Virus record (IMG/VR): IMGVR_UViG_3300022200_000019
Coordinates: 124,001-188,000 of that record
Strand: one strand, 5' to 3'
Length of the DNA stretch: 64,000 nt
Made by a program: the position numbers and the translations under genes. Under the pieces are notes generated by a model. It was not told where the DNA came from. It saw only the letters and a list, made by a program, of their open reading frames with translations, and did no database searches. Positions 1 through 64,000 of this stretch are shown one piece after another (positions within the stretch are counted from its first letter, which is position 1; each line of letters begins with the position of its first letter).

Positions 1-272
1 AGTACATTATTGGTGGATGCCCACAGATTCCCAGCCATTGGGAAAAAGCCACCCATCCAACAGATCCCAACCAGAAAAAATGGGTCAAACCAGGAGTATT
101 AGATTTTCCTGTTAAACATGTGGTGGATGTGGATAAATTGCCTGTTCTAGTTTGGGATCTAGATCATTTAGATGCAAAAACCATATCAAAATTAGAAGAT
201 CTGATCAATGTCACCATCTGGCCGTACGCAAATTCAGGCACTTATCGCCGTAGAAAGCAACAAAATCAGTAA
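1..272 (+). CDS. Partial hypothetical protein (5' end outside window)
   Basis: Open frame from base 3 (YIIGGCPQIPSHW...RRRKQQNQ) to TAA at 270-272; not in the ORF track. Confidence 0.6.
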   Translation, partial: YIIGGCPQIPSHWEKATHPTDPNQKKWVKPGVLDFPVKHVVDVDKLPVLVWDLDHLDAKTISKLEDLINVTIWPYANSGTYRRRKQQNQ

Positions 273-338
273 CTTAGGCGCATAAATTTTACTAATAGGG
301 CCATAAAAACTTTCATCAAAAAATATGATTTTTTTGGG

Positions 339-366
339 TTGACGTATCCTGATGAATTGCTATCAT
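339..366 (+). promoter_or_regulatory. Sigma70-type early promoter
   Basis: TTGACG (339-344), 16 bp, TATCAT (361-366); SD AAGGAG precedes ATG 405. Confidence 0.65.
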
Positions 367-404
367 ACGCTTACTGTAAACAACAGCAACAAGGAGCACA
401 TAGC

Positions 405-551
405 ATGGACTACTACAACTTTGATGACGAAAACCAAATCGTAGACACCCTGGACTACGTAGATGTCGACAACTACTTCACCGATGACTACAATGCTGAT
501 GAAGCAGAGTGGTCAGACGATGACTTTGATGTTCTTTCTTTTGACGCTTAA
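405..551 (+). CDS. Very acidic 48-aa early protein
   Basis: Track ORF 339..551 re-started at ATG 405 (SD AAGGAG); 18 D/E, no K/R. Confidence 0.7.
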   Translation: MDYYNFDDENQIVDTLDYVDVDNYFTDDYNADEAEWSDDDFDVLSFDA

Positions 552-565
552 TCAGGAGTTCAAAA

Positions 566-1018
566 ATGGGTACTCGCAGCATGATTGCACAGATCACAGC
601 AGACGCTAACAATAACGTAGTAATCAAAAGTGTATACTGCCACTGGGATGGCTACCTGGAACACAACGGACGCATTCTTAACGAGTTTTACCAGGATCGC
701 AGCCGTGTAGCAGAACTACTTGAGCAGGGCGATATGAGCTCATTGGGTGCGCAGATTGGTGAAAAGCATGATTTTGATGAGCGTGTAGATGCTCAAGAAT
801 GGAAGGACACTCGCTGTACTTTTTATAAGCGTGATCGCGGCGAAGACAACGTTGATGCCCGCAAGTTCACTACTACTGATGAACTGCTTGAATACTTTGA
901 AGAATCCTGGTGCGAGTACTTGTATCTTCAGGATTTTGACGGTGTGTGGCACGTAATTGATCGCTATCACAACAACGACTTGGTAGAACTTGCAGAGGCG
1001 TTTAACCAGGCTGCGTAA
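566..1018 (+). CDS. Conserved phage hypothetical protein (MGTRS...YCHWDGY type)
   Basis: SD AGGAG; MGTRSMI...SVYCHWDGYLEHNG motif recalled from many phage proteins. Confidence 0.75.
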   Translation: MGTRSMIAQITADANNNVVIKSVYCHWDGYLEHNGRILNEFYQDRSRVAELLEQGDMSSLGAQIGEKHDFDERVDAQEWKDTRCTFYKRDRGEDNVDARKFTTTDELLEYFEESWCEYLYLQDFDGVWHVIDRYHNNDLVELAEAFNQAA

Positions 1019-1070
1019 GTCATTGATTTGGGGCTTATAGACCCATAAAAAACTTTTGTGCAAACAGTGG

Positions 1071-1099
1071 TTGACTGTTTTGGCGAAATTGAGTACACT
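1071..1099 (+). promoter_or_regulatory. Sigma70-type early promoter
   Basis: TTGACT-17 bp-TACACT. Confidence 0.8.
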
Positions 1100-1130
1100 A
1101 TGCACATAGTTTAACAACAAGGAGTGAACA

Positions 1131-1412
1131 ATGTACACAGTAGAAGTATACAAAGTAGACGGTCGTATCAAGAAGACCAAGGCTAACCCTAACGGTGAGC
1201 GTTTGGTTCGCAAAGTCGACCACAGCACCGCAGACCGTACGGCAGTTGAAGCTGTTTATGATTCTAAATTTCCTACTGCTAAAGGTTATCGTTATGAAAT
1301 CCACGAAACTTATGTAACTCGTAAAAACATGATGAATGGCAAGGAATTTCAAGAGCGTTACGATACACCGCACTATTGTTCACCTAGTTCAGAAGCATAC
1401 TGGAGCATGTAA
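1131..1412 (+). CDS. Hypothetical early protein
   Basis: SD AAGGAG, 93 aa, directly after promoter. Confidence 0.8.
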   Translation: MYTVEVYKVDGRIKKTKANPNGERLVRKVDHSTADRTAVEAVYDSKFPTAKGYRYEIHETYVTRKNMMNGKEFQERYDTPHYCSPSSEAYWSM

Positions 1413-1413
1413 G

Positions 1414-1584
1414 ATGATTATTCAAGAATACGAAATGGGCGAAACTGTAGAATACATGGGTCGCATCTGGGAAGTTGCTCAGTACGTAGAAGAGCAGCAT
1501 TTGGTAGAACTTGTAGACTGGGATAGCCAAACAACTGAGTGGGCACCAGCAGAACAAATTGCAGCATGTGATTTTGGATACTAA
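1414..1584 (+). CDS. Hypothetical early protein
   Basis: ATG 1414 just after upstream stop; in frame with track ORF 1336..1584. Confidence 0.65.
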   Translation: MIIQEYEMGETVEYMGRIWEVAQYVEEQHLVELVDWDSQTTEWAPAEQIAACDFGY

Positions 1585-1594
1585 GGAGTTAACT

Positions 1595-1831
1595 ATGGAA
1601 ACTTACACTGAAACTTACAAGGGCCGGGAGTATACTGTATATCATGGCTCACCTTTTGATCGCGGTGCTGCTGATTCATATTATGGACGTGGGCGTGATC
1701 CGCACTATTATCCAAACGGTTCATACAACGGCGAACCAGTAGTAGTACTCACAGCAGAAGAGCTTGACGCATACAATGCTGGTTTTGATCATAACGAACT
1801 TGTACTTCGTGACTTTAAGGATTGGGGTTAA
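1595..1831 (+). CDS. Conserved phage hypothetical protein (HGSPFDRGxADSYY type)
   Basis: SD AAGGAG, ATG 1595; motif recalled from phage early proteins. Confidence 0.75.
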   Translation: METYTETYKGREYTVYHGSPFDRGAADSYYGRGRDPHYYPNGSYNGEPVVVLTAEELDAYNAGFDHNELVLRDFKDWG

Positions 1832-1832
1832 C

Positions 1833-2066
1833 ATGAACGTGACCTTGCATTGTACAGACAAGGACCAAAATGTTGAGGCGGAAATACTAAATCGACGTGA
1901 TGGGGAATTCCTAGAAGTAGTAATTAATCGATCTATTAAGGTTAAACTACAATACAACAAGTCTAACCGAGTTTATGTTGGTTCTGCCGCTGGACTAGAA
2001 TTCACAGTTAAAGATGATGGTGTTCCAGAACAACACACCGTAAAAGAATTTAAACGTCGGAGATAA
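1833..2066 (+). CDS. Hypothetical protein
   Basis: ATG 1833 abutting previous stop; in frame with track ORF 1764..2066. Confidence 0.65.
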   Translation: MNVTLHCTDKDQNVEAEILNRRDGEFLEVVINRSIKVKLQYNKSNRVYVGSAAGLEFTVKDDGVPEQHTVKEFKRRR

Positions 2067-2068
2067 TT

Positions 2069-2188
2069 ATGAATCGTTTTCGTGCAGTTCTCAATCACCC
2101 AGGTTACAAGTGGTGGATGAAGTTGACAGATATCCTGCTCGCTGTTATACTAGCAGCATTGGTACTAACTTATTTTGTAGGAATTTAA
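2069..2188 (+). CDS. 39-aa membrane peptide
   Basis: MNRFRAVLNHPGYKWWMKLTDILLAVILAALVLTYFVGI; SD GGAG; fills the gap exactly; not in track. Confidence 0.55.
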   Translation: MNRFRAVLNHPGYKWWMKLTDILLAVILAALVLTYFVGI

Positions 2189-2189
2189 A

Positions 2190-2861
2190 ATGGCTACTGA
2201 AGCAGAAAAAGAAGCACTAGTAGAAACTCTCAAGTTTACCCCACGCACCTATGTTATCCAACTATGGGGCTATGGTGGTGAAGTAGTTATGGGTCGTGTT
2301 AAGCGCGAAGTATATGACTACTTTAAAGAGAATCAAGTTGACGTTGGCGAATACGCATATGACTGGGACAACGAACTAGAAGTCCCCGAAGACGTACAAC
2401 CGTTTACACCGGGCGAATGGCATAACTGCGATGACATTGTTCATGAATCGGGCATAGAAATGTCGGGCGTTTGTCATGTTACGGTATACGACGAAAACGG
2501 CAATGAAGTTTGGACGCACGGCCTGGATACCGCTGATCTAGACGAAGATGAAATTACAGTAATCGAATCTGAAGAATATTTTGCGCATTTTGAAGCACCG
2601 GGTACTGTGGTCTTTTACGGACAGAGTTTTGAAAAGGGTACCTTTATGGGCGGGCCAATTGAGCTCACTGCACCGTTTGATCCTACAAAGCTAAAATTCT
2701 ACTATAATGACATCGAAGGCTGGCCGTTGTGCAGCAACGTGGAATACGACGATCAGGACATCGAAGGACTGTTCGATGAGTATGATACCACTGGCAAGAG
2801 TTCAGACTTTTATATGTGGTTGGTTAACGAAGACGGAAGTCTAACCGGAGCAGATGAATGA
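2190..2861 (+). CDS. Acidic hypothetical protein
   Basis: 223-aa ORF in operon context. Confidence 0.8.
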   Translation: MATEAEKEALVETLKFTPRTYVIQLWGYGGEVVMGRVKREVYDYFKENQVDVGEYAYDWDNELEVPEDVQPFTPGEWHNCDDIVHESGIEMSGVCHVTVYDENGNEVWTHGLDTADLDEDEITVIESEEYFAHFEAPGTVVFYGQSFEKGTFMGGPIELTAPFDPTKLKFYYNDIEGWPLCSNVEYDDQDIEGLFDEYDTTGKSSDFYMWLVNEDGSLTGADE

Positions 2862-3037
2862 AAGACCTAATTGGACCAATTGTAATTCTTGTAGTTGCTG
2901 TATCGGTAATTGCGGGCGGATTCGTAGTACATCGTTGGTGGAATTATAACATGCCGTTTGGCTACGAAGATCAAGTTCGCGATACTGTATGTGAGATGCT
3001 CAAGCCAGAAGCACTACGCGAAGGAGCATGCAAATGA
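2858..3037 (+). CDS. 59-aa membrane-anchored protein
   Basis: MKDLIGPIVILVVAVSVIAGGFVVHRWW...; ATGA overlaps at both ends; not in track. Confidence 0.6.
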   Translation: MKDLIGPIVILVVAVSVIAGGFVVHRWWNYNMPFGYEDQVRDTVCEMLKPEALREGACK

Positions 3038-3273
3038 TTGATCGTGATCTACTAGTTACACTATGTGAAGGCAACGACTCAACCGTAGAGCTTTGTGCAG
3101 AACTGCTTGAAGTATTTCCAGATGCAGATTGGCCAGAACTTGCAGAGCATTTTGCTGATCGACTGCGTGCGTTCTATGACCCGGACAACGGTCAAACCGA
3201 AGAAGAGCACTACGAAAATAACCTTGCCTGGGGCGAAGATATCTTTGAAGAATATTTTGAGGAGTTTAAGTAA
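3034..3273 (+). CDS. Acidic hypothetical early protein
   Basis: ATGA overlap with upstream gene; in frame with track ORF 3028. Confidence 0.7.
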   Translation: MIDRDLLVTLCEGNDSTVELCAELLEVFPDADWPELAEHFADRLRAFYDPDNGQTEEEHYENNLAWGEDIFEEYFEEFK

Positions 3274-3509
3274 TGGCATTTGAATGGCCCAGAATCCACA
3301 AGTGGGAAGAAAACATTATTCGCGATATTGAAGAATCGGTTCAGGAATATGTTTTTGAGTACTATGGTGTAGACGAAATTACAGAACTAACCGAAGACCA
3401 GATTGCAGAAATTCAAGAGTTCTTTGAAGGCGAACACGAAGGCAGTATTATGAGCGCAGGGTTTTATACACTTCTTAACTGGTGGGAAAACGAGCAGTGG
3501 GAACCATGA
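3273..3509 (+). CDS. Acidic hypothetical early protein
   Basis: TAATG overlap; E-rich 78 aa. Confidence 0.7.
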   Translation: MAFEWPRIHKWEENIIRDIEESVQEYVFEYYGVDEITELTEDQIAEIQEFFEGEHEGSIMSAGFYTLLNWWENEQWEP

Positions 3510-3691
3510 CAATCTTCACAAGTAAAGGCAGTCAACTTACCGTAAAGACAGACCCAGTCGTACGTTTGGATAACGGTATTGAGATTTGGTTTGGCAAGAA
3601 GGGCGAGACCGTAGAGATCCCCGCCGTAGTTTGGGCTTATGCTGTTGCGCCGGCGATAGAACGCTTACAGAAACTAAAGAAGACACAATGA
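3506..3691 (+). CDS. Hypothetical protein
   Basis: ATGA overlap; in frame with track ORF 3482. Confidence 0.6.
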   Translation: MTIFTSKGSQLTVKTDPVVRLDNGIEIWFGKKGETVEIPAVVWAYAVAPAIERLQKLKKTQ

Positions 3692-3743
3692 ACGAAGATG
3701 AATACGATAATCAATAACTTATACGCCCATAAAAAACTTTTAT

Positions 3744-3772
3744 TTGACCTTTTTGGCTGATTTGAGTATAAT
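3744..3772 (+). promoter_or_regulatory. Sigma70-type early promoter
   Basis: TTGACC-17 bp-TATAAT. Confidence 0.85.
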
Positions 3773-3805
3773 ATACACATATTAAACAGCAACAAGGAGC
3801 GTGAG

Positions 3806-4021
3806 ATGATTAAGGAAATGCTTATTCACAACATTGCGTTTGAAGACGATTCTTGCGGCGAATACTGGGTAGATGCTGAAACTTTAGAATATATGTTTCC
3901 ATCTGAATACAACAAAACAATGAGCGAGAATGAGTATTTTACCCTCGCACTCAAGTATCTTGAGTTGTATGTTGGTGATGTGGAAAATGTTGACTACGCC
4001 AAGATTGATTATTGGAGATAA
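3806..4021 (+). CDS. Hypothetical early protein
   Basis: SD AAGGAG after promoter. Confidence 0.75.
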   Translation: MIKEMLIHNIAFEDDSCGEYWVDAETLEYMFPSEYNKTMSENEYFTLALKYLELYVGDVENVDYAKIDYWR

Positions 4022-4025
4022 AAGA

Positions 4026-4385
4026 ATGTTTTTTGATAGACAGAAGATAGTGTTCCGCCAGGATCCTGTTGATATTGGCACCATACTCAACGGTGCTACT
4101 CTCAAAGAGGTGATTGAGCAGTTGGAGGCACTAGACGAAGCCGCTTTGATTGCTACAGACAAGGAAGGCCGCACCTTGCTGGCTGAGAGCCGCTTCTCGG
4201 TAGAGTGGTACGGTTACGACGGTGGCTTTGAAGTATATCTCAACCACTATCGCTGGGAGACCGACGAGGAAATGGAACAGCGCATCGCCAAGGAGAGCCA
4301 AGCGACCATGAGCAAGGCATCCAAGAAAGAAGAGCGCGAGCGCAAGGAATATGAACGACTGCGGGCAAAGTTTGAGAATAGTTAA
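4026..4385 (+). CDS. Hypothetical protein with charged C-terminal helix
   Basis: ATG 4026 in frame with track ORF 3930; GC-richer than neighbours. Confidence 0.7.
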   Translation: MFFDRQKIVFRQDPVDIGTILNGATLKEVIEQLEALDEAALIATDKEGRTLLAESRFSVEWYGYDGGFEVYLNHYRWETDEEMEQRIAKESQATMSKASKKEERERKEYERLRAKFENS

Positions 4386-4395
4386 GGAGAGAGAC

Positions 4396-4644
4396 ATGAC
4401 TTTTAATACTTACGAAGACCGTGCTGCAAAGCGTAAGCAGGCTGAGCAGGTCATCCAAGACTTCCAAGAAGCGAGCCATCAGATCTTTGGTAGCCACTCA
4501 TATGCTGCTGGCTACTTGGGCTCAGCACTAATCATTCTAATGCTAGATCATTGTAGCGAAGACGAGATTGCTCGCGACCTGCGTCACATGATGGAATCCA
4601 CTATCCGATTCCAAAAAGAAGCACTGCTTAAAAAGTCAGCATAA
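4396..4644 (+). CDS. Hypothetical protein
   Basis: SD AAGGAG, ATG 4396. Confidence 0.75.
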   Translation: MTFNTYEDRAAKRKQAEQVIQDFQEASHQIFGSHSYAAGYLGSALIILMLDHCSEDEIARDLRHMMESTIRFQKEALLKKSA

Positions 4645-4691
4645 TGAAGGATGTATTCATCCGTTTGAAGAATCGTTAAGGAGAAAACAGA

Positions 4692-5054
4692 ATGAGCATT
4701 GTAGCAACTTGCGGACACACACTAGACAAAATTGAAGGGCTTGGTGTCACCTGCGCTCGCAAGGGTGTAAATCGCCAGGGCGAGAACGTTGTAGAGCATG
4801 TTACACTATGCTTCTCCTGCTATCGAAGCGCAGTAATGCGTGATGAAATTTTGCTGTCTGAAGAAGCAGAAGACGCCTGGCTCGATGGTGAATACTCGGA
4901 CGGACGCGAAGACTTGACACTGGACTTGCCCGATAGTACAATATACACATTGATGAAACAAGCACACGAAGAAGATATTACGTTTAATCAACACATCGAA
5001 AACATTCTTCGCAGTGAAATTGATCGTGTACTTGAGGAACAAGATGGACACTGA
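4692..5054 (+). CDS. Hypothetical protein, possible Zn-binding (CGH...CxxC) and ribbon-helix-helix-like C-terminus
   Basis: SD AAGGAG; TCGH, C, LCFSC; C-terminal ...AHEEDITFNQHIENIL. Confidence 0.6.
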   Translation: MSIVATCGHTLDKIEGLGVTCARKGVNRQGENVVEHVTLCFSCYRSAVMRDEILLSEEAEDAWLDGEYSDGREDLTLDLPDSTIYTLMKQAHEEDITFNQHIENILRSEIDRVLEEQDGH

Positions 5055-5229
5055 TGATTGGACAGTATTTGCTTTTCTCGCCAGCATTGTGCTGTTTATG
5101 GGCGTTATTGGTTGGACTGAGTACAAGTACAAGAAAGAGCACAATTGGTGCGAGCAGCAAGGCGGTTATCAAGTTAAAACTGATCGAGGCTGGCATTGTT
5201 TTGAAATGAAAGAAATCGTTAAGGACTAA
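5044..5229 (+). CDS. Small membrane protein
   Basis: One hydrophobic helix followed by C...GG...C motif. Confidence 0.6.
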   Translation: MDTDDWTVFAFLASIVLFMGVIGWTEYKYKKEHNWCEQQGGYQVKTDRGWHCFEMKEIVKD

Positions 5230-5233
5230 AAGG

Positions 5234-5692
5234 ATGCGTAAAGTATACTACACCAAGCAGGGCAACGAGTATGTTCCTGTAGAAGAATATGATCCAGACA
5301 TTATGGACGCACTTCCATACGGCACACATCTTACAGTTGTGAGACATGGTGGGCAAAGCAGACGCTACAATGTAGACCCTGCTGTTGCTCCGTTTGCGGC
5401 TGCGACACTAGCACTGGAAAACAAGTTGGCTGATATTATTCAGCAGGCTACGTATGCACAGCCTCATAAAAAACCTATTACAGAAGAACAGCGTGAGGCT
5501 TGGGAACGTTTTAGAGAAGTAATGGGCGATGAACTGGGTATGCTGAACCACCCAAGCATTATGGATGTGGCACGTAGGATTCTTGAAACTATTCAAGCAG
5601 AAGCAGAAAAGCAGTTAACTAATCCGGCAGTTTGTCAAGCATATGATGATTATGTGCTGTTAGCAACACTATCAAAGGAGTCAGCTGAATGA
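5234..5692 (+). CDS. Hypothetical protein
   Basis: 152-aa ORF, operonic. Confidence 0.75.
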   Translation: MRKVYYTKQGNEYVPVEEYDPDIMDALPYGTHLTVVRHGGQSRRYNVDPAVAPFAAATLALENKLADIIQQATYAQPHKKPITEEQREAWERFREVMGDELGMLNHPSIMDVARRILETIQAEAEKQLTNPAVCQAYDDYVLLATLSKESAE

Positions 5693-5826
5693 GTTGGCCA
5701 GTAGCATTTTCTTGGGTTGGTGGTATTTGGGGTGCGGCTGCTATGGTATGGGCATTCTGTTGGATGGCTGTGAGAATTTCACAAGCAAACAATCGCTTAC
5801 TTGAAACAATGGAAAAAACAAAATGA
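5689..5826 (+). CDS. 45-aa membrane peptide
   Basis: MSWPVAFSWVGGIWGAAAMVWAFCW...; ATGA overlaps at both ends, SD AAGGAG; not in track. Confidence 0.6.
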   Translation: MSWPVAFSWVGGIWGAAAMVWAFCWMAVRISQANNRLLETMEKTK

Positions 5827-6107
5827 AGTGGCTGCAAAATTGGTTTGATCGGCGTGTAGAAAACTCATGGAATCGTGCTGCTGAACGTAAAAAGGAAAGC
5901 ATCTCTCTTAGAGAAGTACGTGGCGATGATCGCAACGGTTTACAGATTCAAGTAACCAACGCAGTTGGTGGGCGTGTTGTACAGATTGGTATGTTTAATA
6001 AACAACAGCACGAGTACAATTACACTACATACATTATAACAGACGAACAAGATTTCAATCACGAACTTGCTAAGGCAATCACCGCAGAATCACTAAAGGC
6101 TGTATAA
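5823..6107 (+). CDS. Hypothetical protein
   Basis: 94 aa, coupled overlaps. Confidence 0.7.
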   Translation: MKWLQNWFDRRVENSWNRAAERKKESISLREVRGDDRNGLQIQVTNAVGGRVVQIGMFNKQQHEYNYTTYIITDEQDFNHELAKAITAESLKAV

Positions 6108-6292
6108 TGGATATTGATAAAATTGACACCGTAGAAGATGTGCCAGGAATCACCCGTGTAGAAGTTATTGACGAAACTGGACGTGCGTATGTAAACACAC
6201 GAGTCAATGGCACAGTACAGTACAGTCTACAAGACGGTGGACGCACTCTTAAAATCTTTTTACAGAGCAAACAAAATGAACATTCAGCATAA
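6107..6292 (+). CDS. Hypothetical protein (TRVEVIDETGRAYV type)
   Basis: TAATG overlap; motif recalled from phage proteins. Confidence 0.65.
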   Translation: MDIDKIDTVEDVPGITRVEVIDETGRAYVNTRVNGTVQYSLQDGGRTLKIFLQSKQNEHSA

Positions 6293-6692
6293 TCCAATTT
6301 ATAATAGTGACCTTGTAATCAAACACTACTCTGAGCGGGATGGTGTTCCGATCAAGTATGTTTGCACCTCTGCTTTGGACAATGAAGAGTTTGCTATGGA
6401 CATCTTCTATCGTGACACTCCTCATCCTGAGTTTGGTAATCGGTACTTTGGTCTGTATATGAATCGTTTTACCGAGCAGGTTATGATCACCAACGCCGAT
6501 GCCATTGAAGGTAAAGAGTTTGCTATGGTCGAAGACCTGAATGGCGATCTGGTTTATTCTCAGCATCGTCATGACTTTAGAATGATGAAGAATGGTAATA
6601 TGATCGATGGTGGTCGTGCCTATGTTCGTGCGAATGGTATGATTCGTTCCTTTGAAGTAAAGGACGGTGAGTTTGTGGAGATTAAAGAATAA
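6276..6692 (+). CDS. Hypothetical protein
   Basis: ATG 6276 in frame with track ORF 6207; IDGGRAY motif. Confidence 0.7.
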   Translation: MNIQHNPIYNSDLVIKHYSERDGVPIKYVCTSALDNEEFAMDIFYRDTPHPEFGNRYFGLYMNRFTEQVMITNADAIEGKEFAMVEDLNGDLVYSQHRHDFRMMKNGNMIDGGRAYVRANGMIRSFEVKDGEFVEIKE

Positions 6693-6816
6693 TGGATTGG
6701 GCAGTATATACAAAAGCAGAAGTAGAAGACTTGCTTAACGCTGAACGCGAGCAATGCGCTCGTCTTTGTGAAGAAACAAATCCAGAACTAGCAAAAGAGA
6801 TTCGAGAACGTATGTC

Positions 6817-7002
6817 ATGATGACTTCAGTTGTATTTTGGGTTTTTACAGTAGTAGCACCTAATGGTGTTATTGCTGTTTATGAGGAATACCCTACAGCA
6901 AAAGAATGCGCTGCGCATTTAACGGAATATACACGCATGAGTCTGTCAGAGTTTCGTGCTGATTGTAGCCCTCGACACAGAACTACGTGGACAAAGAAAT
7001 GA
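6817..7002 (+). CDS. Small hypothetical protein
   Basis: 61 aa, hydrophobic N-terminus, two Cys. Confidence 0.55.
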   Translation: MMTSVVFWVFTVVAPNGVIAVYEEYPTAKECAAHLTEYTRMSLSEFRADCSPRHRTTWTKK

Positions 7003-7169
7003 AACTAATGATAGCATACATTGCGTACTACTTAGGACATTGGATTAGTTTTCCGATGTATTGGTTTGATTGGGGCTGGCTATATCCAGCATACAATCGA
7101 CTAATGATTTGGAGCGCAGAACTTGACGACGAAGGAGTGATTTGGAGTGCACCAGATCGTAAGAGTTGA
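6987..7169 (+). CDS. Small membrane protein
   Basis: 60 aa, Trp-rich hydrophobic segment. Confidence 0.5.
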   Translation: MDKEMKLMIAYIAYYLGHWISFPMYWFDWGWLYPAYNRLMIWSAELDDEGVIWSAPDRKS

Positions 7170-7767
7170 ACCGGCTATTCCAGCATTCAATATTACTTGG
7201 AAAATTACTTCCAAGTGTAATTATGACTGCATGTATTGTCGTATAGAGGATCATAATCCAACTGCACAACATAAGTCTTTAAAAGAATTACAAGATATAT
7301 GGATGTCAATAATTAGTAAAAGCGCACATTTGAACCTTCCGTATAAAGTTGGAATTAGCGGCGGTGAGCCAGTATCAAACAAGGATTTTCTTCCGTTTAT
7401 CCAGTGGTTAAAGAATAGGCCAGAAAAAATATTTTTGTATTTGACTACCAATGGTAGTGCTAGTTTAGCATATTACAAACGTGTCGCTGAGATTGTTGAC
7501 GGATTATCGTTTAGTTTACATTCTGAACATGTACACGAAAGTAAATTCTTTAATACTGCACGAGAATTAGATAAACTTATGATACGTCCAGAAAAAAGTT
7601 TTCATGTAAATATCATGGATGAGTTTTGGAATCAAGACAGAATACCTATATATGAAGACTACCTTAAAAAATATGATATATCGTATAGTGTGAATTCTAT
7701 TAATTATACTCATAAAACTCGAAACAAACCTATATTACAAGGAAACAATGACCTTAGAAAATCATAA
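7147..7767 (+). CDS. Radical SAM protein (core only)
   Basis: CNYDCMYC (CxxxCxxC), ISGGEP, LTTNGS, SFSLH. Confidence 0.9.
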   Translation: MHQIVRVEPAIPAFNITWKITSKCNYDCMYCRIEDHNPTAQHKSLKELQDIWMSIISKSAHLNLPYKVGISGGEPVSNKDFLPFIQWLKNRPEKIFLYLTTNGSASLAYYKRVAEIVDGLSFSLHSEHVHESKFFNTARELDKLMIRPEKSFHVNIMDEFWNQDRIPIYEDYLKKYDISYSVNSINYTHKTRNKPILQGNNDLRKS

Positions 7768-8089
7768 AAACTATAATTGTATTGTGTATACCGACAGTAA
7801 TCAGCATTATTATCTTTCGGCTAATTGGATTCACAATAATAAATTGGATAATTGGGAAGGATGGCAATGTTATGCTGGAGTTAATCGCATTTATATTGAT
7901 GATGATAATGTATACGGTGGAAATTGCTTTAACGATTATTTAGGATCATTATCTGAGGGTTGGGAATTATTTTATAACACAACTACCTGTAAGAGAAAAA
8001 CTTGCACAGGATGTACTGACGATTTAATGATAGAAAAATATGCACCTGTATCTACACAAAGCAGCGAAGAAACTGAACATTCATCCTAG
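7748..8089 (+). CDS. Stand-alone SPASM/Twitch-like Fe-S domain
   Basis: GWQCYAG...IYID...GGNC...LG...CKRKTCTGCTDD Cys pattern; overlaps the radical SAM gene. Confidence 0.65.
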   Translation: MTLENHKNYNCIVYTDSNQHYYLSANWIHNNKLDNWEGWQCYAGVNRIYIDDDNVYGGNCFNDYLGSLSEGWELFYNTTTCKRKTCTGCTDDLMIEKYAPVSTQSSEETEHSS

Positions 8090-8375
8090 GCTGCTCAAAG
8101 CAGATGTCAAGCAAGGACGGTTACATCTAAACGATGACGGCTGCGTTGATTGTGAAGAATTAAAAGAGTTGTATCCAGATCAGTGGCAACGTGCGTATGA
8201 GTCCAATTTGGATTATTATGAAGGCATGAAAGAAACTGCTAAACAGTTAACTATGCCGGACGCAACTGATCTCGAAGCAAAACGTCTTTATCGTGCTATT
8301 CGTAAACTAGAAGCGGAGAACTACAGTTTGCGCAAACGAGTAGCAGACCTAGAAGCGCAACTGTATCGGCATTGA
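8040..8375 (+). CDS. Putative HTH DNA-binding protein with C-terminal coiled coil
   Basis: LHKAAKKLNIHPRLLKADVKQGRL resembles an excisionase/MerR-type HTH; heptad C-terminus. Confidence 0.55.
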   Translation: MHLYLHKAAKKLNIHPRLLKADVKQGRLHLNDDGCVDCEELKELYPDQWQRAYESNLDYYEGMKETAKQLTMPDATDLEAKRLYRAIRKLEAENYSLRKRVADLEAQLYRH

Positions 8376-8617
8376 ACCCTTATATAGAATACTCAGACAA
8401 GTTTGATCGGTTTGCTGCTGAGAAATTTCCTCATCAGCTTGATGTTGCGCTTGAATTAGGTTTACTTGATGAGTGTATGGAATGGTGCCGCAATAATCTA
8501 GAATACGAGTACCGCATTAACCAAACTTCGTTTAGCCTTAAAGATTGTCAATATCATTTTTACTTTGAAGATTCACAAGACGCCGTAGCATTTACATTAA
8601 GATGGGGCAAGAAATAA
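8372..8617 (+). CDS. Hypothetical protein
   Basis: 81 aa; ends FEDSQDAVAFTLRW, a motif recalled from jumbo-phage proteins. Confidence 0.65.
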   Translation: MNPYIEYSDKFDRFAAEKFPHQLDVALELGLLDECMEWCRNNLEYEYRINQTSFSLKDCQYHFYFEDSQDAVAFTLRWGKK

Positions 8618-8624
8618 ATAAAGC

Positions 8625-8993
8625 ATGAGCTGTAACAATGGAAAGGCATGCTCCACCAAATGGTGTGGGTGGCTACAGAGCCTAGCACAAATCGCTGTAG
8701 CTGGAGTTATCGTTTACGCTGGATTCATCGTAAATCAACACATGGAATCGTGGACTCGTGCTTTTGATCAGGGCAGCAAAGATTTACACAATATCAGTCG
8801 AGCAATGACCGAAATTGAAACTGACATGCGTATTATTAAAGTACAAATGGACGGTATGAATATCAATACTGCTGGATTAAATCAAAACTTTGCGCACTTA
8901 AATCGTCAGATGGATGCGATGAATTATCAAGTTGGCAGCATTCGTAATCGTTTCTCTCCAATGGGCATGATGCGTGGAATGATGCCATGGTAG
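8625..8993 (+). CDS. Single-TM coiled-coil protein
   Basis: TM helix then Met-rich heptads ending MGMMRGMMPW; TAAATA 4 nt upstream. Confidence 0.75.
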   Translation: MSCNNGKACSTKWCGWLQSLAQIAVAGVIVYAGFIVNQHMESWTRAFDQGSKDLHNISRAMTEIETDMRIIKVQMDGMNINTAGLNQNFAHLNRQMDAMNYQVGSIRNRFSPMGMMRGMMPW

Positions 8994-9163
8994 TATGTAA
9001 ATGTAGGGATATTAGAGAAGAAGATTACCCTACAGAAGCAGAACTAAAAGAACGCATCATGAAACCCGATTTTAATTGTGGGCAATGTCAGATGCGTTAT
9101 TTGATGGTTGACGAACAACCTAACACCCAGTATAATACAAAAACTCAGAGTACAGCCACTTAA
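8987..9163 (+). CDS. Bfd-like [2Fe-2S] ferredoxin (58 aa)
   Basis: MVVCKCRDIREEDYPTEAELKERIMKPDFNCGQC...: CxC...CGxC; below track length cutoff. Confidence 0.6.
   Translation: MVVCKCRDIREEDYPTEAELKERIMKPDFNCGQCQMRYLMVDEQPNTQYNTKTQSTAT
9108..9136 (+). promoter_or_regulatory. Sigma70-type promoter for ncRNA/tRNA transcript
   Basis: TTGACG-17 bp-TATAAT. Confidence 0.8.
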
Positions 9164-9272
9164 TACATATATGCGGACACTATGTCGACTACTGCTTCCG
9201 CGGGTCAGGTTACGGTTCGAAACGTTTACCGTTGTACTTTAAGTGTCCTGGGCATGACAATAATCTGCCCAT
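9145..9272 (+). ncRNA. Candidate structured (pseudoknotted) ncRNA upstream of tRNA-Trp
   Basis: Pairings 9147-56/9231-40, 9175-81/9242-48, 9249-54/9266-71; family not identified. Confidence 0.45.
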
Positions 9273-9280
9273 ATTATTTT

Positions 9281-9354
9281 GTAGGGATGGTATAATGGCA
9301 TTACGCTGGTCTCCAAAACCAGAGATTGAGGTTCGATCCCTTGTCCCTGCGCCA
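9281..9354 (+). tRNA. tRNA-Trp (CCA)
   Basis: Acceptor GTAGGGA/TCCCTGC, anticodon arm CTGGT-CTCCAAA-ACCAG, T-loop TTCGATC, encoded 3' CCA. Confidence 0.95.
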
Positions 9355-9391
9355 TTATTACTTAAATATAGTAAACAACGAGGTGACCAAA

Positions 9392-9496
9392 ATGAATATG
9401 GTTTGTGCTGTTTTGGACAGCGTAATTTTAGTACTTACTGTAATCACAATGTTTGCTGTTTTAAGAGGGTGGAAAAATGAAAAAGAAGCGCACTAA
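9392..9496 (+). CDS. 34-aa membrane peptide
   Basis: SD GAGGTG, TAAATA at 9363; MNMVCAVLDSVILVLTVITMFAVLRGW... Confidence 0.45.
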   Translation: MNMVCAVLDSVILVLTVITMFAVLRGWKNEKEAH

Positions 9497-9599
9497 AAAT
9501 CCAGTTGCTCGGTTTATGAATGATTTCAACAAGCCTGCAACACACCGAGACCGAACAAAATACTCGCGCAAAGCAAAACACACAAAACCTCTGTTGTAA
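9477..9599 (+). CDS. 40-aa basic protein, possibly ArfA-like
   Basis: MKKKRTKNPVARFMNDFNKPATHRDRTKYSRKAKHTKPLL; not in track. Confidence 0.55.
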   Translation: MKKKRTKNPVARFMNDFNKPATHRDRTKYSRKAKHTKPLL

Positions 9600-9619
9600 T
9601 ATTTTTATTTGTTTATATT

Positions 9620-10618
9620 ATGAGCAATATCTTTTTTGTTCCGTATCATAATAGCGGCGGACATTTTTTAACATGGTCAATGTATTATTTGTGTGGGTAC
9701 GACGAATATTTTTCAAAAGATGAAGACAAATATATATCTTTGCCAGAAATTGATAATACAATTACCCAGACTCGAAAAAATTTCCATATTTTTAAACCAA
9801 CAAAATCAAGAGGTTATAACGACACGTTAAACAAAATTGGAAAGGCGGAGTTTATCTATGCATCGGTAATTAGTGATGAGCTTGCAGCAAAACATCTTAA
9901 TATTGATCTTAACTATCAAGACGATAACCATAAAAAGCAACTAGAAGAATTTAATGCCGAAGATTCTATAAAACTTTTTAATATTTCAAAAGATTACCCG
10001 CTAGTATTTATTGATTATTGTGATTACGATTATCGCAATCAGTTTTATAATAATAGAAATCCACTATCACGATCATCTAAGAGTTATGATTCATTTGAGG
10101 ACGAACTTAAAGAGGTGGAATTGTTTTATTCATCTAAAACTGGTAATTATTTTGATGAAAATATTTGGGATCGTAGAGAAAAATTAGCATTAATGCTTAA
10201 CTACTTATATAAGAAATTTGACTATTATAAACATTTTGATAAAACTCTTCCTCATCTATACTATAATACAGATGATATCTGGAACGGGCTTGATTCAATT
10301 GTATACGAAATAGCAGAATTCTTTAATCAAAAAATTGATTATGATAGATTTACATCCTGGAAAATAATTTATTCGCGTTGGCGAGAGAATCATAAACAAT
10401 ATTTCTCTAGACATTTAAATAGAATTACACGTGCTATCGTTAATAACGAATATCTATCATTAAAACGTTTCGAAATGGATTTTTATAAAGAATGTTTAAT
10501 TCAAAGTTCATTAATTTATGATTACAATTTAAATTTAAAAACATGGGGTTTGGAAAAATTTCCAGAAAATACTCGGGATTTACACTCATTGCTTGAGCCA
10601 AATATACATGTGATTTAA
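9620..10618 (+). CDS. AT-rich hypothetical protein, possibly sulfotransferase-like
   Basis: 332 aa; N-terminal FFVPYHNSGGHFLTW loop; fold call is weak. Confidence 0.6.
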   Translation: MSNIFFVPYHNSGGHFLTWSMYYLCGYDEYFSKDEDKYISLPEIDNTITQTRKNFHIFKPTKSRGYNDTLNKIGKAEFIYASVISDELAAKHLNIDLNYQDDNHKKQLEEFNAEDSIKLFNISKDYPLVFIDYCDYDYRNQFYNNRNPLSRSSKSYDSFEDELKEVELFYSSKTGNYFDENIWDRREKLALMLNYLYKKFDYYKHFDKTLPHLYYNTDDIWNGLDSIVYEIAEFFNQKIDYDRFTSWKIIYSRWRENHKQYFSRHLNRITRAIVNNEYLSLKRFEMDFYKECLIQSSLIYDYNLNLKTWGLEKFPENTRDLHSLLEPNIHVI

Positions 10619-10727
10619 TTTGTTGTTTCTATACCACAATTTATGGTGTAAAATTTGCATTGTAAGTTCTCTCAAATTCTGTTTATAACCCTATAAAAAA
10701 TTGTTGAAAAAAACTCGCAAAATACGG

Positions 10728-10756
10728 TTGACCTTTTTGACTAGATCGGCTACAAT
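10728..10756 (+). promoter_or_regulatory. Sigma70-type early promoter
   Basis: TTGACC-17 bp-TACAAT. Confidence 0.85.
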
Positions 10757-10807
10757 ACTAGTATGAGCTAAGGGAAATAGGTCCCGCTCAATTACAGGAG
10801 AGTCAAA

Positions 10808-10978
10808 ATGACTAAGATGTATAAAGCAAAAATTATGCTTCCAAATGGTGTGCTTACAGAACGTCAAGCACGTGCGCAACATACACTCGAAGCCAAGCAG
10901 ATTTTTGAAACCTATGGTAAAGTTGTAGGCGGACCGTTTGAAGTTATGAACCCGCAAACTAACACTTCGTGGTTCTAA
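10808..10978 (+). CDS. 56-aa hypothetical early protein
   Basis: SD AGGAG, MTKMYKAKIMLPNG...; not in track. Confidence 0.7.
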   Translation: MTKMYKAKIMLPNGVLTERQARAQHTLEAKQIFETYGKVVGGPFEVMNPQTNTSWF

Positions 10979-11054
10979 TAAAATGGAAGTATTGTTTGTA
11001 CTACCGCTTGCATTTATTTTTTATTATGGAAACATTGTATAAGGAGATTTTATT

Positions 11055-11294
11055 GTGAATAAGGAAATTCTAAAAGTTATGGCAACTAACATTTCTAAAT
11101 TTGTTGCAGTTATCGGCAGTTACTTTGCAGTAACGGTTGGCACAGCATTTTTGGCAAACTACCTTTACGGCTGGGGTAAGCAGGAAGTATTCCTGTCTAC
11201 TATTTTGTTGTCAGCAGCAGCAATCGGTGTATGGGCGGCATACGACTACGCTAAGTGGAAAGTGGATTTTGACGCTAAATTTGGTAACAAGTAA
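11055..11294 (+). CDS. Two-TM membrane protein
   Basis: SD AAGGAG; two hydrophobic helices. Confidence 0.7.
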   Translation: MNKEILKVMATNISKFVAVIGSYFAVTVGTAFLANYLYGWGKQEVFLSTILLSAAAIGVWAAYDYAKWKVDFDAKFGNK

Positions 11295-11298
11295 GGAG

Positions 11299-11445
11299 AT
11301 GGGTATGTTTGAAGATGTTCGTAAAGAATTGGAAGAAAGCGTTCAACGTGTTCTGGATAAGTGCGATGCTATTATCGCTAAACTAGACGAAATGGAACGC
11401 ACGGAAATGGAATCAGAAGCACGGGAGGCAGACTACAATGGTTGA
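11299..11445 (+). CDS. Small coiled-coil protein
   Basis: SD AAGGAG, ATG 11299 in frame with track ORF 11137. Confidence 0.65.
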   Translation: MGMFEDVRKELEESVQRVLDKCDAIIAKLDEMERTEMESEAREADYNG

Positions 11446-11608
11446 TATGCAAAAGAATGCAGCAGAACTTCTTCGTTTTATGCAGGATGCACAGCGTTAT
11501 GGCTTGCGCGAAGAAGCAGCAGGGCAATACGCACATCTACAAGCACTAGCACGCGAAATGCGTATTGCACGAGTAGAACAGCGTTATGCTCATGTGGATA
11601 TCTTGTAA
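11438..11608 (+). CDS. 56-aa hypothetical protein
   Basis: SD GGAGG; MVDMQKNAAELLRFMQ...; not in track. Confidence 0.6.
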   Translation: MVDMQKNAAELLRFMQDAQRYGLREEAAGQYAHLQALAREMRIARVEQRYAHVDIL

Positions 11609-11733
11609 TGAAAACTCGTACCAAATGGATTTGGATCCACGTACTAGCAGCAGTACTTTTTATCCCACTGCTGTTTGTTACACTAGGATTGCACATTATT
11701 TCTAACCAAATTGCCGAAAAGCAGGAGGCATAA
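11608..11733 (+). CDS. 41-aa membrane peptide
   Basis: TAATG overlap; MKTRTKWIWIHVLAAVLFIPLLFV... Confidence 0.5.
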   Translation: MKTRTKWIWIHVLAAVLFIPLLFVTLGLHIISNQIAEKQEA

Positions 11734-11734
11734 A

Positions 11735-11980
11735 ATGGATTATGTAAGCGAAGCAACTGATTTTGACACCATTGCATACGGGCTCGAGCGTTATCAAGCA
11801 GATGCACTGGAAACACTATGGTTTGAAGAATTGCGACATTTTGAGGACAGCCCAGCAGAGCTTGTAGATGCAGCAAATGTTCTACTTGCAATATGTGGCA
11901 GTCCAAATCGTGTATCAAATGTCGCGTTTGATGAAGGGGATCGTGCGTATACTTGGCAGATTTCCCGTACACTACACTAA
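11735..11980 (+). CDS. Hypothetical protein
   Basis: SD GGAGG, ATG 11735. Confidence 0.65.
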   Translation: MDYVSEATDFDTIAYGLERYQADALETLWFEELRHFEDSPAELVDAANVLLAICGSPNRVSNVAFDEGDRAYTWQISRTLH

Positions 11981-12009
11981 CTTGTTGTAAAAATACAACA
12001 AAAAAGTGG

Positions 12010-12038
12010 TTGACACTGGTTGAAAAACCGTTTATATT
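12010..12038 (+). promoter_or_regulatory. Sigma70-type promoter with upstream palindrome
   Basis: TTGACA-17 bp-TATATT; TTGTTGTA-AAAA-TACAACAA at 11982-12001. Confidence 0.7.
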
Positions 12039-12071
12039 TTAATTTCCATAAACAAATTGAGGAAGACCAAA

Positions 12072-12347
12072 ATGACTCGTAACAAGACTAAAATGACTCG
12101 TAAGATGCGCACCCATACCATGGAAGACGCGGTCGTAAAAGCAATCATGAAGGGCCGTAAGAGCATTCATCGTTCTGCATTGTTTGCCATTGTAGATTAC
12201 ATGCACGGTCCTATCGAAGGATACGATTTGAATACCAGCATCCTGAATGAAGTAGCTGAAAATGTAAGCGCACTAACTGGACTGAATGTTCGCTATGATG
12301 ATTGCACTGACAAGGGCAATGAAAAGGCCAAGATTACCTGGGCTTGA
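12072..12347 (+). CDS. Hypothetical protein
   Basis: SD GAGG; 21-bp tandem duplication 12063-12104 gives two ATGs. Confidence 0.7.
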   Translation: MTRNKTKMTRKMRTHTMEDAVVKAIMKGRKSIHRSALFAIVDYMHGPIEGYDLNTSILNEVAENVSALTGLNVRYDDCTDKGNEKAKITWA

Positions 12348-12372
12348 CATTTAGATACATCAGCCATATAAT
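12344..12372 (+). promoter_or_regulatory. Sigma70-type promoter
   Basis: TTGACA-17 bp-TATAAT (full consensus). Confidence 0.9.
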
Positions 12373-12425
12373 ATGCACAAGAGTTAGGCAATGGGGCCTA
12401 ACTCGAATTTATCAAGGAGTCTATT

Positions 12426-12683
12426 ATGAAGAAAATGACTAAGACTACGCTCAAGAATAAGTTGAGCAAGGGTATTGCTACAGTAGCCTTCATCAAGAAA
12501 GACGGCACCAAGCGTGTTATGAAGGCAACCCTGGCACCAGAACATTTGCCAGTTGTTGAAGCACGGGCAAACGCAACCCCACGCAAGGAAAACCCAGATG
12601 TACTGGCTGTGTTCGACATGGAAAAGAAGGCATTCCGTTCTTTCCGTATTGACAGTATTCAGTCTTTTGAAATGGATTCCTGA
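12426..12683 (+). CDS. WYL_2/Sm-like SH3 beta-barrel protein
   Basis: VAFIKKDGTKRVMKATL...VFDMEKKAFRSFRIDSI. Confidence 0.8.
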   Translation: MKKMTKTTLKNKLSKGIATVAFIKKDGTKRVMKATLAPEHLPVVEARANATPRKENPDVLAVFDMEKKAFRSFRIDSIQSFEMDS

Positions 12684-13429
12684 TGTCTATTCAGGTTCAT
12701 CACGCAAAAGGTGATACTTCAGGATTCCTGAACGACTTCGCTGAACCAACCATCATCGAAGCCGACCAGGATATCTTGGCATATTTCTTGGCCAATACCG
12801 AGGCACAGAAAGACATTCCTGCTGGGATCCAGTGGAATAACGTGCTCATGAGCAATGACGATGATGTAGTTACACCCAGCGATTATCATCTGTTGTTTGC
12901 GCAGGATATTCGAACATTCTATCGTAATCGTATCATGATGCGCCGACTGAAAGGGCACCAACCTAGCCACTTCCAGAACAAGGTTTATCAGTTTGTGACA
13001 TCTGATAAACCAAATCAAATTGAAGTGGATAATCAGGGTATCATGATTAAACTTCCAGATTTTTATGTGTATGATCGAGCAATGGATCATTTGCATGAAA
13101 ACTATCATACCAAGTTTGAAAGCAATTTTAAACACAAATACAATTCCTTAAACATACTGGTTGAACCAGTAACATACACACTGTCTTTTGTGGAACACAC
13201 ACAGAAAAAAACCAAGAATATCAAAAATCACGAGTATTGGTTTGTTGATTCTGATCAGATTTTGCATAAACTAAGTTTTGATATTGAAAATCCACTGAAA
13301 CACTTGTTTGTAAAACATTTGAAATCTTCTAACGGTGTTTTGGATATTGCTGCCTGTCGTGTTCATGCATCAGTACCAGGATATGAAGATTTCGATTATC
13401 TGGAAATGGAACACTGGGAAATTCAGTAG
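12683..13429 (+). CDS. Hypothetical protein
   Basis: 248 aa, coupled start. Confidence 0.75.
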   Translation: MSIQVHHAKGDTSGFLNDFAEPTIIEADQDILAYFLANTEAQKDIPAGIQWNNVLMSNDDDVVTPSDYHLLFAQDIRTFYRNRIMMRRLKGHQPSHFQNKVYQFVTSDKPNQIEVDNQGIMIKLPDFYVYDRAMDHLHENYHTKFESNFKHKYNSLNILVEPVTYTLSFVEHTQKKTKNIKNHEYWFVDSDQILHKLSFDIENPLKHLFVKHLKSSNGVLDIAACRVHASVPGYEDFDYLEMEHWEIQ

Positions 13430-13442
13430 CTAAATAACCTGC

Positions 13443-13688
13443 ATGTTCTATAACGATCAACTTGAAACCATTATCCACGAATCAATTATTCGTGTTATGG
13501 GTGTACTATACGAAAGTCGTATTGTAGAAGGTGCCAACATGGGTGCCATGATGCGATTGTTTAATGTTGGTGAGGAAGTATGTTCTAAATATGACGACAT
13601 GCTCGTTGCATTTGACAATGACTTTTTTAATGATTACGAAAGTATCACTGGTATTGATCTGCGAGTAGCAGACCAAACGGTACACTAA
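13443..13688 (+). CDS. Hypothetical protein
   Basis: TAAATA 6 nt upstream. Confidence 0.7.
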   Translation: MFYNDQLETIIHESIIRVMGVLYESRIVEGANMGAMMRLFNVGEEVCSKYDDMLVAFDNDFFNDYESITGIDLRVADQTVH

Positions 13689-13969
13689 TGGAACGAGCAG
13701 TACACTTTTTAAAACGAAGTTATCACAGTGATCGCACGGCGTTTTACTTTGAAATGCTTTCGTTTATTTTCACAGTAGGCGCCAGTTTCAGTTTGGCATT
13801 CACTGCATCTGATCCTGATATGAGATACATCTACCCAGGGTTTTTTATTGGTAGTCTGTTTGGAATTTATGGCTATTATCGTAGAGAACTTGCATGGCCC
13901 ATGCTGTTAACTGCATACTTTGCATTTGTGAATGTATTTGGGTTTGGCGTGGCTATGCTGTGGTGGTAG
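13688..13969 (+). CDS. Small 3-TM membrane protein
   Basis: Three hydrophobic helices. Confidence 0.7.
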   Translation: MERAVHFLKRSYHSDRTAFYFEMLSFIFTVGASFSLAFTASDPDMRYIYPGFFIGSLFGIYGYYRRELAWPMLLTAYFAFVNVFGFGVAMLWW

Positions 13970-13970
13970 T

Positions 13971-15200
13971 ATGAACGGACAATATAATATCTGGAATAAA
14001 TGGGATCCTCTCAAAACAGTAATGTTAGGAGATTGTTATTCTGCTGAATTTTTTAGAGACATTAAAAACGCCCGTATACGTTCGTTGCTGATGCAGATTG
14101 CAGATGAAACACAAGAAGATTTAGCATATTATGAATCTGTTCTTAAAGATTTCGGCTGTAATGTTTTACGACCGAAACTTGATTTAAATGATAGTATTTT
14201 AAACTATGCAGATGTTAATGGAAAAGTAGCAGGATCTCAAGGAATACCTAGATCACCGTTGCAAACAAGAGATCATCAATTAGTAATCGGTAATAATTTA
14301 CTCTACACAGGGCAGGATCATAAAAGTATAAAAATATCACTTGACGAATATAACAAAAATTATGATCGTATTGTGGGGCTAATGACAGAACACGTTTTTG
14401 AAGGATACAGAGGTTCAATAGAAAGCGCACCGGATTGGCCTTCGTACGATGATTATGTACAATCGTATATTAATAATAGTGATATTAGTAATATTGATGC
14501 CATTAATCAAGAGTTCAAAGAAATACACGAAGACCAGAAAAATAATAATATACATTTTCCTGTTGAAGCACCATCTATTACAGTTGTTGGAAAAGATATC
14601 TATATTGATAGCCGTGATGTTAAATCTGAATTGTTTAATTATTATCTAACTAAATTAAAAATTCAGTATCCAAACTTTAGGGTGAATGTATTAACCATTG
14701 GCGGTCACAATGATGGGTGTTTTCATACTATTAAAGAAGGCGCAATTTTAAGTTTACAAGAAATTCAAACTTATGAAGACAGTTTTCCGGGCTGGGATGT
14801 TTGTTATCTTCCCGATCAAAGCTGGAGCAAGGTTACTGGATTTTTAAAAATAAAGGCTCAAGTTTACGGTAAATGGTGGGTACCTGGACAAGAAGATAAT
14901 GATGAATTTACACATTTTGTCGAAACCTGGCTCAATGACTGGGTAGGTTATGTTGAAGAAACTGTGTTTGACGTGAACGTATTAGTTTTAGATGAACATC
15001 ATGTGTGTGTAAATAACATGAATCCAACTGTTATTGAATTTCTTAAAAAACACAAAATGGAACCGGTTCATGTTCCCTGGAGACATCGATATTTCTGGGA
15101 TGGTGGTCTCCATTGTATTACACTTGATTTGTACAGAGATGGTGCACAACAAGATTATTTTCCAGAAAGAAAAACATCTATTTTTGATAAAGGATATTAA
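13971..15200 (+). CDS. Amidinotransferase (glycine/inosamine-phosphate amidinotransferase family)
   Basis: WDPLKTVMLG, HNDG, DGGLHCITLD catalytic-Cys motif; ATG 13971. Confidence 0.85.
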   Translation: MNGQYNIWNKWDPLKTVMLGDCYSAEFFRDIKNARIRSLLMQIADETQEDLAYYESVLKDFGCNVLRPKLDLNDSILNYADVNGKVAGSQGIPRSPLQTRDHQLVIGNNLLYTGQDHKSIKISLDEYNKNYDRIVGLMTEHVFEGYRGSIESAPDWPSYDDYVQSYINNSDISNIDAINQEFKEIHEDQKNNNIHFPVEAPSITVVGKDIYIDSRDVKSELFNYYLTKLKIQYPNFRVNVLTIGGHNDGCFHTIKEGAILSLQEIQTYEDSFPGWDVCYLPDQSWSKVTGFLKIKAQVYGKWWVPGQEDNDEFTHFVETWLNDWVGYVEETVFDVNVLVLDEHHVCVNNMNPTVIEFLKKHKMEPVHVPWRHRYFWDGGLHCITLDLYRDGAQQDYFPERKTSIFDKGY

Positions 15201-15201
15201 G

Positions 15202-15384
15202 ATGACAGCGACAACTCACGAAGAAATCGTTGCAGCGTATGAAACATACATTGCAGAAAACGAAAAGTTTGCAGACAAGAAAGTCAAGGCAGCAGCAGCT
15301 CGTGCTCGCAAGGCACTAATGGAAATTACCAAGCTCGCCAAGACTCGTCGTGCAGAAATCACTGCCGAAAAAGACGCAATGTAA
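15202..15384 (+). CDS. Histone H1/Hc1-like small basic protein
   Basis: ...ENEKFADKKVKAAAARARKALMEITKLAKTRRAEI; ATG 15202. Confidence 0.65.
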   Translation: MTATTHEEIVAAYETYIAENEKFADKKVKAAAARARKALMEITKLAKTRRAEITAEKDAM

Positions 15385-15385
15385 C

Positions 15386-15556
15386 ATGGCTCGTTATACT
15401 CTACCCGTGGTCGAAGACCCAGATACCGGCGAACTTATGCTAGAATTCACTGAAGAAGTTCTGCAAGAGCTTGATTGGGGGTTGGGAACTGTGTTACAAT
15501 GGACCGACAACGAAGATGGTACTTGGACACTGGCTAAAAAGGTAGATGACGAATGA
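15386..15556 (+). CDS. AbrB/MazE-like small DNA-binding protein
   Basis: VVEDPDTGELMLEFTEEVLQELDWGLGTVLQW pattern. Confidence 0.6.
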   Translation: MARYTLPVVEDPDTGELMLEFTEEVLQELDWGLGTVLQWTDNEDGTWTLAKKVDDE

Positions 15557-15987
15557 CCATGCATCTTGTTAGAGGCATGACGACTACTCGTGTCGCCAAG
15601 AGTAAACGCAAAATTACTCGAGTCGACCACGAGCGGTATGTCGAATCTCATCGAGAATACAACAAGCGTTTAAAACAACAACACAGACACGCTGAACGTC
15701 TAACGCTTGACCAATACATCGATTACGTACACGGCAAAAGCCCTGTGCGTGCTAAACAGATAAGTAAACATTACACACACGCAGAATATCAACCTAAAGA
15801 AGAACGTTATCAGCGTTCTGTACCAAATATTCCAAGTGTAGATTTACGTGGAAATTTTGTTACTAAAACAGAGCCCATGAAATACACAGGAACATTAGTT
15901 AAAGGAATTGCAACGATGCATAAATCCAATGCTGTTCCGGTAATTGATGATCAGCATGCAAAAGATATTTCTAAGATGCGTAGATAA
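15553..15987 (+). CDS. Conserved T4-like-phage hypothetical protein
   Basis: C-terminal YTGTLVKGIATMHKSNAVPV...KDISKMRR. Confidence 0.75.
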   Translation: MTMHLVRGMTTTRVAKSKRKITRVDHERYVESHREYNKRLKQQHRHAERLTLDQYIDYVHGKSPVRAKQISKHYTHAEYQPKEERYQRSVPNIPSVDLRGNFVTKTEPMKYTGTLVKGIATMHKSNAVPVIDDQHAKDISKMRR

Positions 15988-15990
15988 TAT

Positions 15991-16209
15991 ATGGCAAAAG
16001 ACGATAACATTACATTAACAGGTACAGTAGTAGAAGTACTACCAGGCGCAACAGTTCGCGTTCGCTTACATGAAGCACAAAAAGAAATTATTGGTTATAT
16101 CAGCGGACGTATGCGCAAGAATAACATCAAAGTTTTAATGGGCGATGATGTAGAAATTGAAGTTAGCCCATACGATTTATCTAAAGGACGTATCACACGT
16201 CGTAAATAA
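15991..16209 (+). CDS. infA: Translation initiation factor IF-1
   Basis: MAKDDNITLTGTVVEVLPG...ISGRMRKNNIKVLMGDDVEIEVSPYDLSKGRITRR. Confidence 0.95.
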   Translation: MAKDDNITLTGTVVEVLPGATVRVRLHEAQKEIIGYISGRMRKNNIKVLMGDDVEIEVSPYDLSKGRITRRK

Positions 16210-16243
16210 ATACTTAACACTCTTTTGAAACGGAGGGTTAAGT

Positions 16244-16498
16244 ATGACATTAGACCAAACAGCAATGAAACAAATCGTGTCTGAGTGCAAAGCTCAGAAT
16301 AAAAAACCTTGCTTGCGTATAAAACTAAGCAACAATGTTGTAGAGTTCCACTACGACAGTTGTTCAGATATGCATTATGGTGGTTGCTTTGCTTACACAA
16401 CAAATGGTGTAACTGTAAGTGCTCCTGCTGATTGCGAACATTTAGTTACTGGTCGCACACTCTATTATAACACTGATCAAGGATTTCAATTGCTATAA
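16244..16498 (+). CDS. Possible degenerate HesB/IscA-like protein
   Basis: N-terminus resembles IscA (TLDQTAMKQI...CLRIKL); lacks C-terminal CGCG. Confidence 0.35.
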   Translation: MTLDQTAMKQIVSECKAQNKKPCLRIKLSNNVVEFHYDSCSDMHYGGCFAYTTNGVTVSAPADCEHLVTGRTLYYNTDQGFQLL

Positions 16499-16521
16499 TG
16501 CATAAATATGTGAAAACATAA

Positions 16522-16917
<396 letters not shown>

Positions 16918-16921
16918 ACAT

Positions 16922-19309
16922 ATGGCGCAGCCAGTTTGGGTAACCGATCCAGGAAGTCTGGGCACAGTTGAAGAAGGAAAATTTTTCCAAATTCCACTGT
17001 CTGCTTTTGATCCAGATTATCCAAACGACACATCAAAAATCAGTTATCTGTTAATTTCTGGAGAACTTCCACAAGGCGTTCGTGTAGGAGCGTCTGGGTT
17101 AATAGAAGGCATTCCTCAGGCATTTGGATTAGTAGCTGGTGTTCCTGCTGAAGTTGGTGAAAATGTTACATCCAGATTTACGGTCAGAGTATACAATGAT
17201 TTAAACAGAATAAACGACAGAACATTTTCAATCACAGTGGTTGGTCAAGATGTGCCCACGTTTACTACACCACCAGGACAGATAGGCGCATATTATGATG
17301 GGGATTATGTAAATTATCAGATTGAGTTTAGTGATGATGATCCCAATGATGATGTTGAAATTTCAATAACCAATGGATTATTGCCGCCCGGACTTACATT
17401 ATCGTCTACTGGTGTTATCTCTGGGTACATAAAGCCAATCGCTGAGCTCGAAGAAAATGCCATCGCAGGCTGGGATCGTGATGGGTCTGCATTTGATGAA
17501 TTTCCATATGATTTTAGTTCAAGATCCATCAACAAAAATTATGAGTTTGTTTTAAAACTTTCAGATGGTAAACAATCAGAATTGAGAGCATTTTCTATAT
17601 TTGTTTACAGCAGAAATAGCACAACCGCAGATACCACTGACATTAGTGCTGATAATTCTTTTATCACCACTGACATAACAATATCCAGAAATCCATACAT
17701 TGATAATTATACACCGAATTTGGGCACATATACACATGATAATTTTTATGCCCATCAATTTGTTGGTGTTGATCCCGATGGTGATCAGGTTAGATTTATA
17801 TTTCTGGGAGGAACACTGCCGCCAGGTCTGCACTTGGACGAAGTAACCGGGTGGATGCTGGGGTATATTCCAGATATCGGCATTCAAAATCTCACATATA
17901 ATTTTACAATAAGAATTGCCAAACAAATTAATATATCTGCATATCGAGATTATGCCTTCAGTCTGGTGATATCTGGAAGTGTGGGTAATGATGTTACCTG
18001 GATAACAGATTCAGACCTGGGTACCATTGTCAATGGAAACATAAGCACGCTATCAGTATCAGCTGTGCATGTTAATAATATCAGATTAAACTATAGAATA
18101 AAATCTGGTTCGAACAGCAAACTACCGCAAGGGCTGAAACTAGAATCCAGTGGCAATATCATTGGTCGCGTTGGTTTTGAAACATTTTCGCTGGATGGCG
18201 GAGATACTACATTTGATAAAGATCTCAGAACCAGACTCTCCATTGACGAAACCACGTTTGACATGGTGTATGAATTCACAATTGAAGCCTACAACGATGA
18301 AGAAATTGTGAACATAGGAAAAACCTTCACAGTTGAAGTTGTTAAGCAATTTAAAAAACCCTGTCAGTGTTTGAGAATCGAAGCCTTGCCTCCAATCAAC
18401 GACAGAGCTGTAATTAACCAATTGGTCAACAATCAAGATATCTTTAGACCAGAATGGATTTATCGTGCTGATGATCTTTATTTTGGGGTACAGAAGAAAG
18501 TAAGGTATGAGCATGCTTATGCCATGAACCCAGTTCACGTTTCTGATTATATTGATGCTATGGTCACACACCATTATCGTAAAAAACTTATTCTGGGGGA
18601 AATTAAAACTGCCAGAGCACTGGATGACAACGATAATGTTTTATATGAAGTGATATACAGCCAGATCATAGACGATCAAGTTAACAAACAGGGCGAAAGT
18701 GTTTCCGAAAGTGTTCGGCTAAAATACCCAATCAACGCAGGAGATAGCACAGAAATTAATACTGTTTACCCAAACAGTTTAGAAAACATGCGTAACACTG
18801 TGATTGATAGCATTGGCAAGACTGCAGACGTTCTGCCAAGATGGATGTTAAGCAAACAAGAAGATGGATCAATTCTGGGATTTGTTGCTGCTTGGGTAAT
18901 TGCGTACACCATACCAGGAAGATCAAAACAAATTGCATACAACATCACTGAACAGTTTGGCGATGAATTAAATAAAATTGATTTTATTGCTGATCGATAT
19001 ACCCTAGATGGATCGGTATCTCAGAATTGGGACATTGATGCACAACGCTGGAGCACTTCGTCTTTAACTACTTTTGACAGAGAAAACATCAATAACCAAT
19101 TGGTGATTACCGGTGATACTGATATTTACAGTGCTGACGATAACATCTGGCCCACGGCTGATCACGCTGCCGCTGACGCATCAGCTGAAACAATATTTGA
19201 TGGCAACAGTACCAAATTCATAACTAGTATTAGTATTCATGAGTATACAGACAGATACGATAAATATATATTATTTCCACAAACAAGGATTATAGAACAT
19301 GGCGAGTAA
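16922..19309 (+). CDS. Virion protein with putative Ig (He_PIG-like) repeats
   Basis: Repeated GELPQG/GLLPPG/GTLPPG/KLPQG-L-x-L-x-x-x-G-x-I-x-G units. Confidence 0.8.
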   Translation: MAQPVWVTDPGSLGTVEEGKFFQIPLSAFDPDYPNDTSKISYLLISGELPQGVRVGASGLIEGIPQAFGLVAGVPAEVGENVTSRFTVRVYNDLNRINDRTFSITVVGQDVPTFTTPPGQIGAYYDGDYVNYQIEFSDDDPNDDVEISITNGLLPPGLTLSSTGVISGYIKPIAELEENAIAGWDRDGSAFDEFPYDFSSRSINKNYEFVLKLSDGKQSELRAFSIFVYSRNSTTADTTDISADNSFITTDITISRNPYIDNYTPNLGTYTHDNFYAHQFVGVDPDGDQVRFIFLGGTLPPGLHLDEVTGWMLGYIPDIGIQNLTYNFTIRIAKQINISAYRDYAFSLVISGSVGNDVTWITDSDLGTIVNGNISTLSVSAVHVNNIRLNYRIKSGSNSKLPQGLKLESSGNIIGRVGFETFSLDGGDTTFDKDLRTRLSIDETTFDMVYEFTIEAYNDEEIVNIGKTFTVEVVKQFKKPCQCLRIEALPPINDRAVINQLVNNQDIFRPEWIYRADDLYFGVQKKVRYEHAYAMNPVHVSDYIDAMVTHHYRKKLILGEIKTARALDDNDNVLYEVIYSQIIDDQVNKQGESVSESVRLKYPINAGDSTEINTVYPNSLENMRNTVIDSIGKTADVLPRWMLSKQEDGSILGFVAAWVIAYTIPGRSKQIAYNITEQFGDELNKIDFIADRYTLDGSVSQNWDIDAQRWSTSSLTTFDRENINNQLVITGDTDIYSADDNIWPTADHAAADASAETIFDGNSTKFITSISIHEYTDRYDKYILFPQTRIIEHGE

Positions 19310-20186
19310 CATTAACCCAAATAACATTGATACAGCATATCCAGTAGCTGGTCAGGATAACGATAGTCAGGGGTTTCGTGATAATTTCACAAATATCAAA
19401 TCAAACTTTGAGTTTGCAGAAAACGAAATCGAAGACCTACAAGGCAAAGTTATTTTAAAAAGTGCATTGACTGGAACTAGCTTAGACAATGACATGTCAG
19501 GAGCCATTATATCAGCAGTGACCCTCAAAGATCCCAGAGAATCTGTAGATACACTGGGAACCATTACTGGCACAACCACAGTTAATGTTGCAGATGCACC
19601 ATATCAAACAGTAACTACTAGTGGTAACATTACACTAGCATTTACTGGTTGGCCAACATCTGGACATTCCAAGGTGCGTGTTGCTATCACAATTGCCAAC
19701 ACTAGTCATACAGTAACCTTACCAGTTGCAGTCGACACAGGACTGAACACTATTCAGGGCATTGACGGTAATAGAGTTATTACTTTTGCTGCTACGGGAA
19801 AATATGAACTTGAATTCAGTACTAGCAACGGTGGCAGTTCAATCACAGTCCGTGATTTAAGTCGTGTAGCAACATTTAACGCATTCGAAGAAACACCAGT
19901 ATCTGATAGTACTGTAAATGATGCAAATATGAATTATATTGGTTCCTGGGCAACAACAGCCGCGGGCGCCGGCGATATTGATTTACCGGACGGCACGGAA
20001 GGTCAGCTAAAAAGTTTTGGCTTATCGTACGACGGTGGTGATTTAACAATCAATGTCACAAGTGCTGCTTGGAACTCTGGTTCTACTGGTACTATTACAC
20101 TTAATGACGTTGGCGATGCATGTATTCTTCAATACATGAACAGCAGATGGTTCGTTGTGGGAAATAACGGCTGCACTATTGCATAA
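19299..20186 (+). CDS. Virion structural protein
   Basis: MASNINPNNIDTAYPVAGQDNDSQGFRDNF; T/G/S-rich beta composition. Confidence 0.7.
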   Translation: MASNINPNNIDTAYPVAGQDNDSQGFRDNFTNIKSNFEFAENEIEDLQGKVILKSALTGTSLDNDMSGAIISAVTLKDPRESVDTLGTITGTTTVNVADAPYQTVTTSGNITLAFTGWPTSGHSKVRVAITIANTSHTVTLPVAVDTGLNTIQGIDGNRVITFAATGKYELEFSTSNGGSSITVRDLSRVATFNAFEETPVSDSTVNDANMNYIGSWATTAAGAGDIDLPDGTEGQLKSFGLSYDGGDLTINVTSAAWNSGSTGTITLNDVGDACILQYMNSRWFVVGNNGCTIA

Positions 20187-20191
20187 TTTAA

Positions 20192-20220
20192 TTGACTTAA
20201 TCACGAGGTCCGTGTATAAT
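20192..20220 (+). promoter_or_regulatory. Sigma70-type promoter
   Basis: TTGACT-17 bp-TATAAT with extended TG. Confidence 0.85.
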
Positions 20221-20243
20221 TCCATAAATTAACAGGAGAATAC

Positions 20244-20645
20244 ATGGACCTTTCATCTTATATGCGCTTCGTTGAAAGCGTGACATCCGAACAATCAAAC
20301 AACGTTGATAGTTTTTTAGAAACTGTTGATAAACTAGCCACAACCAGCACAGTCAATATGCCCTTGCTCATAACCGCAGCAATTGGACTAGCAGCAGAAA
20401 GCGGCGAATTTTGCGAAATTCCTAAAAAAATCTTCTTCCAAGAAAAGCCATTAAATACTGACACTATTTTTCACATGAAGCGCGAACTCGGCGATATTAT
20501 GTGGTACTGGGTAAATGCTTGCCGCGCACTCGGGTTAGATCCTAACGATGTAATTGAAGAAAATGTGCGCAAACTTGAAGCACGTTATCCAGGTGGTGAA
20601 TTTGATAGTTGGTTCTCAGAGAATCGCAAAGCCGGAGACTTGTAA
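20244..20645 (+). CDS. MazG-like nucleoside triphosphate pyrophosphohydrolase
   Basis: GLAAESGEFCEIPKK...KRELGDIMWY...NVRKLEARYP. Confidence 0.9.
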   Translation: MDLSSYMRFVESVTSEQSNNVDSFLETVDKLATTSTVNMPLLITAAIGLAAESGEFCEIPKKIFFQEKPLNTDTIFHMKRELGDIMWYWVNACRALGLDPNDVIEENVRKLEARYPGGEFDSWFSENRKAGDL

Positions 20646-20884
20646 TGGAACATCCGTTTCTTAACACTGAAGAAATTGTAAAAATGAAAATAGAAGATAT
20701 TCAGAGTAAGATAACGGAGTTAACGAACAAGTTAAGTATTGCACACAGCACTAGCAATAGTTATCTGGTACATCAGGTTAGCATGGCTCTTGAAACATAT
20801 AACGTAGCGATGCAAAAGAAACTTTCTGAAATGTTCCCCAAAGACACTGAAGAAAAATATAAAGATAAGATTGATATTAAATGA
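20645..20884 (+). CDS. Hypothetical coiled-coil protein
   Basis: TAATG overlap; in frame with track ORF 20609. Confidence 0.7.
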   Translation: MEHPFLNTEEIVKMKIEDIQSKITELTNKLSIAHSTSNSYLVHQVSMALETYNVAMQKKLSEMFPKDTEEKYKDKIDIK

Positions 20885-21495
20885 ATGTAAGACTAAATTA
20901 CGACTTTGATTTTACTGCTGGTATCTGGATGGATGATGAACTTCGATTCAACCGATACAAGTTAGGCATATATATGATTACTGGAACCAACAACAGTTAT
21001 AATCAAAGTACAGCCATGGAACGCATTAGATATTTTTTAGGCAAGGTATCGCGCAGCGTTTTCATCCATCAAGAAAATACAGAAACCATTGAAAAATTAA
21101 TTGATCTTGGTATTCCGATCATTACGTTGCCGGGCGATCCATATGATCAGTTTGTTGAGCTTGCTCTTTATCGTAAGTTTAATGCAATAACAGAAGGCAA
21201 CATAATTGTTACTGATATTGAATTTGCTAGTTTATTTGGAGACTTTATCAATTACTTGCACTGTGACGAAGAAGACCTGGGCCCGTTTGCTGAAGATAAT
21301 TGGTGGAGCAAACCCACACTGGAACAATTTGATAAAAAGCTCTTGCACAAGGGGAAAAACGTTGTTAAAATTACACGTTATCCAGACTGGAAAGAAGTTG
21401 ATCTAGGCTGGGAAGAGGAAATCGAAGACGACGTTGAATACGTCGTCGAGTTCACCCCAGATAATTCTGTAACATTTGAAAAAGATGAAAATTGA
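20881..21495 (+). CDS. Hypothetical protein
   Basis: 204 aa, acidic C-terminus. Confidence 0.75.
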   Translation: MNVRLNYDFDFTAGIWMDDELRFNRYKLGIYMITGTNNSYNQSTAMERIRYFLGKVSRSVFIHQENTETIEKLIDLGIPIITLPGDPYDQFVELALYRKFNAITEGNIIVTDIEFASLFGDFINYLHCDEEDLGPFAEDNWWSKPTLEQFDKKLLHKGKNVVKITRYPDWKEVDLGWEEEIEDDVEYVVEFTPDNSVTFEKDEN

Positions 21496-21970
21496 CGTTT
21501 ACGGGCAACTAGTATATACAGAACAAGATGTTTGCGACGAGTTAATGCGTAATCCAGTGTTAGAGGATTATGGTACGTTTCTTGTTGAAAATTTACCAGA
21601 CATTGATAACATTGTTAAACAATATCGTGAACCAGATGTTGATGTTGAAGAATTTCACAAGCAAAACCAACAACAGTGGTTTATGCCGGCGGAATACAAA
21701 AATCTTGATATAGCAAAACATATTTTAGATTTGTGCAACACAGACGATGAATTACAACGTGTCGGCGAAGAGTTATTGTTATATCAAGAACGAGATCTTT
21801 TTGACTTGTTACGCTATCTGCTTTACCTGGTAGACACAATGAAAAAACATAATATCATCTGGGGTGTGGGCAGAGGGTCAAGTGTAGCAAGTTACGTATT
21901 ATATCTTATCGGCATACATCGTGTGAATTCAATGTATTACGATTTAGATCCCAGAGAATTCTTGCGCTAA
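21485..21970 (+). CDS. DNA polymerase III alpha (DnaE)-like fragment
   Basis: EELLLY...GVGRGSSVASYVLYLIGIHRVNSMYYDLDPREFLR matches DnaE GPGRGS...LGIT.VDP...FERFL. Confidence 0.85.
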   Translation: MKIDVYGQLVYTEQDVCDELMRNPVLEDYGTFLVENLPDIDNIVKQYREPDVDVEEFHKQNQQQWFMPAEYKNLDIAKHILDLCNTDDELQRVGEELLLYQERDLFDLLRYLLYLVDTMKKHNIIWGVGRGSSVASYVLYLIGIHRVNSMYYDLDPREFLR

Positions 21971-21997
21971 ATATGCGTATATAATGGAGAAGCTATA

Positions 21998-22489
21998 ATG
22001 GCAAAAACATACAGAACAGCGAAAGGAAAAACTGTTGACATTGGTGCGCTGTTGAGTCAAAATGAAGATGTTCGTGCAGTAGGTAACATGAATGTTAACG
22101 CACGCGGTGATCTTATTGACAGTCAAAATAAAACAATTGAACGCAAATCTAAACAAGTTCAGAAACAATACCGCAAACAAATTGGTAATCGTGTAACCGA
22201 TGATGTTGTTTATTCTAGTAGGCGTGCAGCAGAAGCAGCGCAAAATGCCGCTAGTATTGCAGAAGAATATGCTAAAAAAGAACCTGTTGAAGTTCAAAAA
22301 GAGGTTAAAGAAGAAGTTAATGTTGCGCCGCCGGTTCCAACAGTAGATCCAGCAATCGAGGCTATCGAAGAACCTCAAGCAAAAGGCGGATTAGCAGCAG
22401 CTCTTGCAAAGGCACGGCAAGTCAAACAAGAACCACTAAAAACTGCCAGACAACAAGCAAAAGAACAACCGGGCGTTAAGAAAATTTAA
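21998..22489 (+). CDS. Hypothetical late protein
   Basis: TAAATA 21968, SD GGAG; VGNMNVNARGD motif. Confidence 0.8.
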   Translation: MAKTYRTAKGKTVDIGALLSQNEDVRAVGNMNVNARGDLIDSQNKTIERKSKQVQKQYRKQIGNRVTDDVVYSSRRAAEAAQNAASIAEEYAKKEPVEVQKEVKEEVNVAPPVPTVDPAIEAIEEPQAKGGLAAALAKARQVKQEPLKTARQQAKEQPGVKKI

Positions 22490-22491
22490 TT

Positions 22492-22902
22492 ATGAGTACT
22501 CTAGTAACACATAAAATCACAGGATTGCGTGCAATCAAGGATCATGTTCTGGTAACAGACATGAATTTTCACGAAAGATTTACTGAAGGCGGTATCATTA
22601 TTCCTGGTGACAACGGAACCACTGCTGGAATCAGACCTCGCTGGGCGATGGTGGTAGCTGTGGGTCCAGAACAACATGATGTCAAAGTTGGTGAATTTAT
22701 TCTGGTGGATCATGGTCGTTGGACTCGAGGAGTCGCTGTGGAGATGGAGGGGAATCCGGCGGTCGTCAGGCGTGTTGATGCCAAGGATATCTTGCTTTCC
22801 AGCGATGAACCACACACAGATGATACTTTTAGCAGTGCGCAACAAGCACGTTTAGACCGCACTCGCACTGAAGGATCCATGCATAACTCGCATAACTGGT
22901 AA
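22492..22902 (+). CDS. groES: GroES/Cpn10 co-chaperonin
   Basis: LRAIKDHVLV...TEGGIIIP...VVAVGP...VKVGEFIL...DILL; C-terminal extension. Confidence 0.9.
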   Translation: MSTLVTHKITGLRAIKDHVLVTDMNFHERFTEGGIIIPGDNGTTAGIRPRWAMVVAVGPEQHDVKVGEFILVDHGRWTRGVAVEMEGNPAVVRRVDAKDILLSSDEPHTDDTFSSAQQARLDRTRTEGSMHNSHNW

Positions 22903-23129
22903 TGCTTCAACCACAAACCAAACACGGCGTTGAGGCAATGGAGTCCATTCGCATGCTTGTGTTAGAAATGCATTCGGGATTTAATGACGGATTTATTGCA
23001 AGTCACTATAAACGCGATTTGTTTATTATCAAACATCTATTAGAACAAATCTACAACAACGCTCCTACCTTTTCAAACGAAGAAGAATGGGAGCATGAAC
23101 TTTTACTTGACAAACTCTCCGAAAAATAG
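22902..23129 (+). CDS. Hypothetical protein
   Basis: TAATG overlap. Confidence 0.7.
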   Translation: MLQPQTKHGVEAMESIRMLVLEMHSGFNDGFIASHYKRDLFIIKHLLEQIYNNAPTFSNEEEWEHELLLDKLSEK

Positions 23130-23141
23130 TATTATACGACT

Positions 23142-24056
23142 ATGAAAGAACTATGGACTGAAAAGTGGCGTCCTCGCACAGTCAAGGACTATGTGTTTCG
23201 TGACGAAGCGCAGCGTAAACAAGTACAGGGTTGGATAGATTCTGGTGCTATTCCACACTTACTATTCTCAGGTGCTCCTGGTGTAGGTAAAACTACACTA
23301 GCAAAAATACTCATTAATGAACTTGACGTTAACGAATATGATGTGCTTGAAATCAACGCAAGTCGTGAAAACTCTGTTGATACTATCCGAGAAAAAATTA
23401 CTGGATTCGTAGCCACAATGCCATTTGGTGCATTTAAAGTGGTGCTATTAGATGAAGCTGATTATATTTCTCCAAATGGTCAGGCTGCGCTGCGCGGCGT
23501 AATGGAAACATATCATGCAAGTGCCAGATTTATTCTTACCTGTAACTATCCAAATCGTATTATCCCTGCTCTACATTCTAGATGCCAAGGATTCCATATC
23601 GAGCGTGTGGATATTGTTGAGTTTACTGCTCGTATGGCTAACATACTTCTTAGTGAAGGGGTTAATTTTGAGCTAGATACGCTGGATACATACGTTAAAG
23701 CAACATATCCGGATTTGAGAAAGTGTTTGAATATGTGTCAAATGAATGTAACCGATGGACACTTAATCAAGCCAAACGGTGATGAAGGTGGTTCGCAGGA
23801 TTACAAACTACAAGTAGTAGACTTGTTTAAAGCAGGCAAGATTAAAGAAGCTCGCAATATGCTTACTTCAAGTGTGCGTCCAGAAGATATGGAAGAACTG
23901 TATCGGTGGATGTATGACAACTTGGAGTTGTGGGGCGACACAGACGAAAAGAAGGATAAAGCTATCCTTACTATCCGCACCGGACTTGTTAATCATAGTT
24001 TTGTAGCGGATCCGGAGATTAATCTCTCAGCAACATTAGTAGAGTTAACATCATGA
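23142..24056 (+). CDS. Clamp-loader AAA+ subunit (T4 gp44/RFC small subunit-like)
   Basis: WTEKWRP, GAPGVGKTT, LLDEAD, LHSRC. Confidence 0.95.
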   Translation: MKELWTEKWRPRTVKDYVFRDEAQRKQVQGWIDSGAIPHLLFSGAPGVGKTTLAKILINELDVNEYDVLEINASRENSVDTIREKITGFVATMPFGAFKVVLLDEADYISPNGQAALRGVMETYHASARFILTCNYPNRIIPALHSRCQGFHIERVDIVEFTARMANILLSEGVNFELDTLDTYVKATYPDLRKCLNMCQMNVTDGHLIKPNGDEGGSQDYKLQVVDLFKAGKIKEARNMLTSSVRPEDMEELYRWMYDNLELWGDTDEKKDKAILTIRTGLVNHSFVADPEINLSATLVELTS

Positions 24057-24346
24057 GATATTTTATGGCAACATATGCGCAAAAGGCAAACGGATCATTT
24101 GATGAAGCAGTGCGTGTAGACAAAAGATTGCGTAATCGAGATCTAGCAGAAGCTAGTGTTATTATGGATTTTAAGGAACGCAAAGTAGTAAAACTTCGAC
24201 TAGAAGATGGCACAGTAGGCGATAAAAATTGGGACAGAGTTTGGTTGTATTATCACCAGCACTATAAGGATTTAATTGAAGATTTAGGAAGAGCAAATGG
24301 ATACGAAGTTGAAGTTGAAACAGAAGCAGAACCTAGCCAAGGTTAA
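24053..24346 (+). CDS. Hypothetical protein
   Basis: ATGA overlap. Confidence 0.7.
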   Translation: MRYFMATYAQKANGSFDEAVRVDKRLRNRDLAEASVIMDFKERKVVKLRLEDGTVGDKNWDRVWLYYHQHYKDLIEDLGRANGYEVEVETEAEPSQG

Positions 24347-24349
24347 AAA

Positions 24350-24886
24350 ATGATCATTGACATTGCAAAACTAACGGATTTTACAACCAACCATAATCAT
24401 GACGCAGAAGTAGCTGTCCAAACATGGATGTGTGATGTATACAATCTAGAATCTGGTACTGTCACACAGGGGTTTGACCCAACATTTGATTTCGTGGTGA
24501 GCGGACAGCGTATCGAACTTAAAATTTCATCTAAGGGAACATCAAACGGCATGATTGAACTCATGCGAGACAACTATTCACCGTCTGGACTATCCGCTAC
24601 GAAATCCGATATTCACGCATTTTTAAATCCAGCAGGAAACGGAATTGCAAAATTACGTTTGATTAAGACAAATGAACTAATTGCATTCTATTTTAGAAAC
24701 ACAAAAAATCGAACCTTAATTCCATCAGATGGTAATAAGCGTGGATCTTATATGGCTCCAATGAACTTTAAAGACCACAAAGATCTAATGATTGGTGAGT
24801 GCAGTTATGCCGACGGCAAGTTTGATCTTTCAACTATGAAAGACAATACATTTGCCAGATCCAATATTTTAAAAATGTTTGCATAG
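24350..24886 (+). CDS. Putative PD-(D/E)XK nuclease-fold protein
   Basis: E...PTFD-FVVSGQRI-ELK spacing. Confidence 0.5.
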   Translation: MIIDIAKLTDFTTNHNHDAEVAVQTWMCDVYNLESGTVTQGFDPTFDFVVSGQRIELKISSKGTSNGMIELMRDNYSPSGLSATKSDIHAFLNPAGNGIAKLRLIKTNELIAFYFRNTKNRTLIPSDGNKRGSYMAPMNFKDHKDLMIGECSYADGKFDLSTMKDNTFARSNILKMFA

Positions 24887-24895
24887 GTTATTGTA

Positions 24896-25486
24896 ATGAA
24901 ACACAAAAGAATTTTGGTTGACGCTGATGGTGTTTTATTAGATTGGATGTATGCTTTTGATCAATGGATGATCCGTCATGGATTTCAAGTAAAAGATCCA
25001 AACGGATATAAAGTAGACGAGCGTTTTTACATTGAGCATGATAAAGGCAAGATGTATGCCAAGATGTTTAATGAAAGTGCGTGGATTCGCAAACTTCCAC
25101 CACACAAAGATGCTATTCACTATGTAAAGAAATTACATCAAGAACACGGTTATGTATTCCACGTAATTAGTTCGCTTAGTGATGATGAATATTCTCAGCA
25201 CCTGCGTACTAAGAACTTGCGTGAATTGTTTGGTGATACTGTGTTTGAAAAGTATGTATATTTGGACACAGGTGCAGACAAGGACAATGCGTTATTGCCG
25301 TACAAGGACTCTGGTTGTTATTGGGTAGAAGATAAGCCAGAAAACAGCGAATTAGGCTATAATATGGGGCTAACTCCACTACTTATGGAGCATGACCATA
25401 ACGCTGATCACGTTAGTGATAACGTGAAGCGTGTACAAAACTGGCGCGAAGTTTACGAAATTATTACCGAGAACGACACGTATTAA
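24896..25486 (+). CDS. HAD-family 5'(3')-deoxyribonucleotidase
   Basis: LVDADGVLLDW, WVEDKPEN. Confidence 0.85.
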   Translation: MKHKRILVDADGVLLDWMYAFDQWMIRHGFQVKDPNGYKVDERFYIEHDKGKMYAKMFNESAWIRKLPPHKDAIHYVKKLHQEHGYVFHVISSLSDDEYSQHLRTKNLRELFGDTVFEKYVYLDTGADKDNALLPYKDSGCYWVEDKPENSELGYNMGLTPLLMEHDHNADHVSDNVKRVQNWREVYEIITENDTY

Positions 25487-26468
25487 GGCATATATAGGGT
25501 TTGCCTGACATTATATCAGGTAAATCCCACGACTTCTGCAATGTTGTAAACCATTCAACACATTCGCTTAGAGGATATTCCAGTGCATTGTTATTTTTAA
25601 TCATTGGTTTAATTTGCGAGTTGCCAGGTTGGTGCATAGTTTCCGGGTAAAATCCCGTAAAACAACATGGATATATAGAACCGTCGGCTGCTAGATAAAT
25701 TTCTTGGTTTTGCATAGATATACAGTTTAATCTCGACGATTCGTCTATGTCTATTGACATTTTTATCGATGGATCAAACCAAGATAAATGATTGTTCAAT
25801 AAATCAGTAACTTTAGGTATGCCGCCAGGCCATCCATTAGTTCCTATCCAATATTCAAACTCTCCTTTTCTAGAATACACAGGGGTTTGGTTTCTTCCTT
25901 GGTCCCACAGTGTGAAATCTGTAAACCCAAGATCTTTTGCTAATGCCTTGCATTCGTTGATCTGATGTTTGTTATGCATAAATGGTATAAATTTCCAAAC
26001 AGCATTTCCGTTATTGTTAATAACAGATTTCGCGTTAGCAATAACTTTATTCCAATTCGTGTCTATTCTATAGGTGCTATGGGTATCTTCTAACCCATCC
26101 AATGCAAATAATATAGTGATGCGTCTATTTGCTAATTGTGCCCACCATTCTGGAGTATTAGCACTACCGTTAGTTTCGATTTGTATTTGCGAAGTGCTGT
26201 TAGTTAGAAAGTAATCAACTATTTTTAGCGCATCCTTGGCGTTAGAAAAGTCGCCAAGGTTACCATTAAAGTTAACATGCCTGATTTGCTTTAAAAAATC
26301 AATAGAAAATATTTTCTGTATATCTTCTAATAAAAGTTCTGTTATCGGGTACCCAGAATTATAAGAATATCCGCGATAATTTCTCATGCACATTGGGCAC
26401 CTAGCATTGCATCTAGTGGTTAACTCAATGTGCAGAGAACGTATACTGTTGATATCTAGCATCAACAT
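25464..26468 (-). CDS. Radical SAM protein with SPASM/Twitch domain
   Basis: CNARCPMC, FNGNLGD, IETNGS, ADGSIYPCC, C-terminal CxxxC; probable true start ATG 26462. Confidence 0.9.
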   Translation of the reverse strand: MLMLDINSIRSLHIELTTRCNARCPMCMRNYRGYSYNSGYPITELLLEDIQKIFSIDFLKQIRHVNFNGNLGDFSNAKDALKIVDYFLTNSTSQIQIETNGSANTPEWWAQLANRRITILFALDGLEDTHSTYRIDTNWNKVIANAKSVINNNGNAVWKFIPFMHNKHQINECKALAKDLGFTDFTLWDQGRNQTPVYSRKGEFEYWIGTNGWPGGIPKVTDLLNNHLSWFDPSIKMSIDIDESSRLNCISMQNQEIYLAADGSIYPCCFTGFYPETMHQPGNSQIKPMIKNNNALEYPLSECVEWFTTLQKSWDLPDIMSGKPYICLNTCRSR

Positions 26469-26477
26469 ATTTACATA

Positions 26478-27188
26478 TTAATTCTGGTATAAATTTAAAA
26501 CTGTGTCAATAATTCTGTGTCGTTGAATGTCCTTGGTCGATAATTTACAAACAGTGATGCCAGATGTCTGTTCTTGAAGTCTAGCACAAAGATCAATAAG
26601 ACCATTTTCAGACTTACGGCGATCTGTTTGTTCTACGTCACCTGTTACAACAACCTTACTACCTTCACCAATACGTGTTAGTAGCATTTTCATTTGTCCA
26701 GGAGTGGCGTTTTGCATTTCATCTCCGATAATCCAAGCGTTTTTGAATGTGCGACCTCTCATAAATGCTAGTGGGGCAACTTCCACAATTTGTTCTTCTA
26801 ACATTCTTGCGATCTCTTGAGGCGTGTAATATTCACGTAATACGTCTAGTAATGGACGAGTCCAAGGTGCCATTTTTTCCTCAAGGGTACCTGGTAAGAA
26901 GCCATGCTGCTCATCTTCTACGCCTACTGCTGGTCTTGTTAGTACAATACGTTCGCAACGCCCCATTCTAAAACAACGGATTGCCGCTTGCATTGCTAGA
27001 TATGTTTTGCCTGTACCTGCTGGGCCATAAGCAATAACAATGTCAGTGCTTGGATCAAGTAATCCTACAATATAGTTCTCTTGATTAAGTGATTTAGGAA
27101 TTAACTCTGTTTGTCTTAGCTGTGTTTTTAATGCTGAATTAAAGTTAATAGTATTTTCATCTTTCTTTAAACGTTTGTTTCTAGCCAT
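26478..27188 (-). CDS. phoH: PhoH-family ATPase
   Basis: GPAGTGKT, LTRP, GFLPG, FMRGRTF, DEMQN, GD..Q; TAAATA (-) at 27212-27217. Confidence 0.95.
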   Translation of the reverse strand: MARNKRLKKDENTINFNSALKTQLRQTELIPKSLNQENYIVGLLDPSTDIVIAYGPAGTGKTYLAMQAAIRCFRMGRCERIVLTRPAVGVEDEQHGFLPGTLEEKMAPWTRPLLDVLREYYTPQEIARMLEEQIVEVAPLAFMRGRTFKNAWIIGDEMQNATPGQMKMLLTRIGEGSKVVVTGDVEQTDRRKSENGLIDLCARLQEQTSGITVCKLSTKDIQRHRIIDTVLNLYQN

Positions 27189-27348
27189 ATATCTCCTTCC
27201 TGACTTAATTTTATTTAAGGCCGCAATCAGATCAATATTACAGCTCAGTTATTGAAAATATTTTCGAGCTAAATAAATTTTTTGCACCCCTGAAAAACTT
27301 AAAATCACAAAATATATTCCCAGTCCTGTATCGCGCATACATAGTGTT

Positions 27349-27948
27349 ATGAACTTACCCAAACGTTTATTCTTTACAGGCGTACCAGGTTCTCGGTGGA
27401 GCGGCATTGCGCAGGTGCTAGAAGCACTACCAGGATTTAATACCACAGATCGCACACCAGAACGAACATACGAACACCATGCATACACAGGGCATGTGGG
27501 TGCATATTTTGGGCGTGGCATGGAATTCCCAGCTGAGCTGGATTTAGATACAATTGATAGTGCATGGACCGATCCAGCAGCTGGTACACAGATTGTTAAA
27601 AGTCATGACTGGGCGTATAAACTCAATGAAATACGAGCTGTTGCTAAAGAAAACGGAGATTGGATAATGCTTGTTTACCGTCCCGATTTAGCGAGTCAAG
27701 CATGGTGGCACGAGGCCGGTGGATTCCAAATTAAATATCCAAACTACGGTGTATACCGAGACCATGCAGGAATGCTTGCAGAGATTGTAGCACAAAACAA
27801 GGCTATACTAAAATTTGGCCGGGACGTTCTTGCTCGTTGGGATTATTTTGATGCGTCTTGGATTGCTGCAAAGTTTGGCATTCCGATTAATGATATTCCA
27901 GACATAACACCCTGGGATGACATACTCGTATCGGTGATAAAAATATGA
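27349..27948 (+). CDS. Hypothetical protein with P-loop-like N-terminus
   Basis: FFTGVPGSRWSG, VKSH; sulfotransferase-like fold is a guess. Confidence 0.65.
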   Translation: MNLPKRLFFTGVPGSRWSGIAQVLEALPGFNTTDRTPERTYEHHAYTGHVGAYFGRGMEFPAELDLDTIDSAWTDPAAGTQIVKSHDWAYKLNEIRAVAKENGDWIMLVYRPDLASQAWWHEAGGFQIKYPNYGVYRDHAGMLAEIVAQNKAILKFGRDVLARWDYFDASWIAAKFGIPINDIPDITPWDDILVSVIKI

Positions 27949-29195
27949 AAAATATATTAATAGTTGGAGATAGCTTTGCGGCCGACTGGACAGTAAAATA
28001 TAAAGATCATTATTTAGGATGGCCAAATTTGCTAGCAACTGACTTTAACGTAACTAATTTGGCGCAAGCCGGATGCGGGGAATATAAAATTTGGTTGCAA
28101 TTAACAAGTATTGATATTAAAGATTATGACTTCATTATTGTTAGTCATACTAGTCCATCTAGAATATATGTTAAAAACCATCCAATACACAACACTGATA
28201 CATTGCACAAGAACAGCGATTTAATTTACAATGATATTGTTAATCATTCAAAAAAACACAAAGAATTAAATGTTATAGTTAAATTTTTTGAAGAATATTT
28301 TGATTTGGATCAATCTGAATTTGTGCATAAATTAATACAACAACAAATTATTGACTATATAAAAGAAAAAACAGATGCGACAATTATAGAATTGTCGCAT
28401 ATCAAAGGAAATATTATACCTAATGCACGAGACACAATACAAGCTGAATTTTTATATCATGAAAAGCGGGCTGGGTTAATTAACCATTATACGCCCGACG
28501 ACAACAAAAAAGTATTTAATATACTAAAAAGCATAATTAATGAGCCGATATTACGTAATATCTCAGCTTTCAAATTTTCATTTCGTAAATCTGCATTTGA
28601 AGGATCTGATGACAAGTTAATATTGTATGAATATAACTCTCGTGGATTTCGAGATGCAGAATGGCCAAAATCAATCAACGAACTTAAAAAATGTATATGG
28701 TGTTTTGGCGATAGCCAAACAGTCGGTGTCGGTGATGCCTATGAAAATACCTGGCCTAAATTGTTAGAAAAAAAAATTAATAAACGTTGTATTAACGTTA
28801 GCATGGTTGATGCTAGCAACGATTGGATTTTCGATAGAGTTAAAATGATCATTGATGTTATAAAACCAAAATTTATTGTAATACAATGGTCTTTTCTGCA
28901 TCGGTATGAAGAAAATGCCGAGCAAAAACACTTTTGTGCCAATGAAATACTCGAGGATGATCTACGTTTAATTGACAAATTTGAAAAACAATATGACATT
29001 ATTGAACAACTAGCAAAGAAGAATAATGTTAAAATTATACATTCGTCGGTTCCGAACGATATATTAAATAACTGTCTTGAAATAATTGTAGAAGACTTTG
29101 CTCGCGATAGTTGTCACTATGGCGTTAAAACAGCAAATACATACACAGACAATGTTATTAAAAAAATAAAAGAATATGAACAGAAAGATTTTTAA
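27945..29195 (+). CDS. Tandem SGNH/GDSL-like hydrolase domains
   Basis: IVGDSFA...NLAQAGCG and CFGDSQT...NVSMVDAS; AT-rich. Confidence 0.75.
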   Translation: MKNILIVGDSFAADWTVKYKDHYLGWPNLLATDFNVTNLAQAGCGEYKIWLQLTSIDIKDYDFIIVSHTSPSRIYVKNHPIHNTDTLHKNSDLIYNDIVNHSKKHKELNVIVKFFEEYFDLDQSEFVHKLIQQQIIDYIKEKTDATIIELSHIKGNIIPNARDTIQAEFLYHEKRAGLINHYTPDDNKKVFNILKSIINEPILRNISAFKFSFRKSAFEGSDDKLILYEYNSRGFRDAEWPKSINELKKCIWCFGDSQTVGVGDAYENTWPKLLEKKINKRCINVSMVDASNDWIFDRVKMIIDVIKPKFIVIQWSFLHRYEENAEQKHFCANEILEDDLRLIDKFEKQYDIIEQLAKKNNVKIIHSSVPNDILNNCLEIIVEDFARDSCHYGVKTANTYTDNVIKKIKEYEQKDF

Positions 29196-29883
29196 TAAAC
29201 TCTTAGAAATAGTTAAGACAAGTCCGCAACTGCTGCTTGATAACCATTTATTAGGACAGGCCATTGCTGGGGAATTCAACGTTAAATTGGATGTTGTTAA
29301 CATCGACATTATTAAATTGGTTAACCAAATTGAAGAAGCTGTATTAGAACAATACTTCTCAAGGACATGGCAGCCCGAAACTAAAAAGTACAAGTATAGC
29401 GGACTAGCTATCATTGATCAAGTAAACTCGCTGAATCCAGATGCAGTACTTGACGCTGGCTGTGGATATAACGAGTTTAAAGGGAAGATTCAAAATTTAA
29501 CAGGCATCGATCCGTATAATGATCGTGCTGACATTAACGCACATATTTTAGACTACAAAACTGATGTAGAATACGATGTTGTTATTTGTTTAGGTAGTAT
29601 CAACTTCGGCACAGCTGATAAGATTTTTCAAGAAGTGCAGAAAGTGGTTAAATTAACTAAACCAGGCGGCTTAATTATCTTTCGCGTAAATCCTGGTATT
29701 CAACACGTTGCTAGAGAAAGTAAATGGATTGATTTTTTTGAGTGGGACATACCGTTCATTTTGAACGTAGCATATGCATTAAATTGTTCGGTAAAAGAAT
29801 TACACACAGATACATCACAAGATAAAAATCAGACATTGCTCAATGGCGAACGTTTATATTTTGTACTAGAAAAACAGCACTAA
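29176..29883 (+). CDS. Class I SAM-dependent methyltransferase
   Basis: VLDAGCGYN, GIDP, YDVVICLGSINF, LTKPGG. Confidence 0.85.
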   Translation: MNRKIFNKLLEIVKTSPQLLLDNHLLGQAIAGEFNVKLDVVNIDIIKLVNQIEEAVLEQYFSRTWQPETKKYKYSGLAIIDQVNSLNPDAVLDAGCGYNEFKGKIQNLTGIDPYNDRADINAHILDYKTDVEYDVVICLGSINFGTADKIFQEVQKVVKLTKPGGLIIFRVNPGIQHVARESKWIDFFEWDIPFILNVAYALNCSVKELHTDTSQDKNQTLLNGERLYFVLEKQH

Positions 29884-29976
29884 ATACCTCAAAACAACGA
29901 GTGTTGTTTGTTTCTTTGAATAAAAATTGCTGATAGCGATTGCTCTATGTATTAACATATGTCATAATAGGAAATC

Positions 29977-31434
29977 ATGTCACCTGATCATATCCTTTGG
30001 TTAATAGCTGGTATTATTTACGGACTGGTAGTAGGTATTATTCCTGTTGCTGGCGCAACAACCGGCTTGATTACAGTATTTTCATTTATTGGTATCTTTC
30101 AATACGGCGATCCTTATGCCGGGGTAGTATTCACTACAGCGTTAGTCGCAGCAAGTGCCATTGGCGATTCGTTCGCCAGCGTAGTAATGAATATCCCAGG
30201 TGCCAATGGTAGTGCCGCTACAATGATTGATGGATTTCCACTAGCACGTAAAGGTAAAGGAGCATATGCTCTATCCTCTGCAATTACTACGAGCACAATT
30301 AACGGCTTATTATGGGGAGTAATAGTATTTTATATGCTGCCATATTACGGAAGTCTAATGATGATACTAGGAGTTCCGGAAATATTTGGGTTAATGATAT
30401 TGGCATTAACGTGCATTGTATTCCTAAACAATCAGTATTGGGTGCGTGGTATAATTGCTATTGCATTGGGTATATTCTTAGGCTTAGTGGGAACAGACCC
30501 AGATACAAATGCAGCACGTTGGACAGGTGGCTGGTTCTATTTAGAAGATGGCATTCAAATAATGGCGCTACTATCTGGACTGTTAGCATTTCCTGAACTA
30601 ATTGAAGGATTACGCAATCATGGTAAACCAACCCCGCTTACCTCAAGAACACAATGGGGGCAAGTATGGGATGGTATTAAGGACAGTTGGCGCTATCGCT
30701 GGTTAGGCTTTAGAGGCGGTGTAGTTGGTGCTATTGTAGGCGCACTTCCTGGTTTAGGCGGCAATATTGCTGACTGGATGGCTTACGCACAAACAACAGC
30801 TACTTGTAAAAATGAAAAAATTCCGTTTGGTCAAGGAAATATTAAAGGTGTTATTGGTTGTGAGGGTGCCAACAATGCACATAAAGCAACCGCATATTTG
30901 CCGACTGTTTTGTTTGGTATTCCCGGTGCTCCGTTTGCCGCCGTAGTACTGGGACTGTTTTCATATCTCGGTTTTGAACTAGGTTCTATTAGCCTATTAG
31001 ATGACAAACAATTTTTTGAAAGTCTTACTGCCGGTTATATGTGGGCATTGGTACTCACTTTCCCTGTTGCATTATTAACTATACGTTGGTTAACAATGAT
31101 GACTCAATTACCGTTTAAGTATTTCTTTTGGCCTATTCTAGCAACTATTGTTTGGGCAAGCGTACAATACACAGGTGGGTGGGAAGATTATGCTGTATTA
31201 GTTATTTTTACGATATTAGGTTTATTCTTACGCAAATACAAGTTTAGTCGTCCGGCTCTTGTTATTGGCTTTATTTTATCCGACAAAATCGAAGCACTAT
31301 ATAAACAAGTGAGTGTTCTTTATACGCCAGAACAGTTGATCTCTCGTCCAGGATTTGTTATAATACTCGTGTTAACTGTGATTGCACTAGTATATGGACT
31401 GTTCTTTCACAAAAACAAAATTGAATTCACTTAA
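29977..31434 (+). CDS. Tripartite tricarboxylate transporter permease (TctA-like)
   Basis: NIPGANGSAATMIDGFPLA, LGLVGTDP, GNIKGVIGCEGANNA, LFGIPG; many TM helices. Confidence 0.9.
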   Translation: MSPDHILWLIAGIIYGLVVGIIPVAGATTGLITVFSFIGIFQYGDPYAGVVFTTALVAASAIGDSFASVVMNIPGANGSAATMIDGFPLARKGKGAYALSSAITTSTINGLLWGVIVFYMLPYYGSLMMILGVPEIFGLMILALTCIVFLNNQYWVRGIIAIALGIFLGLVGTDPDTNAARWTGGWFYLEDGIQIMALLSGLLAFPELIEGLRNHGKPTPLTSRTQWGQVWDGIKDSWRYRWLGFRGGVVGAIVGALPGLGGNIADWMAYAQTTATCKNEKIPFGQGNIKGVIGCEGANNAHKATAYLPTVLFGIPGAPFAAVVLGLFSYLGFELGSISLLDDKQFFESLTAGYMWALVLTFPVALLTIRWLTMMTQLPFKYFFWPILATIVWASVQYTGGWEDYAVLVIFTILGLFLRKYKFSRPALVIGFILSDKIEALYKQVSVLYTPEQLISRPGFVIILVLTVIALVYGLFFHKNKIEFT

Positions 31435-31443
31435 GGAGAAACT

Positions 31444-32613
31444 ATGAAAAAGTGGTTGGCCGCAATGGCTATGTTTGTCGCGTTACCTGCGAGCGCAACA
31501 TATACAATGATTATTCCGCAGGAAGCAGGCGGCGGTACTAGTGTATGGGCTAGTATTATTGCTAAACATCTCGAAAAGCATCTAGGTGAAGAGATTGTAT
31601 TACAGCACATTCCGGGTGCTCGCGATATTCCAGCATTTAACAAATTTCACAATGAACTACAGAACGATGACAAAACTATTATGGTAAGTCATGGTGGCAA
31701 TGCTGAAAGTTACCTCATTGAGGAAGTTGATTACAACTACAAGGAATATGAGCCTATTGGCGGTATGAATCTGTCAATTGTAACTGCTGGTCGCACAGGC
31801 ACTGATCCAACCAAGGATCCAATCCGCTTTAGTTCTGGTTCAGGAAATAACCCGGATGTAATGGCATTTACATTGCTTGCGTGCGGTGAGTTGCCTACAA
31901 TTGATGATTATGTTGCGTGTTTTAAAGATAAAGTTACATTTGTTAAGGGCATGAAATCTGGTGATCGTCGTCTTGCATTTATGCGTGGTGAACTAAATGC
32001 TACTCGCGAATCAACCGCTGCGTTTATTAAGCACGTCCAGCCATTGATTGATAAAGGCGAAGCAGAACTTTGGTTCAGTCACGGTGTACTTGATCTTGAA
32101 ACTGGCTTAGTTATGCCCGACGACAACTATTCCGTTGGTAGTTTTGATCAATACTATTTCCAGAAGTACAGTAAAAACCCAAGTGGTCCGTTGTACGATG
32201 CATACATCCTTGTAAAGCAGTATCGCGATGCACTACAGAAAGCACTATGGATGCGTAAAGGTAACCCAAATGCGCCAGCAGTTAAGGCTGCACTTGTAGC
32301 AATGCTTGCTGATCCAGAAGCACAGGCTGCTATTGAAAAGAAAGCAGGTAAGTATGGCTGGAATGTTGGCCCAGATTTGCTCAAAGCTGTAGACATTCTA
32401 AGTAACTTAACCAAGCGTCAAGCACTACAGGATCTTGTTCAATTCCAAGCTGAGGCACTTGGTGTTAAGGCTGTGTACAAAGCAGACATCACTGTGGATG
32501 CCAACGCTGCTGAACGTATGGTGAACAATACCTCACGCAGATTAGACCAAGCAGAAGAATCCTCTCTTAGTGCAACTGATCGTGCAATTAAATGGGTTAA
32601 AGACTTGTTCTAA
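31444..32613 (+). CDS. Periplasmic solute-binding protein (TctC/Bug-like)
   Basis: Signal peptide, IIPQEAGGGTSVW, IPG motif; adjacent to tctA-like gene. Confidence 0.7.
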   Translation: MKKWLAAMAMFVALPASATYTMIIPQEAGGGTSVWASIIAKHLEKHLGEEIVLQHIPGARDIPAFNKFHNELQNDDKTIMVSHGGNAESYLIEEVDYNYKEYEPIGGMNLSIVTAGRTGTDPTKDPIRFSSGSGNNPDVMAFTLLACGELPTIDDYVACFKDKVTFVKGMKSGDRRLAFMRGELNATRESTAAFIKHVQPLIDKGEAELWFSHGVLDLETGLVMPDDNYSVGSFDQYYFQKYSKNPSGPLYDAYILVKQYRDALQKALWMRKGNPNAPAVKAALVAMLADPEAQAAIEKKAGKYGWNVGPDLLKAVDILSNLTKRQALQDLVQFQAEALGVKAVYKADITVDANAAERMVNNTSRRLDQAEESSLSATDRAIKWVKDLF

Positions 32614-32970
32614 ATGGAATTGCTACTAACAAACGCAATTTATGTATCATATCGTTTGTTAGTTAGCGGGCCAATAGTTCGTACATTAAACAGGTATCTT
32701 ACGTATTACTTGGCTGTGTTTGTAATGGCACAGTTAAGTTTTGCGTATGATACCTTCGTCTTTGGATACTATTTTAATGCTCAGGAATTACCCCACATAT
32801 TAGATTACTTGTATTCTGATTTATTGTACACGTTACGAGTTATTGCTGCTTGGTGGGTAATTAAGCAATTATGGAATTGGATTGGCAACTATTGGATAGC
32901 GGTATTCTTAGGTGCTGAATTAACTTTTGTAACAGACTATTTCATTTTTAAAGATTTATTTGTAGGCTAA
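32614..32970 (+). CDS. Small multi-TM protein (possible TctB analogue)
   Basis: 118 aa, mostly hydrophobic; follows the binding protein. Confidence 0.6.
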   Translation: MELLLTNAIYVSYRLLVSGPIVRTLNRYLTYYLAVFVMAQLSFAYDTFVFGYYFNAQELPHILDYLYSDLLYTLRVIAAWWVIKQLWNWIGNYWIAVFLGAELTFVTDYFIFKDLFVG

Positions 32971-33104
32971 ATACATTTGGTATCGCAAGATACTATCCAT
33001 TTTGTGTTTGAATTATTTACAACAACGAGTGTTGTTGGTCTTTAGAGTTAAAGTCTTTTAAATAAGACAAACATTCACATTTTAAACATAAAGAGGATAT
33101 TCAA

Positions 33105-33788
33105 ATGTCATTTAACGCAAAAGCCTACGTGGCACAAGTTAAGGCGGATAATGCAGAACTATTTGCTGCTAGCCGTGAAAACGCAAAAAACTACTTCACT
33201 AGCAACCCTTCAAAAGAAGAATTAGTAGATCACTTCGTTGGTCGTATGGTTAATGAGCGTATGAACATGGTTGAAATTTCAAACCGTGTTGCTTCTATGC
33301 CAGCCGATACTAGCCCAGAAGAATTAGAAATGCTATCAAAGCAAGCCTTTGACGAAGCAGTTCACTTCAAGCTAGTTAAAGAAGTTATCGAACACATTGC
33401 CGGTGGTGAAATCAATGTTGCTGAAAAGATTGAATCGGCAGCAGGCGCAGAAGTTGCAGAAGGTAACTACGCTAAGGGTGCTACCCTACTAGCTAAGTAC
33501 GAAGCATCTACTGATCCAGTTTCACTAGCACTATATCAGCTAATTGCTGAAGGCCGTGCTGAGCAAGTTTGGGACGAAATGGCTAACTGCATCGAAGATA
33601 CATACGTATCTAGCCGTTATGCAAAGATCGCTCGTGACGAAGGTTTCCACAGCAACATCGGTGCTTGGAAGCTAGAAAAAATGCTAGAAGCTAACCCAGC
33701 TCTAGTTGCCCGTGTTGAAGAATTAGCACCACAAATGCGTGCTGACCTAATGCACATCAGCAACGAGAATACTGCTCTAGCAGCATAA
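33105..33788 (+). CDS. Ferritin-like di-iron protein
   Basis: Two ExxH motifs (DEAVH, DEGFH) plus NERMN, IAEGR; strongly biased codons. Confidence 0.75.
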   Translation: MSFNAKAYVAQVKADNAELFAASRENAKNYFTSNPSKEELVDHFVGRMVNERMNMVEISNRVASMPADTSPEELEMLSKQAFDEAVHFKLVKEVIEHIAGGEINVAEKIESAAGAEVAEGNYAKGATLLAKYEASTDPVSLALYQLIAEGRAEQVWDEMANCIEDTYVSSRYAKIARDEGFHSNIGAWKLEKMLEANPALVARVEELAPQMRADLMHISNENTALAA

Positions 33789-34327
33789 TGAATATTGGAC
33801 TCACTCAACGAGTCTTAGTTCATAACCAACAAGCGTATGACTCAATAGATCAAGCGTGGTATCGCTACCTAGAGGGTCATACGCTTTCTTTTATTCCTAA
33901 TAGAACAGATCAAGACTTTAAGCAATTAGCAGACACACTAGACTGTCTTATAATTACCGGCGGCGACGATAGTCCACTGCGACGTATAACCGAATTAAAA
34001 ATAGCAACAGAAATGATGAAACAGCAAAAACCTATATTAGGCGTTTGTCATGGAGCATTTTTGTTACAAGATGTGTTAGGCGGAAAAATCAAATCTGTCA
34101 ATGGCCATTATGATACAGAGCATACAGTATATTATAACAATCAAGAATTTACAGTTAACAGTTACCATACATTGAGCATTGAATCAGCACATGGAAAAAC
34201 ACTAGTTGTCGATTCCAATAATAATGCCGAAGCATGGATAGATGGCAATATTGCTGGTATTGTATGGCATCCTGAACGTATGGAACAACCTTGGCTACCA
34301 AATGAAATTTTTAAATTAATATTTTAA
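33788..34327 (+). CDS. Class I glutamine amidotransferase / PuuD-like (peptidase C26)
   Basis: LIITGG, GVCHG, VNSYH, WHPE. Confidence 0.9.
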   Translation: MNIGLTQRVLVHNQQAYDSIDQAWYRYLEGHTLSFIPNRTDQDFKQLADTLDCLIITGGDDSPLRRITELKIATEMMKQQKPILGVCHGAFLLQDVLGGKIKSVNGHYDTEHTVYYNNQEFTVNSYHTLSIESAHGKTLVVDSNNNAEAWIDGNIAGIVWHPERMEQPWLPNEIFKLIF

Positions 34328-34336
34328 CATCCCGTC

Positions 34337-34365
34337 TTGACGCATGATATATACTAATGTATAAT
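34337..34365 (+). promoter_or_regulatory. Sigma70-type promoter of amt
   Basis: TTGACG-17 bp-TATAAT. Confidence 0.85.
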
Positions 34366-34431
34366 GACAATCATAAGTGAGTTATTATACACTTATAAAC
34401 GTAAGACAATTTAATATTAAGGAGTTTTTAT

Positions 34432-35586
34432 ATGGAATTAGGCTATGCCTTAAACACCTTCTACTTCCTCATGTCAGCGGTGCTGGTTATGTGGATGGCA
34501 GCAGGTTTCACTATGTTGGAAGCAGGTAGTGTTCGAGTAAAGAATGTTACTGAAATCCTTGTTAAGAATGTTTCGCTTTATGCAGTAGCATCTCTTACAT
34601 ATCTTTTCTTAGGTTATGAACTAATGTACGGTTGGAGCCAGCCTGAAGATCACGCCATGATGAGTGATTTCTTCTTCCAGGTTGTGTTTGTAGCAACCGC
34701 AATGTCGGTTGTATCAGGTGCAGTTGCTGAACGAAAGAAACTTTGGTCTTTCTTGGTCTTTGCAGCAGTTTTCACCGCAGTCATTTATCCAATCCAAGGT
34801 TCTTGGTCTTGGGGCGGCGGCTGGTTGTCTGAAGCAGGATTTTTTGACTTTGCCGGTTCAGGTATTGTACACATGGCAGGTGCAGCAGCAGCATTAGCAG
34901 CAGTATTGCTAATTGGTCCACGTGCCGGTAAGTACGTTGATGGCAAGCCAGTAGCAATTCATGGATCTAACAGTGGTCAAGTAGCACTGGGTATGTTGAT
35001 TCTTTGGATGGGTTGGTTTGGGTTCAACGGTGGTTCTCAGTTGTCTATCATTGGTAACGAAAACGCAGATGCAGTTGCTCAAATCTTTGTAAACACAAAT
35101 ACAGCGGCAGCAGCAGGTTTGATTGTTGCTATGTTGTTGTCTAAGTTGTGGACTGGTAAGACTGCTCTTAACGCAACAGTAAATGGTGCATTGGCAGGTT
35201 TGGTTGTTATTACTGCTGACCCACTTACACCTTCTGCTGAAATGGCAGCACTATACGGTGGACTTGGTGGTTTGATTGTAGTGCCAGCAATGTCTCTGCT
35301 TGAAAAGTGGGGTATTGATGATCCAGTGGGTGCTATCTCGGTTCATGGTGTCGCAGGTATTCTAGGTCTGCTACTTGTTCCTGTACTTAACGCCGATGCT
35401 ACTCTAATGGCACAGTTGATCGGTACTGGCGCAATCTTTGGATTCGTATTTGTTGCTTCATTGATTGTATGGACAGTTTTGAAGTACACAATTGGCATTC
35501 GTGTCGGCGAAGAAGAAGAGCTTGCTGGTTCAGATATGTGGGAAGGCACAGGCGCTGCTTATCCTGACTTTATGAATAACAAGTAA
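34432..35586 (+). CDS. amt: Ammonium transporter
   Basis: GFTMLEAG, GAVAER, DFAGSGIVH, WFGFNGGS, DDPVGAISVHG (both His present). Confidence 0.97.
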   Translation: MELGYALNTFYFLMSAVLVMWMAAGFTMLEAGSVRVKNVTEILVKNVSLYAVASLTYLFLGYELMYGWSQPEDHAMMSDFFFQVVFVATAMSVVSGAVAERKKLWSFLVFAAVFTAVIYPIQGSWSWGGGWLSEAGFFDFAGSGIVHMAGAAAALAAVLLIGPRAGKYVDGKPVAIHGSNSGQVALGMLILWMGWFGFNGGSQLSIIGNENADAVAQIFVNTNTAAAAGLIVAMLLSKLWTGKTALNATVNGALAGLVVITADPLTPSAEMAALYGGLGGLIVVPAMSLLEKWGIDDPVGAISVHGVAGILGLLLVPVLNADATLMAQLIGTGAIFGFVFVASLIVWTVLKYTIGIRVGEEEELAGSDMWEGTGAAYPDFMNNK

Positions 35587-35607
35587 ACACAAATCTTACG
35601 TTGCATC

Positions 35608-35632
35608 AAAGCAGCCTTCGGGCTGCTTTTTT
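35608..35632 (+). terminator. Rho-independent terminator
   Basis: AAAGCAGCC-TTCG-GGCTGCTTT followed by a T run. Confidence 0.9.
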
Positions 35633-35644
35633 ATTGGTAAACCT

Positions 35645-35688
35645 TGTAACAAAAATTTAACAAAAGTGTAATAAAACGGTAACGGTTT
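35645..35688 (+). promoter_or_regulatory. Pho-box-like array (4 x 11-bp direct repeats) upstream of pstS
   Basis: TGTAACAAAAA/TTTAACAAAAG/TGTAATAAAAC/GGTAACGGTTT in exact 11-bp register. Confidence 0.7.
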
Positions 35689-35729
35689 TATGTTTAAATA
35701 ATGTTGATAAAACAAGGAGAAAAGAAGCA

Positions 35730-36686
35730 ATGAAAAGACTAATTGCGTTTTTTGCCGCACTGGCAATTAGCACAAGTGCTTTCGCAGGGGCGAAAGTAGA
35801 CACACAGTTACCAAACTATCATAAAGTTTCAGGTGTTAGTGGTAATTTAAACTCGGTGGGCTCAGATACATTAGCAAATTTAATGACTATGTGGGCTGAG
35901 GAATTTCGTAAAATATATCCTAATGTTAACATTGGTATTCAAGCAGCGGGATCAAGCACTGCCCCGCCAGCACTAACTGAAGGAACTTCAAATGTTGGTC
36001 CAATGAGTCGTAAGATGAAGGATAAAGAACTACAAGCATTTGAGGCAAAGTATGGATATAAACCAACTGCTATTCCTGTTGCTATTGATGCGTTAGCAGT
36101 ATTTGTTAACAAGGACAATCCTATTAAAGGATTAACGATTGCTGAAGTTGACGCAATCTTCTCAAGCACAAGAAAGTGCGGTGCTAAACAAGACGCAATT
36201 AAATGGGGCGATGTAGGGTTAACTGGCTCCTGGACAAATCGCACAATTCAATTGTATGGTCGTAATTCTGTATCTGGCACCTACGGCTACTTTAAGAAAA
36301 AAGCACTTTGTAAAGGGGATTACAAAAATGATGTAAATGAACAACCAGGTTCAGCATCTGTAGTACAAAGTGTCACAGGTAGTATAAATGGCATTGGTTA
36401 CTCAGGTATGGGTTACAAGACTTCTGGTGTAAAAACTGTTCCATTAAGCAAGAAAGGCGGTCCATACGTGGACGCAACACCTGAAAATGCATTAAATGGT
36501 TCATACCCACTGGCACGTTTTTTATACATTTATGTAAACAAGGCTCCTAATAAGCCGTTAGATCCAATGACATACGAATTTATTCGTATGGTTCTATCCA
36601 AGCAAGGACAAACAGTTGTAGTCAAAGATGGCTATGTTCCGTTACCTGCTGATATGGCTGAGAAATTATTGAAAACTGTTCAATGA
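35730..36686 (+). CDS. pstS: Phosphate ABC transporter substrate-binding protein
   Basis: Signal peptide; [48 protein letters not shown]. Confidence 0.95.
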
Positions 36687-36712
36687 TAACTATCTAGACT
36701 GCAACAAAAATT

Positions 36713-36738
36713 AAAGCAGCCTTCGGGCTGCTTTTTTT
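36713..36738 (+). terminator. Rho-independent terminator identical to the one at 35608
   Basis: AAAGCAGCCTTCGGGCTGCTTTTTTT; T-tract overlaps TATAAATA (36738-36745). Confidence 0.9.
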
Positions 36739-36750
36739 ATAAATAGTATT

Positions 36751-37311
36751 ATGGATAAAGATTTTTTCAAAGACGATAAGGCATATTGGCAGATTGCTGA
36801 TGAAGTTAAAGGCATTTATCTGAGTGATGGCTCAATGGCAAGTTTAATTGACTTTGAGCGTGTATTAGATGAAGTAGACATCTACGCTTTTGCTAACTGG
36901 GAAGATGGCGAACTTGTTAAAGGCCCAGACATCGGACGTTATAAAGTAACTTGTACTTTTATGTGGCCAGAGCGTATGATGCCTGATCCACGTGGTGCTA
37001 AACGTTTATTACCGTTTGACTGCGATGTATCGTTTTTGAAAACTGTTCTACAAGTTCCTGCTAAAGTTAAATCGTATGATGACTTTAAGCCCGGTACTAA
37101 AAAACCAAAAATGATTGACATGCCAGTATGGCTTGTTGAAATCACTATGCCAAAGGATCTAATGTCAGATATTCGCACTGGTTCAATTGAACTAGAAGGT
37201 CAGGATATTGATCTAGAAGATCTGGACGCAGCATACGAACAAGACTTAGATCAACAAGAAACTCAAGACATCGAAACACAAGAAGAAGCAGACGAAGCAT
37301 TTGCAGGTTAA
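36751..37311 (+). CDS. Conserved jumbo-phage hypothetical protein
   Basis: 186 aa; TATAAATA 5 nt upstream; acidic tail. Confidence 0.8.
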   Translation: MDKDFFKDDKAYWQIADEVKGIYLSDGSMASLIDFERVLDEVDIYAFANWEDGELVKGPDIGRYKVTCTFMWPERMMPDPRGAKRLLPFDCDVSFLKTVLQVPAKVKSYDDFKPGTKKPKMIDMPVWLVEITMPKDLMSDIRTGSIELEGQDIDLEDLDAAYEQDLDQQETQDIETQEEADEAFAG

Positions 37312-37312
37312 T

Positions 37313-37855
37313 ATGAATAACGAACAACTTAATGAAGGACTAGAATTTAAAGATCTAGAAGGCATTGTAAAGCCTACTGTGTTTATTGATGAGTTTGCTA
37401 GTAAAATGGGCTCAGATGATGAAGTAAGTGTAGTTAGTTTTTATGTTCGTAACAACCGAGCAGCAAACGATCTAGTTAATTGGTTTGAAAAAGGCTATGA
37501 CTTTGTGCTTGATGCAGATCGCAGTCCAGGCGAAGTTCGACCAAATCGTTATCTAGTCTATGTCGAGATGAAACGCCGCAACACATTACCAGAATGGATT
37601 CAAGAATTACTATATGATTTAAATACACTAACCGAACACGAATCGGAAAATTCTTGGACCGTGGGATACAAAGGTGAAGAATTTCCGTTTACTGTAGAAG
37701 ATATACGCAGTCGTGTTATTCTAAGTCCAGTCAAGTACAGAGAGGCAAAAGAAGCAGGGCTAAACGAAATGCGCATTGCTGCTGGACTAAAAACCAAATC
37801 AACTCGCAATAACGATTCAGATATCAAAAATTTTGTTGCACTTGCCGGTCTTTAA
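37313..37855 (+). CDS. Hypothetical protein (LNE-type leader)
   Basis: MNNEQLNEGLEFKDL; in frame with track ORF 37301. Confidence 0.75.
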   Translation: MNNEQLNEGLEFKDLEGIVKPTVFIDEFASKMGSDDEVSVVSFYVRNNRAANDLVNWFEKGYDFVLDADRSPGEVRPNRYLVYVEMKRRNTLPEWIQELLYDLNTLTEHESENSWTVGYKGEEFPFTVEDIRSRVILSPVKYREAKEAGLNEMRIAAGLKTKSTRNNDSDIKNFVALAGL

Positions 37856-37866
37856 TACATAATTAT

Positions 37867-38670
37867 GTGAAAAAATATAACAGATTAATTTCTTTTGGAG
37901 ATAGTTTTGTCTGGGGCAGTGAGTTATCAGATTGTTTGACCGCTTCTCCAAAAGAAATTGTGAATAATCCAGAAAAATTCCCCAACGAATTAAAATTCAT
38001 TCAAGATCGAAAAATTGGACCTTGTTCTGAAGTAAACATCAACGGCGAAATTAGCTCGTTATTTGCAGGATATAGTCTTAGTACTTGGCCTGCACTGTTA
38101 GCCACATACCTAAATCTAGAATATAGATGTGTGGCATATCCTGGAATTAGTAACCAAACTATTATTCGCAAATTAGTAAAATTTCTTCCAGAAATAAATT
38201 CTACAGATTTAGTTGTCATTGACTGGACTTTTATAGATAGATGGGACTATGTTGATATTAACGAACCCCGTATCGAATATCAATGGAAAACATTGCGTCC
38301 AACATCAGATAAAAAAACAAAAATTGAAAAATTTTATTTTGACGCAGTTCAAAGCGAACTCTGGAATAAATGGGAATCATTAAGAGCCATCATGCTGGTA
38401 GTACATTTGCTTAGATCGAGAGACATCGATTTTATCATGACCTCAGAAGATACACTGATACTTGATGAAAACTACCATACTCCTTCATATATAAGGAACG
38501 CACAAACTGAAATTAAAAATCATATAAACTGGTTCGAAGACAATGGGTTTTATCATTGGTCGATAAATCAAGGATTTCTTCGAGGTAAAGAAAATGATCA
38601 TCCATTAGAAGATGCACACCAAGCAGCATTTGAATACATAATAGAAAATCAATGGCATTTAGAATTCTAA
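37867..38670 (+). CDS. SGNH/GDSL-like hydrolase
   Basis: SFGDSFVWG, YPGISN, NDHP. Confidence 0.75.
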   Translation: MKKYNRLISFGDSFVWGSELSDCLTASPKEIVNNPEKFPNELKFIQDRKIGPCSEVNINGEISSLFAGYSLSTWPALLATYLNLEYRCVAYPGISNQTIIRKLVKFLPEINSTDLVVIDWTFIDRWDYVDINEPRIEYQWKTLRPTSDKKTKIEKFYFDAVQSELWNKWESLRAIMLVVHLLRSRDIDFIMTSEDTLILDENYHTPSYIRNAQTEIKNHINWFEDNGFYHWSINQGFLRGKENDHPLEDAHQAAFEYIIENQWHLEF

Positions 38671-39077
38671 TAATGGGCCTATCTGGTGCGGGCAAAACCA
38701 CACTGGCAAAAAAACTTGTTGACGGACTAAAAAAATATGAATTTGATGTGGCATGGTTTAACGCAGATGATGTGAGAGAATTAACAAACAACTGGGATTT
38801 TTCTGCAGAAGGACGAATTTTACAAGCGCATACACTAAAGCGCATGGCAGATGAGGCTCCCAATGATATCATAGTTGCTGATTTTATTGCTCCACTTGCG
38901 CAACAGCGTGCAATATTTAATCCCAACTTTATTATATGGGTCGATACCATTGGATCCAGTCAATACACAGACACCGACAGTGTTTTTGAAACACCAGCCT
39001 TTGTTAACTACTACATTTCTGATTGGGACGAACAACACGAAGCAAATATCTTACATTTACTTCTAGAAGATGAATAA
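38652..39077 (+). CDS. Adenylyl-sulfate kinase-like (CysC-type) P-loop protein
   Basis: ILIMGLSGAGKTTLA, NADDVR, FIAP, FETP. Confidence 0.75.
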   Translation: MAFRILIMGLSGAGKTTLAKKLVDGLKKYEFDVAWFNADDVRELTNNWDFSAEGRILQAHTLKRMADEAPNDIIVADFIAPLAQQRAIFNPNFIIWVDTIGSSQYTDTDSVFETPAFVNYYISDWDEQHEANILHLLLEDE

Positions 39078-39828
39078 TCCGTACCATATATTAGGCGTTT
39101 CTCCAAACGCATCACCAGAACAGATTAAAAAGGCTTTCAAGCAGCTAGCCATGAAGCATCATCCTGATCGCGGCGGCGACGAAGCAGAGTTTAAAAAAAT
39201 CAACGAAGCATATGCTATACTAAGCGATCCTGAACGCAAGCAACAGCACGACAATCCTGGATTTAATTTCAGACACACCGCAGGTGGAAACTTTCATGAT
39301 GTGTTTGATGAATTTTTCAGACAGCAAAGACAACAGCGCACATCAACTGTTAGATTATCGTTGTATATTGATTTAAAAACCGCAGCCACAGGCGGGGAAA
39401 AACTCGTAAGTTTACAAACTACTAACGGCCCACAAGCAGTGGAAATCGAAATTCCCGAAGGTATTAACGATGGCGATACTGTGCGTTATCCTCAGTTACT
39501 CAGGCACAGCGACTTACAAGTTACATTTCGCATACATCCAGATAAAACATGGCAGCGTCAGGGGAACAATCTAACACGCGAGCTTGAACTGGATTTCTGG
39601 GATTTTATTCTAGGCAGCAAAGTTGAAGTGGAAACCATCTACGGCGATCGCATCGCGTTAACTGTGCCACCAAAATCACATCCAGGAACACTGATGCGGA
39701 TTAAAACCAAAGGCATGCGTGGCAAATATGCAGGCCAGACTGGAGATATGTTTGTAAAACTTACTGCTAAACTCCCAGAAGATTTGCCAGAAGAGCTAAT
39801 TGATACCCTAAAAAGGTTGCGCCAATAA
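39070..39828 (+). CDS. DnaJ-class II (CbpA-like) co-chaperone
   Basis: J-domain with HPD; DnaJ C-terminal domain; no Zn finger. Confidence 0.9.
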   Translation: MNNPYHILGVSPNASPEQIKKAFKQLAMKHHPDRGGDEAEFKKINEAYAILSDPERKQQHDNPGFNFRHTAGGNFHDVFDEFFRQQRQQRTSTVRLSLYIDLKTAATGGEKLVSLQTTNGPQAVEIEIPEGINDGDTVRYPQLLRHSDLQVTFRIHPDKTWQRQGNNLTRELELDFWDFILGSKVEVETIYGDRIALTVPPKSHPGTLMRIKTKGMRGKYAGQTGDMFVKLTAKLPEDLPEELIDTLKRLRQ

Positions 39829-39836
39829 ATATTTTT

Positions 39837-40190
39837 ATGTTAAAATTAGTCAAAACGCCAAAGAAAAAGAAGCCAACAGATTGTACATTTGAAAAGCCAG
39901 TTGACAATCAAAAAACAGCAGTTAAAATGTTAATGTGCTGTAACAGTAATAACAGAGAATATGTAATTGGCCCAGATGTAGGTTTAGATTTAAATGTATT
40001 GGTAACAAAAACAAAACCAAATTATTATTTCAATCCGGCTATAGTTGATAATGGTGTGCAATATCAAGATTACTTAGGTAACACAATGCACACAGATACA
40101 ATAACAGAAGCAATGCAAGAAGCATTAACAAGACTTGCAGGAACTAGAAGAACCAGGAAAAAAACGGATGCAAATCAATCCAGAAATTGA
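39837..40190 (+). CDS. Degenerate peptide deformylase-like protein
   Basis: VIGPDVGLDLNVLV...FNPAIV echoes PDF motif I; HExxH absent. Confidence 0.4.
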   Translation: MLKLVKTPKKKKPTDCTFEKPVDNQKTAVKMLMCCNSNNREYVIGPDVGLDLNVLVTKTKPNYYFNPAIVDNGVQYQDYLGNTMHTDTITEAMQEALTRLAGTRRTRKKTDANQSRN

Positions 40191-42453
40191 ACAAATCACA
40201 GATTATGCAATTACTATTGCAAAGAAAAAAGAACATCATTACGTGTTAATCGAACATTTATTGCTTAGTTTAATACGCTTTGAACCATTTAATAACGTAC
40301 TAGTAAAGTATGGTGTTGAAGTTGATTTATTAGATCAAGAACTAGACTACTATCTTGACAGTTTAGTAAATCTTACAAACAAAGACTACGATGGACATCC
40401 AAAACGCACAAATGGTCTAGAGCGTGTGTTTAACCGTGCCGGTACACAAGTATTGTTTACAGGCCGTCGTTATATTACTACTGTTGATTTGTATCTTAGT
40501 ATTACTTCTGAAACCAACAGTCATGCACAATATTTTCTGTTAAAATACGGAGTCGAAAAAGAAGCATTTACTTCGTTCTGGAATGAAAATTACAAACAAG
40601 GCAAAGTTACTCTTAACGACGATCAAATTAAAGAAGTACTTGAGGAGCATTGCACTAACTTAAATGCACTTGCTCGTGAAGGAGATCTAGAACCGCTTAT
40701 TGGTCGTTCTGCAGAATTACAAGATGCAATTGAAATTCTTGCTAAAAAGTTCAAGTCTAATGTATTGATGATCGGCGATCCAGGTGTTGGTAAAACTGCT
40801 ATTGTAGAAGGGCTTGCACAAAAGATCGAAAATAGCGATGTACCAGAATTTCTTAAAGACCATGAAATCTGGAGTTTGGAAGTTGGTTCATTGCTTGCTG
40901 GATCTAAGTATCGCGGCGAGTTTGAAGAAAAATTTAAAGATGTTATTAAAGCACTAGAAGCAACCGATAATGCTATTTTGTTTATTGACGAAGCACACAC
41001 TATGCACGGTGCTGGTGCTGGATCAAATTCAAGTCTGGACATGGCCAACATGCTCAAGCCGGCAATCACCAAAGGAAAACTAAAAGTAATTGCTTCCACT
41101 ACCTGGGAAGAATACTACGAGACTTTTGAAAAAGATCGTGCCATGATGCGTCGATTCTATAATCTTTCAATCGATGAACCAGATCACGATACTACAATTA
41201 AGATTCTTCAAGGACTCAGCGAACGATTAGAAGAATATCACGATGTTGAAATTGATTCTGCTGCTATTACTACCGCAGTTGACTTAGGAACACGCTATAT
41301 TCACGATCGTAAGAATCCAGACAAGTCAATTGATTTGCTTGACGCTGCTTGTGCTAAACAACGTGCCAAAGATAACTCAGGTGTAATCATTACTGCCGAT
41401 TTAATTTACGCAGAAGCAAATAAATTAACCGGAATTCCTCAAGAACGCTTAAAAAATGAGGATTGTGATAAGGTTCGTAACCTTGAATCACGTGTTAAGG
41501 AACGATTATACGGACAAGACGAAGTCGTTGATACCGTACTGAAGCGTATTAACGTTTCATTTGCTGGACTTAATTCTGATAATAAACCTGTTGCTAGTTT
41601 CTTGTTCTTGGGCCCAACTGGCACAGGTAAAACTGAACTTGCTAAACTGCTAAGTGAAAACTTGGATATGGAATTGTTACGTTATGATATGAGTGAGTAT
41701 CAAGAAAAACACACAGTATCAACACTTATTGGCGCACCACCGGGTTATGTTGGGTATGAAGATTCTAACTTAGGCGGCGGTAAGTTAATTAACGATTTGT
41801 CTAAAGATCCTTTTAGTATTATTTTGTTTGACGAAATTGAAAAAGCGCATCCAGATGTAAGCAATGTGTTGTTATCAATGCTCGACGAAGGTAAAATTAC
41901 ATCAAGTTCGGGCAAAACCGTAAACTGCACTAATGCTATTATTATTCTTACATCTAACTTAGGTGCTCGTGATAATGAAAACAATAATATCGGTTTTGGC
42001 ACTGATCTAGAGCGCACTGGTTCTGAAGATAAAGCACTCAAAGAATACTTTAAACCAGAACTACGTAATCGCTTAGATGCTATTGTTAAATTTAACAAAC
42101 TAGATACACTAAGTATTAAGAAGATTGTTAATAAATTCTTAAATCAACTCAAAAAGAATTTGTCTAAGAAAGGTATCGCAATTAATGTCACCGAGCCAGT
42201 TGTTGAATATCTAGCAGAAGTTGGATATGACAAGAAGATGGGCGCACGTCCGCTGGCACGTAAAATTGACGAACTATTAAAAGTTCCGCTAAGTGAAAAA
42301 ATTCTGTTTGAAAATTTGCGTGATACTGACATTAACATTCGTTTAACCACAGAAAATACCATAGAATTTGTAAATAAAAATAGCGGCGGTCAAGAAGCTT
42401 CTGTGAACAAAGATGGACTCATTGTACTGGACCAATTCAAACCTAAAGCATAA
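40168..42453 (+). CDS. ClpA/ClpB-family AAA+ unfoldase
   Basis: Clp N-domain, GDPGVGKT, FIDE, GPTGTGKT, LFDEIEKAHP, IGF loop, MGARPL; ATG 40168. Confidence 0.95.
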   Translation: MQINPEIEQITDYAITIAKKKEHHYVLIEHLLLSLIRFEPFNNVLVKYGVEVDLLDQELDYYLDSLVNLTNKDYDGHPKRTNGLERVFNRAGTQVLFTGRRYITTVDLYLSITSETNSHAQYFLLKYGVEKEAFTSFWNENYKQGKVTLNDDQIKEVLEEHCTNLNALAREGDLEPLIGRSAELQDAIEILAKKFKSNVLMIGDPGVGKTAIVEGLAQKIENSDVPEFLKDHEIWSLEVGSLLAGSKYRGEFEEKFKDVIKALEATDNAILFIDEAHTMHGAGAGSNSSLDMANMLKPAITKGKLKVIASTTWEEYYETFEKDRAMMRRFYNLSIDEPDHDTTIKILQGLSERLEEYHDVEIDSAAITTAVDLGTRYIHDRKNPDKSIDLLDAACAKQRAKDNSGVIITADLIYAEANKLTGIPQERLKNEDCDKVRNLESRVKERLYGQDEVVDTVLKRINVSFAGLNSDNKPVASFLFLGPTGTGKTELAKLLSENLDMELLRYDMSEYQEKHTVSTLIGAPPGYVGYEDSNLGGGKLINDLSKDPFSIILFDEIEKAHPDVSNVLLSMLDEGKITSSSGKTVNCTNAIIILTSNLGARDNENNNIGFGTDLERTGSEDKALKEYFKPELRNRLDAIVKFNKLDTLSIKKIVNKFLNQLKKNLSKKGIAINVTEPVVEYLAEVGYDKKMGARPLARKIDELLKVPLSEKILFENLRDTDINIRLTTENTIEFVNKNSGGQEASVNKDGLIVLDQFKPKA

Positions 42454-43114
42454 AATTAGAGAATCTAATCGTTTATTTTACGATCAGTATCGTTATTGTG
42501 CTTCGGGTGAATTGAGTTACACAAAACTTCTTCGCGGACTGGATCGGAAAACACTGGAACATAGATTAAAAACCTATCGTTCAATGAACAAAACTGATTT
42601 TGGTTATTTCTTTTATAGTTATAATCAACGTCGCCGACAAATTACTGATCAAACAGAATCGAATTTATATAACTTTTTGGATTTAATAGAAAGCATAGAT
42701 GTTGATCATAAGCTAGTTCTGGGCTGGCACGATTTTTATTTTTATACCAATGATACTGGATCTATTGACCAGATTTTAACTGCTGATGGGGTGTATGCTA
42801 AACCAGTTGTTGAAACTGTACTAACGCACCCCTTGAAAACTATTGTTAGAAAGCGCAGTGAATACCAATATAGATGTTACCTGGCTAACGCAGTAATTTC
42901 TGAATCTCAACAAAATCATTTAGTTAAATTTTTTAAAAATCACACAGATAACATAAAATTAAGCAAAACTTTTAGCGAATGGTTGAATAAAGAATATAAG
43001 TATTGCAGAGATTACTTTTTCTTTGACCATAACGACACAGGTTTACCTCTGTTACTTGAGATGATAGTCCCAGGGCTGGTTAAAGAAACATTAGAAATTA
43101 TTACACAGGATTAA
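42413..43114 (+). CDS. Hypothetical protein
   Basis: 233 aa. Confidence 0.7.
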   Translation: MDSLYWTNSNLKHKIRESNRLFYDQYRYCASGELSYTKLLRGLDRKTLEHRLKTYRSMNKTDFGYFFYSYNQRRRQITDQTESNLYNFLDLIESIDVDHKLVLGWHDFYFYTNDTGSIDQILTADGVYAKPVVETVLTHPLKTIVRKRSEYQYRCYLANAVISESQQNHLVKFFKNHTDNIKLSKTFSEWLNKEYKYCRDYFFFDHNDTGLPLLLEMIVPGLVKETLEIITQD

Positions 43115-43119
43115 ACATA

Positions 43120-43287
43120 ATGGCTAGAATTCAAGAAGAAACACTAACGATTAAAGTTAGCAAATTATTTAGAGACACAGATCAAGACGAAATTCTTGTT
43201 ACTGCTGATTTAACCGCACAGCTTGAAATGGTTCTACAAGAACTAGTTGGTGCCGGTGTATTGGTTGAAATTTACAAAGGTGAATAG
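43120..43287 (+). CDS. 55-aa hypothetical protein
   Basis: MARIQEETLTIKVSKL...LVGAGVLVE; not in track. Confidence 0.7.
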   Translation: MARIQEETLTIKVSKLFRDTDQDEILVTADLTAQLEMVLQELVGAGVLVEIYKGE

Positions 43288-43721
43288 TGGACACTGTAAA
43301 ATTTTCTTGCGTTGTTAACACAAATATTCCGTCAAACCCAATACATCTACAAATCATGTTAGACGAAGCTGTCGTGTTTGACAAGGATGTAACTGCCGAA
43401 GAAACTGTATCTTTTGAAGTTGTCGAAGACGACAAAGAGCATGAAATTCGTTTTTTAATTTCTGGTAAAAACGATGCGCATATTATTCGTGATAATGCTG
43501 GAAACATTCTAGATAGCACCGAGCTATCCATTACCAACCTTTCATTCGACGATGTGGGCATCAATAACATTATCATGGTTTCTCCACTGGAATATAAACA
43601 CGACTTCAACGGTAACGATGCTGAAATTGTCGATAAGTTTTATAACATTGCCGGTTGCAATGGCGAAATTACGTTAAATTTCACAACTCCAATATATCTT
43701 TGGTTACTCGAAAACATGTAG
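43287..43721 (+). CDS. Hypothetical beta-rich protein
   Basis: 144 aa; ends FTTPIYLWLLENM. Confidence 0.75.
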   Translation: MDTVKFSCVVNTNIPSNPIHLQIMLDEAVVFDKDVTAEETVSFEVVEDDKEHEIRFLISGKNDAHIIRDNAGNILDSTELSITNLSFDDVGINNIIMVSPLEYKHDFNGNDAEIVDKFYNIAGCNGEITLNFTTPIYLWLLENM

Positions 43722-43748
43722 TACTGTGTTTTAAATAAATACAGTATC

Positions 43749-44732
43749 ATGAATTTAAAAGAACTAGATAGTTTTAAACTAGGCGATGCAGTTAACTTCC
43801 ACGAAGAACTAAATCCTGCTCTCTGGGAAAACGAAATGATGCGCTCAGACGTGCGCAAAGCACTGTTACGCATTGCCGCAGATTTCCAAGAGTTCTTAGG
43901 TGTTAAAGATCTAGCAGTAGAAGATGTTCGCGTTTCCGGGAGTAACGCAGCATATTCATATACGCCACATTCAGACATTGACTTACACTTGATTGTTGAC
44001 TTTGACCAAATCAACAACGATGAAGTGTATCAAGAGTTATTCAACGCAAAAAAGTTTCAATATAACCAAGAGCATAATATTAAAGTTCGTGGTTATGATG
44101 TAGAACTGTATGTTCAGGACGCAACCCAACCACACGCCAGTTTAGGTGAATATAGTGTAGCACGTGATGAGTGGACTCGCATTCCAACAAAGCAGCGTGC
44201 CAACCTAGACGATTTTGCAACACGTCAAAAATACGATAAACTCAAAGGCTTAGTTATGGCTGCGTTGGTTAGTAAAAAACTAAACATGGTAGATGACGTA
44301 ACAGATGTTGTTAAACGTTATCGTCGTGCTGGACTAGCAGAGGGTGGTGAGTTTAGCCCAGAAAATTTAGCATTCAAAATGTTACGTACTCAAGGTTATA
44401 TTGAAAGACTTTGGAAACATCGTAGTGAACTAGAAGATCGTGAACTTAGTTTAGAGCAAGCCGAATCTATTGTAGAAGCAGCAATACGCGAATTAGAATT
44501 ACATCAGGTATTAGCAGAAATGAAATTATCAGACTTTTTACCCAAAAAAACCCGAGAGCAAAATCAAGCAGATGAGCGTATGGCTATCGACGCAATGATG
44601 GTTTTAAGTACTTCAACTGAATACGCAATTGAAGATATTGTAAGGGCTGTAGAAGCGGCTTTAGAAACCGGAAAAGTTCACAATCGAAAAGATCTTTTAC
44701 AAATGGCGGCAGATATATTAGAAAAACAATGA
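43749..44732 (+). CDS. Pol-beta-superfamily nucleotidyltransferase
   Basis: SGSNAAYSYTPHSDIDLH, YDVELY. Confidence 0.8.
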   Translation: MNLKELDSFKLGDAVNFHEELNPALWENEMMRSDVRKALLRIAADFQEFLGVKDLAVEDVRVSGSNAAYSYTPHSDIDLHLIVDFDQINNDEVYQELFNAKKFQYNQEHNIKVRGYDVELYVQDATQPHASLGEYSVARDEWTRIPTKQRANLDDFATRQKYDKLKGLVMAALVSKKLNMVDDVTDVVKRYRRAGLAEGGEFSPENLAFKMLRTQGYIERLWKHRSELEDRELSLEQAESIVEAAIRELELHQVLAEMKLSDFLPKKTREQNQADERMAIDAMMVLSTSTEYAIEDIVRAVEAALETGKVHNRKDLLQMAADILEKQ

Positions 44733-46093
44733 AAGACTTTCACGTACTAGCATTAAGTAACGATAATGGAGTAAGAACCTACGCTATTCTAGCAGGCGAA
44801 AAACCCATTGGCCGTGCTGTGCGCAAGGGCAAAGAAATTGCGTTTCAAGTAACCGGATATCCTCCGCAACGAGAACACGGTAGTAACGTAGAACGTATTA
44901 TCGCCAAATGGTTAGATAGTCATTATGTTGACTTACAAGAAGGTGATGTAATATTACATCCTCGTTTTAAAGCACAGCAACAAGAAAAAGAAAGACTTGA
45001 TCAACTGATTGCTGACTATCAAAAACAAGCTGCTGCCGAAGAAGCTGATTTAAAAAGATTAGCAACTTTTTGGTGGAATAACGACGAAAGTCCAGAGGTT
45101 GAACAACTACTGGCACGCATGGGTTGGGAAATCGGCCAAGATGAAGGATATGATGACGAGCCCGGAGCATTTGTAGTACAGATAGGCGACGAAGATGGTG
45201 ACAGCTTTCTTTCTTGGTCGCCGGATGATTTAAGAAACAATGTAACAGAAGGCGACGTTGTTAAACACAAATTTGGACTAAAGCAACAACAAAAGAATAA
45301 AACCAAATATCGTTTTTATCAAGAAATCAAAGACGATATTCCTGTATTTGATCGCGGCAGATATGCGGCTGTAAAGCCACGATACATTGCGTCGCACAGA
45401 CATCCGGAAAACCTAGAACCATTTGATCACTTTGAAGTAGAACCAAGTAATTCGGGAGCCAATGGCAGAATAATTGGCATTACCCGAGACGGGATGCGAG
45501 TATTAGCCGATGTGTCGAGACTAGCACATGCAGAAGCATTCGCTGATGCGTGGAACAGAGGTGGATTTTCTGATAAAGATCCTAGTCGAGAACCGCTGGA
45601 TACATTAGAAAGTCGCCGTTCAAGTGCAGCACTAAAAGGGATTAATCTAGCAGAGAATCCAACAAACGAAGCTGGGTACGAAAGTTCTTGGCAAAAGCGT
45701 TATAGAACAGATCCGGAATTCCGCGAGCGTCAAAAACAAAACGAACGCAATCGCAGAAAGAATCCAGAATACGCAGAGAAGAAACGCGAATACCAACGCG
45801 AGCGTTCACGTAAGTTATATGCTGATCCAGACTGGCGCAAAGAAGACCTAGCAAGACGCAGAGATGTGTATGCTGCTAACAAAGACGCAGTATTAGCCAA
45901 ACGTCGTGAGTTAATGAAAGATCCAGCATATGCTGCTCGTAAAGCAGAATATTGGAAACAAGACGCTGCTAAACGTAAAGAATTAACACAAAAGTTCCAA
46001 CAGTTATTACAGGATCCAGATTTTAACCCTGCTAAACTACCAACAGCAGAACTTAAAAAGTTTATTAAATTTTTAGAAAAAGGAAGAGTATAA
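44729..46093 (+). CDS. Modular hypothetical protein (candidate head polyprotein)
   Basis: Repeated (L/V)xE-GDV junctions; charged helical C-terminus. Confidence 0.75.
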   Translation: MKDFHVLALSNDNGVRTYAILAGEKPIGRAVRKGKEIAFQVTGYPPQREHGSNVERIIAKWLDSHYVDLQEGDVILHPRFKAQQQEKERLDQLIADYQKQAAAEEADLKRLATFWWNNDESPEVEQLLARMGWEIGQDEGYDDEPGAFVVQIGDEDGDSFLSWSPDDLRNNVTEGDVVKHKFGLKQQQKNKTKYRFYQEIKDDIPVFDRGRYAAVKPRYIASHRHPENLEPFDHFEVEPSNSGANGRIIGITRDGMRVLADVSRLAHAEAFADAWNRGGFSDKDPSREPLDTLESRRSSAALKGINLAENPTNEAGYESSWQKRYRTDPEFRERQKQNERNRRKNPEYAEKKREYQRERSRKLYADPDWRKEDLARRRDVYAANKDAVLAKRRELMKDPAYAARKAEYWKQDAAKRKELTQKFQQLLQDPDFNPAKLPTAELKKFIKFLEKGRV

Positions 46094-46770
46094 TGTCATC
46101 ATTGAACGAAGATCCAATTAGAGATCTACTAAACAAGTTATTTGGTAAAAAGTCCGACGCACCTACTGCGGATACCGGATCGGAAGATAATATGGACAAT
46201 GCTGCTAATACCGGTGACATTACTCCAGGTCAAAGTTATAGTAGCGCAGCATCATTTGCTGACAAATATGATCGTAGCCCGATTAAAACATATGACTTAC
46301 CTCCTTCAGATGTAAAAGCAGCGAATCCTCCGGGAACAGAGAACGAGCCTTTTGACATTGACGCTATGAATAAAGCAGATTCTTTAAGAAATCTATTTAA
46401 AAGAGATGAGCCAAGAAAGCCTGTTACTGTTAAGAACGTTGAACCTAAGAAACCAGGCGAATATACTGGTGTTACAAAAGCAGTCGACGATGCTGCAACA
46501 TGGGTTGGAGATAAAGTAGATCAAGGTTGGGGTGCTGTTAAAGATTTCTTCAATGAACCAAGCACACCAGAACCAGCAGCAGATGATGAATCCGGTTGGT
46601 TAGACGGTGTTGTTGATCGCTATAAAAGATTCTATGGCGTCGGCGACAAGGAAGCAGAAACTCCTAAACCTGCGTCTAAGCCAGCAGATAGCGATGCTGC
46701 TAGATCAGCCAACGACGCACTAAACAGACTAATGGCAGATCCAGAATTTAGAAAGATGTTGGATCAATAA
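46093..46770 (+). CDS. Low-complexity candidate internal head protein
   Basis: MSSLNE-DP leader; D/K/P/A-rich. Confidence 0.7.
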   Translation: MSSLNEDPIRDLLNKLFGKKSDAPTADTGSEDNMDNAANTGDITPGQSYSSAASFADKYDRSPIKTYDLPPSDVKAANPPGTENEPFDIDAMNKADSLRNLFKRDEPRKPVTVKNVEPKKPGEYTGVTKAVDDAATWVGDKVDQGWGAVKDFFNEPSTPEPAADDESGWLDGVVDRYKRFYGVGDKEAETPKPASKPADSDAARSANDALNRLMADPEFRKMLDQ

Positions 46771-48662
46771 TGAACCTTTACGATCTATTTGAAGCCTTAG
46801 TTGGTCATGACATGCCTCGCAGCAAGAAATATAGCAGCGATCAGTCTGACTTTGAAATACAGCCGCAACTAGGTGAATTAATAGATCGTATCGAAGCAGG
46901 CGAAATCAAACCTAAAATTGTAAAACTAAACCCACAGAAATTACAAGCAACGCAAGGATGGCTAGATACTCGCAATGGTGGCGGTGCGCCATTGCTAGAT
47001 CGCTATACAAAATTACCTGTTATTCTTAAAGATCAATCAGGATATCATATCTTAGACGGGCACCATAGAACATCCCACGCTCTTAGTAAAGGACAACAAT
47101 CGATTAAAGTTTATCTATTTCGCATGCCCGACGATTTAAGCGAAGCATCGTTTGCTGATTTAAAGAAACTGGTTCCTGTGTATAATGTTGATGAATGGTC
47201 ACAAGAATTAGGTATTCCACGTAAGGTAGCATACTTATACGGCGAACTTGGTTACTTACAACGCGGCAAACCAGAACAGATTATGGTTAAAGTTCAACAT
47301 TTTATGGGCGGTGGCGGAGTTGTTCCGTTTTGCTTAGAACACGTAGGTGACTTGTCAGATCGTATGACACCTAGACATCCATTACATTGGAGTTATGGTG
47401 CTGTAAAAGAAAAAGCAGAAAAAACATACAGATCGTTAACACACAGTTATGGATTTGAGCGCGAGTTCCAAGAGAACCTAGACGCTACAATCGAATATCA
47501 AAAGATTGAAAATCCAGATGAGTATCGTGAGCGTGTATATCGTGCTATGCAAATGTATGCCGATGCACATAAAGAATTGCTTCCATACTGCCACACAGAT
47601 ATTCACAAGAATGCTGTATATGCTGCTATCTCATTGGGTGAAAGAAAGTTTGATGATGCTGCTACCTTTGTAGGTGCAATCAAACGTCTTTGTGCTAGCG
47701 AAGAAAGTTATCACAATGCGCTAAGAGCATATGATAAAAAACTAGATGGCAAACTAGCAGGCGAAGAAGTACTAGACGAAGCGGGCGAATGGTGGAAAAC
47801 ATTTTCAGATGTAGTTTCTGGATCAAAAAAAGCATATGATACCGCAGTTATTGCTGGTCCCAAATGGCAAGCAGCAATTGATAGCAAAGATCCAGTTGTA
47901 ATTGATCAAGGTATTAAAGACTTAGCAAAAGACTTAGGTATGGATCCAAACGATCCAAAATACAAGCAATGGGCAGGCAGTATGCGTTACAAAGCATACA
48001 AAGCAGCGGATATTAAACACGATGTAACACGAGATGCTGAACGTAAAGCCTATGCTGCTGATCCACGACACTGGAAGGAACTTGAAATTCCCGGTTATGA
48101 TGAACCCTGGGTTACATTTAGTAAGCCATCCCCACGTGGTATTCCGCTTCGTGTAGGCGGTGACAAAGTAGATGAAGAGGCTCTTGACCGTTTTGAGATA
48201 GGCATGGGATTAGAGCAGATGCATAACAATGACATTGCTCTTGTTGGTGGCATGCGTTCAGGATCAAGCCCTGCTAACTTAACACGTTTAAAATATAGCA
48301 TTTATGATGTTCCTATGCTAAAACAACTAAAGCAAACAGGTGGCAATCAAAATGACGCACTCATGGGCCATGTTGAATTAATGGTAGAAGATGGCACAGG
48401 CGATCTTATTGGTTTAATTAACATCGAAATGAAGCGCGGCGGCAAACGCCAAGGTTACGGCTCACAAGTTGTGCGTTCTATTATTGATAGTCCGTTTGCT
48501 CGCAAGCCATTTAGAATCTACGATATACAAAAGAAAGCTGTGGGTTTTTGGAAGAAGATGGGTGTAGAGTTTACACACTCAGACTTTAAAACTCCTATTG
48601 CGCCGACTCAGCTGCCCAGGCTTGCATTGGGACCAGGGAATATATTTGGAATCATACGATGA
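46770..48662 (+). CDS. ParB/Srx-like + GNAT acetyltransferase modular protein with CTS-like leader
   Basis: MNLYDLFE; LQATQ...PVILK...ILDGHHR; KRQGYGSQVV...AVGFWKKMG. Confidence 0.75.
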   Translation: MNLYDLFEALVGHDMPRSKKYSSDQSDFEIQPQLGELIDRIEAGEIKPKIVKLNPQKLQATQGWLDTRNGGGAPLLDRYTKLPVILKDQSGYHILDGHHRTSHALSKGQQSIKVYLFRMPDDLSEASFADLKKLVPVYNVDEWSQELGIPRKVAYLYGELGYLQRGKPEQIMVKVQHFMGGGGVVPFCLEHVGDLSDRMTPRHPLHWSYGAVKEKAEKTYRSLTHSYGFEREFQENLDATIEYQKIENPDEYRERVYRAMQMYADAHKELLPYCHTDIHKNAVYAAISLGERKFDDAATFVGAIKRLCASEESYHNALRAYDKKLDGKLAGEEVLDEAGEWWKTFSDVVSGSKKAYDTAVIAGPKWQAAIDSKDPVVIDQGIKDLAKDLGMDPNDPKYKQWAGSMRYKAYKAADIKHDVTRDAERKAYAADPRHWKELEIPGYDEPWVTFSKPSPRGIPLRVGGDKVDEEALDRFEIGMGLEQMHNNDIALVGGMRSGSSPANLTRLKYSIYDVPMLKQLKQTGGNQNDALMGHVELMVEDGTGDLIGLINIEMKRGGKRQGYGSQVVRSIIDSPFARKPFRIYDIQKKAVGFWKKMGVEFTHSDFKTPIAPTQLPRLALGPGNIFGIIR

Positions 48663-49120
48663 GAGCAAACGAATTTATCAGCGAAATTAACCTAGATCCA
48701 CGCTCGTGGTTTGGTGCTGGACAAATGGGTGGCCGTGGAGGCAGTGGCTCTCAAGCAGTTGCTACTGGCGGACGCACAGCACCAGCAACCGCCAAACCAA
48801 ATCTAGGTAAATTTGAACGTACACCAGATGGAAAGATCATTGATCCACAAGGACAGGTAGTTAATCCACGCACAGGCGATCCGTATACAAAAGCAGACGT
48901 AACCAGAGACACTGGTAAGAGTCCAGAGTTTAAGAGTATATCTCCAGAGCGTTCACACTATGCTAGAACTACACAAGCAGACCGTGTTAGAGACGAACGT
49001 GCTGCACGCAACATGGAACGTTATGCCGATGAATACCAAGCAGCAAAAACTAGATGGCAAGAAAAAGGTGATGCTGCTTCATTTGGCGATATGATAAAGA
49101 TTCTAAACAGAGTAGATTAA
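48659..49120 (+). CDS. CTS-leader hypothetical protein
   Basis: MRANEFISE; Gly-rich. Confidence 0.75.
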   Translation: MRANEFISEINLDPRSWFGAGQMGGRGGSGSQAVATGGRTAPATAKPNLGKFERTPDGKIIDPQGQVVNPRTGDPYTKADVTRDTGKSPEFKSISPERSHYARTTQADRVRDERAARNMERYADEYQAAKTRWQEKGDAASFGDMIKILNRVD

Positions 49121-49353
49121 TGCGTGAATTGAGATATAACACGGAAACATTAGGTTTTTCGTCACCAGACGATAGTTGTTATCTAGATCCCAGCGATCCT
49201 ATACACGAATTTCGTCGCACAGGCAATGCTGCTGCATTAAATCAACCACGACGTATTCCAGTTGCACAACAGTTTGCAGAACATGAACGTAAAATGGAAT
49301 TAGCAAAAGCACAGGGTATTCGTCCTGGTTCCCCAGCATGGTATATGTTATGA
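49120..49353 (+). CDS. Hypothetical protein
   Basis: DDSCYLDPSDPIHE...GIRPGSPAW. Confidence 0.7.
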   Translation: MRELRYNTETLGFSSPDDSCYLDPSDPIHEFRRTGNAAALNQPRRIPVAQQFAEHERKMELAKAQGIRPGSPAWYML

Positions 49354-50174
49354 AAGTATCAGAAATTATTTGCGAAGGCACTGGTATCGACCAGCACATC
49401 GCGCCGGAATTATTGCAACAACAAGTAAATCAAATCATTGATGCTATTAAAGCAGGCGGTTATTTGTTAACGGATGCTGATAAAGCCTTGCTCGATTATG
49501 CACGTAAACAAAAAATCTATCATCCAGATGAAATTGCGAATAACAAATTCCATAAATCAATAATCGCATCTGTTAAGCCGTTGCTAAAAAAAATAGAACA
49601 GCTATGGTCTGAACCACGCGATATAACCAGTGATGTTGAAGCAATTATTGGTGAGCCTATTCTTACCCTTCATCAAAAAATAAAACCATTGCTTGCAAAT
49701 CCTAATAGACAACCAATGGATTATGTTGTGCGAGCAAACTTAACACAATTATTAATTGCTGCTGCATGCCCAAAAAACAATGGCACTTGGGATACCAGCA
49801 CAGCCAAATGCTATTCAAACAATTATCCTTGGATATTAGATCAGGTGAAGGAAAAGTATCGTGCTAAAGACAGAAAACGCCGTGCCAACATGACTCCAGA
49901 TGAAAGAGAAGAGGTTCAGGCTAAAGACAGAGAATATCAGCAACAAAGACGGGATACCATGACTCCAGCTGAAAGAGAAGAGTATTTGGCTTACGACAGA
50001 GAACGGAAACGTAACCGTCTTGCCAACATGTCTCCAGCTGAAAGAGAAGAGTATCGGGCTAAACATAGAGAATATTACCAACAGTGGACGGCTAACATGT
50101 CTCCAGCTAAAAGAGAAGAGTATTTGGCTAAAAAAAGAGAACGGCAACAACGGCGGAAGGCCAAGAAAAAATGA
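49350..50174 (+). CDS. CTS-leader protein with 23-aa charged repeats
   Basis: MKVSEIICE; ATG 49350. Confidence 0.75.
   Translation: MKVSEIICEGTGIDQHIAPELLQQQVNQIIDAIKAGGYLLTDADKALLDYARKQKIYHPDEIANNKFHKSIIASVKPLLKKIEQLWSEPRDITSDVEAIIGEPILTLHQKIKPLLANPNRQPMDYVVRANLTQLLIAAACPKNNGTWDTSTAKCYSNNYPWILDQVKEKYRAKDRKRRANMTPDEREEVQAKDREYQQQRRDTMTPAEREEYLAYDRERKRNRLANMSPAEREEYRAKHREYYQQWTANMSPAKREEYLAKKRERQQRRKAKKK
49890..50165 (+). repeat. 4 x 69-bp coding tandem repeat
   Basis: ATG(A/T)CTCCAG(A/C)T(G/A)AAAGAGAAGAG... = M(T/S)P(A/D)(E/K)REE...RE. Confidence 0.9.
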
Positions 50175-50374
50175 AAGTATCAGAAATCATCAACGAAGGT
50201 GTAGGACGTATTACGCCGCAAAACCAAACACAGGATGTCGGTCCTGATCAAGTTTCTATTGAAGCAAAGAAATTAGGTTTTAAAGTAGATCGGGATGGTC
50301 GCCCACCACTTTTAAGTTCAAACGCAAAGAAAAACACAAATCCTAACACACTATTCAATCTTGGCATAAATTAA
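50171..50374 (+). CDS. Small CTS-leader protein
   Basis: MKVSEIINE-GVGRIT... Confidence 0.75.
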   Translation: MKVSEIINEGVGRITPQNQTQDVGPDQVSIEAKKLGFKVDRDGRPPLLSSNAKKNTNPNTLFNLGIN

Positions 50375-50377
50375 TAC

Positions 50378-51088
50378 ATGTCAGATGTGATATATTGCTC
50401 CGGAGATTCGTGGACCTACGGCGCCGGTCTTAATAATCTTAACGATTCGTTTTGTTATCAATTGTCTACATTAATAAATGTCGACTGCGTTAATCTAGGC
50501 GTTAATGGCGGTAGTAACAGCGGAATGTTTAACGAAGTATTTAATCGACTCGACAAAATAAACAATAGTAAATACGATCGTGGTTATATTATACTAACAT
50601 TTACCGAAAATGGAAGAGATATACGAGATTTTAAAAATCGCCCATTTGATTACATATCCGCATATAAAGATATGGTTCATAATTATAACTTTTACACCTG
50701 TGTATTGGATGATATTGAATATGAGTGGGAAGTCAAGCTATCTCAACTCAGAGAAAAAATAGATCCAAGGTTTCGTATCATAACAGGATGTAATTTTGCC
50801 AAGCCAAAAAATATAAAACTAGATATTCAAGAGCCATGGATTTCATTATTAGGTTATAATAAGTTAGTGCCAAGACTTACCTGCGTTGAAACAACTAATA
50901 CATTAAATGAAATATTAGGTATTGAATCTTCCGACGACCATAAACTGTGGTTAATTGACCATGGGCAACAACCAATTGATATATATAACTTTTTTGATCA
51001 GTGCTCGTATATGTTAGATCATGATCGAGGGCATCCTAATAAGGTCGGACATCAAATCTGGGCAGAGAGGATACTATGCGAGCTCTAA
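50378..51088 (+). CDS. SGNH/GDSL-like hydrolase
   Basis: SGDSWTYG, NLGVNGGSN, RGHPNKVGH. Confidence 0.8.
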   Translation: MSDVIYCSGDSWTYGAGLNNLNDSFCYQLSTLINVDCVNLGVNGGSNSGMFNEVFNRLDKINNSKYDRGYIILTFTENGRDIRDFKNRPFDYISAYKDMVHNYNFYTCVLDDIEYEWEVKLSQLREKIDPRFRIITGCNFAKPKNIKLDIQEPWISLLGYNKLVPRLTCVETTNTLNEILGIESSDDHKLWLIDHGQQPIDIYNFFDQCSYMLDHDRGHPNKVGHQIWAERILCEL

Positions 51089-51780
51089 TCGGATATACTG
51101 GATTCATCGGCGGAGTATTGCAAGGACAAATTAGATTTGATTTAACATTTAATTCAGTGAATATTAATGATCTTCCAGAACATAACATTGATATACTATA
51201 TTGTGCTGCACCAACTGGCAGTAGAATGTATGCTAGCGAATATCCAGCACAGGACCTAGAAAACACTAACAAATTAATAGAAACATTAGAAAAATCTAAC
51301 ATTAAAAAATTTATTTTAATTGGCACAGTAGATTCAATACATGCATTAAACACGTCATATGGTCGTAACAGAAAAATGTTAGAAGATTTTGTTAAATTTA
51401 AATTTAAAGATTATCATATTGTTAGACTATGTTCATTAATACATTCAGACATTAAAAAAAATGTACTCTATGATTTAAAACATAAAAAATATCTAAATAA
51501 AATTAATAAAGAACAAGTTAACCAATGGTATCCATTGGATCGGTTACATAGCGACATACAAAAAAATATTTCAATGAATATCAGAGAATCAAATTTTGTC
51601 AGTGAACCCATATCAAATTTAGAAATTATTAACAATTTATACCCGGGTCTCGATGTTGGTTATTGTAAAAATACAGAACCATATAATTTAAAGTGTTGCG
51701 ATACTGTAGACTATCTAATAAGTAAAACAGAAATATTTAAAGAAATGGAAAAATATATTGGGCATGCTATTACAAAATAA
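51076..51780 (+). CDS. NAD-dependent epimerase/dehydratase-like protein
   Basis: LIGYTGFIGG, YGRNRK. Confidence 0.8.
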   Translation: MRALIGYTGFIGGVLQGQIRFDLTFNSVNINDLPEHNIDILYCAAPTGSRMYASEYPAQDLENTNKLIETLEKSNIKKFILIGTVDSIHALNTSYGRNRKMLEDFVKFKFKDYHIVRLCSLIHSDIKKNVLYDLKHKKYLNKINKEQVNQWYPLDRLHSDIQKNISMNIRESNFVSEPISNLEIINNLYPGLDVGYCKNTEPYNLKCCDTVDYLISKTEIFKEMEKYIGHAITK

Positions 51781-52852
51781 AGGTGGGATGTTCGAACCGT
51801 TACGGTGGAGTGGGAGCATTCGGGACTTTCCTTATTTTAACGAGTATCCGTGGCTTGAACGTTATAAAACTAAAAACTATTATGTTGGTGCAAGTGCCGC
51901 TTGGGATTTTTTTCAAGATCTACCCATTGGGTTTGACGCATATATCTTTATCCATCATGTAGAGTTATGCGATCCTAAATGGCTCAAACAACAACAAAAA
52001 AGAGTCAATACGCCGTTTTATGTTCTGTTGTCGGGAAATGACTATAACATTAATATTCCAAATACTACTTTTATTCCATATACACATTGGCACTATGATT
52101 TACAAAAAATAGTTGACTGGTGGGGTATACAAAAAACACCCGACCATAAAAAATATAAATTTAGTGCAGTTAATAATAGAATTACACAAGCAAAAGTTTG
52201 GATTACCACTAAGTTATTAATTTCTAGTAGAAATGAATCATTAATAATTAATAATCCAAATTGGATTGAAAGTAAGAATATACATAACTGGGAGCATTGT
52301 GGAAATCCTATTCTAGACGAGTTGACCGATATTTTTTTACAAGAGTTCATCGACTTAGAACTCAAAGACGAGTTTGATAAGGATAAAAATTTTCAAAGGT
52401 ATAATTCTAATCCATGGCAGCCATTATATACAGACACCTCTATACATTTTACAAACGGTAGCCATCATTATAGTTTTATGATGGATGACTATTTTCCATA
52501 CACGTTTCCCGGACCGCATATTGATGAAAAAACATTTAAATGCTTAGTAGCAGGTACTGCATTTATACCAGTTGCGCAATTTGAAATTTATAAATCGTTG
52601 GAAAATTTTGGATTACAGTTTGATTATGGTTTTAACACTGAATGGGATAACGACCCTGGTAACTTGTCAAGATTTGAAAACATTATAAAATTAATTGATT
52701 TGCTAAATGATTACTCAAAAGAAGAACTGTACAGCAAAACAAAAGACATCTCAATTTATAATCAACAATACATATTTGATGGCAAATTCTATAAAAATTG
52801 CGAATTACACAATGAAGAATGCATTGAACAGTTGCATCAACTAATAGCATAA
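51758..52852 (+). CDS. Hypothetical, possibly glycosyltransferase-like protein
   Basis: IDEKTFKCLVAGTAFIP resembles GT10/exostosin-type C-terminal motif; AT-rich. Confidence 0.55.
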   Translation: MGMLLQNKGGMFEPLRWSGSIRDFPYFNEYPWLERYKTKNYYVGASAAWDFFQDLPIGFDAYIFIHHVELCDPKWLKQQQKRVNTPFYVLLSGNDYNINIPNTTFIPYTHWHYDLQKIVDWWGIQKTPDHKKYKFSAVNNRITQAKVWITTKLLISSRNESLIINNPNWIESKNIHNWEHCGNPILDELTDIFLQEFIDLELKDEFDKDKNFQRYNSNPWQPLYTDTSIHFTNGSHHYSFMMDDYFPYTFPGPHIDEKTFKCLVAGTAFIPVAQFEIYKSLENFGLQFDYGFNTEWDNDPGNLSRFENIIKLIDLLNDYSKEELYSKTKDISIYNQQYIFDGKFYKNCELHNEECIEQLHQLIA

Positions 52853-52862
52853 ATACGTCTAT

Positions 52863-55091
52863 ATGAACTTAAATGACATCCTCAACGAAAAAATTAAGAA
52901 AGTACATGGTAAGTGGGCCCTGGTAAGCAAAAGCGATCCGGATAAAGTCTTACAATATTATCATGGCAAAGACCATCCTAGCAAAGAATGGGAAAAGAAA
53001 GTTGAGCGTCGTGTTCATGCATTCTCAGAAGCAGAAAGTTTAGACAAAACCATTGATAGAATGCGTAACTTAGATATCGATGATATCGAACACCTGAAGC
53101 GTTATTCAAACCCACAATTAAAAGATTGGTTAAAACGCTTAACAGCAGCAAATAAAAACAATATTGGTTCAGCACTTAATACATTAGACACTATGGGTCC
53201 TATTGCTAAACCATTTGCTAAGTCATTTGTACAAAAGCAATTTCCAGGCATCGACGATACAGAGTTTGACCAAGCCTGGAAGTTCTGGCAAGAAACTGAT
53301 CCAGCAACTCGTTCAGCAGTTACTAAAGGTGACTTGACTACGCTTGATCCAAGAGACGAACATGGCTTTGTTAAAGAAGCCAATAATGACATAGTAGCGA
53401 ACAGTATCAATGAATACAATACCGACGGCATTGATCCAGGAAACGATGAACTATTTGTGCCTATGGGTCTGCTCAACCGTTTTGAAGATAATGGGTGGTA
53501 TGCATTTGACGGCGGTCGAGATCAAGCGGTGTTAGCCAAACGCAACATACCTTATGTGCTGAAAATTGTAGGTCAAGGATCGCACAACAGAATTGACGCA
53601 GTTCGCCAGTATGTTGATTTCTTTCGTCGCAATCAACATAATCCACATTTTCCCAAAGTGGGTAGTGATAAAACACTAACCTGGGAAGGCAAAAAATACT
53701 ATGCTTACGCTCAAGAAAAACTTATAGATTTACCGGGTGATGCGGTGATGGATTATCTCGAAGATACTATGCAATCATTTGGTCACAGCGGAAAACAGCC
53801 TAACTTTGACAAAATACCCCAGGGGCTGTCAGCAAAGCAAGTTAAAGGTTTAATGAATGCTATTAGTGAGTTGCTTGCATCGGGCATAGGCAATAATCGT
53901 GCGTTTGATTTGGGTAATGTCCTGAATATTATGAAACGAAAAAATGGACAGCTAGTGATTGTTGATCCATTTAGTTCTCACGATCGTTTAGATCCTAGCG
54001 AAGAATACGTGAGCGAAACAGATGATTATGATGCTTGGTTAGAAAAAGCCAAAAAACGTGCAGAAAAGCAAGCAGCAAAAAAACGTGCTGAATTACAGCA
54101 AGTAATGAAGGGCATCGAAACCGATCCAGAAAAACTAGCATTACAAGGTACAATTCAAGCGGCACGCGGTGAGCTTAGTAAGCGTAAGCGTGAAGCATTG
54201 GCTAAGATGGAGCAAATGAAACAAATTTACTCTGAGTTTTCTGATGAAGAATTAGATAAAATTATCGGGCGTTATTCAAAAGGTCCAGGTGCTGGTTCAG
54301 ATTTTGTGGAATGGTTAAAGTCCATTAAACAAGAACGCGAAGACGAGCGGTCTGGTGTTCAACAACGACAGGATGTATTTAGAAGCGTGGCAGGACCCAT
54401 GCAAGGCAAACAAAGCCAAAAGGCTGCACCTGCACAAGGTAAACCATGGACACAGTTAGGTATGACTCGTGATGAATTTAGAAAAATTCTAAACAACCCA
54501 CAACATCCTCGTCATAGAGAAATTAAACAATTACACGATCAGTATAAACAAGTCGACGAAGATTTAACTCGCAGAGATTTCTTAAAAGGTGTCGCAGGCG
54601 GGGCAATGGCGCTAGGGGCTATGAAAGCTGCTAAAGCATTAGGATTAAAAGATCCTACCAGATCCACAGACACTGATGATCAGTACCAGAGATTCACAGG
54701 CGCAAAACCTGCACCATTGTATGCTAAACCAGACCTGGATCCAGAACGTAAATGGAACCGTGTGGGTGTCAATCAACCAGGCGGTCAGTTCAGCATTGTG
54801 CTACACAAAGACTTTGATTTATATTTGTATTTTGTAACACGTGATTTTTCCACATCGCCCTATGCCTACATAGAATTACAGGATGGTGAAAAATATAAAT
54901 TCCGCATTCGTACTCTGAAAAACGATACATTTACCATCGAAGATCCCAGAATGGCAGCAACACTATTGAATTATCAAGGTAAATTCAATCTGTATGTTGG
55001 CGATGACGTGTACACATTTAACATCATGCCCAGTCAGGAATCCAAAGTATTATATCGCTGGTGGAAAGAAGGCACACATCAGGGATTGTGA
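52863..55091 (+). CDS. CTS-leader modular protein: kinase-like domain + internal Tat-signal module
   Basis: MNLNDILNE; GGRDQAV...VLK...FDLGNVLNIM...IVDP; VDE-DL-TRRDFLK. Confidence 0.75.
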   Translation: MNLNDILNEKIKKVHGKWALVSKSDPDKVLQYYHGKDHPSKEWEKKVERRVHAFSEAESLDKTIDRMRNLDIDDIEHLKRYSNPQLKDWLKRLTAANKNNIGSALNTLDTMGPIAKPFAKSFVQKQFPGIDDTEFDQAWKFWQETDPATRSAVTKGDLTTLDPRDEHGFVKEANNDIVANSINEYNTDGIDPGNDELFVPMGLLNRFEDNGWYAFDGGRDQAVLAKRNIPYVLKIVGQGSHNRIDAVRQYVDFFRRNQHNPHFPKVGSDKTLTWEGKKYYAYAQEKLIDLPGDAVMDYLEDTMQSFGHSGKQPNFDKIPQGLSAKQVKGLMNAISELLASGIGNNRAFDLGNVLNIMKRKNGQLVIVDPFSSHDRLDPSEEYVSETDDYDAWLEKAKKRAEKQAAKKRAELQQVMKGIETDPEKLALQGTIQAARGELSKRKREALAKMEQMKQIYSEFSDEELDKIIGRYSKGPGAGSDFVEWLKSIKQEREDERSGVQQRQDVFRSVAGPMQGKQSQKAAPAQGKPWTQLGMTRDEFRKILNNPQHPRHREIKQLHDQYKQVDEDLTRRDFLKGVAGGAMALGAMKAAKALGLKDPTRSTDTDDQYQRFTGAKPAPLYAKPDLDPERKWNRVGVNQPGGQFSIVLHKDFDLYLYFVTRDFSTSPYAYIELQDGEKYKFRIRTLKNDTFTIEDPRMAATLLNYQGKFNLYVGDDVYTFNIMPSQESKVLYRWWKEGTHQGL

Positions 55092-55411
55092 CCGTATAGG
55101 TCTTGTGTGGACAACATCTCCCATTTGTCCCATTCAGGACGCCAGTGATATTTGTATTCTCTGACTTTGCGAACCACCGTGGTAGACACATAATCACGGC
55201 AACCGCCAAACGGATCGCAATGTCTGGCTGATTTATCCTCTATGTGATATTGTTCCACAGGAGATTCATAATCTTTGGCACGATACTGATCCTGGCTGGT
55301 CGCCCATTCCCAGATTGCAGTGCTTGCCAGACTGATGCCCAGCGAATCCAGAAATGCTGGAGCCGCTGGACTATACAGACTAATTGTGGCGATCAGAATC
55401 AGCTGGCGCAT
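55079..55411 (-). CDS. Secreted hypothetical protein
   Basis: Signal-peptide-like N-terminus. Confidence 0.65.
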   Translation of the reverse strand: MRQLILIATISLYSPAAPAFLDSLGISLASTAIWEWATSQDQYRAKDYESPVEQYHIEDKSARHCDPFGGCRDYVSTTVVRKVREYKYHWRPEWDKWEMLSTQDLYGHNP

Positions 55412-55980
55412 TAACGACGTTCTAGATCTTCAAATGCACGTGCAGCCGCAGATTCATCTGTGACTGTGATGGATTCAGCCACAGCAACTTTTTCGGAAAT
55501 GCCAAGAGACAGGTTAATGTATGCACGATACATGGTTCCTTCCTTGAACACAGCCTTGTTGACTACACGATAACCGTTCACAGGAACATCTTTAAATTCG
55601 CTGACAGACACAAACTCGTTGGTCTGTGTAGAGTCGCTGGTTACGCTCTTGCGATTATCTGCGGTATACTGCTTAAATTTACCTGAAGTAAGAGCAGATA
55701 CTTTGTCGCCCAGTTTGATCTTAGCACTATGCAATGCTTTCTCCATTGCAAATTCCATGTCATCTGCGAGACCAGTTGCAGCAGCATAGATAATGCTACC
55801 ATCTTCAACACCTGGATCCAGATACCATACAGGTACAATTTCCTTCTTTTCAAGTGGCACAACACCAACAACGTCAACACCGCCGACCTTGTCTTCTGCT
55901 TCCATTCGTGCTACACTGCTGTTAGACGCACAACCGCCCACAAAGGCAGCAGCCATAGCAATTACGATTACCTTTTTCAT
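55411..55980 (-). CDS. Lipoprotein (LPP20-like)
   Basis: MKKVIVIAMAAAFVGG-C lipobox; PVWY...IYAAATG...A..KAL..AK..L. Confidence 0.75.
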   Translation of the reverse strand: MKKVIVIAMAAAFVGGCASNSSVARMEAEDKVGGVDVVGVVPLEKKEIVPVWYLDPGVEDGSIIYAAATGLADDMEFAMEKALHSAKIKLGDKVSALTSGKFKQYTADNRKSVTSDSTQTNEFVSVSEFKDVPVNGYRVVNKAVFKEGTMYRAYINLSLGISEKVAVAESITVTDESAAARAFEDLERR

Positions 55981-56129
55981 TTCTTTGTAACTCCAGTAGA
56001 GTCAATAATTTGAGACTTAACAGAATTATAATCTGCTTCGAGTCCCGCCATTGTGCCCTTGAATGGGTTAATACCTGTAGCACAAACAGCAAGAGCAACG
56101 GCAAGTACTACAATAATCAAAGTTTTCAT
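55977..56129 (-). CDS. 50-aa exported peptide
   Basis: MKTLIIVVLAVALAVCATGINPFKG...; SD AGGA; ATGA overlap with lipoprotein gene; not in track. Confidence 0.6.
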   Translation of the reverse strand: MKTLIIVVLAVALAVCATGINPFKGTMAGLEADYNSVKSQIIDSTGVTKK

Positions 56130-56166
56130 AATTAAAATTCATTCCTATATTGCGAAATGTATCTAT

Positions 56167-56194
56167 ATTATACACAATGCTAATCTAATGTCAA
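56167..56194 (-). promoter_or_regulatory. Sigma70-type promoter of the reverse operon
   Basis: TTGACA-16 bp-(TG)TATAAT on the - strand. Confidence 0.75.
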
Positions 56195-56221
56195 CCATTA
56201 ATTTTGTTGCATAAATACAAC

Positions 56222-56491
56222 ATGCGTGCCACAGAATTTTTAACAGAATCTTATCCAACAGTAACAATGAATTACCAGCAGTTTCTCGTTGAAGAACCTG
56301 TAAAAAGTTCATGGATTGAAGATTTATCTTATGTTGAATTCAAAGACGGATCTGGTGGTGTAAACATGACCACAAAGGGTGGCCGCACTTATTTTATCGA
56401 AGACGTACCATACGAAGTCTACGAACGCTGGTTAAAAGCTCTTAGCAAAGGCAAATTCTGGTGGTCAGACATCAAATACTTCTATACTTAA
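56222..56491 (+). CDS. KTSC-domain protein with CTS-like leader
   Basis: MRATEFLTE; VKSSWIEDLSY...GRTY...VP..VY..W..A.SKGKF...IK..Y. Confidence 0.8.
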   Translation: MRATEFLTESYPTVTMNYQQFLVEEPVKSSWIEDLSYVEFKDGSGGVNMTTKGGRTYFIEDVPYEVYERWLKALSKGKFWWSDIKYFYT

Positions 56492-56509
56492 TACCCGCAT
56501 AAATAGTAG

Positions 56510-57835
56510 ATGCGAGCAAGAGATTTCATTCTACTAGAATACAAGCACGACGTTACGATGAGAAACTATGGTGAAAAGTTTCGCGATCGCATGCTTGGCG
56601 ATATGACCATTACTGCTAGTACTCAGAGTAAACTAGAAGATGCTAAAGCTAAAGGCATAGGTCCGTCCAGTGATACGTTCACTCCAGGCTATCTAAGAAG
56701 AATCGAACAATCAGATCCAACTCCAAATCGAGAATACACACAGTGGATGGTGCGTAGTTATATTAACCGTGTTGTTAATTATTACGAAGACGTATTATCT
56801 ACACTTGCGGGCTTTGCTGGTATGTTTAACGAGCTTAAAATACATCGTCGTTTACCAGAAAAATATCGCGACATTAATCAAATCAAAACTCGAGAAATCT
56901 TTCGTGATGCTTATCGAGCAGTTGCTGATCGATATGAAGAATTCCGCGACGAACAGCAAGAACAGAAACCACTAAGCAAAGGCCACGCACAAGAAGTCTA
57001 CAACGGACCAGAAGTGAGAATCATCCATCCTGTAGACCAAGCGGCTGCTTGTTACTATGGGCAAGGTACACAGTGGTGTACTGCTAGTACACGCAGCCAA
57101 AATTACTTTAATGATTACAACAACGAAGGTCCGTTATTAATACTAATTCCCAAGAAGCCAGCGCATGAAGGCGAGAAATATCAATTACATGCTGCTAGCG
57201 AACAAGTTATGGACGAGCATGACAGTTCTGTTCCAATGGGTCACGTAGTAAGTAGATTCCCCAATACCAATCTTGGAGAGATTCTAATTAAATTTGATCC
57301 TGAATGGAAAGACTTTGCAGAACTAATGCATCCAGATGATCTTAAACGAATTGTTCGTTTGTATAACCAAAGACTTGTAAACTTTAACAAATGGATCTTG
57401 GATCAATACACCCAAAACAGCTCAATGTCAAAACAGCAACAACAAGAACTAAAAGCTGCTGCGGAACGTGCTGGTTGGCCAAACGCTGGTACATTCACAT
57501 ACGATCAGTTTGCTGAATATCTACGTACTGGATCTATCCATTCTAAGGAACGTTTTATAAGAACACTAGTTGATCTATCTTATGATTTATTAATCCCGCA
57601 TTTAAGAAGCAATGACGCTCTTGAGCAGTTTGACAAGACTCCTAGAGATGTTTTAAATACTCAAGGAATGGTAGGATTAAGCAAAAGAAACTTTGTTCAA
57701 ACATGGACAGTATTATTAAATGACTGGAGAATTCGGTTTAGTGATGAAGATCCAGATTGGGCAACATATGTTGGGCCTACTAACAACAGCATGTATAATA
57801 ACGCAGTAGGGTATACCGATTGGAGTAGCCGATGA
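56510..57835 (+). CDS. CTS-leader paralogue 1 (DPTPN / YYGxGTxWCTA family)
   Basis: MRARDFILLE; shared core with three downstream genes. Confidence 0.85.
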   Translation: MRARDFILLEYKHDVTMRNYGEKFRDRMLGDMTITASTQSKLEDAKAKGIGPSSDTFTPGYLRRIEQSDPTPNREYTQWMVRSYINRVVNYYEDVLSTLAGFAGMFNELKIHRRLPEKYRDINQIKTREIFRDAYRAVADRYEEFRDEQQEQKPLSKGHAQEVYNGPEVRIIHPVDQAAACYYGQGTQWCTASTRSQNYFNDYNNEGPLLILIPKKPAHEGEKYQLHAASEQVMDEHDSSVPMGHVVSRFPNTNLGEILIKFDPEWKDFAELMHPDDLKRIVRLYNQRLVNFNKWILDQYTQNSSMSKQQQQELKAAAERAGWPNAGTFTYDQFAEYLRTGSIHSKERFIRTLVDLSYDLLIPHLRSNDALEQFDKTPRDVLNTQGMVGLSKRNFVQTWTVLLNDWRIRFSDEDPDWATYVGPTNNSMYNNAVGYTDWSSR

Positions 57836-59166
57836 GAGCTCGTGAATTTATCGTAGAATATAAACGCGACATTACCATGAAAAACTGGTACGACAAGATC
57901 TTACGGCAACAAATGGTCGATAAAACCTACACCACACACGCTCAAAATGAAATCAGAGATTGGCTGGAAAAACGTGCTCGAGGAGAACTAACTCAACTTG
58001 AACAAGAGTTGTTAGATCAATCAGTCGAAATGATAGTAAGACAATTTGAATCTGCAGATCCAAGTCCAAACAAACAGTATGTACAATGGATGTTGCGTAT
58101 TTGGACCAATCCAAATGGTGTTGGCAGAATCGAAGATGTTACGTCCACAACAGCAGAAATGCTACACAAGTACCACGAACTAAAACAACGCAATCGTTTG
58201 CCTATTGACATTCGCGACATTAACCAGGTTAAGGATATGCGAACACTGGAAAAGTTGCACGATGATGTGGATCGTTTATATGCATTACTAGATAAAGATA
58301 AAATAGCAGCAATGCCAAAAGGCTCTGCTCGTGAAGTATATAACGGACCAGATTTTAGACTTATCGTTCCAGAAGATGAAGCAGCCGCTTGTTATTATGG
58401 CCAAGGAACACGCTGGTGTACGGCAGCAACCAAGGGTCATAATATGTTTGATCACTATAGTAAGGCTGGCCCTATCTACATTCTCATTCCTAAAAAGCCA
58501 GAGTATGAAGGTGAAAAATATCAATTACACGGCGCATCACGCCAATCAATGGATGAACGAGATCAGCCATACTATATTGGTAATTTACTTGGCAGATTCC
58601 CTGAGCTAAAAGAAATATTATTTTCTACTGATGATTTTTATAGTTGGGTTGAGATAATGCCGGATGCTTTTGTTGAGGATGGCGTTGCTACCTGGAATGC
58701 GTATGCTGCGAAACATTTTAAAGAATGGGGTCTAACACAAGTATTGACTGGTTGGACGCGAACTGCTAAGAATCGCGGCGAGATTGTGGATGTACAAAAA
58801 ACCTGGGAAAAGGTTAGAAAAGTATTGCTTGACTTGCTAGCAAATAGCGAAGTTTCAGTAGCAGACTTTTATGATGCTGCTACACAGACGCACATCAAAG
58901 GCGATACTGGTGCTACAGATGCTGAAAATGAGTTTGCTCGAATACTTTCATATGCGTGGAAGTATAACCTGATAGAAGCGTTAAAAGCCGGTTATCTGGG
59001 TGTGAATGCTAAGGTTAGTTTAGAACATCCTGAATGGGATATTACAGTTCGTGTAATAGATTCTGAAGCGAACGCCTGGAAAGATTCCACTGCCGAGTGG
59101 AGCAATGACGAGGGCTGGGAATTCTCCATTAATGATCCCGAAGATACTCGCTACAATGAGGACTAA
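57832..59166 (+). CDS. CTS-leader paralogue 2
   Basis: MRAREFIVE; DPSPNKQYVQW, ACYYGQGTRWCTA. Confidence 0.85.
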   Translation: MRAREFIVEYKRDITMKNWYDKILRQQMVDKTYTTHAQNEIRDWLEKRARGELTQLEQELLDQSVEMIVRQFESADPSPNKQYVQWMLRIWTNPNGVGRIEDVTSTTAEMLHKYHELKQRNRLPIDIRDINQVKDMRTLEKLHDDVDRLYALLDKDKIAAMPKGSAREVYNGPDFRLIVPEDEAAACYYGQGTRWCTAATKGHNMFDHYSKAGPIYILIPKKPEYEGEKYQLHGASRQSMDERDQPYYIGNLLGRFPELKEILFSTDDFYSWVEIMPDAFVEDGVATWNAYAAKHFKEWGLTQVLTGWTRTAKNRGEIVDVQKTWEKVRKVLLDLLANSEVSVADFYDAATQTHIKGDTGATDAENEFARILSYAWKYNLIEALKAGYLGVNAKVSLEHPEWDITVRVIDSEANAWKDSTAEWSNDEGWEFSINDPEDTRYNED

Positions 59167-59168
59167 AT

Positions 59169-60485
59169 GTGAGAGCCAAAGAGTTTTTATTAGAATATAA
59201 CAGAGACATCACCAAAAAGAACTATGGTGACAAGATTGTTCTGCGCTGGGGCGTGGGAGCTGTTAGCAGTGGATTAAGCATTCGCCGTGTACACGACAAG
59301 ATTCTTGCTGGCGAACCATTGGATGCCAACGAACAAAATGTTTATGATGAAGCAGTTGCTAACATTATTAACAAAGCAGAAATTGCTGACCCAACTCCAA
59401 ACAAACAATATGTACAGTGGCTTGTTCGTGCGTGGATCAATAAACTGCTAAGACTTGCTGAAGATATTCTTTCATCAGGCAGTGAGTTTGTTAAAATGTG
59501 GCACGAGTTAAAAACTCACCGTATGCTACCGCCAAATTACACAGACATTAACAGAATTAAAACACCGAGCGATTGGAATCAGGCCTGGGTGGATATTCGA
59601 GCAGCATACGAAAACTTCAAACCCAAGAAGCCAATGCCCAAAGGCAAGGCACGTGAACTGTTAAACAATGCGGAAGTAAGAATCGTTCGCCCAGAAAATG
59701 AAGCAGCGGCTTGCTATTACGGACAAGGCACACAGTGGTGTACGGCTGCTACAGAAACACGCAACTTGTTTGATCATTATCACAAAGATGGCGATCTAAG
59801 TATCTTTATTCCTAAGAATCCACGGTACGAAGGTGAAAAATATCAACTGTGGGTCAATAACGACACTGGTGGATATCAGTTAATGAACGAACAAGACGAT
59901 CCACTTGAATACGGCCTAGAAGAACTAACAGACAGATTTAATACATTAACTTATGAGATTTTAGAAAAACTACATCCAGCACTAATGAAACATCCTGAAT
60001 TTAACACTGAAGAATTTGAGTCAGTTAAACGGCAAATTGCTGTTAACCTATTCAAAAATGGATACTTCAAATTAGCATATAGCGATCTAATTAATATGCT
60101 TGATGATTCATTTGACGAATACGACAAAGATTCCATTAATTATATGAAAGAAATGTTTATGGAAATGGAAGCTGAAGTGTTGCGAGCTATTAACAATGTT
60201 GGATACGATGAACTCGCATTTAATGATCCTGGTGTAACATTCCCTGAGTTACCCAATGCTGTATTTAGATGGCTTGAATACATGACTGATGACACCAACA
60301 TGTGGGGCGATTGGGCTGACGACGAATATATGGTAGGCTTTATCAGCAACATTGAAGCCTGGTTTAACAGACAAACAAATTGGGACAAGCGTAATCAGAA
60401 TCAAACTCTGATACCGTACTACAGCATCAAACAAGACGAAAAAACTGGAAAGTGGGAAGTAGAGTACGAAGGCCCGTGGACATGA
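59169..60485 (+). CDS. CTS-leader paralogue 3
   Basis: (GTG)RAKEFLLE; DPTPNKQYVQW, ACYYGQGTQWCTA. Confidence 0.85.
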   Translation: MRAKEFLLEYNRDITKKNYGDKIVLRWGVGAVSSGLSIRRVHDKILAGEPLDANEQNVYDEAVANIINKAEIADPTPNKQYVQWLVRAWINKLLRLAEDILSSGSEFVKMWHELKTHRMLPPNYTDINRIKTPSDWNQAWVDIRAAYENFKPKKPMPKGKARELLNNAEVRIVRPENEAAACYYGQGTQWCTAATETRNLFDHYHKDGDLSIFIPKNPRYEGEKYQLWVNNDTGGYQLMNEQDDPLEYGLEELTDRFNTLTYEILEKLHPALMKHPEFNTEEFESVKRQIAVNLFKNGYFKLAYSDLINMLDDSFDEYDKDSINYMKEMFMEMEAEVLRAINNVGYDELAFNDPGVTFPELPNAVFRWLEYMTDDTNMWGDWADDEYMVGFISNIEAWFNRQTNWDKRNQNQTLIPYYSIKQDEKTGKWEVEYEGPWT

Positions 60486-61885
60486 GAGCAAACGATTTAA
60501 TTTTTGAATACAAGCGTGACGTAACCGTAAAGAATTATACTGACAGACTGATTGATCGTATGATCAGCGATGGCAGTGTCGAACGTATGACGTTTGGCGG
60601 CAATGGATGGGGTTACACCACAGATGATATGTTTGATATGGTTCGCGGCATTCAGTGGCAGAATCAACCGCCGTTGACTCCAGAAAAAGTAGAAGCAGCC
60701 AAGGAAATATTTGCGAGAGGTGCTATTACACAAATTGAGCAAGCAGATCCTACCAGTAAAAAAGCCTACACAGAATGGTTGGTAATGGCATATATCAACA
60801 GTATATTTGTGCGTTGGGAAGACATATTCTCAACTGGAACTGATTTCTTAGCAATGTATAACGACCTAAAGCAACGCAACTTATTTAATAAAGTCGATAC
60901 TCTTAAAGCAGTATCAAACATTAAACAAATCAACAATCGCGAAAGATTTAGATGGGCATATACTACAATTTCAAACGCACACGATTTTTATCTCGGTCAA
61001 ACCACAGACATTGATCGCGGCGATGCTGAAGAAATCCACAACGGACCAGAAGTTCGTGTACTAAAAGTAAACGATCAAAAAGCAGCGTGTTATTATGGAC
61101 GCGGCACAGAATGGTGTACAGCAGCAACACGTTCTCGCAATATGTTTGATCACTATAACCGTACTGGAAACATATACATATTCATTCCTAAAAAGCCACA
61201 GCACGACGGTGAAAAATATCAGTTCTGGGCAGGCGACGATGGGCGCAACGTTGATATTCAACTAATGGACGAACACGACGAGCCAGTAGATTTTGAAACC
61301 TGGGACAATCGTTTTCCAGGATTGGGCATCAAATACTTGTATGATCTTGAACCTAAGGTATTGAGTCAGTTTGTTATGTTTAACCGAAAGCGATTTGATT
61401 ATATCATAGCCGAAGTTGTTGAACTTTTACAAAACAACTGGAAATGGGATGTCGTTGCTGACTGGGAGCATGACGATGATTATTATTGGCAATGGTTGCG
61501 TGACGAAGGTTACATAGATGACGAAGGCGACTTTGATGATGATAAAATGGAAAAAGACGGCATAAACTATCTAGAGTTTAACGACGATTTGCGCCGAGGA
61601 CTAAACGACGTGTTTGACGCTTTTGAAGAACTTACACCGTCAGAACTCAATAATTTTTATAGTGATGACAATGGTGGACCATTGGACTTCTACCGTATGA
61701 TTGATACCTTAGGTGACTGGATAGAAGATCAAGCCGGCAGTCACTATGAAAGTTTATTCAAAGATGCCGGTAATTTCATTGCCAATAATATTGGCAGTTA
61801 CTCAGATAAGGAAGGTAACTTTAAGGTAGATCATGTTGCTAATATTCGCGGTACACCTTATCTAGCGCATCCAGCTAGACGATAA
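60482..61885 (+). CDS. CTS-leader paralogue 4
   Basis: ATG 60482, MRANDLIFE; DPTSKKAYTEW, ACYYGRGTEWCTA; acidic C-terminus. Confidence 0.85.
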   Translation: MRANDLIFEYKRDVTVKNYTDRLIDRMISDGSVERMTFGGNGWGYTTDDMFDMVRGIQWQNQPPLTPEKVEAAKEIFARGAITQIEQADPTSKKAYTEWLVMAYINSIFVRWEDIFSTGTDFLAMYNDLKQRNLFNKVDTLKAVSNIKQINNRERFRWAYTTISNAHDFYLGQTTDIDRGDAEEIHNGPEVRVLKVNDQKAACYYGRGTEWCTAATRSRNMFDHYNRTGNIYIFIPKKPQHDGEKYQFWAGDDGRNVDIQLMDEHDEPVDFETWDNRFPGLGIKYLYDLEPKVLSQFVMFNRKRFDYIIAEVVELLQNNWKWDVVADWEHDDDYYWQWLRDEGYIDDEGDFDDDKMEKDGINYLEFNDDLRRGLNDVFDAFEELTPSELNNFYSDDNGGPLDFYRMIDTLGDWIEDQAGSHYESLFKDAGNFIANNIGSYSDKEGNFKVDHVANIRGTPYLAHPARR

Positions 61886-61915
61886 ACTAAATACTATATC
61901 AAAGAGAAAAATATC

Positions 61916-62494
61916 ATGAACTTATCCGAAGAACTCAGAAAATATGCCAATATCTTAAATGAAGAACGCACAGACGAATACTTTGATTATGGCGACGATG
62001 CCGATACCAGCAATGAACCAGCAGGTATGCCGTTTTATAAACTGCCTGCAAAAAGTTCAGCAGTAAAAATCACAAATAAAGCGCACCAAGCCGGACTAAA
62101 CACAGTTGAGTTTCAAGGACAATATCTGAGTGTTTCGCCTAACCAAGCCGATCGGCTGGAAGAACTAATGCGTGCCATGCGCATGCAGTTTACGCCGGTA
62201 ACGGGTGTTCCTGATTGGGGTGCAGATGATTCACATCTAAGTCGCAAAGAACGTGCTCGTGGCATGCCATATAAATTTAGCGAAAACAAATCGGTAATTC
62301 GTAAAAGATTTCCCAAATTAGAAAAAGCAATTATTCAAGATCAAGATCCAGAGTTGGCATCTCTGTATGCCATAAAGGTAATCGGAGGCAGATGGCCCGA
62401 AGCAGAACCAGTGATTGCCAAAGATTCAGAGTCGGCATCTCTGTATGCCCGATATATACTCAAAGGTCCTTGGCCCGAAGCAGGGATCAAATGA
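61916..62494 (+). CDS. Candidate head protein with 26-aa C-terminal repeat
   Basis: MNLSEELRKYANILNE; ASLYA..(V/I)..G(R/P)WPEA x2. Confidence 0.75.
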   Translation: MNLSEELRKYANILNEERTDEYFDYGDDADTSNEPAGMPFYKLPAKSSAVKITNKAHQAGLNTVEFQGQYLSVSPNQADRLEELMRAMRMQFTPVTGVPDWGADDSHLSRKERARGMPYKFSENKSVIRKRFPKLEKAIIQDQDPELASLYAIKVIGGRWPEAEPVIAKDSESASLYARYILKGPWPEAGIK

Positions 62495-62904
62495 GAGCAA
62501 GAGAATTCACATCTGAAGCAGATATGACACGTAGAGATTTTCTCAAACGTGCAGCAGCAACACTGGCAGCACCAGCAGTAGCAAAGGCTGGTCCTCCGGT
62601 TAGTGACGAAACTACCCAAGCAGTTGATCTAGCACAAGATCCAAACTGGATGCCACTATACAAAGACGGCGAACCAGTTACTGCTCCTCCATATGCTCAA
62701 GAGTTATATGGCAAGGGTTATCCAAAAGATACAGATTATCGTCCCGTTGATCCAATTGATTCGTTTGAAAAAGACCCAGACGTTCAGAGATTCTATGATC
62801 TCAAAGCAAAACGTTGTTTGGCAAACCGTGGCACACCAGTAAAGGATGCGCAAGGTAACATAGATTGTACGCAAGTACGTGGTAAAGCATCGCAAACATG
62901 GTAG
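62491..62904 (+). CDS. CTS-leader protein with Tat signal
   Basis: ATG 62491; MRAREFTSE-ADM-TRRDFLK-RAAATLAAPAVAKA. Confidence 0.8.
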   Translation: MRAREFTSEADMTRRDFLKRAAATLAAPAVAKAGPPVSDETTQAVDLAQDPNWMPLYKDGEPVTAPPYAQELYGKGYPKDTDYRPVDPIDSFEKDPDVQRFYDLKAKRCLANRGTPVKDAQGNIDCTQVRGKASQTW

Positions 62905-62910
62905 AGGTTG

Positions 62911-63150
62911 ATGGGAAAGATATTAAAATTTCCAACTGAAAAAACTTTTACTTGTATGCTGCCAGACGACTGGGCAGACCCAGAAAACCCTACGCAATAC
63001 GAAATCGCTAACACAATGCGCACATTACGTCAGATGATGACAGAGTGCGAAAAAGAATATCACAAAACACAATCCCCTGCGTTAACTGTACAAATCAATA
63101 AAATTAAATCCTGTATACAGTTAATGTACAGTTATTATCGCTCAGACTAA
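62911..63150 (+). CDS. Hypothetical protein
   Basis: SD GAGG; MGKILKFP. Confidence 0.65.
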   Translation: MGKILKFPTEKTFTCMLPDDWADPENPTQYEIANTMRTLRQMMTECEKEYHKTQSPALTVQINKIKSCIQLMYSYYRSD

Positions 63151-63190
63151 CCTGTATAAATATTTTTAACATGTAGCACAGGAGTCTACC

Positions 63191-63430
63191 GTGAGCGATG
63201 ATATCTTTGACGACATTGAACTCACAGGCATTGAACGCTTTAATAGCCACTTGAACGAGGATATCAAAGACCGTGCCTATCGCTATGTTACACATAGTCC
63301 AGAGTACCACAGAGTACCTCTTAGCGAACTCAGAAGAATACGCAGCAAAGCAAAAAAACTAAAAAGAAGCTATAAAAAACAACAACGCAAGCAATCTCAA
63401 GACATTTCCAAACGCTACGGCGGTCGTTGA
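63191..63430 (+). CDS. Basic hypothetical protein
   Basis: TATAAATA 63155, SD AGGAG, GTG start. Confidence 0.7.
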   Translation: MSDDIFDDIELTGIERFNSHLNEDIKDRAYRYVTHSPEYHRVPLSELRRIRSKAKKLKRSYKKQQRKQSQDISKRYGGR

Positions 63431-63449
63431 TTACTAGCATAAATACTGT

Positions 63450-63770
63450 ATGAAAGATACAGTATTCGTAAAACTCTGTGTGGATTTACACTGTGACTGG
63501 CAGGGGTTGCCACCAGATTACCGTATCTATGTGGACAATGAATTGTTTGCTGAACGCACTTATCGTTGGGAAAAACCTGTATACCTGACAGAAATTCTTC
63601 AGATTAATGCAGTGCCTGACACAGAATATCTGGTCACACTGGACGATTTTGCACCACAGATTGCAAATTTCAAGATGTCAAACCACAGAGTTGAATATTG
63701 TGACTTGCCTGTGGAATTTAACAAGTGTAAAGACAAAAAATTTAGGTTTAAAGTTAAAAATGAAAGTTAA
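63450..63770 (+). CDS. Hypothetical beta-rich protein
   Basis: TAAATA 4 nt upstream; YRIYVDNELFAERTY. Confidence 0.75.
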   Translation: MKDTVFVKLCVDLHCDWQGLPPDYRIYVDNELFAERTYRWEKPVYLTEILQINAVPDTEYLVTLDDFAPQIANFKMSNHRVEYCDLPVEFNKCKDKKFRFKVKNES

Positions 63771-63897
63771 TGAGATAATTTCAGAAATGACCAGTGCTGG
63801 TGCTGTTGCCGCAGTAGCGCAACCATTAGGCGGCACAATTAGTCGTAACCAGGGCGTATATACCAAACCAAAAAAGAAAAAGAAGGGTAAAAAATGA
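63760..63897 (+). CDS. 45-aa CTS-leader basic peptide
   Basis: MKVNEIISE-MTSAGAVAAVAQP...KPKKKKKGKK; ATG 63760. Confidence 0.7.
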   Translation: MKVNEIISEMTSAGAVAAVAQPLGGTISRNQGVYTKPKKKKKGKK

Positions 63898-64000
63898 ACG
63901 ATCCACAAATGAATAATATTCTAGCACGACTCAATTCTGTTGGCACTAAACCAGCAAGTGCATCCAATAACCGTAGTTCTAGCGCAGGCGACCCGGCCAT
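63894..64000 (+). CDS. Partial CDS (runs off window)
   Basis: ATGA overlap; MNDPQMNNILARLNSV... open to the end. Confidence 0.6.
   Translation, partial: MNDPQMNNILARLNSVGTKPASASNNRSSSAGDPA

Follow-up and report, generated by a model that had tools for sequence, protein, structure and literature searches.

Leaderless expression from a −10 element adjacent to the start codon is already documented in Thermus phages, Deinococcus-Thermus, Actinobacteria and lambda cI. In the Thermus phages phiYS40 and Lalka27a and in Deinococcus-Thermus, the −10 element abuts the start codon with no Shine-Dalgarno (SD) sequence, and in those phages most or many transcripts have the first base of the initiator codon (A or G) as their 5′ end (bioRxiv 10.64898/2026.04.20.719267; PMC12340547). 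The layout described here likewise has a −10 element abutting the start codon and no SD; the Thermus phage 5′ ends were mapped, in hosts from a phylum in which leaderless mRNAs are well established, whereas the present layout is read from sequence. The late −10 of Lalka27a is TAGGGT, while here the element is the T4-type TAAATA and strong SDs are used at other genes. Recognition of a 5′-terminal AUG without an SD is also described for the lambda cI mRNA transcribed from PRM and for the leaderless mRNAs of Actinobacteria and mycobacteriophages (PMC4633059). The messages proposed here would share this feature, with ATG strictly required after TAAATA; lambda, however, has a single leaderless gene, as opposed to approximately 10% of genes and two promoter classes in the clade studied here.

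With the gp55-dependent late promoters of T4, the boxes share the same core and a −10-only architecture with nothing conserved upstream. The T4 late TATAAATA box occupies −13 to −6 (PMC1524935), and the T at −13 is unconserved in the clade boxes. T4's leadered spacing of 20–30 nt corresponds to the distal class of boxes defined below, but T4, like Atu_ph07 and Phosso, has essentially no boxes 4–7 nt from ATGs. In cultured relatives of the clade, ATAAATA late motifs have been predicted and gp55-like sigma factors are encoded (PMC5259590, PMC6102473); in CBB and GAP32, the motif precedes structural genes and a gp55-like sigma occurs with no detectable gp33 or gp45 (PMC5259590). The Rak2-like jumbo phages CBB and GAP32 belong to the same supergroup as the clade and have the same predicted late motif, the placement of which relative to start codons is not described in the CBB/GAP32 paper (PMC5259590). 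Atu_ph07 and Phosso, the nearest cultured relatives tested, are without the proximal layout, and no report of a −10-abutting leaderless layout was found in the literature searched for T4-type late promoters or the Rak2/Atu_ph07 supergroup.

Genomes and Definitions

The source phage is an uncultured aquatic jumbo phage represented by a 213-kb IMG/VR contig (approximately 61% complete, 39% GC), from which a 64,000-nt stretch (the window) was analyzed in detail. Its clade consists of uncultured aquatic T4-superfamily jumbo phages, kin of Atu_ph07 and Phosso, to which at least 576 stretches in IMG/VR are related. The positive set comprised this contig and five related metagenomic phage contigs (37–48% GC), giving six clade genomes. 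T4 (35% GC), Agrobacterium phage Atu_ph07 (37% GC) and Sinorhizobium phage Phosso (49% GC) served as negative controls in an identical pipeline; gene calling was crude, and the controls were run through the same caller. The gap is the number of nucleotides between the end of the promoter hexamer and the start codon, with proximal TAAATA lying 4–7 nt before an ATG and distal TAAATA 15–40 nt before a start.

TAAATA Boxes Peak Immediately Upstream of Start Codons

A first-pass annotation of the window had listed ten exact TAAATA sites 4–7 nt before start codons without an SD. All ten coordinates are correct, each box precedes the ATG of a real ORF, and none (0/10) has an SD (Table 1). A spacing histogram over the whole contig placed TAAATA at the top of all 4096 hexamers at 3–8 nt before first ATGs, with 5, 8, 4, and 4 boxes at gaps 4, 5, 6, and 7, respectively, and none at gaps 0–3 or 8. 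The distribution is bimodal: a peak at 4–7 nt (mode 5) is followed by a nearly empty interval at 8–14 nt and a second hump at 15–35 nt, where an SD is present. The five sites that the first-pass annotation had set apart as leadered (9363, 16503, 21968, 63157, and 27217 on the − strand) each carry the SD ascribed to them.

The base composition (39% GC), the TAA within TAAATA and the tight packing of the genes raise the question of whether the peak arose by chance in AT-rich spacers or as a by-product of TAA stops, a reading that we regard as scarcely tenable. The contig has 21 sites at gap 4–7 compared with 2.04 after shuffling (maximum 8), and the window has 9 compared with 0.69 (maximum 4) when the 30 nt upstream of starts were permuted in 2000 shuffles. 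Among the 263 TAAATA lying no more than 60 nt from a start in the six pooled genomes of the clade, 76 have a gap of 4–7 (p = 1e-28); the mode is gap 5 (41 cases), a spacing that puts the ATG in a frame other than that of the TAA. The motif TAA does serve as the upstream stop codon at 7/21 proximal sites of the contig, and most proximal sites lie 8–21 nt from the end of the upstream gene; other TAA-starting hexamers and one-mismatch variants of TAAATA were, however, not enriched at the proximal position. The lack of enrichment of other TAA-starting hexamers indicates that the signal is not a stop-codon artefact. Chance is refuted by the controls, which show no peak at 35, 37 and 49% GC: only 2/209 TAAATA in T4, Atu_ph07, and Phosso are proximal, and their sole hump is leadered, at 20–34 nt. 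All five related contigs have the same proximal peak as the source contig. The layout is thus a sharp clade-specific gain, and as such a natural experiment.

Table 1. Promoter boxes, terminators and associated genes in the window.
Feature	Span or motif position	Strand	Gap (nt)	Start codon	Gene	Remarks
Proximal TAAATA 8615	8615..8627	+	4	ATG 8625	ORF 8625-8993, 122 aa	Motif TAA doubles as stop codon of upstream ORF 8372-8617
Proximal TAAATA 13431	13431..13445	+	6	ATG 13443	ORF 13443-13688, 81 aa	No SD
Proximal TAAATA 26473	26460..26473	−	5	ATG 26462	Radical-SAM protein, 25464-26462	
Proximal TAAATA 36740	36738..36753	+	5	ATG 36751	Virion structural protein, 36751-37311	Full TATAAATA box starts at 36738, directly after hairpin 36713-36734
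Proximal TAAATA 39826	39826..39839	+	5	ATG 39837	ORF 39837-40190, 117 aa	Motif TAA is stop codon of upstream gene
Proximal TAAATA 43736	43736..43751	+	7	ATG 43749	ORF 43749-44732, 327 aa	
Proximal TAAATA 52850	52850..52865	+	7	ATG 52863	ORF 52863-55091, 742 aa	Motif TAA is stop codon of upstream gene
Proximal TAAATA 56212	56212..56224	+	4	ATG 56222	ORF 56222-56491, 89 aa	
Proximal TAAATA 56500	56500..56512	+	4	ATG 56510	ORF 56510-57835, 441 aa	First of four tandem paralogs
Proximal TAAATA 63440	63440..63452	+	4	ATG 63450	ORF 63450-63770, 106 aa	
Variant TACATA	27338..27351	+	5	ATG 27349		Unsupported as class
Variant TAAATT	50367..50380	+	5	ATG 50378		Unsupported as class
Distal TAAATA 35695	35695..35732	+		ATG 35730	PstS-like, 35730-36686	29-nt leader with AAGGAG
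Distal TAAATA	16203/16207			16244		
Distal TAAATA	16503			16531		
Distal TAAATA	19261			19299		
Distal TAAATA	21968			21998		
Distal TAAATA	27217	−		27188		
Distal TAAATA	33059			33105		
Distal TAAATA	61888			61916		
Distal TAAATA	63157			63191		
Sigma70-type TTGACA-N17-TATTAT	23107..23144	+	6	ATG	gp44-like clamp loader, 23142-24056	No SD
Terminator hairpin	35608..35629	+				Identical to hairpin 36713-36734
Terminator hairpin	36713..36734	+				Immediately 5′ of the 36738 box
IF-1 homolog	15991..16209	+			72 aa	PF01176, E = 4e-20

Two variants that had been included with the exact sites, TACATA at 27338 and TAAATT at 50367, have no statistical support as a class. These hexamers occur at gap 4–7 in two and three cases, respectively, in the six pooled genomes, close to the uniform expectation, and the single ortholog found for the variant sites is without TAAATA.

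Start Codons Following Proximal Boxes

Anti-SD pairing upstream of proximal starts has a median energy of +0.7 kcal/mol, and 0/21 sites genome-wide reach −5 kcal/mol. By comparison, the median for the 15–40-nt class is −5.6 kcal/mol with 63% reaching −5, as do 10% of random genome windows. Proximal TAAATA is followed by 81 ATG, 0 GTG and 0 TTG start codons, where the overall ATG share is 81%. No enrichment of A at +4 was found after proximal boxes, which speaks against the leaderless reading.

Comparison of orthologs revealed that proximal TAAATA boxes are positionally conserved in diverged orthologs despite unconserved flanks. For the gene at 36751, whose orthologs share 57–72% amino-acid identity, 15 of 16 loci keep TAAATA followed by 5 or 7 nt and an ATG, and across the 16 loci the position of the ATG follows the motif and not the length of the protein. 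The ortholog of ORF 43749-44732 in the related genome G001 aligns from residue 1 and keeps TAAATA + 7 nt, and other orthologs with N termini aligning from residue 1 likewise keep a proximal TAAATA. These alignments, together with the restriction to ATG and the lack of a peak in T4, Atu_ph07 and Phosso under the same caller, make it very improbable that the starts are misassigned, with the true starts lying downstream behind their own SDs and TAAATA belonging to ordinary leadered promoters, even though the caller's maximum-score start differs from the first ATG in a few genes (8625 versus 8742; 26462 versus 26387).

Proximal Boxes Resemble T4-type Late Promoters

The comparison with T4 supports the view that proximal TAAATA boxes behave like T4-type late −10 elements. 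They are −10-only: an A precedes the core in approximately 50% of the proximal and distal classes alike, and, with the TAAATA core fixed by the search itself, no conservation was seen from −12 to −3. The full TATAAATA occurs in the window at 36738 and 63155. As the T4 box spans −13 to −6, a 5-nt gap would make the A of the ATG the first transcribed nucleotide (+1), and gaps of 6–7 nt would therefore give leaders of 1–2 nt or reflect flexible start-site choice. Box distance is thus predicted to set the transcription start on the AUG or 1–2 nt before it.

No gp55 homolog was found in the 61%-complete contig, its 10-kb extension or nearby contigs of the clade totalling approximately 1.5 Mb; applied to Atu_ph07, Phosso, and T4, the same model recovered their gp55. 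The relatives G031 and G032, with DNA polymerases 59 and 56% identical to that of the source phage, combine the same proximal peaks with a gp55-like/gp47/gp46 block (tblastn), an association of the sigma factor with gp47 and gp46 that is shared with T4. Only 12 of 79 gp55-bearing loci have proximal sites, and these 12 appear to fall within the 15 gp55-bearing loci in which a small conserved protein of G002/G003 is found as well. The contig encodes a gp44-like clamp loader, while gp45 (phrog_223; T4 gp45 by tblastn) was not found in the incomplete contig, nor in its extension or the nearby clade contigs. Distal boxes stand before tail-sheath and tail-fibre genes, and TAAATA boxes also precede virion-protein, PstS-like, radical-SAM, HNH-endonuclease and bS21 genes; since many TAAATA genes in the window are auxiliary (PstS-like, radical SAM), "late" timing is an assumption.

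Sigma70-type Promoters Share the Layout

In the clade, 37 of 166 sigma70-type promoters (TTGACA-N17-TATAAT) end 5–8 nt before a start codon (p = 5e-11; mode 6 nt), as compared with 2/138 in the outgroups. The 6-nt gap fits a sigma70 hexamer at −12 to −7. These promoters are followed by 34 ATG, 2 GTG and 1 TTG, and 0/6 of the sites reach −5 kcal/mol in anti-SD pairing. Within the window, the clamp-loader gene 23142-24056 is predicted to be expressed as a leaderless mRNA from such a non-late promoter. Both promoter types together place 113 of 1161 clade genes (~10%) in the proximal layout. The proposal of leaderless late transcripts in the first-pass annotation is accordingly supported in part, by box placement, SD absence, use of ATG only, and conservation, but the layout is not a late-specific feature, because sigma70-type promoters share it.

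The sigma70-type sites also bear on whether proximal TAAATA is a promoter at all. It could instead be a translation signal on a leadered polycistronic mRNA, either a stretch that is AU-rich, unstructured or bound by S1, or a site of termination-reinitiation. The overlap of its TAA with the upstream stop, the short distance to the upstream gene and the missing SD, which reinitiation could also explain, are in keeping with this. Such a signal would, however, leave the parallel −35/−10 promoters 6 nt from starts unexplained, and the identical hexamer recurs 15–35 nt upstream together with an SD, while other AU-rich and TAA-starting hexamers are unenriched. The 5-nt and 6-nt modes fit promoter geometry, and some sites lie directly after terminators or in divergent regions. 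Identical hairpins flank the PstS-like gene, with a TAAATA box after each copy, and the second abuts the 36738 box, leaving no space for another promoter of gene 36751; a further proximal box, at contig position 49726, directly follows a strong terminator. Site 56212 lies at a strand switch in a divergent intergenic region, where a promoter is therefore required, and it was the only candidate seen there on the + strand. Taken together, these observations render a translation signal improbable.

Proposed Mode of Expression

It is probable, from the positions of both kinds of box, that the clade expresses many genes as leaderless mRNAs, or with a 1–2-nt leader, from late and sigma70-type promoters. 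A −10-only late box, (N)NTAAATA of the T4 gp55 type, lies 5 nt (range 4–7) before the ATG, or a sigma70-type −35/−10 promoter 6 nt (range 5–8) before the start codon at other genes. The proximal genes have no SD; the same late box serves SD-bearing genes from 15–35 nt upstream, and leaders of 8–14 nt, too short for an SD, are avoided. At the proximal gaps RNA polymerase would initiate at the first base of the start codon, leaving a 5′-terminal AUG for the ribosome to read directly. The host's own ribosomes may well be capable of translating such mRNAs, because the presumably early sigma70-type genes share the layout and would have to be translated by unmodified ribosomes. Many proximal boxes are located at the ends of upstream genes, so that on read-through transcripts the proximal AUGs would be internal and without an SD; the layout may therefore limit translation to transcripts from a gene's own promoter. 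T4 hides ribosome-binding sites in early read-through RNA, to the same end.

If this mode of expression is correct, gene callers that expect an SD would misplace starts in this abundant aquatic clade. The layout also points to hosts whose ribosomes accept 5′-AUG mRNAs, and it would offer a natural system for testing promoter-gated translation and the effects of bS21 and IF-1 on initiation preference.

Phage-encoded IF-1 and bS21

The first-pass annotation had linked the layout to the phage's own IF-1. This link is weak, as Phosso has IF-1 and a gp55-like sigma yet no proximal peak. A broader version, in which leaderless translation needs phage-made IF-1 and/or bS21 to retune host ribosomes, draws on the presence of IF-1 in G000–G003 and of bS21 in G000–G003 and G031, with bS21 not found in Atu_ph07, T4, or the 400 kb of Phosso examined. 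The anti-SD is, moreover, supported by bS21, and leaderless mRNA leaves the ribosome more easily when this protein is absent (PMC10491246). Such a requirement is nevertheless doubtful: the presumably early sigma70-type genes would need translation before phage factors exist, co-occurrence in a single clade amounts to one evolutionary event, and both proteins occur widely among phages infecting non-SD hosts.

Also unlikely, to a similar degree, is a partly private translation channel, in which abutting promoters would give promoter-gated 5′-AUG mRNAs that are silent on read-through RNA, and late bS21/IF-1 would retune host ribosomes to favor phage mRNAs lacking a leader over host mRNAs led by an SD. 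The bS21 gene of this contig, which lies outside the window and was absent from the first-pass annotation, has a TAAATA abutting its ATG and would in that case be expressed from this late box. Among the five clade genomes with bS21, TAAATA precedes the gene in three: the box abuts the ATG in G000, whereas in G002 and G003 it lies at leader distance.

TAAATA Boxes Abutting Start Codons

The window covers bases 124001-188000 of a single IMG/VR viral contig of 212,917 bp (39% GC, ~61% complete by CheckV), few of whose proteins match PHROGs. A sequence check confirmed the position and gap of every exact TAAATA site that the first-pass annotation had listed just upstream of an ATG. Genes were called with a simple codon-usage model, and all 4096 hexamers were ranked by how often they lie 3-8 nt upstream of the first ATG in an open reading frame; TAAATA came first, above the Shine-Dalgarno (SD) hexamers, with 21 cases among 197 genome occurrences on both strands. 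Its counts at gaps of 0-11 nt were 0, 0, 0, 0, 5, 8, 4, 4, 0, 1, 0, and 1 across the contig, with a broad hump at ~19-33 nt. Boxes 4-7 nt before the ATG and lacking an SD are termed proximal here, and those ~15-35 nt upstream with an SD distal. The claimed spacing peak withstood 2000 shuffles of the 30-nt regions preceding the genes (21 observed versus 2.0 +/- 1.4 for the contig, maximum 8), and shuffles of the upstream 30 nt in the window alone gave 9 observed versus 0.69 expected. The near-empty zone at 8-14 nt fits the promoter model, because leaders of that length would be too short for an SD and yet not leaderless.

The TAA of the motif is the stop codon of the upstream gene in 7 of the 21 proximal sites. 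A stop-codon artefact was nevertheless ruled out, as at the most frequent gap, 5 nt, the ATG is in a different frame from the TAA, and no such peak is seen for other TAANNN hexamers; termination-reinitiation could contribute at the one third of proximal boxes where the upstream stop overlaps. Single-mismatch variants of TAAATA were not enriched at gaps of 4-7 nt. Since these and the other TAA-starting hexamers are flat, the variants TACATA (27338) and TAAATT (50367), which had also been proposed as late promoters, are unsupported as a class. An origin of the proximal class overall in repeats or mobile cassettes was rejected, the flanks being unconserved. In the whole window TAAATA is depleted (54 sites versus 81.6 +/- 8.8 in dinucleotide-preserving shuffles, 100 of 100 of which had at least 54), a pattern that selection against stray promoters would produce.

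Conservation in Related Phages

At least 576 related stretches are present in IMG/VR. Relatives G001 (170 kb, 47.5% GC), G002 (104 kb), and G003 (83 kb) were recovered via the virion structural protein gene at 36751, and G031 (233 kb) and 160 kb of G032 via a gp55-like gene. When passed through the same pipeline, all five showed the 4-7-nt peak, the near-empty 8-14-nt zone, and the distal hump. Pooling these with the studied contig gives six clade genomes with 1161 genes; of the 263 TAAATA found no more than 60 nt from a start, 76 have a gap of 4, 5, 6, or 7 nt (8, 41, 12, and 15, respectively; binomial p = 1e-28). The same caller found only 2 of 209 at these gaps in T4, the complete Agrobacterium phage Atu_ph07, and 400 kb of Sinorhizobium phage Phosso, where only a hump at 20-34 nt is seen. 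This rules out both a caller artefact and a general trait of T4-type late promoters as the origin of the peak, which among the genomes compared is specific to the clade.

Individual boxes are also retained. Orthologs of gene 36751 were found in 16 IMG/VR contigs (protein identity 57-72%), and in 15 of these the ATG comes 5 or 7 nt after TAAATA, the sixteenth having its box 25 nt upstream; around the kept box the intergenic sequence diverges, as do even the initial residues of the protein. Between the studied phage and G001-G003, the proximal box of a 430-amino acid protein is kept in three genomes with N termini aligning from residue 1, and gene 43749 and its G001 ortholog both have a 7-nt gap, with N termini likewise aligned from residue 1. 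A few orthologs in this comparison carry a leadered box or a plain SD instead.

The family-B DNA polymerase is nearest to those of Phosso and Atu_ph07 (~49% identity), followed by Rak2/CBB/PBECO4-like jumbo phages. IMG/VR contig G019 is identical over 26.6 kb to the 3' end of the contig and continues for 10,035 further bases, so that the genome is extendable from public data. No match in the phage collection was obtained when one gene was searched by megablast.

Probable Promoter Identity and Geometry

In cultured relatives, ATAAATA late motifs have been predicted and gp55-like sigma factors are encoded (PMC5259590, PMC6102473), and in the studied phage distal TAAATA with a strong SD precedes the tail-sheath and tail-fibre genes. 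Among the proximal boxes, that of gene 36751 lies directly 3' of a strong hairpin terminator, the T-run of which extends into the box; the box at contig position 49726 likewise directly follows a strong hairpin terminator, and that at 56212 is within a 92-nt divergent region. All three positions call for a promoter, and there is no other candidate. T4 late boxes span -13 to -6 (PMC1524935), which leaves 5 nt between the last A and +1, equal to the modal gap seen here; neither T4 sequence record annotates promoters.

A second promoter class has the same layout. Of 166 TTGAC(A/C/T)-N17-TATAAT promoters in the clade, 37 lie at gaps of 5-8 nt from the start codon (10, 21, 3, and 3; p = 5e-11), compared with 2 of 138 sigma70-type promoters in the outgroup, and the mode of 6 matches the expectation for a hexamer at -12 to -7. 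Because a -35/-10 pair cannot act as a translation signal, the promoter-abutting-ATG layout is established for the sigma70-type class; the TAAATA class shares this geometry, with the expected 1-nt offset. At the sequence level the proximal layout is robust and clade-specific, and from it we infer the transcription start sites, the "late" timing, and a leaderless mode of translation.

The layout has its nearest parallels in Thermus phages phiYS40 and Lalka27a, in which most transcripts begin with the initiator codon (bioRxiv 10.64898/2026.04.20.719267), and in Deinococcus-Thermus, where the -10 region adjoins the open reading frame (PMC12340547); next come lambda cI and actinobacterial leaderless mRNAs. 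No description of T4-type late boxes in this ATG-abutting placement turned up in a literature search.

Search for the Late Sigma Factor

The gp55/gp45 models phrog_234, phrog_12791, and phrog_223 gave no match to the contig; the PHROG model used for gp55 does recognize that of T4, Atu_ph07, and Phosso. With gp55, gp46, gp47, and gp45 of T4 and Atu_ph07, tblastn found none in the contig, the sole match being the gp44-like gene, and no homolog of these four was found in the 10-kb G019 extension or in 30 clade contigs recovered via DNA polymerase or a structural gene. An alignment search with the gp55-like proteins of Atu_ph07 and Phosso yielded >500 relatives in IMG/VR, including G031 and G032, which have 59 and 56% DNA polymerase identity to the studied phage and 62 and 46 proteins in common with it, respectively. 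Both carry a gp55-like/gp47/gp46 block, as in T4, and both proximal peaks, TAAATA and sigma70-type. Proximal sites occur in only 12 of 79 gp55-bearing loci, and by our reading these 12 are among 15 that have a small conserved protein in common with G002/G003. The gp55-like gene of the studied phage presumably lies within the missing 39% of the genome.

Start-codon Context and Translation Factors

Anti-SD pairing at proximal sites has a median of +0.7 kcal/mol and never reaches -5 kcal/mol, a value attained by 63% of distal sites and 10% of random windows; strong AAGGAG SDs are used elsewhere in the phage. With GTG and TTG permitted, all 81 starts after a proximal box are ATG, compared with an ATG share of 81% overall, which fits recognition of a 5'-terminal AUG. 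As a leaderless signature, A at +4 showed no difference (43% versus 48%).

The phage IF-1 homolog, to which the leaderless mode had been tentatively linked, is genuine and also present in G001-G003. Phosso, however, encodes both a gp55-like sigma and an IF-1 (56% identical) yet has no proximal peak, and the layout is shared by sigma70-type genes, which, if early as their promoter type suggests, must be translated at a time when no phage factor has yet been made. The link to IF-1 is consequently weak. A bS21 gene (PF01165, E = 6e-17) belongs to the proximal class in this contig, with TAAATA 6 nt before its ATG; homologs were found in G001, G002, G003, and G031 and none in Atu_ph07, T4, or 400 kb of Phosso. 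The anti-SD is supported by bS21, the loss of which eases passage of leaderless mRNA (PMC10491246), and a bias of late translation by phage bS21 has been proposed for other freshwater phages (PMC9723584). As the co-occurrence amounts to a single clade, a link between bS21 and the leaderless layout is a lead only.

Accessory Genes and Strain Variation

Features of the contig (window coordinates unless marked as contig positions)
Feature	Position	Strand	Remark
tRNA-Trp	9281-9354
34-codon ORF	9392-9496		missed by codon-usage caller
IF-1 homolog	15991-16209
gp44-like clamp-loader gene	23142		sigma70-type promoter abutting start
Radical-SAM enzyme	25464-26462	-	auxiliary, unusual for phage
TctA tricarboxylate-transporter permease	29977-31434		auxiliary, unusual for phage
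Identical hairpin terminators	35608-35629, 36713-36734
PstS-like phosphate-binding gene	35730-36686		PF12849
Virion structural protein gene	36751-37311		full late box at 36738
ClpA/B-like ATPase	40135-42453		772 aa; auxiliary, unusual for phage
Tandem paralogs (four)	56510-61885		~440-477 aa
HNH endonuclease gene	contig 43795-44337	-	outside window
bS21 gene	contig 98969-99202 (L006:18969-19202)		outside window

The nearest TctA clusters are from Pseudomonadota, a weak hint of a Pseudomonadota host; bS21 gives no indication on this point, its nearest clusters being viral. The rejection of a repeat or cassette origin has a local exception in the two identical hairpins flanking the PstS-like gene, and 35608-36734 looks like a self-contained terminator-promoter-gene-terminator cassette. 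The HNH endonuclease gene is antisense within the tail/virion gene region and is preceded by a TAAATA box of its own, with a 5-nt gap to the ATG, which would fit a mobile gene bringing along a leaderless late promoter.

Phage sequence was found in 22 runs (assembled contigs, type guessed as DNA) from freshwater, estuary, and marine metagenomes, and contigs from the four runs compared showed strain variants but no transcript ends. In contigs from three of the four (X2, X3, and X7), most of the small gene that follows the box at 39826 is skipped (39841-40160), with the TAAATA box and ATG retained; X2 and X7 have 27-31 unrelated bases in place of the missing stretch. This difference is a strain-level indel.

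All four tandem paralogs match phrog_28193 and phrog_17056 (function unknown), and only the first gene of the array has an abutting box. The proximal-class proteins starting at 56222, 56510, and contig position 207418 (89, 441, and 94 amino acids) have the similar N termini MRATEF, MRARDF, and MRATEL, respectively. Nine nucleotides beyond tRNA-Trp, a TAAATA box and a GAGGTG SD precede the 34-codon ORF.

What the first reader, a model, noticed from the sequence alone, without database searches (positions are those of the whole stretch)
9131..9280. Candidate pseudoknotted ncRNA between a sigma70 promoter and tRNA-Trp
Seen: after TATAAT (9131), AGAGTACAGC (9147-56) pairs with GTTGTACTTT (9231-40; 10 bp, 2 G-U) and GGACACT (9175-81) pairs with AGTGTCC (9242-48); these two helices cross. 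There is an internal ACG-GTTCGAAA-CGT stem with a T-loop-like loop. At the 3' end TGGGCA/TGCCCA (9249-71) could form an H-type pseudoknot with TGTC/GACA. Inference: a stable phage RNA co-transcribed with the tRNA, of a family I cannot name. The 5' helix overlaps the end of the Bfd-like ORF.
Basis: partly seen in the sequence, partly recalled or inferred. Interest (0 to 1): 0.6.

Follow-up and report, generated by a model that had tools for sequence, protein, structure and literature searches.

The report
Conserved phage leader RNA before tRNA-Trp

Summary
The sequence features are at the stated coordinates. The promoter (TTGACG-N17-TATAAT, 9108-9136) belongs to a real class: 29 near-consensus sites on the coding strand of the 213-kb phage record against about 6 expected.

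Segment 9143-9271 is non-coding. Relatives tolerate 1-nt indels, and the ATG of the overlapping ORF is lost. It matches no Rfam family.

I found six further variants in related metagenomic phages. They differ by about 6% (median), against about 25% at third codon positions of the flanking gene. The element occurs with tRNA-Trp next to it, 100-145 nt away, or absent, so it is a module of its own. More distant relatives carry an abiF-motif-like hairpin in the same slot.

The best fold is nested. A 13-14-bp terminal helix starts at the predicted transcription start. It encloses three hairpins, the last with a T-loop-like loop, and a fifth hairpin follows. The crossing helix competes with this fold and is split by a 63-nt hairpin insertion in one variant.

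No compensatory changes exist, so no structure is proven, and no RNA data exist.

Most likely it is a T4 RNAC-like small stable RNA released by RNase P. A cis-acting 5' leader is the main rival.

The parts
9108..9136 (+). Sigma-70-type promoter: TTGACG (9108-13), 17-nt spacer, TATAAT (9131-36). The predicted start is A9143.
   Evidence: 11 of 12 matches. The -35 box is the perfect TTGACA in five of the six other variants, and the -10 box never varies. The promoter class is enriched: 29 on the + strand against about 6 expected.
9143..9156 (+). P1, 5' strand of the terminal helix. It begins at the predicted first transcribed base.
   Evidence: C9146->U gives a U-A9241 pair in 5 variants. G9148->A turns G-U into A-U in L118.
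9157..9175 (+). A/U-rich single-stranded joining region.
   Evidence: Unpaired in the minimum-energy fold. It holds a 1-nt insertion after 9164 and C9166->A in relatives.
9176..9186 (+). P2, a small hairpin (GACA-CUA-UGUC) with a variable loop.
   Evidence: The loop is an indel hot spot at 9180-86. In L118 the hairpin is kept in a shifted register, CGGA/UCCG.
9187..9206 (+). P3 hairpin: GAC-UA-CUGC, loop UUCC, GCGG-GUC. The bulge at 9190-91 varies.
   Evidence: The bulge is U, A or deleted among variants. The upper stem never varies.
9208..9230 (+). P4 hairpin with the T-loop-like loop GUUCGAAA. It abuts the 3' strand of P1.
   Evidence: Loop and inner stem never vary. UU->AG at 9226-27 (L016, L119) adds a U-A pair. 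U9225->C (L113) breaks one pair.
9231..9244 (+). P1, 3' strand of the terminal helix.
   Evidence: U9232->A (L113, L109) and G9234->A (L109) break two inner pairs. The outer 10 bp are kept in all variants.
9245..9248 (+). Linker GUCC. The 63-nt hairpin insertion of variant L016 lies right after 9244.
9249..9271 (+). P5 hairpin: UGGGCA-U-GA, loop CAAUAA, UC-UGCCCA.
   Evidence: It is nearly invariant. C9270->U keeps a G-U pair, and U9264->C breaks the loop-closing pair.
9272..9280 (+). U-rich spacer before the tRNA.
   Evidence: The U-run is not kept in L113, L109, L118 or L119, so a conserved intrinsic terminator is unlikely.
9281..9354 (+). tRNA-Trp (CCA). It is the only tRNA gene in the 213-kb record. 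Its RNase P site would set the 3' end of the upstream RNA.
9392..9496 (+). Optional 34-aa hydrophobic small ORF of the same transcription unit.
   Evidence: It is absent in L109, and some contigs skip it (joint 9388->9474).
9477..9599 (+). 40-aa basic ORF of the DUF7230 family, the usual downstream gene of the unit.
   Evidence: Pfam PF23876, E = 1.6e-14. Its homologues led to the related loci.
8987..9163 (+). Its 3' end holds the promoter and overlaps P1.
   Evidence: No Pfam hit. The ORF ends at 9146-48 in relatives.

Best explanation
Segment 9143-9271 (to 9280) is a non-coding RNA module at the very 5' end of a transcript made by the host RNA polymerase from the promoter at 9108-9136. The same transcript continues into tRNA-Trp and two small ORFs.

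The module most likely folds as a closed four-way junction. Terminal helix P1 (9143-56 with 9231-44) encloses hairpins P2, P3 and P4, and P4 has a T-loop-like loop stacked on P1. Hairpin P5 (9249-71) follows.

Inferred steps:
- RNase P cuts at the 5' end of the tRNA (9280/9281) and frees an RNA of about 138 nt.
- The 5' end of that RNA is buried in P1 and its 3' end is guarded by P5, so it accumulates as a small stable RNA.
- It then acts in trans, as T4 RNAC from the T4 tRNA cluster is thought to.

Its slot is filled in relatives by other stable RNAs (an abiF-antitoxin-like hairpin, a tRNA). A decoy or mimic aimed at a host RNA-binding factor is therefore the likeliest kind of action.

Shown: the promoter class, the non-coding nature, the conservation and the modularity. 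Inferred: the fold, the processing, the stability and the trans action.
For: - Promoter: 11 of 12 matches. The class is about five-fold enriched on the coding strand. The -35 box is the perfect TTGACA in relatives.
- Non-coding: 1-nt indels at 9164, 9182 and 9190, and loss of ATG 9182, in relatives.
- Constraint: median pairwise divergence is about 0.06, against about 0.25 at third codon positions of the neighbouring 122-aa gene.
- A module of its own: it is found with tRNA-Trp 9 nt away (window, L120), 100-145 nt away (L119, L118), or without any tRNA (L109), and with varied downstream genes.
- Fold: P1 starts at the predicted start site. The P1-closed fold is the minimum-energy fold in 6 of 7 variants. 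Two one-sided changes improve P1 (C9146U, G9148A).
- Indels and the 63-nt insertion fall in predicted loops, a bulge or a linker.
- L118 changes 4 of 6 bases at 9184-89, yet keeps P2 and P3 in a shifted register.
- T4 rnaC has the same layout: a terminal helix, internal hairpins, and a T-arm next to the 3' strand. It is a small RNA transcribed from a tRNA region (PMC3014915, PMC9697503).
Against: - No RNA data. No sequencing run on record as RNA holds the locus.
- No compensatory base-pair change in 7 variants.
- Five sites in predicted pairs are broken in some variant (9183, 9225, 9232, 9234, 9264). Variable sites are not enriched in unpaired positions (11 of 21 are paired, P = 0.35).
- The z-score is only -2.2.
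- The T-like hairpin is not a canonical T-arm: 3-bp inner stem and 8-nt loop.
- Mosaic exchange between variants (window against L016, L120 against L119) weakens the selection argument.
- The element is always the first thing after the promoter, which fits a cis-acting leader equally well.
- Without a nearby tRNA (L109) there is no obvious way to form the 3' end.
Confidence: 0.4

Rival explanations
1. It is a cis-acting 5' leader. The structured 5' end stays attached, or acts before cleavage. It protects the tRNA-Trp / small-ORF transcript from 5'-end-dependent decay, or it guides processing. It has no role in trans.
For: In all 7 variants the element lies directly after the promoter, and P1 begins at the predicted first base. 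No conserved terminator separates it from what follows. The unit ends with the DUF7230 ORF and its terminator hairpin in most relatives.
Against: The distance and the identity of downstream modules vary freely: tRNA at 9 to 145 nt or absent, DUF7230 or a methyltransferase. A four-way junction plus an extra hairpin is far more than a 5' protective stem needs. The other occupants of this slot are stable RNAs in their own right.
Confidence: 0.27
2. There is no RNA function. The segment is a promoter plus spacer. Its similarity among phages reflects recent exchange of a cassette, or a DNA-level role, and the helices are chance.
For: Helices of this kind are expected by chance. There is no covariation. 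The history is clearly mosaic. The element is confined to one narrow clade.
Against: Divergence is 3-10 times below third-codon divergence in most of the 21 pairs. Long invariant runs (9191-9224 and 9235-9263) sit between indel hot spots. The element is present in estuary and marine-sediment metagenomes from separate studies.
Confidence: 0.15
3. One reading: a pseudoknotted RNA in which helix 9147-56/9231-40 and helix 9175-81/9242-48 form together, with a second pseudoknot at the 3' hairpin.
For: Both helices can pair in every variant without the insertion. Two C->U changes (9180, 9248) keep G-U pairs. In L109 a helix-2-closed fold is 1.4 kcal/mol better than the P1-closed fold.
Against: Helix 2 shares AGU 9242-44 with the outer part of P1, and GAC 9176-78 with hairpin P2. 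L016 has 63 nt inserted inside its 3' strand. Folds that force helix 2 are 3-12 kcal/mol worse in 6 of 7 variants. Only one base (A9241) links the two 3' strands. The TGTC partner of the second pseudoknot varies while GACA does not.
Confidence: 0.07
4. It is a decayed tRNA gene or tRNA-like remnant left from a former tRNA array.
For: It has a GGTTCGAAA string and lies next to a tRNA gene. Other relatives carry tRNA arrays or a permuted tmRNA near the homologous genes.
Against: The tRNA covariance model gives no match even at E <= 10. ARAGORN finds nothing credible even with relaxed settings. The T-like stem cannot form the canonical 5-bp stem with a 7-nt loop. The sequence is conserved rather than decaying.
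Confidence: 0.04

Closest known systems
Phage T4 RNAC (species 1 RNA, rnaC) and RNAD, small RNAs of the T4 tRNA gene cluster
   Same: Phage-encoded and about 120-140 nt, lying beside a tRNA gene on the same strand. T4 rnaC folds into a terminal helix that encloses hairpins, with a T-loop hairpin directly before the 3' strand of that helix. This is the layout predicted here. The functions of the T4 RNAs are still unknown (PMC3014915, PMC9697503).
   Different: There is no sequence or model similarity: model R1 finds nothing in the T4 tRNA region. T4 rnaC has a canonical T-arm (5 bp, 7-nt GGUUCGAAUCC loop), whereas here the inner stem is 3 bp with an 8-nt loop. T4 RNAC lies downstream of the tRNAs, whereas this element is the first module after the promoter. 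Its accumulation as a stable RNA is not shown here.
abiF motif RNA (Rfam RF03085), RNA antitoxin of AbiF abortive-infection systems
   Same: A hairpin resembling this motif occupies the same slot, right after the equivalent promoter, in more distant relatives of this phage. This suggests the slot holds small trans-acting RNAs. The motif is an RNA antitoxin (PMC12373285).
   Different: The element itself does not match RF03085, and the window's genome has no match. The relatives' hits are below the family threshold (29.3 against 37 bits). No Abi_2 gene is present in the 213 kb.
Bacterial Y-RNA-like tRNA mimics (YrlA)
   Same: A long stem formed by the two RNA ends, plus a domain with a T-loop-like hairpin. 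This resemblance is recalled from general knowledge.
   Different: No Rfam match of any kind at E <= 10. No Ro/TROVE protein gene in the 213-kb record.
Structured 5' leaders that stabilise bacterial and phage transcripts
   Same: A helix that starts at the first transcribed base, with no single-stranded 5' tail. This is the feature known to block 5'-end-dependent decay (established knowledge).
   Different: Known stabilisers are simple hairpins. This is a multi-branched domain of about 100 nt plus a further hairpin, and it is conserved over its whole length.

Membership tests
tRNA (RF00005) | Cloverleaf that scores with the tRNA covariance model or ARAGORN | tested here: not met
   No match for 9137-9280 at E <= 10. 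ARAGORN with relaxed settings gives only implausible intron-containing calls on the other strand.
tmRNA, standard or permuted | tRNA-like domain plus a tag reading frame, detected by ARAGORN or Rfam | tested here: not met
   ARAGORN in tmRNA mode finds none. Rfam finds none.
   cmscan of 4227 families found only the tRNA at the gathering score. Nothing in 9137-9280 reached E <= 10 in the window or in the longer L016 variant.
T4 RNAC-type stable RNA of tRNA clusters | Phage RNA gene beside tRNA genes on the same strand, without a terminator between | tested here: met
   The element ends 9 nt before tRNA-Trp. The U-run after P5 is not conserved.
T4 RNAC-type stable RNA of tRNA clusters | Terminal helix with a canonical T-arm next to its 3' strand | tested here: inconclusive
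   The layout is the same as the T4 rnaC fold. Here, however, the T-like hairpin has a 3-bp inner stem and an 8-nt loop.
T4 RNAC-type stable RNA of tRNA clusters | Sequence or structure homology to T4 rnaC/rnaD | tested here: not met
   Model R1 gives no match above noise in the T4 tRNA region.
T4 RNAC-type stable RNA of tRNA clusters | Accumulates as a discrete stable RNA in infected cells | not testable with these tools
   No run on record as RNA holds the locus.
H-type pseudoknot | Two crossing helices that are both maintained in evolution | tested here: inconclusive
   There are no compensatory changes for either helix. Helix 2 is split by an insertion in L016 and is energetically disfavoured in 6 of 7 variants.
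Terminator-based riboswitch or attenuator | Aptamer followed by a conserved hairpin with a U-run | tested here: not met
   The hairpin 9249-71 is conserved, but the U-run is replaced by AUAACAAAAAU (L113) or UAUAUUAAAUAC (L109, L118).
abiF motif RNA (RF03085) | A match to the motif model | tested here: not met
   No match in the window's genome at E <= 10. Sub-threshold matches occur only in relatives that lack the element.
Y-RNA-like (YrlA) with a Ro partner | An Rfam match and a TROVE/Ro gene in the genome | tested here: not met
   No Rfam match. No TROVE domain in the 213 kb. The record is about 61% complete, so absence is not final.

The most novel reading that the evidence does not exclude
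The stretch between the Cys-rich ORF and the DUF7230 gene is an early-expressed 'RNA counter-defence islet'. Interchangeable small RNA modules sit behind one strong promoter: an abiF-antitoxin-like hairpin, GC-rich hairpin units, tRNA-Trp, and this unknown four-way-junction RNA. Each would neutralise a different RNA-targeting host defence. On this reading the element is a new class of phage decoy or antitoxin-mimic RNA.
Probability: 0.15. Interest if true: 0.75.

Novelty: new member of a known kind. Interest (0 to 1): 0.4.

Why it matters
Small RNAs encoded beside phage tRNA genes have been known since T4 RNAC and RNAD, yet their roles are still unknown.

This is a second, unrelated example, and it comes with natural experiments. 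There are variants with and without the tRNA, one with an inserted hairpin, and relatives that carry an antitoxin-like RNA in the same slot. If this island turns out to act against host defences, it would give a lead on what such RNAs are for.

As it stands, this is a well-delimited candidate for a new, narrowly distributed phage ncRNA family. Its structure is not proven and its function is unknown.

Tried and rejected
- Rfam at the gathering score and at E <= 10 on the window, on the longer L016 variant and on relatives gave nothing for the element.
- ARAGORN with relaxed, intron, tmRNA and mitochondrial settings gave nothing credible.
- BLASTN against GenBank phages matched only the tRNA.
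- Exact-pattern scans found nothing: 23-mer and 33-mer in IMG/VR, and a 27-mer in 185,579 species genomes.
- No second copy of the element or of the 63-nt insert exists in the genome.
- Eighty metagenome loci holding homologues of the downstream 332-aa gene had no homologue, by BLAST or by covariance model.
- Whole metagenome records could not be searched by handle.
- Model R1 found nothing in the T4 tRNA region.
- Covariation tests of the nested model and of the pseudoknot model had no power, with 0 compensatory pairs.
- No RNA sequencing run was found. Only DNA contigs could be laid on the locus (a first try failed). Two more diverged contig variants were seen there (X10 record 6, X9 record 25), but their sequences could not be retrieved.
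- The coding hypothesis was rejected because of frame-breaking indels and loss of the start codon.
- The terminator/riboswitch idea was rejected because the U-run is not conserved.
- The Y-RNA idea was rejected: no TROVE gene.
- An ArfA identity for DUF7230 got no support from sequence searches (PDB; Pfam). Only the gene layout resembles arfA.
- The literature search for DUF7230 returned nothing.

Full report
**Where the window lies.** The window is bases 124001-188000 of a 212,917-bp IMG/VR virus record. The record has 39% G+C and is estimated to be 61% complete, which implies a jumbo phage. Near-identical contigs come from freshwater and estuarine metagenomes. No close relative exists among GenBank phages. 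tRNA-Trp(CCA) at 9281-9354 is the only tRNA gene in the 213 kb.

- TATAAT (9131-36) has a partner TTGACG at 9108 with a 17-nt spacer, giving 11 of 12 matches.
- A scan of the genome finds 29 sites within one mismatch of TTGACA-N16-18-TATAAT on the coding strand and 7 on the other strand. Shuffles give about 12 for both strands together. The phage therefore uses consensus host-type promoters, and this one is credible.
- The helices alone are not remarkable. In random 144-nt windows of this genome a 10-bp helix occurs in 12%, a 7-bp Watson-Crick helix in 38%, and both crossing in about 1%.
- The minimum-energy fold of 9140-9280 has a z-score of -2.24 on the + strand and -1.24 on the - strand.

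**Known families.** Rfam gives only the tRNA at the gathering score, and nothing in 9137-9280 at E <= 10. This holds for the window and for a longer variant. ARAGORN finds no tRNA-like or tmRNA gene there.

**Finding relatives.**
- Phages whose homologue of the downstream 332-aa gene is 45% identical lack the whole cassette. In two of them (L021, L022) the Cys-rich ORF runs straight into that gene; in L020 and L023 that ORF was not called.
- Eighty further metagenome loci have no homologue of the element.
- Homologues were reached through the small DUF7230 gene and through the upstream 122-aa gene.
- Seven distinct versions are now known: window, L016, L113, L109, L120, L119 and L118 (alignment A7). 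Covariance-model scores are 146-172 bits.
- DNA contigs from estuary and marine-sediment runs also carry the element.

**What the variants show.**

1. The promoter is kept. The -35 box is the perfect TTGACA in five of the six other variants (L016 keeps TTGACG), and the -10 box never varies.
2. The segment is non-coding. There are 1-nt indels after 9164, at 9182 and at 9190. The ATG at 9182 of the overlapping 37-aa ORF is lost. C9146->T makes a stop codon that ends the upstream ORF at 9146-48.
3. The segment is constrained. Pairwise divergence is 2-10% (median about 6%), against 15-32% at third codon positions of the neighbouring 122-aa gene. Two pairs depart from this pattern (window against L016, L120 against L119). 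They show that variants have been exchanged between backgrounds, so the selection argument is good but not clean.
4. The element is a module of its own.
   - tRNA-Trp follows it after about 9 nt (window, L016, L120), 41 nt (L113), about 100 nt (L119) or about 145 nt (L118), or is absent (L109).
   - GC-rich hairpin units fill the gap where there is one.
   - The downstream gene is DUF7230 or a methyltransferase.
5. Variation clusters at 9164-66, 9180-86 and 9190-92. Runs 9191-9224 and 9235-9263 never change.

**Structure.** The window's minimum-energy fold has these parts:

| Part | Coordinates | Description |
|---|---|---|
| P1 | 9143-56 with 9231-44 | 13 bp with a C-A mismatch; begins at the base where a transcript from this promoter should start |
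| Joining region | 9157-75 | 19 nt, single-stranded, A/U-rich |
| P2 | 9176-86 | small hairpin |
| P3 | 9187-9206 | hairpin with a bulge |
| P4 | 9208-30 | hairpin with loop GUUCGAAA; abuts the 3' strand of P1 |
| Linker | 9245-48 | GUCC |
| P5 | 9249-71 | hairpin |

Evidence that fits this fold:
- C9146->U closes the mismatch, giving 14 bp in L120, L119 and L118.
- G9148->A turns a G-U pair into A-U.
- The bulge of P3 and the loop of P2 are the indel hot spots.
- UU->AG at 9226-27 adds a pair to P4.
- The 63-nt insertion of L016 is itself a hairpin with perfect 8-bp ends, placed exactly after P1.
- In L118, GTCGAC at 9184-89 has become TCCGGA, yet all six bases still pair in a shifted register, which keeps P2 and P3.

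Evidence against it:
- Two inner pairs of P1 break in L113 and L109.
- One pair of P4 and the loop-closing pairs of P2 and P5 break in single variants.
- No pair shows a change on both sides.
- Variable sites are not enriched in unpaired positions.

The fold is therefore plausible but unproven.

**The pseudoknot.**
- Helix 2 (9175-81 with 9242-48) uses AGU 9242-44, which also closes P1, and GAC 9176-78, which forms P2.
- L016 has the 63-nt insert inside its 3' strand.
- Folds forced to contain helix 2 are 3-12 kcal/mol worse than the P1-closed fold in six variants. Only in L109 is the helix-2 fold better, by 1.4 kcal/mol.
- The two changes within helix 2 are C->U transitions opposite G, which say little.
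- The TGTC partner of the proposed second pseudoknot varies, while GACA does not.
- I rate the pseudoknot as unlikely. A minor alternative conformer remains possible.

**Context.** In more distant relatives (L104, L115, L128, L129) an equivalent promoter sits at the same place in the 3' end of the Cys-rich ORF. It is followed by a 40-nt hairpin instead of the element. In three of them (L104, L115, L129) that hairpin matches the abiF motif (RF03085) at 29.3 bits, against a threshold of 37, with E = 0.013-0.052. The loop sequences are identical to the consensus and the stems differ. L128 carries the same hairpin with one base deleted and gives no match at E <= 1.

The abiF motif is the RNA antitoxin of AbiF systems (PMC12373285). 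The window's genome has neither the motif nor an Abi_2 gene. The slot is thus a place where different small structured RNAs are expressed early from a strong promoter.

**Comparison with what is known.** The nearest analogue is T4 RNAC. It is 139 nt, is encoded beside tRNA-Arg, and folds into a terminal helix with internal hairpins and a T-arm next to the 3' strand. The roles of RNAC and RNAD are still unknown (PMC3014915, PMC9697503). There is no homology: model R1 finds nothing in the T4 tRNA region. A Y-RNA-like reading fails for lack of an Rfam match and of a Ro gene. A terminator-type riboswitch fails because the U-run after P5 is not conserved.

**Verdict.** This is a real, conserved, promoter-proximal non-coding module of an undescribed and narrowly distributed family.

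| Reading | Probability |
|---|---|
| T4 RNAC-like small stable RNA, released by RNase P cleavage at the tRNA | 0.4 |
| Cis-acting 5' leader | 0.27 |
| No RNA function | 0.15 |
| Decayed tRNA or tRNA-like remnant | 0.04 |

Expression, the RNA ends, the structure and the function all remain to be shown.

Noticed in passing
L129:553-637; L115:342-381; L104:1350-1389; L128:~797-835: In relatives that lack the element, the equivalent promoter (seen in L129 and L128) is followed by a hairpin resembling the abiF antitoxin RNA motif. L104, L115 and L129 match RF03085 at 29.3 bits (threshold 37, E 0.013-0.052). L128 has the same hairpin with one base deleted and no Rfam match. No AbiF gene is nearby, so a phage-borne antitoxin mimic is possible.
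   Followed up: partly
L109:960-1010; L104, L113, L115 (alignment A6); window 9477-9599: In four relatives the small basic DUF7230 ORF has a terminator hairpin (GGCTC-N5-GAGCC plus T6-7) inside the reading frame, before the stop codon. The stem is kept and the loop varies. This recalls arfA, which is translated from non-stop mRNA, but no ArfA similarity was found by Pfam or PDB searches. The window's copy lacks the hairpin.
   Followed up: partly
L016:2563-2625 (inserted after window 9244): One otherwise near-identical contig carries a 63-nt insertion that folds into its own hairpin with perfect 8-bp ends (ATTCGAGT/ACTCGAAT). There is no other copy in the genome and no Rfam match.
   Followed up: yes
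L109:700-830; L118:2660-2790; L121:2655-2750: GC-rich hairpin units lie between the element and the tRNA in some variants. One unit shares 18 nt (GCCTCTGCGAACACATGC) with the abiF-like hairpin of other relatives. No Rfam match.
   Followed up: partly
window 9392-9496: A 34-aa hydrophobic small ORF between the tRNA and DUF7230 is optional. It is absent in L109, and some estuary contigs skip it (joint 9388->9474).
   Followed up: partly
whole record G000 (window 1-64000 and flanks): Near-consensus sigma-70 promoters (TTGACA-N16-18-TATAAT, at most 1 mismatch) number 29 on the coding strand against 7 on the other. About 12 are expected for both strands. This points to a host with canonical sigma-70 recognition.
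   Followed up: yes
L012 (G001:C1:33000-42541, reverse strand): A distant relative has a cluster of seven tRNA genes. One is a 93-nt tRNA with anticodon CTA, which ARAGORN labels 'Pyl'. It may be an amber suppressor.
   Followed up: no
L076:2020-2455: ARAGORN calls a permuted (two-piece) tmRNA with tag ANANRAPEMALAA directly upstream of a distant homologue of the 332-aa gene. Other homologues have tRNA genes nearby (L046, L074, L087).
   Followed up: no
window 9100-9140 and 9590-9625: The cassette (promoter -10 box, element, tRNA, two small ORFs; about 480 bp) is an insertion or deletion relative to phages whose flanking genes are otherwise about 80% identical. TTGTAA-like hexamers lie at both junctions.
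   Followed up: partly
window 40135-42453; 7147-7767: A ClpA-like ATPase of 772 aa (about 40% identical to those of several jumbo phages) and a radical-SAM protein are encoded in the window.
   Followed up: no
L121:3130-3215; L129:893-975; L128:1167-1250: Further downstream in relatives lies a second strong promoter, followed by a conserved leader (ATGAGCTAAGGGAAATAGGTCCCGC...ACAGGAGAAA) with no Rfam match.
   Followed up: no

What the first reader, a model, noticed from the sequence alone, without database searches (positions are those of the whole stretch)
27349..34327. Phage-encoded tripartite transporter embedded in an enzyme cluster
Seen: P-loop-like protein, double SGNH protein, methyltransferase, TctA-like permease, TctC-like binding protein, small TM protein, ferritin-like di-iron enzyme (two ExxH, highly biased codons) and PuuD-like glutamine amidotransferase, all co-oriented with late promoters. 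Established: TctABC are secondary carboxylate importers; PuuD hydrolyses gamma-glutamyl amides; ferritin-like di-iron enzymes perform oxidations. Inference: an apparently complete importer coupled to an uncharacterised catabolic or biosynthetic pathway, which is unusual for a phage. The substrate is unknown.
Basis: partly seen in the sequence, partly recalled or inferred. Interest (0 to 1): 0.7.

Follow-up and report, generated by a model that had tools for sequence, protein, structure and literature searches.

The report
Jumbo-phage two-part TctA/TctC-like importer
A large uncultured aquatic phage, and hundreds of its relatives, carry a well-conserved membrane permease and matching binding protein of the bacterial TTT nutrient-uptake family, so these phages probably equip infected cells with an extra importer for a still unknown small organic acid.

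Summary
The eight co-oriented ORFs are real. 29977-31434 is a full-length TctA permease. 31444-32613 is a secreted, divergent TctC/Bug-type binding protein that Pfam misses, but a PDB profile search and an AlphaFold/Foldseek comparison both recover it.

The pair is adjacent in every related phage locus with enough flank (42/42). About 326 IMG/VR contigs carry it. It is under strong purifying selection. Its nearest cellular homologues are the same binding-protein type next to a TctA-TctB fusion.

The system is not a complete tripartite transporter. No TctB is detectable, and the 118-aa membrane ORF is rare in relatives and unlike TctB.

The "enzyme cluster" is not one pathway:
- A SAM methyltransferase (39/42) and the "P-loop" protein, really sulfotransferase-like (29/42), travel with the transporter.
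- The di-iron protein and the GATase are accessory (about 10/42).
- The tandem SGNH protein is nearly unique to this phage.
- Amt and PstS next door occur only in this phage's closest kin.

T4-type late promoters are not present.

Best reading: a binding-protein-dependent secondary importer of a small organic anion, part of a phage nutrient-uptake island. The substrate is unknown. I class it as a new variant of a known kind, of moderate to high interest.

The parts
27349..27948 (+). Motifs GxPGS[KR]WS and KSH, and a near-invariant Arg.
   Evidence: Alignment A4 invariants. Atlas neighbours carry Sulfotransfer_1/3, by features and by structure. 4 of 18 members weakly hit PF13469. Within 3 kb of TctA in 29 of 42 relatives. 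dN/dS 0.05-0.06.
27945..29195 (+). 416-aa protein with two GDSL/SGNH-like halves
   Evidence: Weak Lipase_GDSL_2 hits in each half. The halves align weakly to each other. Present in 1 of 42 relatives.
29176..29883 (+). 235-aa class I SAM-dependent methyltransferase-like protein (DxGCGY motif)
   Evidence: Profile A5 against the PDB: CFA synthase 2e-4, TehB. Within 3 kb of TctA in 39 of 42 relatives, on either side and in either orientation.
29894..29907 (+). Hairpin ACAACGAGTGTTGT, first copy, just upstream of TctA
   Evidence: Only two copies in 64 kb, 0.05 expected.
29977..31434 (+). TctA permease, 485 aa, without a TctB domain
   Evidence: PF01970 E 8.5e-89, full length. 55 of 69 cellular-conserved columns kept. 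dN/dS 0.03-0.05. 326 IMG/VR contigs encode relatives.
31444..32613 (+). Secreted divergent TctC/Bug-type solute-binding protein, 389 aa. N-terminal signal peptide read by eye; C-terminal helix extension.
   Evidence: The cellular homologue next to the nearest cellular TctA gives hhalign 99.7%, E 1.7e-26. Adjacent to TctA in 42 of 42 relatives.
32614..32970 (+). 118-aa membrane protein of unknown family. Not TctB by any test.
   Evidence: Near TctA in 3 of 42 relatives. dN/dS 0.10. Complex prediction gave no answer.
33022..33035 (+). Hairpin ACAACGAGTGTTGT, second copy, just after the 118-aa ORF
33105..33788 (+). 227-aa di-iron carboxylate protein (ferritin-like / haem-oxygenase-like superfamily), probably highly expressed
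   Evidence: Nc 32.8 and CAI 0.77. It is the only gene of the region covered by a metatranscriptome contig. Present in 10-11 of 42 relatives.
33788..34327 (+). 179-aa class I glutamine amidotransferase / Peptidase C26-type hydrolase. Cys87 and His161-Pro-Glu163 read by eye.
   Evidence: Pfam GATase 1.7e-12, Peptidase_C26 3.1e-12. Best NCBIfam match is gamma-glutamyl-CDP-amidate hydrolase at 66 bits, far below its cut-off of 250. Present in 9-10 of 42 relatives.
34432..35586 (+). Ammonium transporter, marine subtype
   Evidence: PF00909 1.4e-87. TIGR03644 527 bits, above its cut-off of 514. Absent from the 42 relatives but present in the close relative L099.
35730..36686 (+). PstS-family phosphate-binding protein, bracketed by identical terminators at 35608-35629 and 36713-36734
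   Evidence: TIGR02136 293 bits, above its cut-off. Terminators.
38652..39077 (+). 141-aa APS-kinase-like P-loop kinase, a possible maker of the PAPS-type donor
   Evidence: PF01583 6.4e-10, above the Pfam cut-off but below the NCBIfam cut-offs. Homologues lie near TctA in about 11 loci.

Best explanation
The core of the finding is a two-gene, binding-protein-dependent secondary importer of the tripartite tricarboxylate transporter (TTT) family. It is carried as a conserved cassette by a widespread clade of aquatic jumbo phages related to PA5oct and Atu_ph07.

Proposed mechanism. After infection the phage makes a TctA permease in the host inner membrane and exports a TctC-like binding protein to the periplasm. 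The binding protein captures a small organic anion (a carboxylate or a related acid; substrate unknown) and hands it to TctA, which moves it in using the host's ion gradient. No phage TctB takes part. Either it is dispensable or the host's is borrowed.

In this particular phage the cassette sits in a nutrient-uptake island with an ammonium channel and a phosphate-binding protein.

The methyltransferase and the sulfotransferase-like protein that nearly always accompany the cassette probably act on the imported compound or a derivative of it. The di-iron protein, the GATase and the SGNH protein are variable add-ons, not obligatory steps.

Shown: gene identities, fold, conservation, synteny, purifying selection, cellular origin. 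Inferred: expression in the envelope, direction of transport, substrate class, coupling to the enzymes.
For: - TctA is full length and keeps all conserved charged and polar positions of cellular TctAs.
- The binding protein matches TctC-family structures by profile and by fold, and has an N-terminal signal peptide (by eye).
- The pair is adjacent in 42 of 42 loci with at least 6 kb of flank and occurs in 326 IMG/VR contigs. Homologue counts in the protein search: 1236 for the binding protein.
- dN/dS is 0.03-0.13.
- The nearest cellular TctA (34% identity) is a TctA-TctB fusion. Next to it lies a full-length homologue of the phage binding protein. That binding-protein type is found in 14 of 201 sampled bacterial genomes.
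- The flanking phage genes change between relatives while MT235-TctA-TctC stay together (39/42, against PhoH 13, DnaJ 12, ClpA 9).
- Amt and PstS, both above curated cut-offs, lie directly downstream.
- GC content of the genes matches the genome.
Against: - No TctB is detectable, and whether TctA works without it is unknown.
- The binding protein is too divergent for the Pfam TctC model. An Asp that BugD carries in the first binding loop is Ser here (alignment), so the ligand may not be a classical carboxylate.
- There is no expression evidence for TctA or TctC. The one RNA run covers only the di-iron gene.
- No cultured phage carries the module and the host is unknown.
- Linkage of the MT and the sulfotransferase-like gene could partly reflect shared ancestry of the loci rather than function.
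Confidence: 0.6

Rival explanations
1. Dedicated precursor import for a phage-specified tailoring pathway. The transporter brings in an organic acid that the phage's own enzymes convert into a sulfated and methylated (or phosphoramidate-type) product. The enzymes would be the methyltransferase, the sulfotransferase-like transferase, the APS-kinase-like kinase, the Cj1417-like amidohydrolase, and the oxygenases. The product would modify the virion, the DNA or the host envelope.
For: - MT235 and p199 stay next to TctA-TctC while the wider context changes.
- An APS-kinase-like gene lies 4 kb downstream, and near TctA in about 11 relatives. In L004 it is fused to a nucleotidyltransferase-like domain.
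- The GATase's best named relative is the gamma-glutamyl-CDP-amidate hydrolase of the Campylobacter O-methyl phosphoramidate pathway.
- From my own knowledge, that pathway also uses an APS-kinase homologue and methyltransferases.
- Relatives add cupin-like, Asp/Asn-hydroxylase-like and AMP-binding enzymes at the same place.
- One cellular homologue of the pair sits among glycosyltransferases and a methyltransferase.
Against: - All the enzyme assignments are weak and below curated cut-offs.
- The GATase, the kinase and the di-iron protein are each present in a minority of relatives.
- No glutamine kinase or clear cytidylyltransferase was looked for or found in this genome.
- A hairpin lies between the transporter genes and each flanking gene group.
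Confidence: 0.2
2. The pair has been co-opted for a non-transport role, for example blocking or mimicking a host receptor or uptake system for superinfection exclusion, or envelope remodelling linked to lysis.
For: - In several relatives, lysis-type genes lie a few kb downstream: GH19 lysozyme and weak Pfam hits to holin- and LysC-type families.
- TctB is missing.
- The binding protein of this phage and its closest kin carries an extra C-terminal helix (lengths).
Against: - The transport-relevant conserved positions of TctA are retained.
- The binding protein keeps the two-lobe TctC fold.
- The pair was inherited from a cellular transporter pair.
- dN/dS is very low in both genes.
Confidence: 0.07
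3. The genes are host DNA misassembled into, or recently captured by, a phage contig and have no role in infection.
For: Related contigs were binned into MAGs of unrelated phyla. Public 'phage' records with ordinary TctA genes look like host fragments.
Against: - Hundreds of independent viral contigs carry the same pair between phage genes: clamp loader, PhoH, DnaJ, ClpA, lysozyme.
- The record carries the capsid and terminase genes.
- GC content matches the genome.
- Selection is strongly purifying.
- Identity to the nearest cellular TctA is only 34%.
Confidence: 0.02

Closest known systems
Bacterial tripartite tricarboxylate transporters (TctABC; binding proteins BugD, BugE, Bug27, MatC, AdpC, TphC/TBP)
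   Same: TctA permease domain over its full length. Periplasmic binding protein with the TctC two-lobe fold and the N-terminal P-x-x-x-G-G-x-T loop. Genes adjacent and co-oriented.
   Different: No TctB. The binding protein belongs to a sister subfamily that the Pfam TctC model does not detect. It is about 50 residues longer than solved TctCs. It has Ser where BugD has Asp in the first binding loop. Gene order is A then C. It is carried by a virus.
Cellular 'long TctA' systems (TctA-TctB fusions of 630-700 aa with an adjacent unannotated binding protein of about 358 aa, e.g. locus L094)
   Same: Closest cellular relatives of both phage proteins: TctA 34% identity; binding protein hhalign 99.7%. 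Same pairing of the two genes.
   Different: The cellular permease carries a C-terminal TctB-like extension that the phage protein lacks. In cells the binding-protein gene lies upstream, and the context is catabolic genes with GntR-type regulators.
Virus-encoded nutrient-uptake genes (cyanophage PstS; the ammonium transporter of an Ostreococcus virus; both from my own knowledge)
   Same: A virus supplies uptake components to the infected cell. This phage itself also carries PstS and Amt next to the TTT pair.
   Different: Here a permease and its own binding protein are both supplied. They form a conserved hallmark of a whole jumbo-phage clade rather than a sporadic acquisition.
tctA domain hit on SUP05-associated viral contigs (eLife 2014, PMC4164917)
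   Same: The only earlier mention I found of tctA on viral contigs. The authors state its role is unknown.
   Different: [quoted passage not shown] No binding protein, synteny or clade-wide conservation was described. Whether it is the same lineage was not tested.

Membership tests
TTT transporter (TctABC) | TctA large permease (PF01970) over its full length | tested here: met
   E 8.5e-89, profile positions 1-423 of 423. 55 of 69 cellular-conserved columns retained.
TTT transporter (TctABC) | TctC-type periplasmic binding protein recognised by the family model (PF03401) | tested here: not met
   No Pfam, NCBIfam or PHROG hit for 31444-32613.
TTT transporter (TctABC) | Binding protein with TctC/Bug fold and remote sequence similarity | tested here: met
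   Profile search: the top 7 PDB hits are all TctC family. Foldseek: the top 17 are all TctC family, TM by target 0.59-0.71.
TTT transporter (TctABC) | TctB small membrane subunit, separate or fused | tested here: not met
   TctA is 485 aa with no extension. The 118-aa ORF has no PF07331 hit, no similarity to the TctB-like tails of cellular fusions, and is present near TctA in 3 of 42 relatives.
TTT transporter (TctABC) | Binding and uptake of a carboxylate | not testable with these tools
   Needs a ligand screen and uptake assays.
Class I glutamine amidotransferase / Peptidase C26 | Family model above cut-off, and a Cys-His-Glu triad | tested here: met
   GATase 47.9 bits (cut-off 22.8) and Peptidase_C26 47.2 bits (cut-off 20.5). 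GVC87HG and H161-P-E163 read.
gamma-glutamyl-CDP-amidate hydrolase (NF045546 equivalog) | Score above the equivalog cut-off | tested here: not met
   66.2 bits against a cut-off of 250. It is the best named relative only.
Ferritin-like di-iron carboxylate proteins | Four-helix core carrying E / ExxH / E / ExxH ligands | tested here: met
   E51, E84, H87, E149, E153, E179 and H182 are invariant in 20 sequences and lie on helices 37-64, 71-99, 138-162 and 166-196 of the model. Fold matches are weak, E about 1e-2 to 1e-3. No subfamily could be assigned.
PAPS-dependent sulfotransferases | Family model hit, and PAPS-binding loops | tested here: inconclusive
   The window protein has no Pfam hit. 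4 of 18 relatives hit Sulfotransfer_3, best E 0.006. Atlas neighbours by features and structure are sulfotransferases. The GxPGS[KR]WS, KSH and Arg motifs were compared from memory only.
SGNH/GDSL hydrolases | Family model above cut-off; blocks I-V | tested here: inconclusive
   28.8 bits against a cut-off of 32.9 for the whole protein. Each half has E 0.01-0.03, covering block I only.
T4-type late transcription units | TATAAATA late promoter upstream of the genes | tested here: not met
   2 matches in 64 kb against 6 expected. None lies upstream of the eight genes.

The most novel reading that the evidence does not exclude
The TctA/TctC-like pair, the methyltransferase and the sulfotransferase-like transferase form one phage-specific pathway. 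In subsets of the clade it is extended by an APS-kinase-like kinase, a Cj1417-like amidohydrolase, and di-iron and cupin oxygenases. The pathway would import an organic acid and turn it into a sulfated, methylated or phosphoramidate-bearing product that the phage needs, for example to decorate the virion, its DNA or the host envelope. That would be a virus-encoded 'import and tailor' system with a TctB-independent TTT transporter.
Probability: 0.15. Interest if true: 0.85.

Novelty: new variant of a known kind. Interest (0 to 1): 0.6.

Why it matters
Viruses are known to carry single uptake components such as PstS. A permease together with its own binding protein, kept under strong selection across hundreds of jumbo-phage genomes from fresh, estuarine and marine waters, would mean that these phages routinely rewire what their hosts take up.

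It also exposes a TctC-like binding-protein subfamily, present in bacteria too, that current domain models miss.

It offers a natural test of whether TctA can work without TctB.

The binding protein is small, secreted and confidently modelled, so the substrate question can be addressed directly.

Tried and rejected
- TctB identity of the 118-aa ORF. Pfam at E up to 10, a PDB profile search, the Atlas, and hhalign against the TctB-like tails of two cellular fusions all gave nothing.
- My own by-eye guess that the 118-aa ORF is GtrA-like was not supported either.
- A three-chain complex prediction (TctA + binding protein + 118-aa protein) returned 'no answer'. It is not evidence either way.
- The megablast of the region against cultured phages found nothing.
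- tblastn of TctA against phage records found only about 26-29% matches in records that look like host fragments.
- The sequence-profile search of the di-iron family against the PDB gave only chance-level hits.
- The profile of the 199-aa family against the PDB gave nothing.
- The T4 late promoter and sigma-70 scans were at or below chance.
- Host assignment was not achieved. Related contigs sit in MAGs of five unrelated lineages, and the genome tools give no taxon names for the cellular homologues.
- 'Host contamination' was considered and rejected (see rival explanations).
- Literature searches found no description of the module beyond a tctA domain hit on SUP05 viral contigs.

Full report
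**What the window is.** The window is bases 124001-188000 of a 212,917-bp linear IMG/VR virus record. CheckV estimates it as 61% complete. The record encodes a T4-type Gp23 major capsid protein (E 6.6e-99) and a large terminase. The nearest cultured relatives of the terminase are the jumbo phages PA5oct (55% identity), Phosso, Atu_ph07 and Vibrio phage 2.275.O. Near-identical sequence occurs in several runs labelled freshwater metagenome, with partial matches in estuary, lagoon and marine-sediment runs. So 'phage-encoded' holds.

**The ORFs.** Eight + strand ORFs lie at the stated coordinates.

*TctA (29977-31434).* It matches Pfam TctA over the whole profile (E 8.5e-89).

*Binding protein (31444-32613).*
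- It has an N-terminal signal peptide by eye.
- It has no hit in Pfam, NCBIfam or PHROGs.
- The protein search returned 1236 homologues, and none of the 120 listed carries a Pfam domain.
- A profile of 22 homologues (A1) finds only TctC/Bug binding proteins at the top of a PDB sequence search: BugD 7.8e-5, BugE, MatC, Bug27, AdpC and others.
- An AlphaFold2 model (pLDDT 90.9, pTM 0.86) has TctC-family structures as its 17 best Foldseek matches, with E 7e-11 to 7e-8 and TM by target 0.59-0.71.
- I conclude it is a divergent TctC-type binding protein.
- The first binding loop reads PQE(A/P)GGGTS where BugD has PFAAGGPTD. A second loop, AGSGNNPD, resembles the second TctC pincer. That comparison is from memory and was not tested.

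*The 118-aa ORF (32614-32970).* It is a conserved membrane protein in the closest kin. It shows no similarity to TctB, to the TctB-like tails of cellular TctA-TctB fusions, or to anything named. A complex prediction gave no answer.

*The 'P-loop-like' protein (27349-27948).*
- The family has invariant GxPGSxWS (with K or R at the x position in most members) and an invariant His in a conserved KSH motif.
- Its Atlas neighbours are sulfotransferases, by sequence features and by structure.
- 4 of 18 family members weakly hit Sulfotransfer_3.

*The remaining ORFs of the finding.*
- The 416-aa protein has two GDS-motif halves with weak GDSL hits.
- The 235-aa protein is a class I SAM-methyltransferase-like protein.
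- The 179-aa protein is a class I GATase/Peptidase C26. Its best named relative is the gamma-glutamyl-CDP-amidate hydrolase, far below that model's cut-off.

*The 227-aa di-iron protein.*
- E51, E84xxH87, E149/E153 and E179xxH182 are invariant and lie on the four long helices of a confident model (pLDDT 88.6).
- Its structural neighbours are ferritin-like and haem-oxygenase-like di-iron proteins, with weak scores.
- No subfamily can be named.

An alignment-based scan found 326 IMG/VR contigs encoding a TctA relative, on contigs up to 383 kb. Across 87 fetched loci the binding-protein gene directly follows TctA wherever sequence is available. Among the 42 loci with at least 6 kb on both sides, genes within 3 kb of the pair are:

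| Gene | Loci (of 42) |
|---|---|
| Binding protein | 42 |
| Methyltransferase | 39 |
| Sulfotransferase-like protein | 29 |
| Di-iron protein | 10 |
| GATase | 9 |
| APS-kinase-like gene | 5 |
| 118-aa ORF | 3 |
| SGNH protein | 1 |
| Amt, PstS | 0 |

- A cupin-like 235-aa family that is absent from this locus follows the pair in 25 of 42 loci.
- The surrounding phage genes are far less constant: PhoH 13, DnaJ 12, ClpA 9, clamp loader 9.
- The methyltransferase and the sulfotransferase-like gene change side and orientation yet stay adjacent.
- I conclude that the unit that moves together is MT - (sulfotransferase-like) - TctA - TctC-like.
- In the window, the hairpin ACAACGAGTGTTGT occurs only twice in 64 kb. 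One copy lies just before TctA and the other just after the 118-aa ORF. I read them as terminator-like elements that may set the transporter genes apart as their own transcription unit.

**Function is maintained.**
- Against relatives of about 90% identity, dN/dS is 0.03-0.05 for TctA and 0.08-0.13 for the binding protein.
- It is 0.10 for the 118-aa ORF, 0.04 for the di-iron protein and about 0.05 for the sulfotransferase-like protein. Some dS values are near saturation.
- TctA keeps 55 of the 69 columns that are at least 80% conserved in 131 cellular TctAs. These include D85, E135, R181, E207, Y270, E296, N299/N300, D404 and E439.

**Origin.**
- An exhaustive search shows about ten phage-type TctA clusters (36-52% identity). 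There is then a drop to about 34% identity with mostly 630-700-aa proteins.
- These long forms are TctA-TctB fusions. One carries a weak Pfam TctB hit and has a classical TctC next to it.
- The best one (L094) has a 358-aa Pfam-less protein directly upstream. That protein is a full-length homologue of the phage binding protein (hhalign 99.7%, E 1.7e-26, 316 columns).
- The same binding-protein type occurs in 14 of 201 sampled genomes of that bacterium's class.
- The phage pair therefore descends from a cellular binding-protein plus TctA(B) system and lacks the TctB part.

**How it most likely works.** The mechanism is given under the best explanation: a TctA permease in the inner membrane, an exported TctC-like binding protein in the periplasm, and ion-gradient-driven import of a small organic anion. 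That much follows from what is established for the TTT family, combined with the intact features shown here. The direction of transport, the substrate class and the independence from TctB are inferences. In this phage the cassette is followed by a marine-subtype ammonium transporter and a PstS-family protein, both above curated cut-offs, which fits a nutrient-uptake island. The steady company of a methyltransferase and a sulfotransferase-like protein suggests that the imported compound, or something made from it, is tailored. The APS-kinase-like gene 4 kb downstream points the same way. I rate this 'import and tailor' reading at 0.15-0.2.

**The di-iron gene stands apart.**
- It has the strongest codon bias of all 161 ORFs of at least 150 aa (Nc 32.8, against 35.1 for the capsid gene).
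- Its codon usage matches the putative structural genes (CAI 0.77, against 0.42-0.59 for its neighbours).
- In the one marine metatranscriptome run that shares sequence with the region, a single 659-nt contig at 97% identity covers exactly this gene and nothing else. DNA carry-over cannot be excluded.
- It is probably very highly expressed, and it need not serve the transporter.

**What is not supported.**
- A complete tripartite system: there is no TctB.
- A single eight-gene pathway.
- T4-type late promoters. TATAAATA is under-represented and absent upstream of these genes, and sigma-70-like sites are at chance.

**Comparison with what is known.** The literature held here mentions tctA on viral contigs only as a domain hit on SUP05-associated contigs, with unknown role. 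No paper describing the pair, its binding protein or its clade-wide conservation was found. No cultured phage record carries a close homologue.

**Verdict.** This is a real, conserved, probably functional, TctB-less TTT-type importer of a jumbo-phage clade, with a binding-protein subfamily that current models miss. It is a new variant of a known kind. Interest 0.6.

Noticed in passing
window 35608-35629 and 36713-36734 (flanking PstS, 35730-36686): Two identical 22-nt terminator hairpins (AAAGCAGCCTTCGGGCTGCTTT) bracket the PstS gene and occur nowhere else in the window. In the close relative L099, Amt is followed directly by the 186-aa gene with no PstS. PstS therefore looks like a recent cassette insertion.
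   Followed up: partly
window 33105-33788: The di-iron gene has the strongest codon bias in the whole 213-kb record, stronger than the capsid gene. It is the only gene of the region covered by a contig of a marine metatranscriptome run. Its family has 2212 homologues in the protein search, more than the binding protein.
   Followed up: partly
window 38652-39077; L004 10962-11813: An APS-kinase-like P-loop kinase (GLSGAGKT; FNADDVR). In relative L004 it is fused to a weak nucleotidyltransferase-like domain, which hints at synthesis of a PAPS-type donor by the phage.
   Followed up: partly
window 34432-35586: An ammonium transporter of the 'marine subtype' (TIGR03644, above its cut-off), preceded by a near-consensus sigma-70-like promoter (TTGACG-17-TATAAT at 34337-34365). 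It is present in the closest relatives only.
   Followed up: partly
L028 14364-15071 and 24 other loci: A 235-aa family with a cupin / 2OG-oxygenase-like HxD...H pattern (by eye) follows the TctA-TctC pair in 25 of 42 relatives. It is missing at this locus. A weak homologue lies elsewhere in the record (about G000 112060-112383).
   Followed up: partly
window 56510-61885: Four tandem ORFs of 438-477 aa that all hit the same PHROG of unknown function (phrog_28193). They appear to be a tandem paralogue array.
   Followed up: no
window 22492-22902, 39070-39828, 40135-42453: The phage carries its own chaperone set: a GroES-like Cpn10, a DnaJ and a ClpA-type AAA+ unfoldase. DnaJ-ClpA lie downstream of the module in many relatives.
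   Followed up: no
window 24896-25486, 25464-26468 (-), 26478-27188 (-): An NT5C-like 5'-nucleotidase (weak hit), a radical SAM protein and PhoH lie just upstream of the module. Radical SAM genes recur near TctA in some relatives.
   Followed up: no
L064 7807-8487, L086 13122-14288, L076 5427-6047: In one sub-lineage of relatives the TctA-TctC pair is flanked by AMP-binding (adenylate-forming) enzyme genes and an Asp/Asn-beta-hydroxylase-like gene. These are further candidate carboxylate-processing partners.
   Followed up: no
L010-L014: Related phage contigs are binned into MAGs labelled Polynucleobacter, Weeksellaceae, Chitinophagales, Terrimicrobiaceae and 'marine bacterium B5-7'. This is most likely mis-binning, so those labels give no host.
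   Followed up: no
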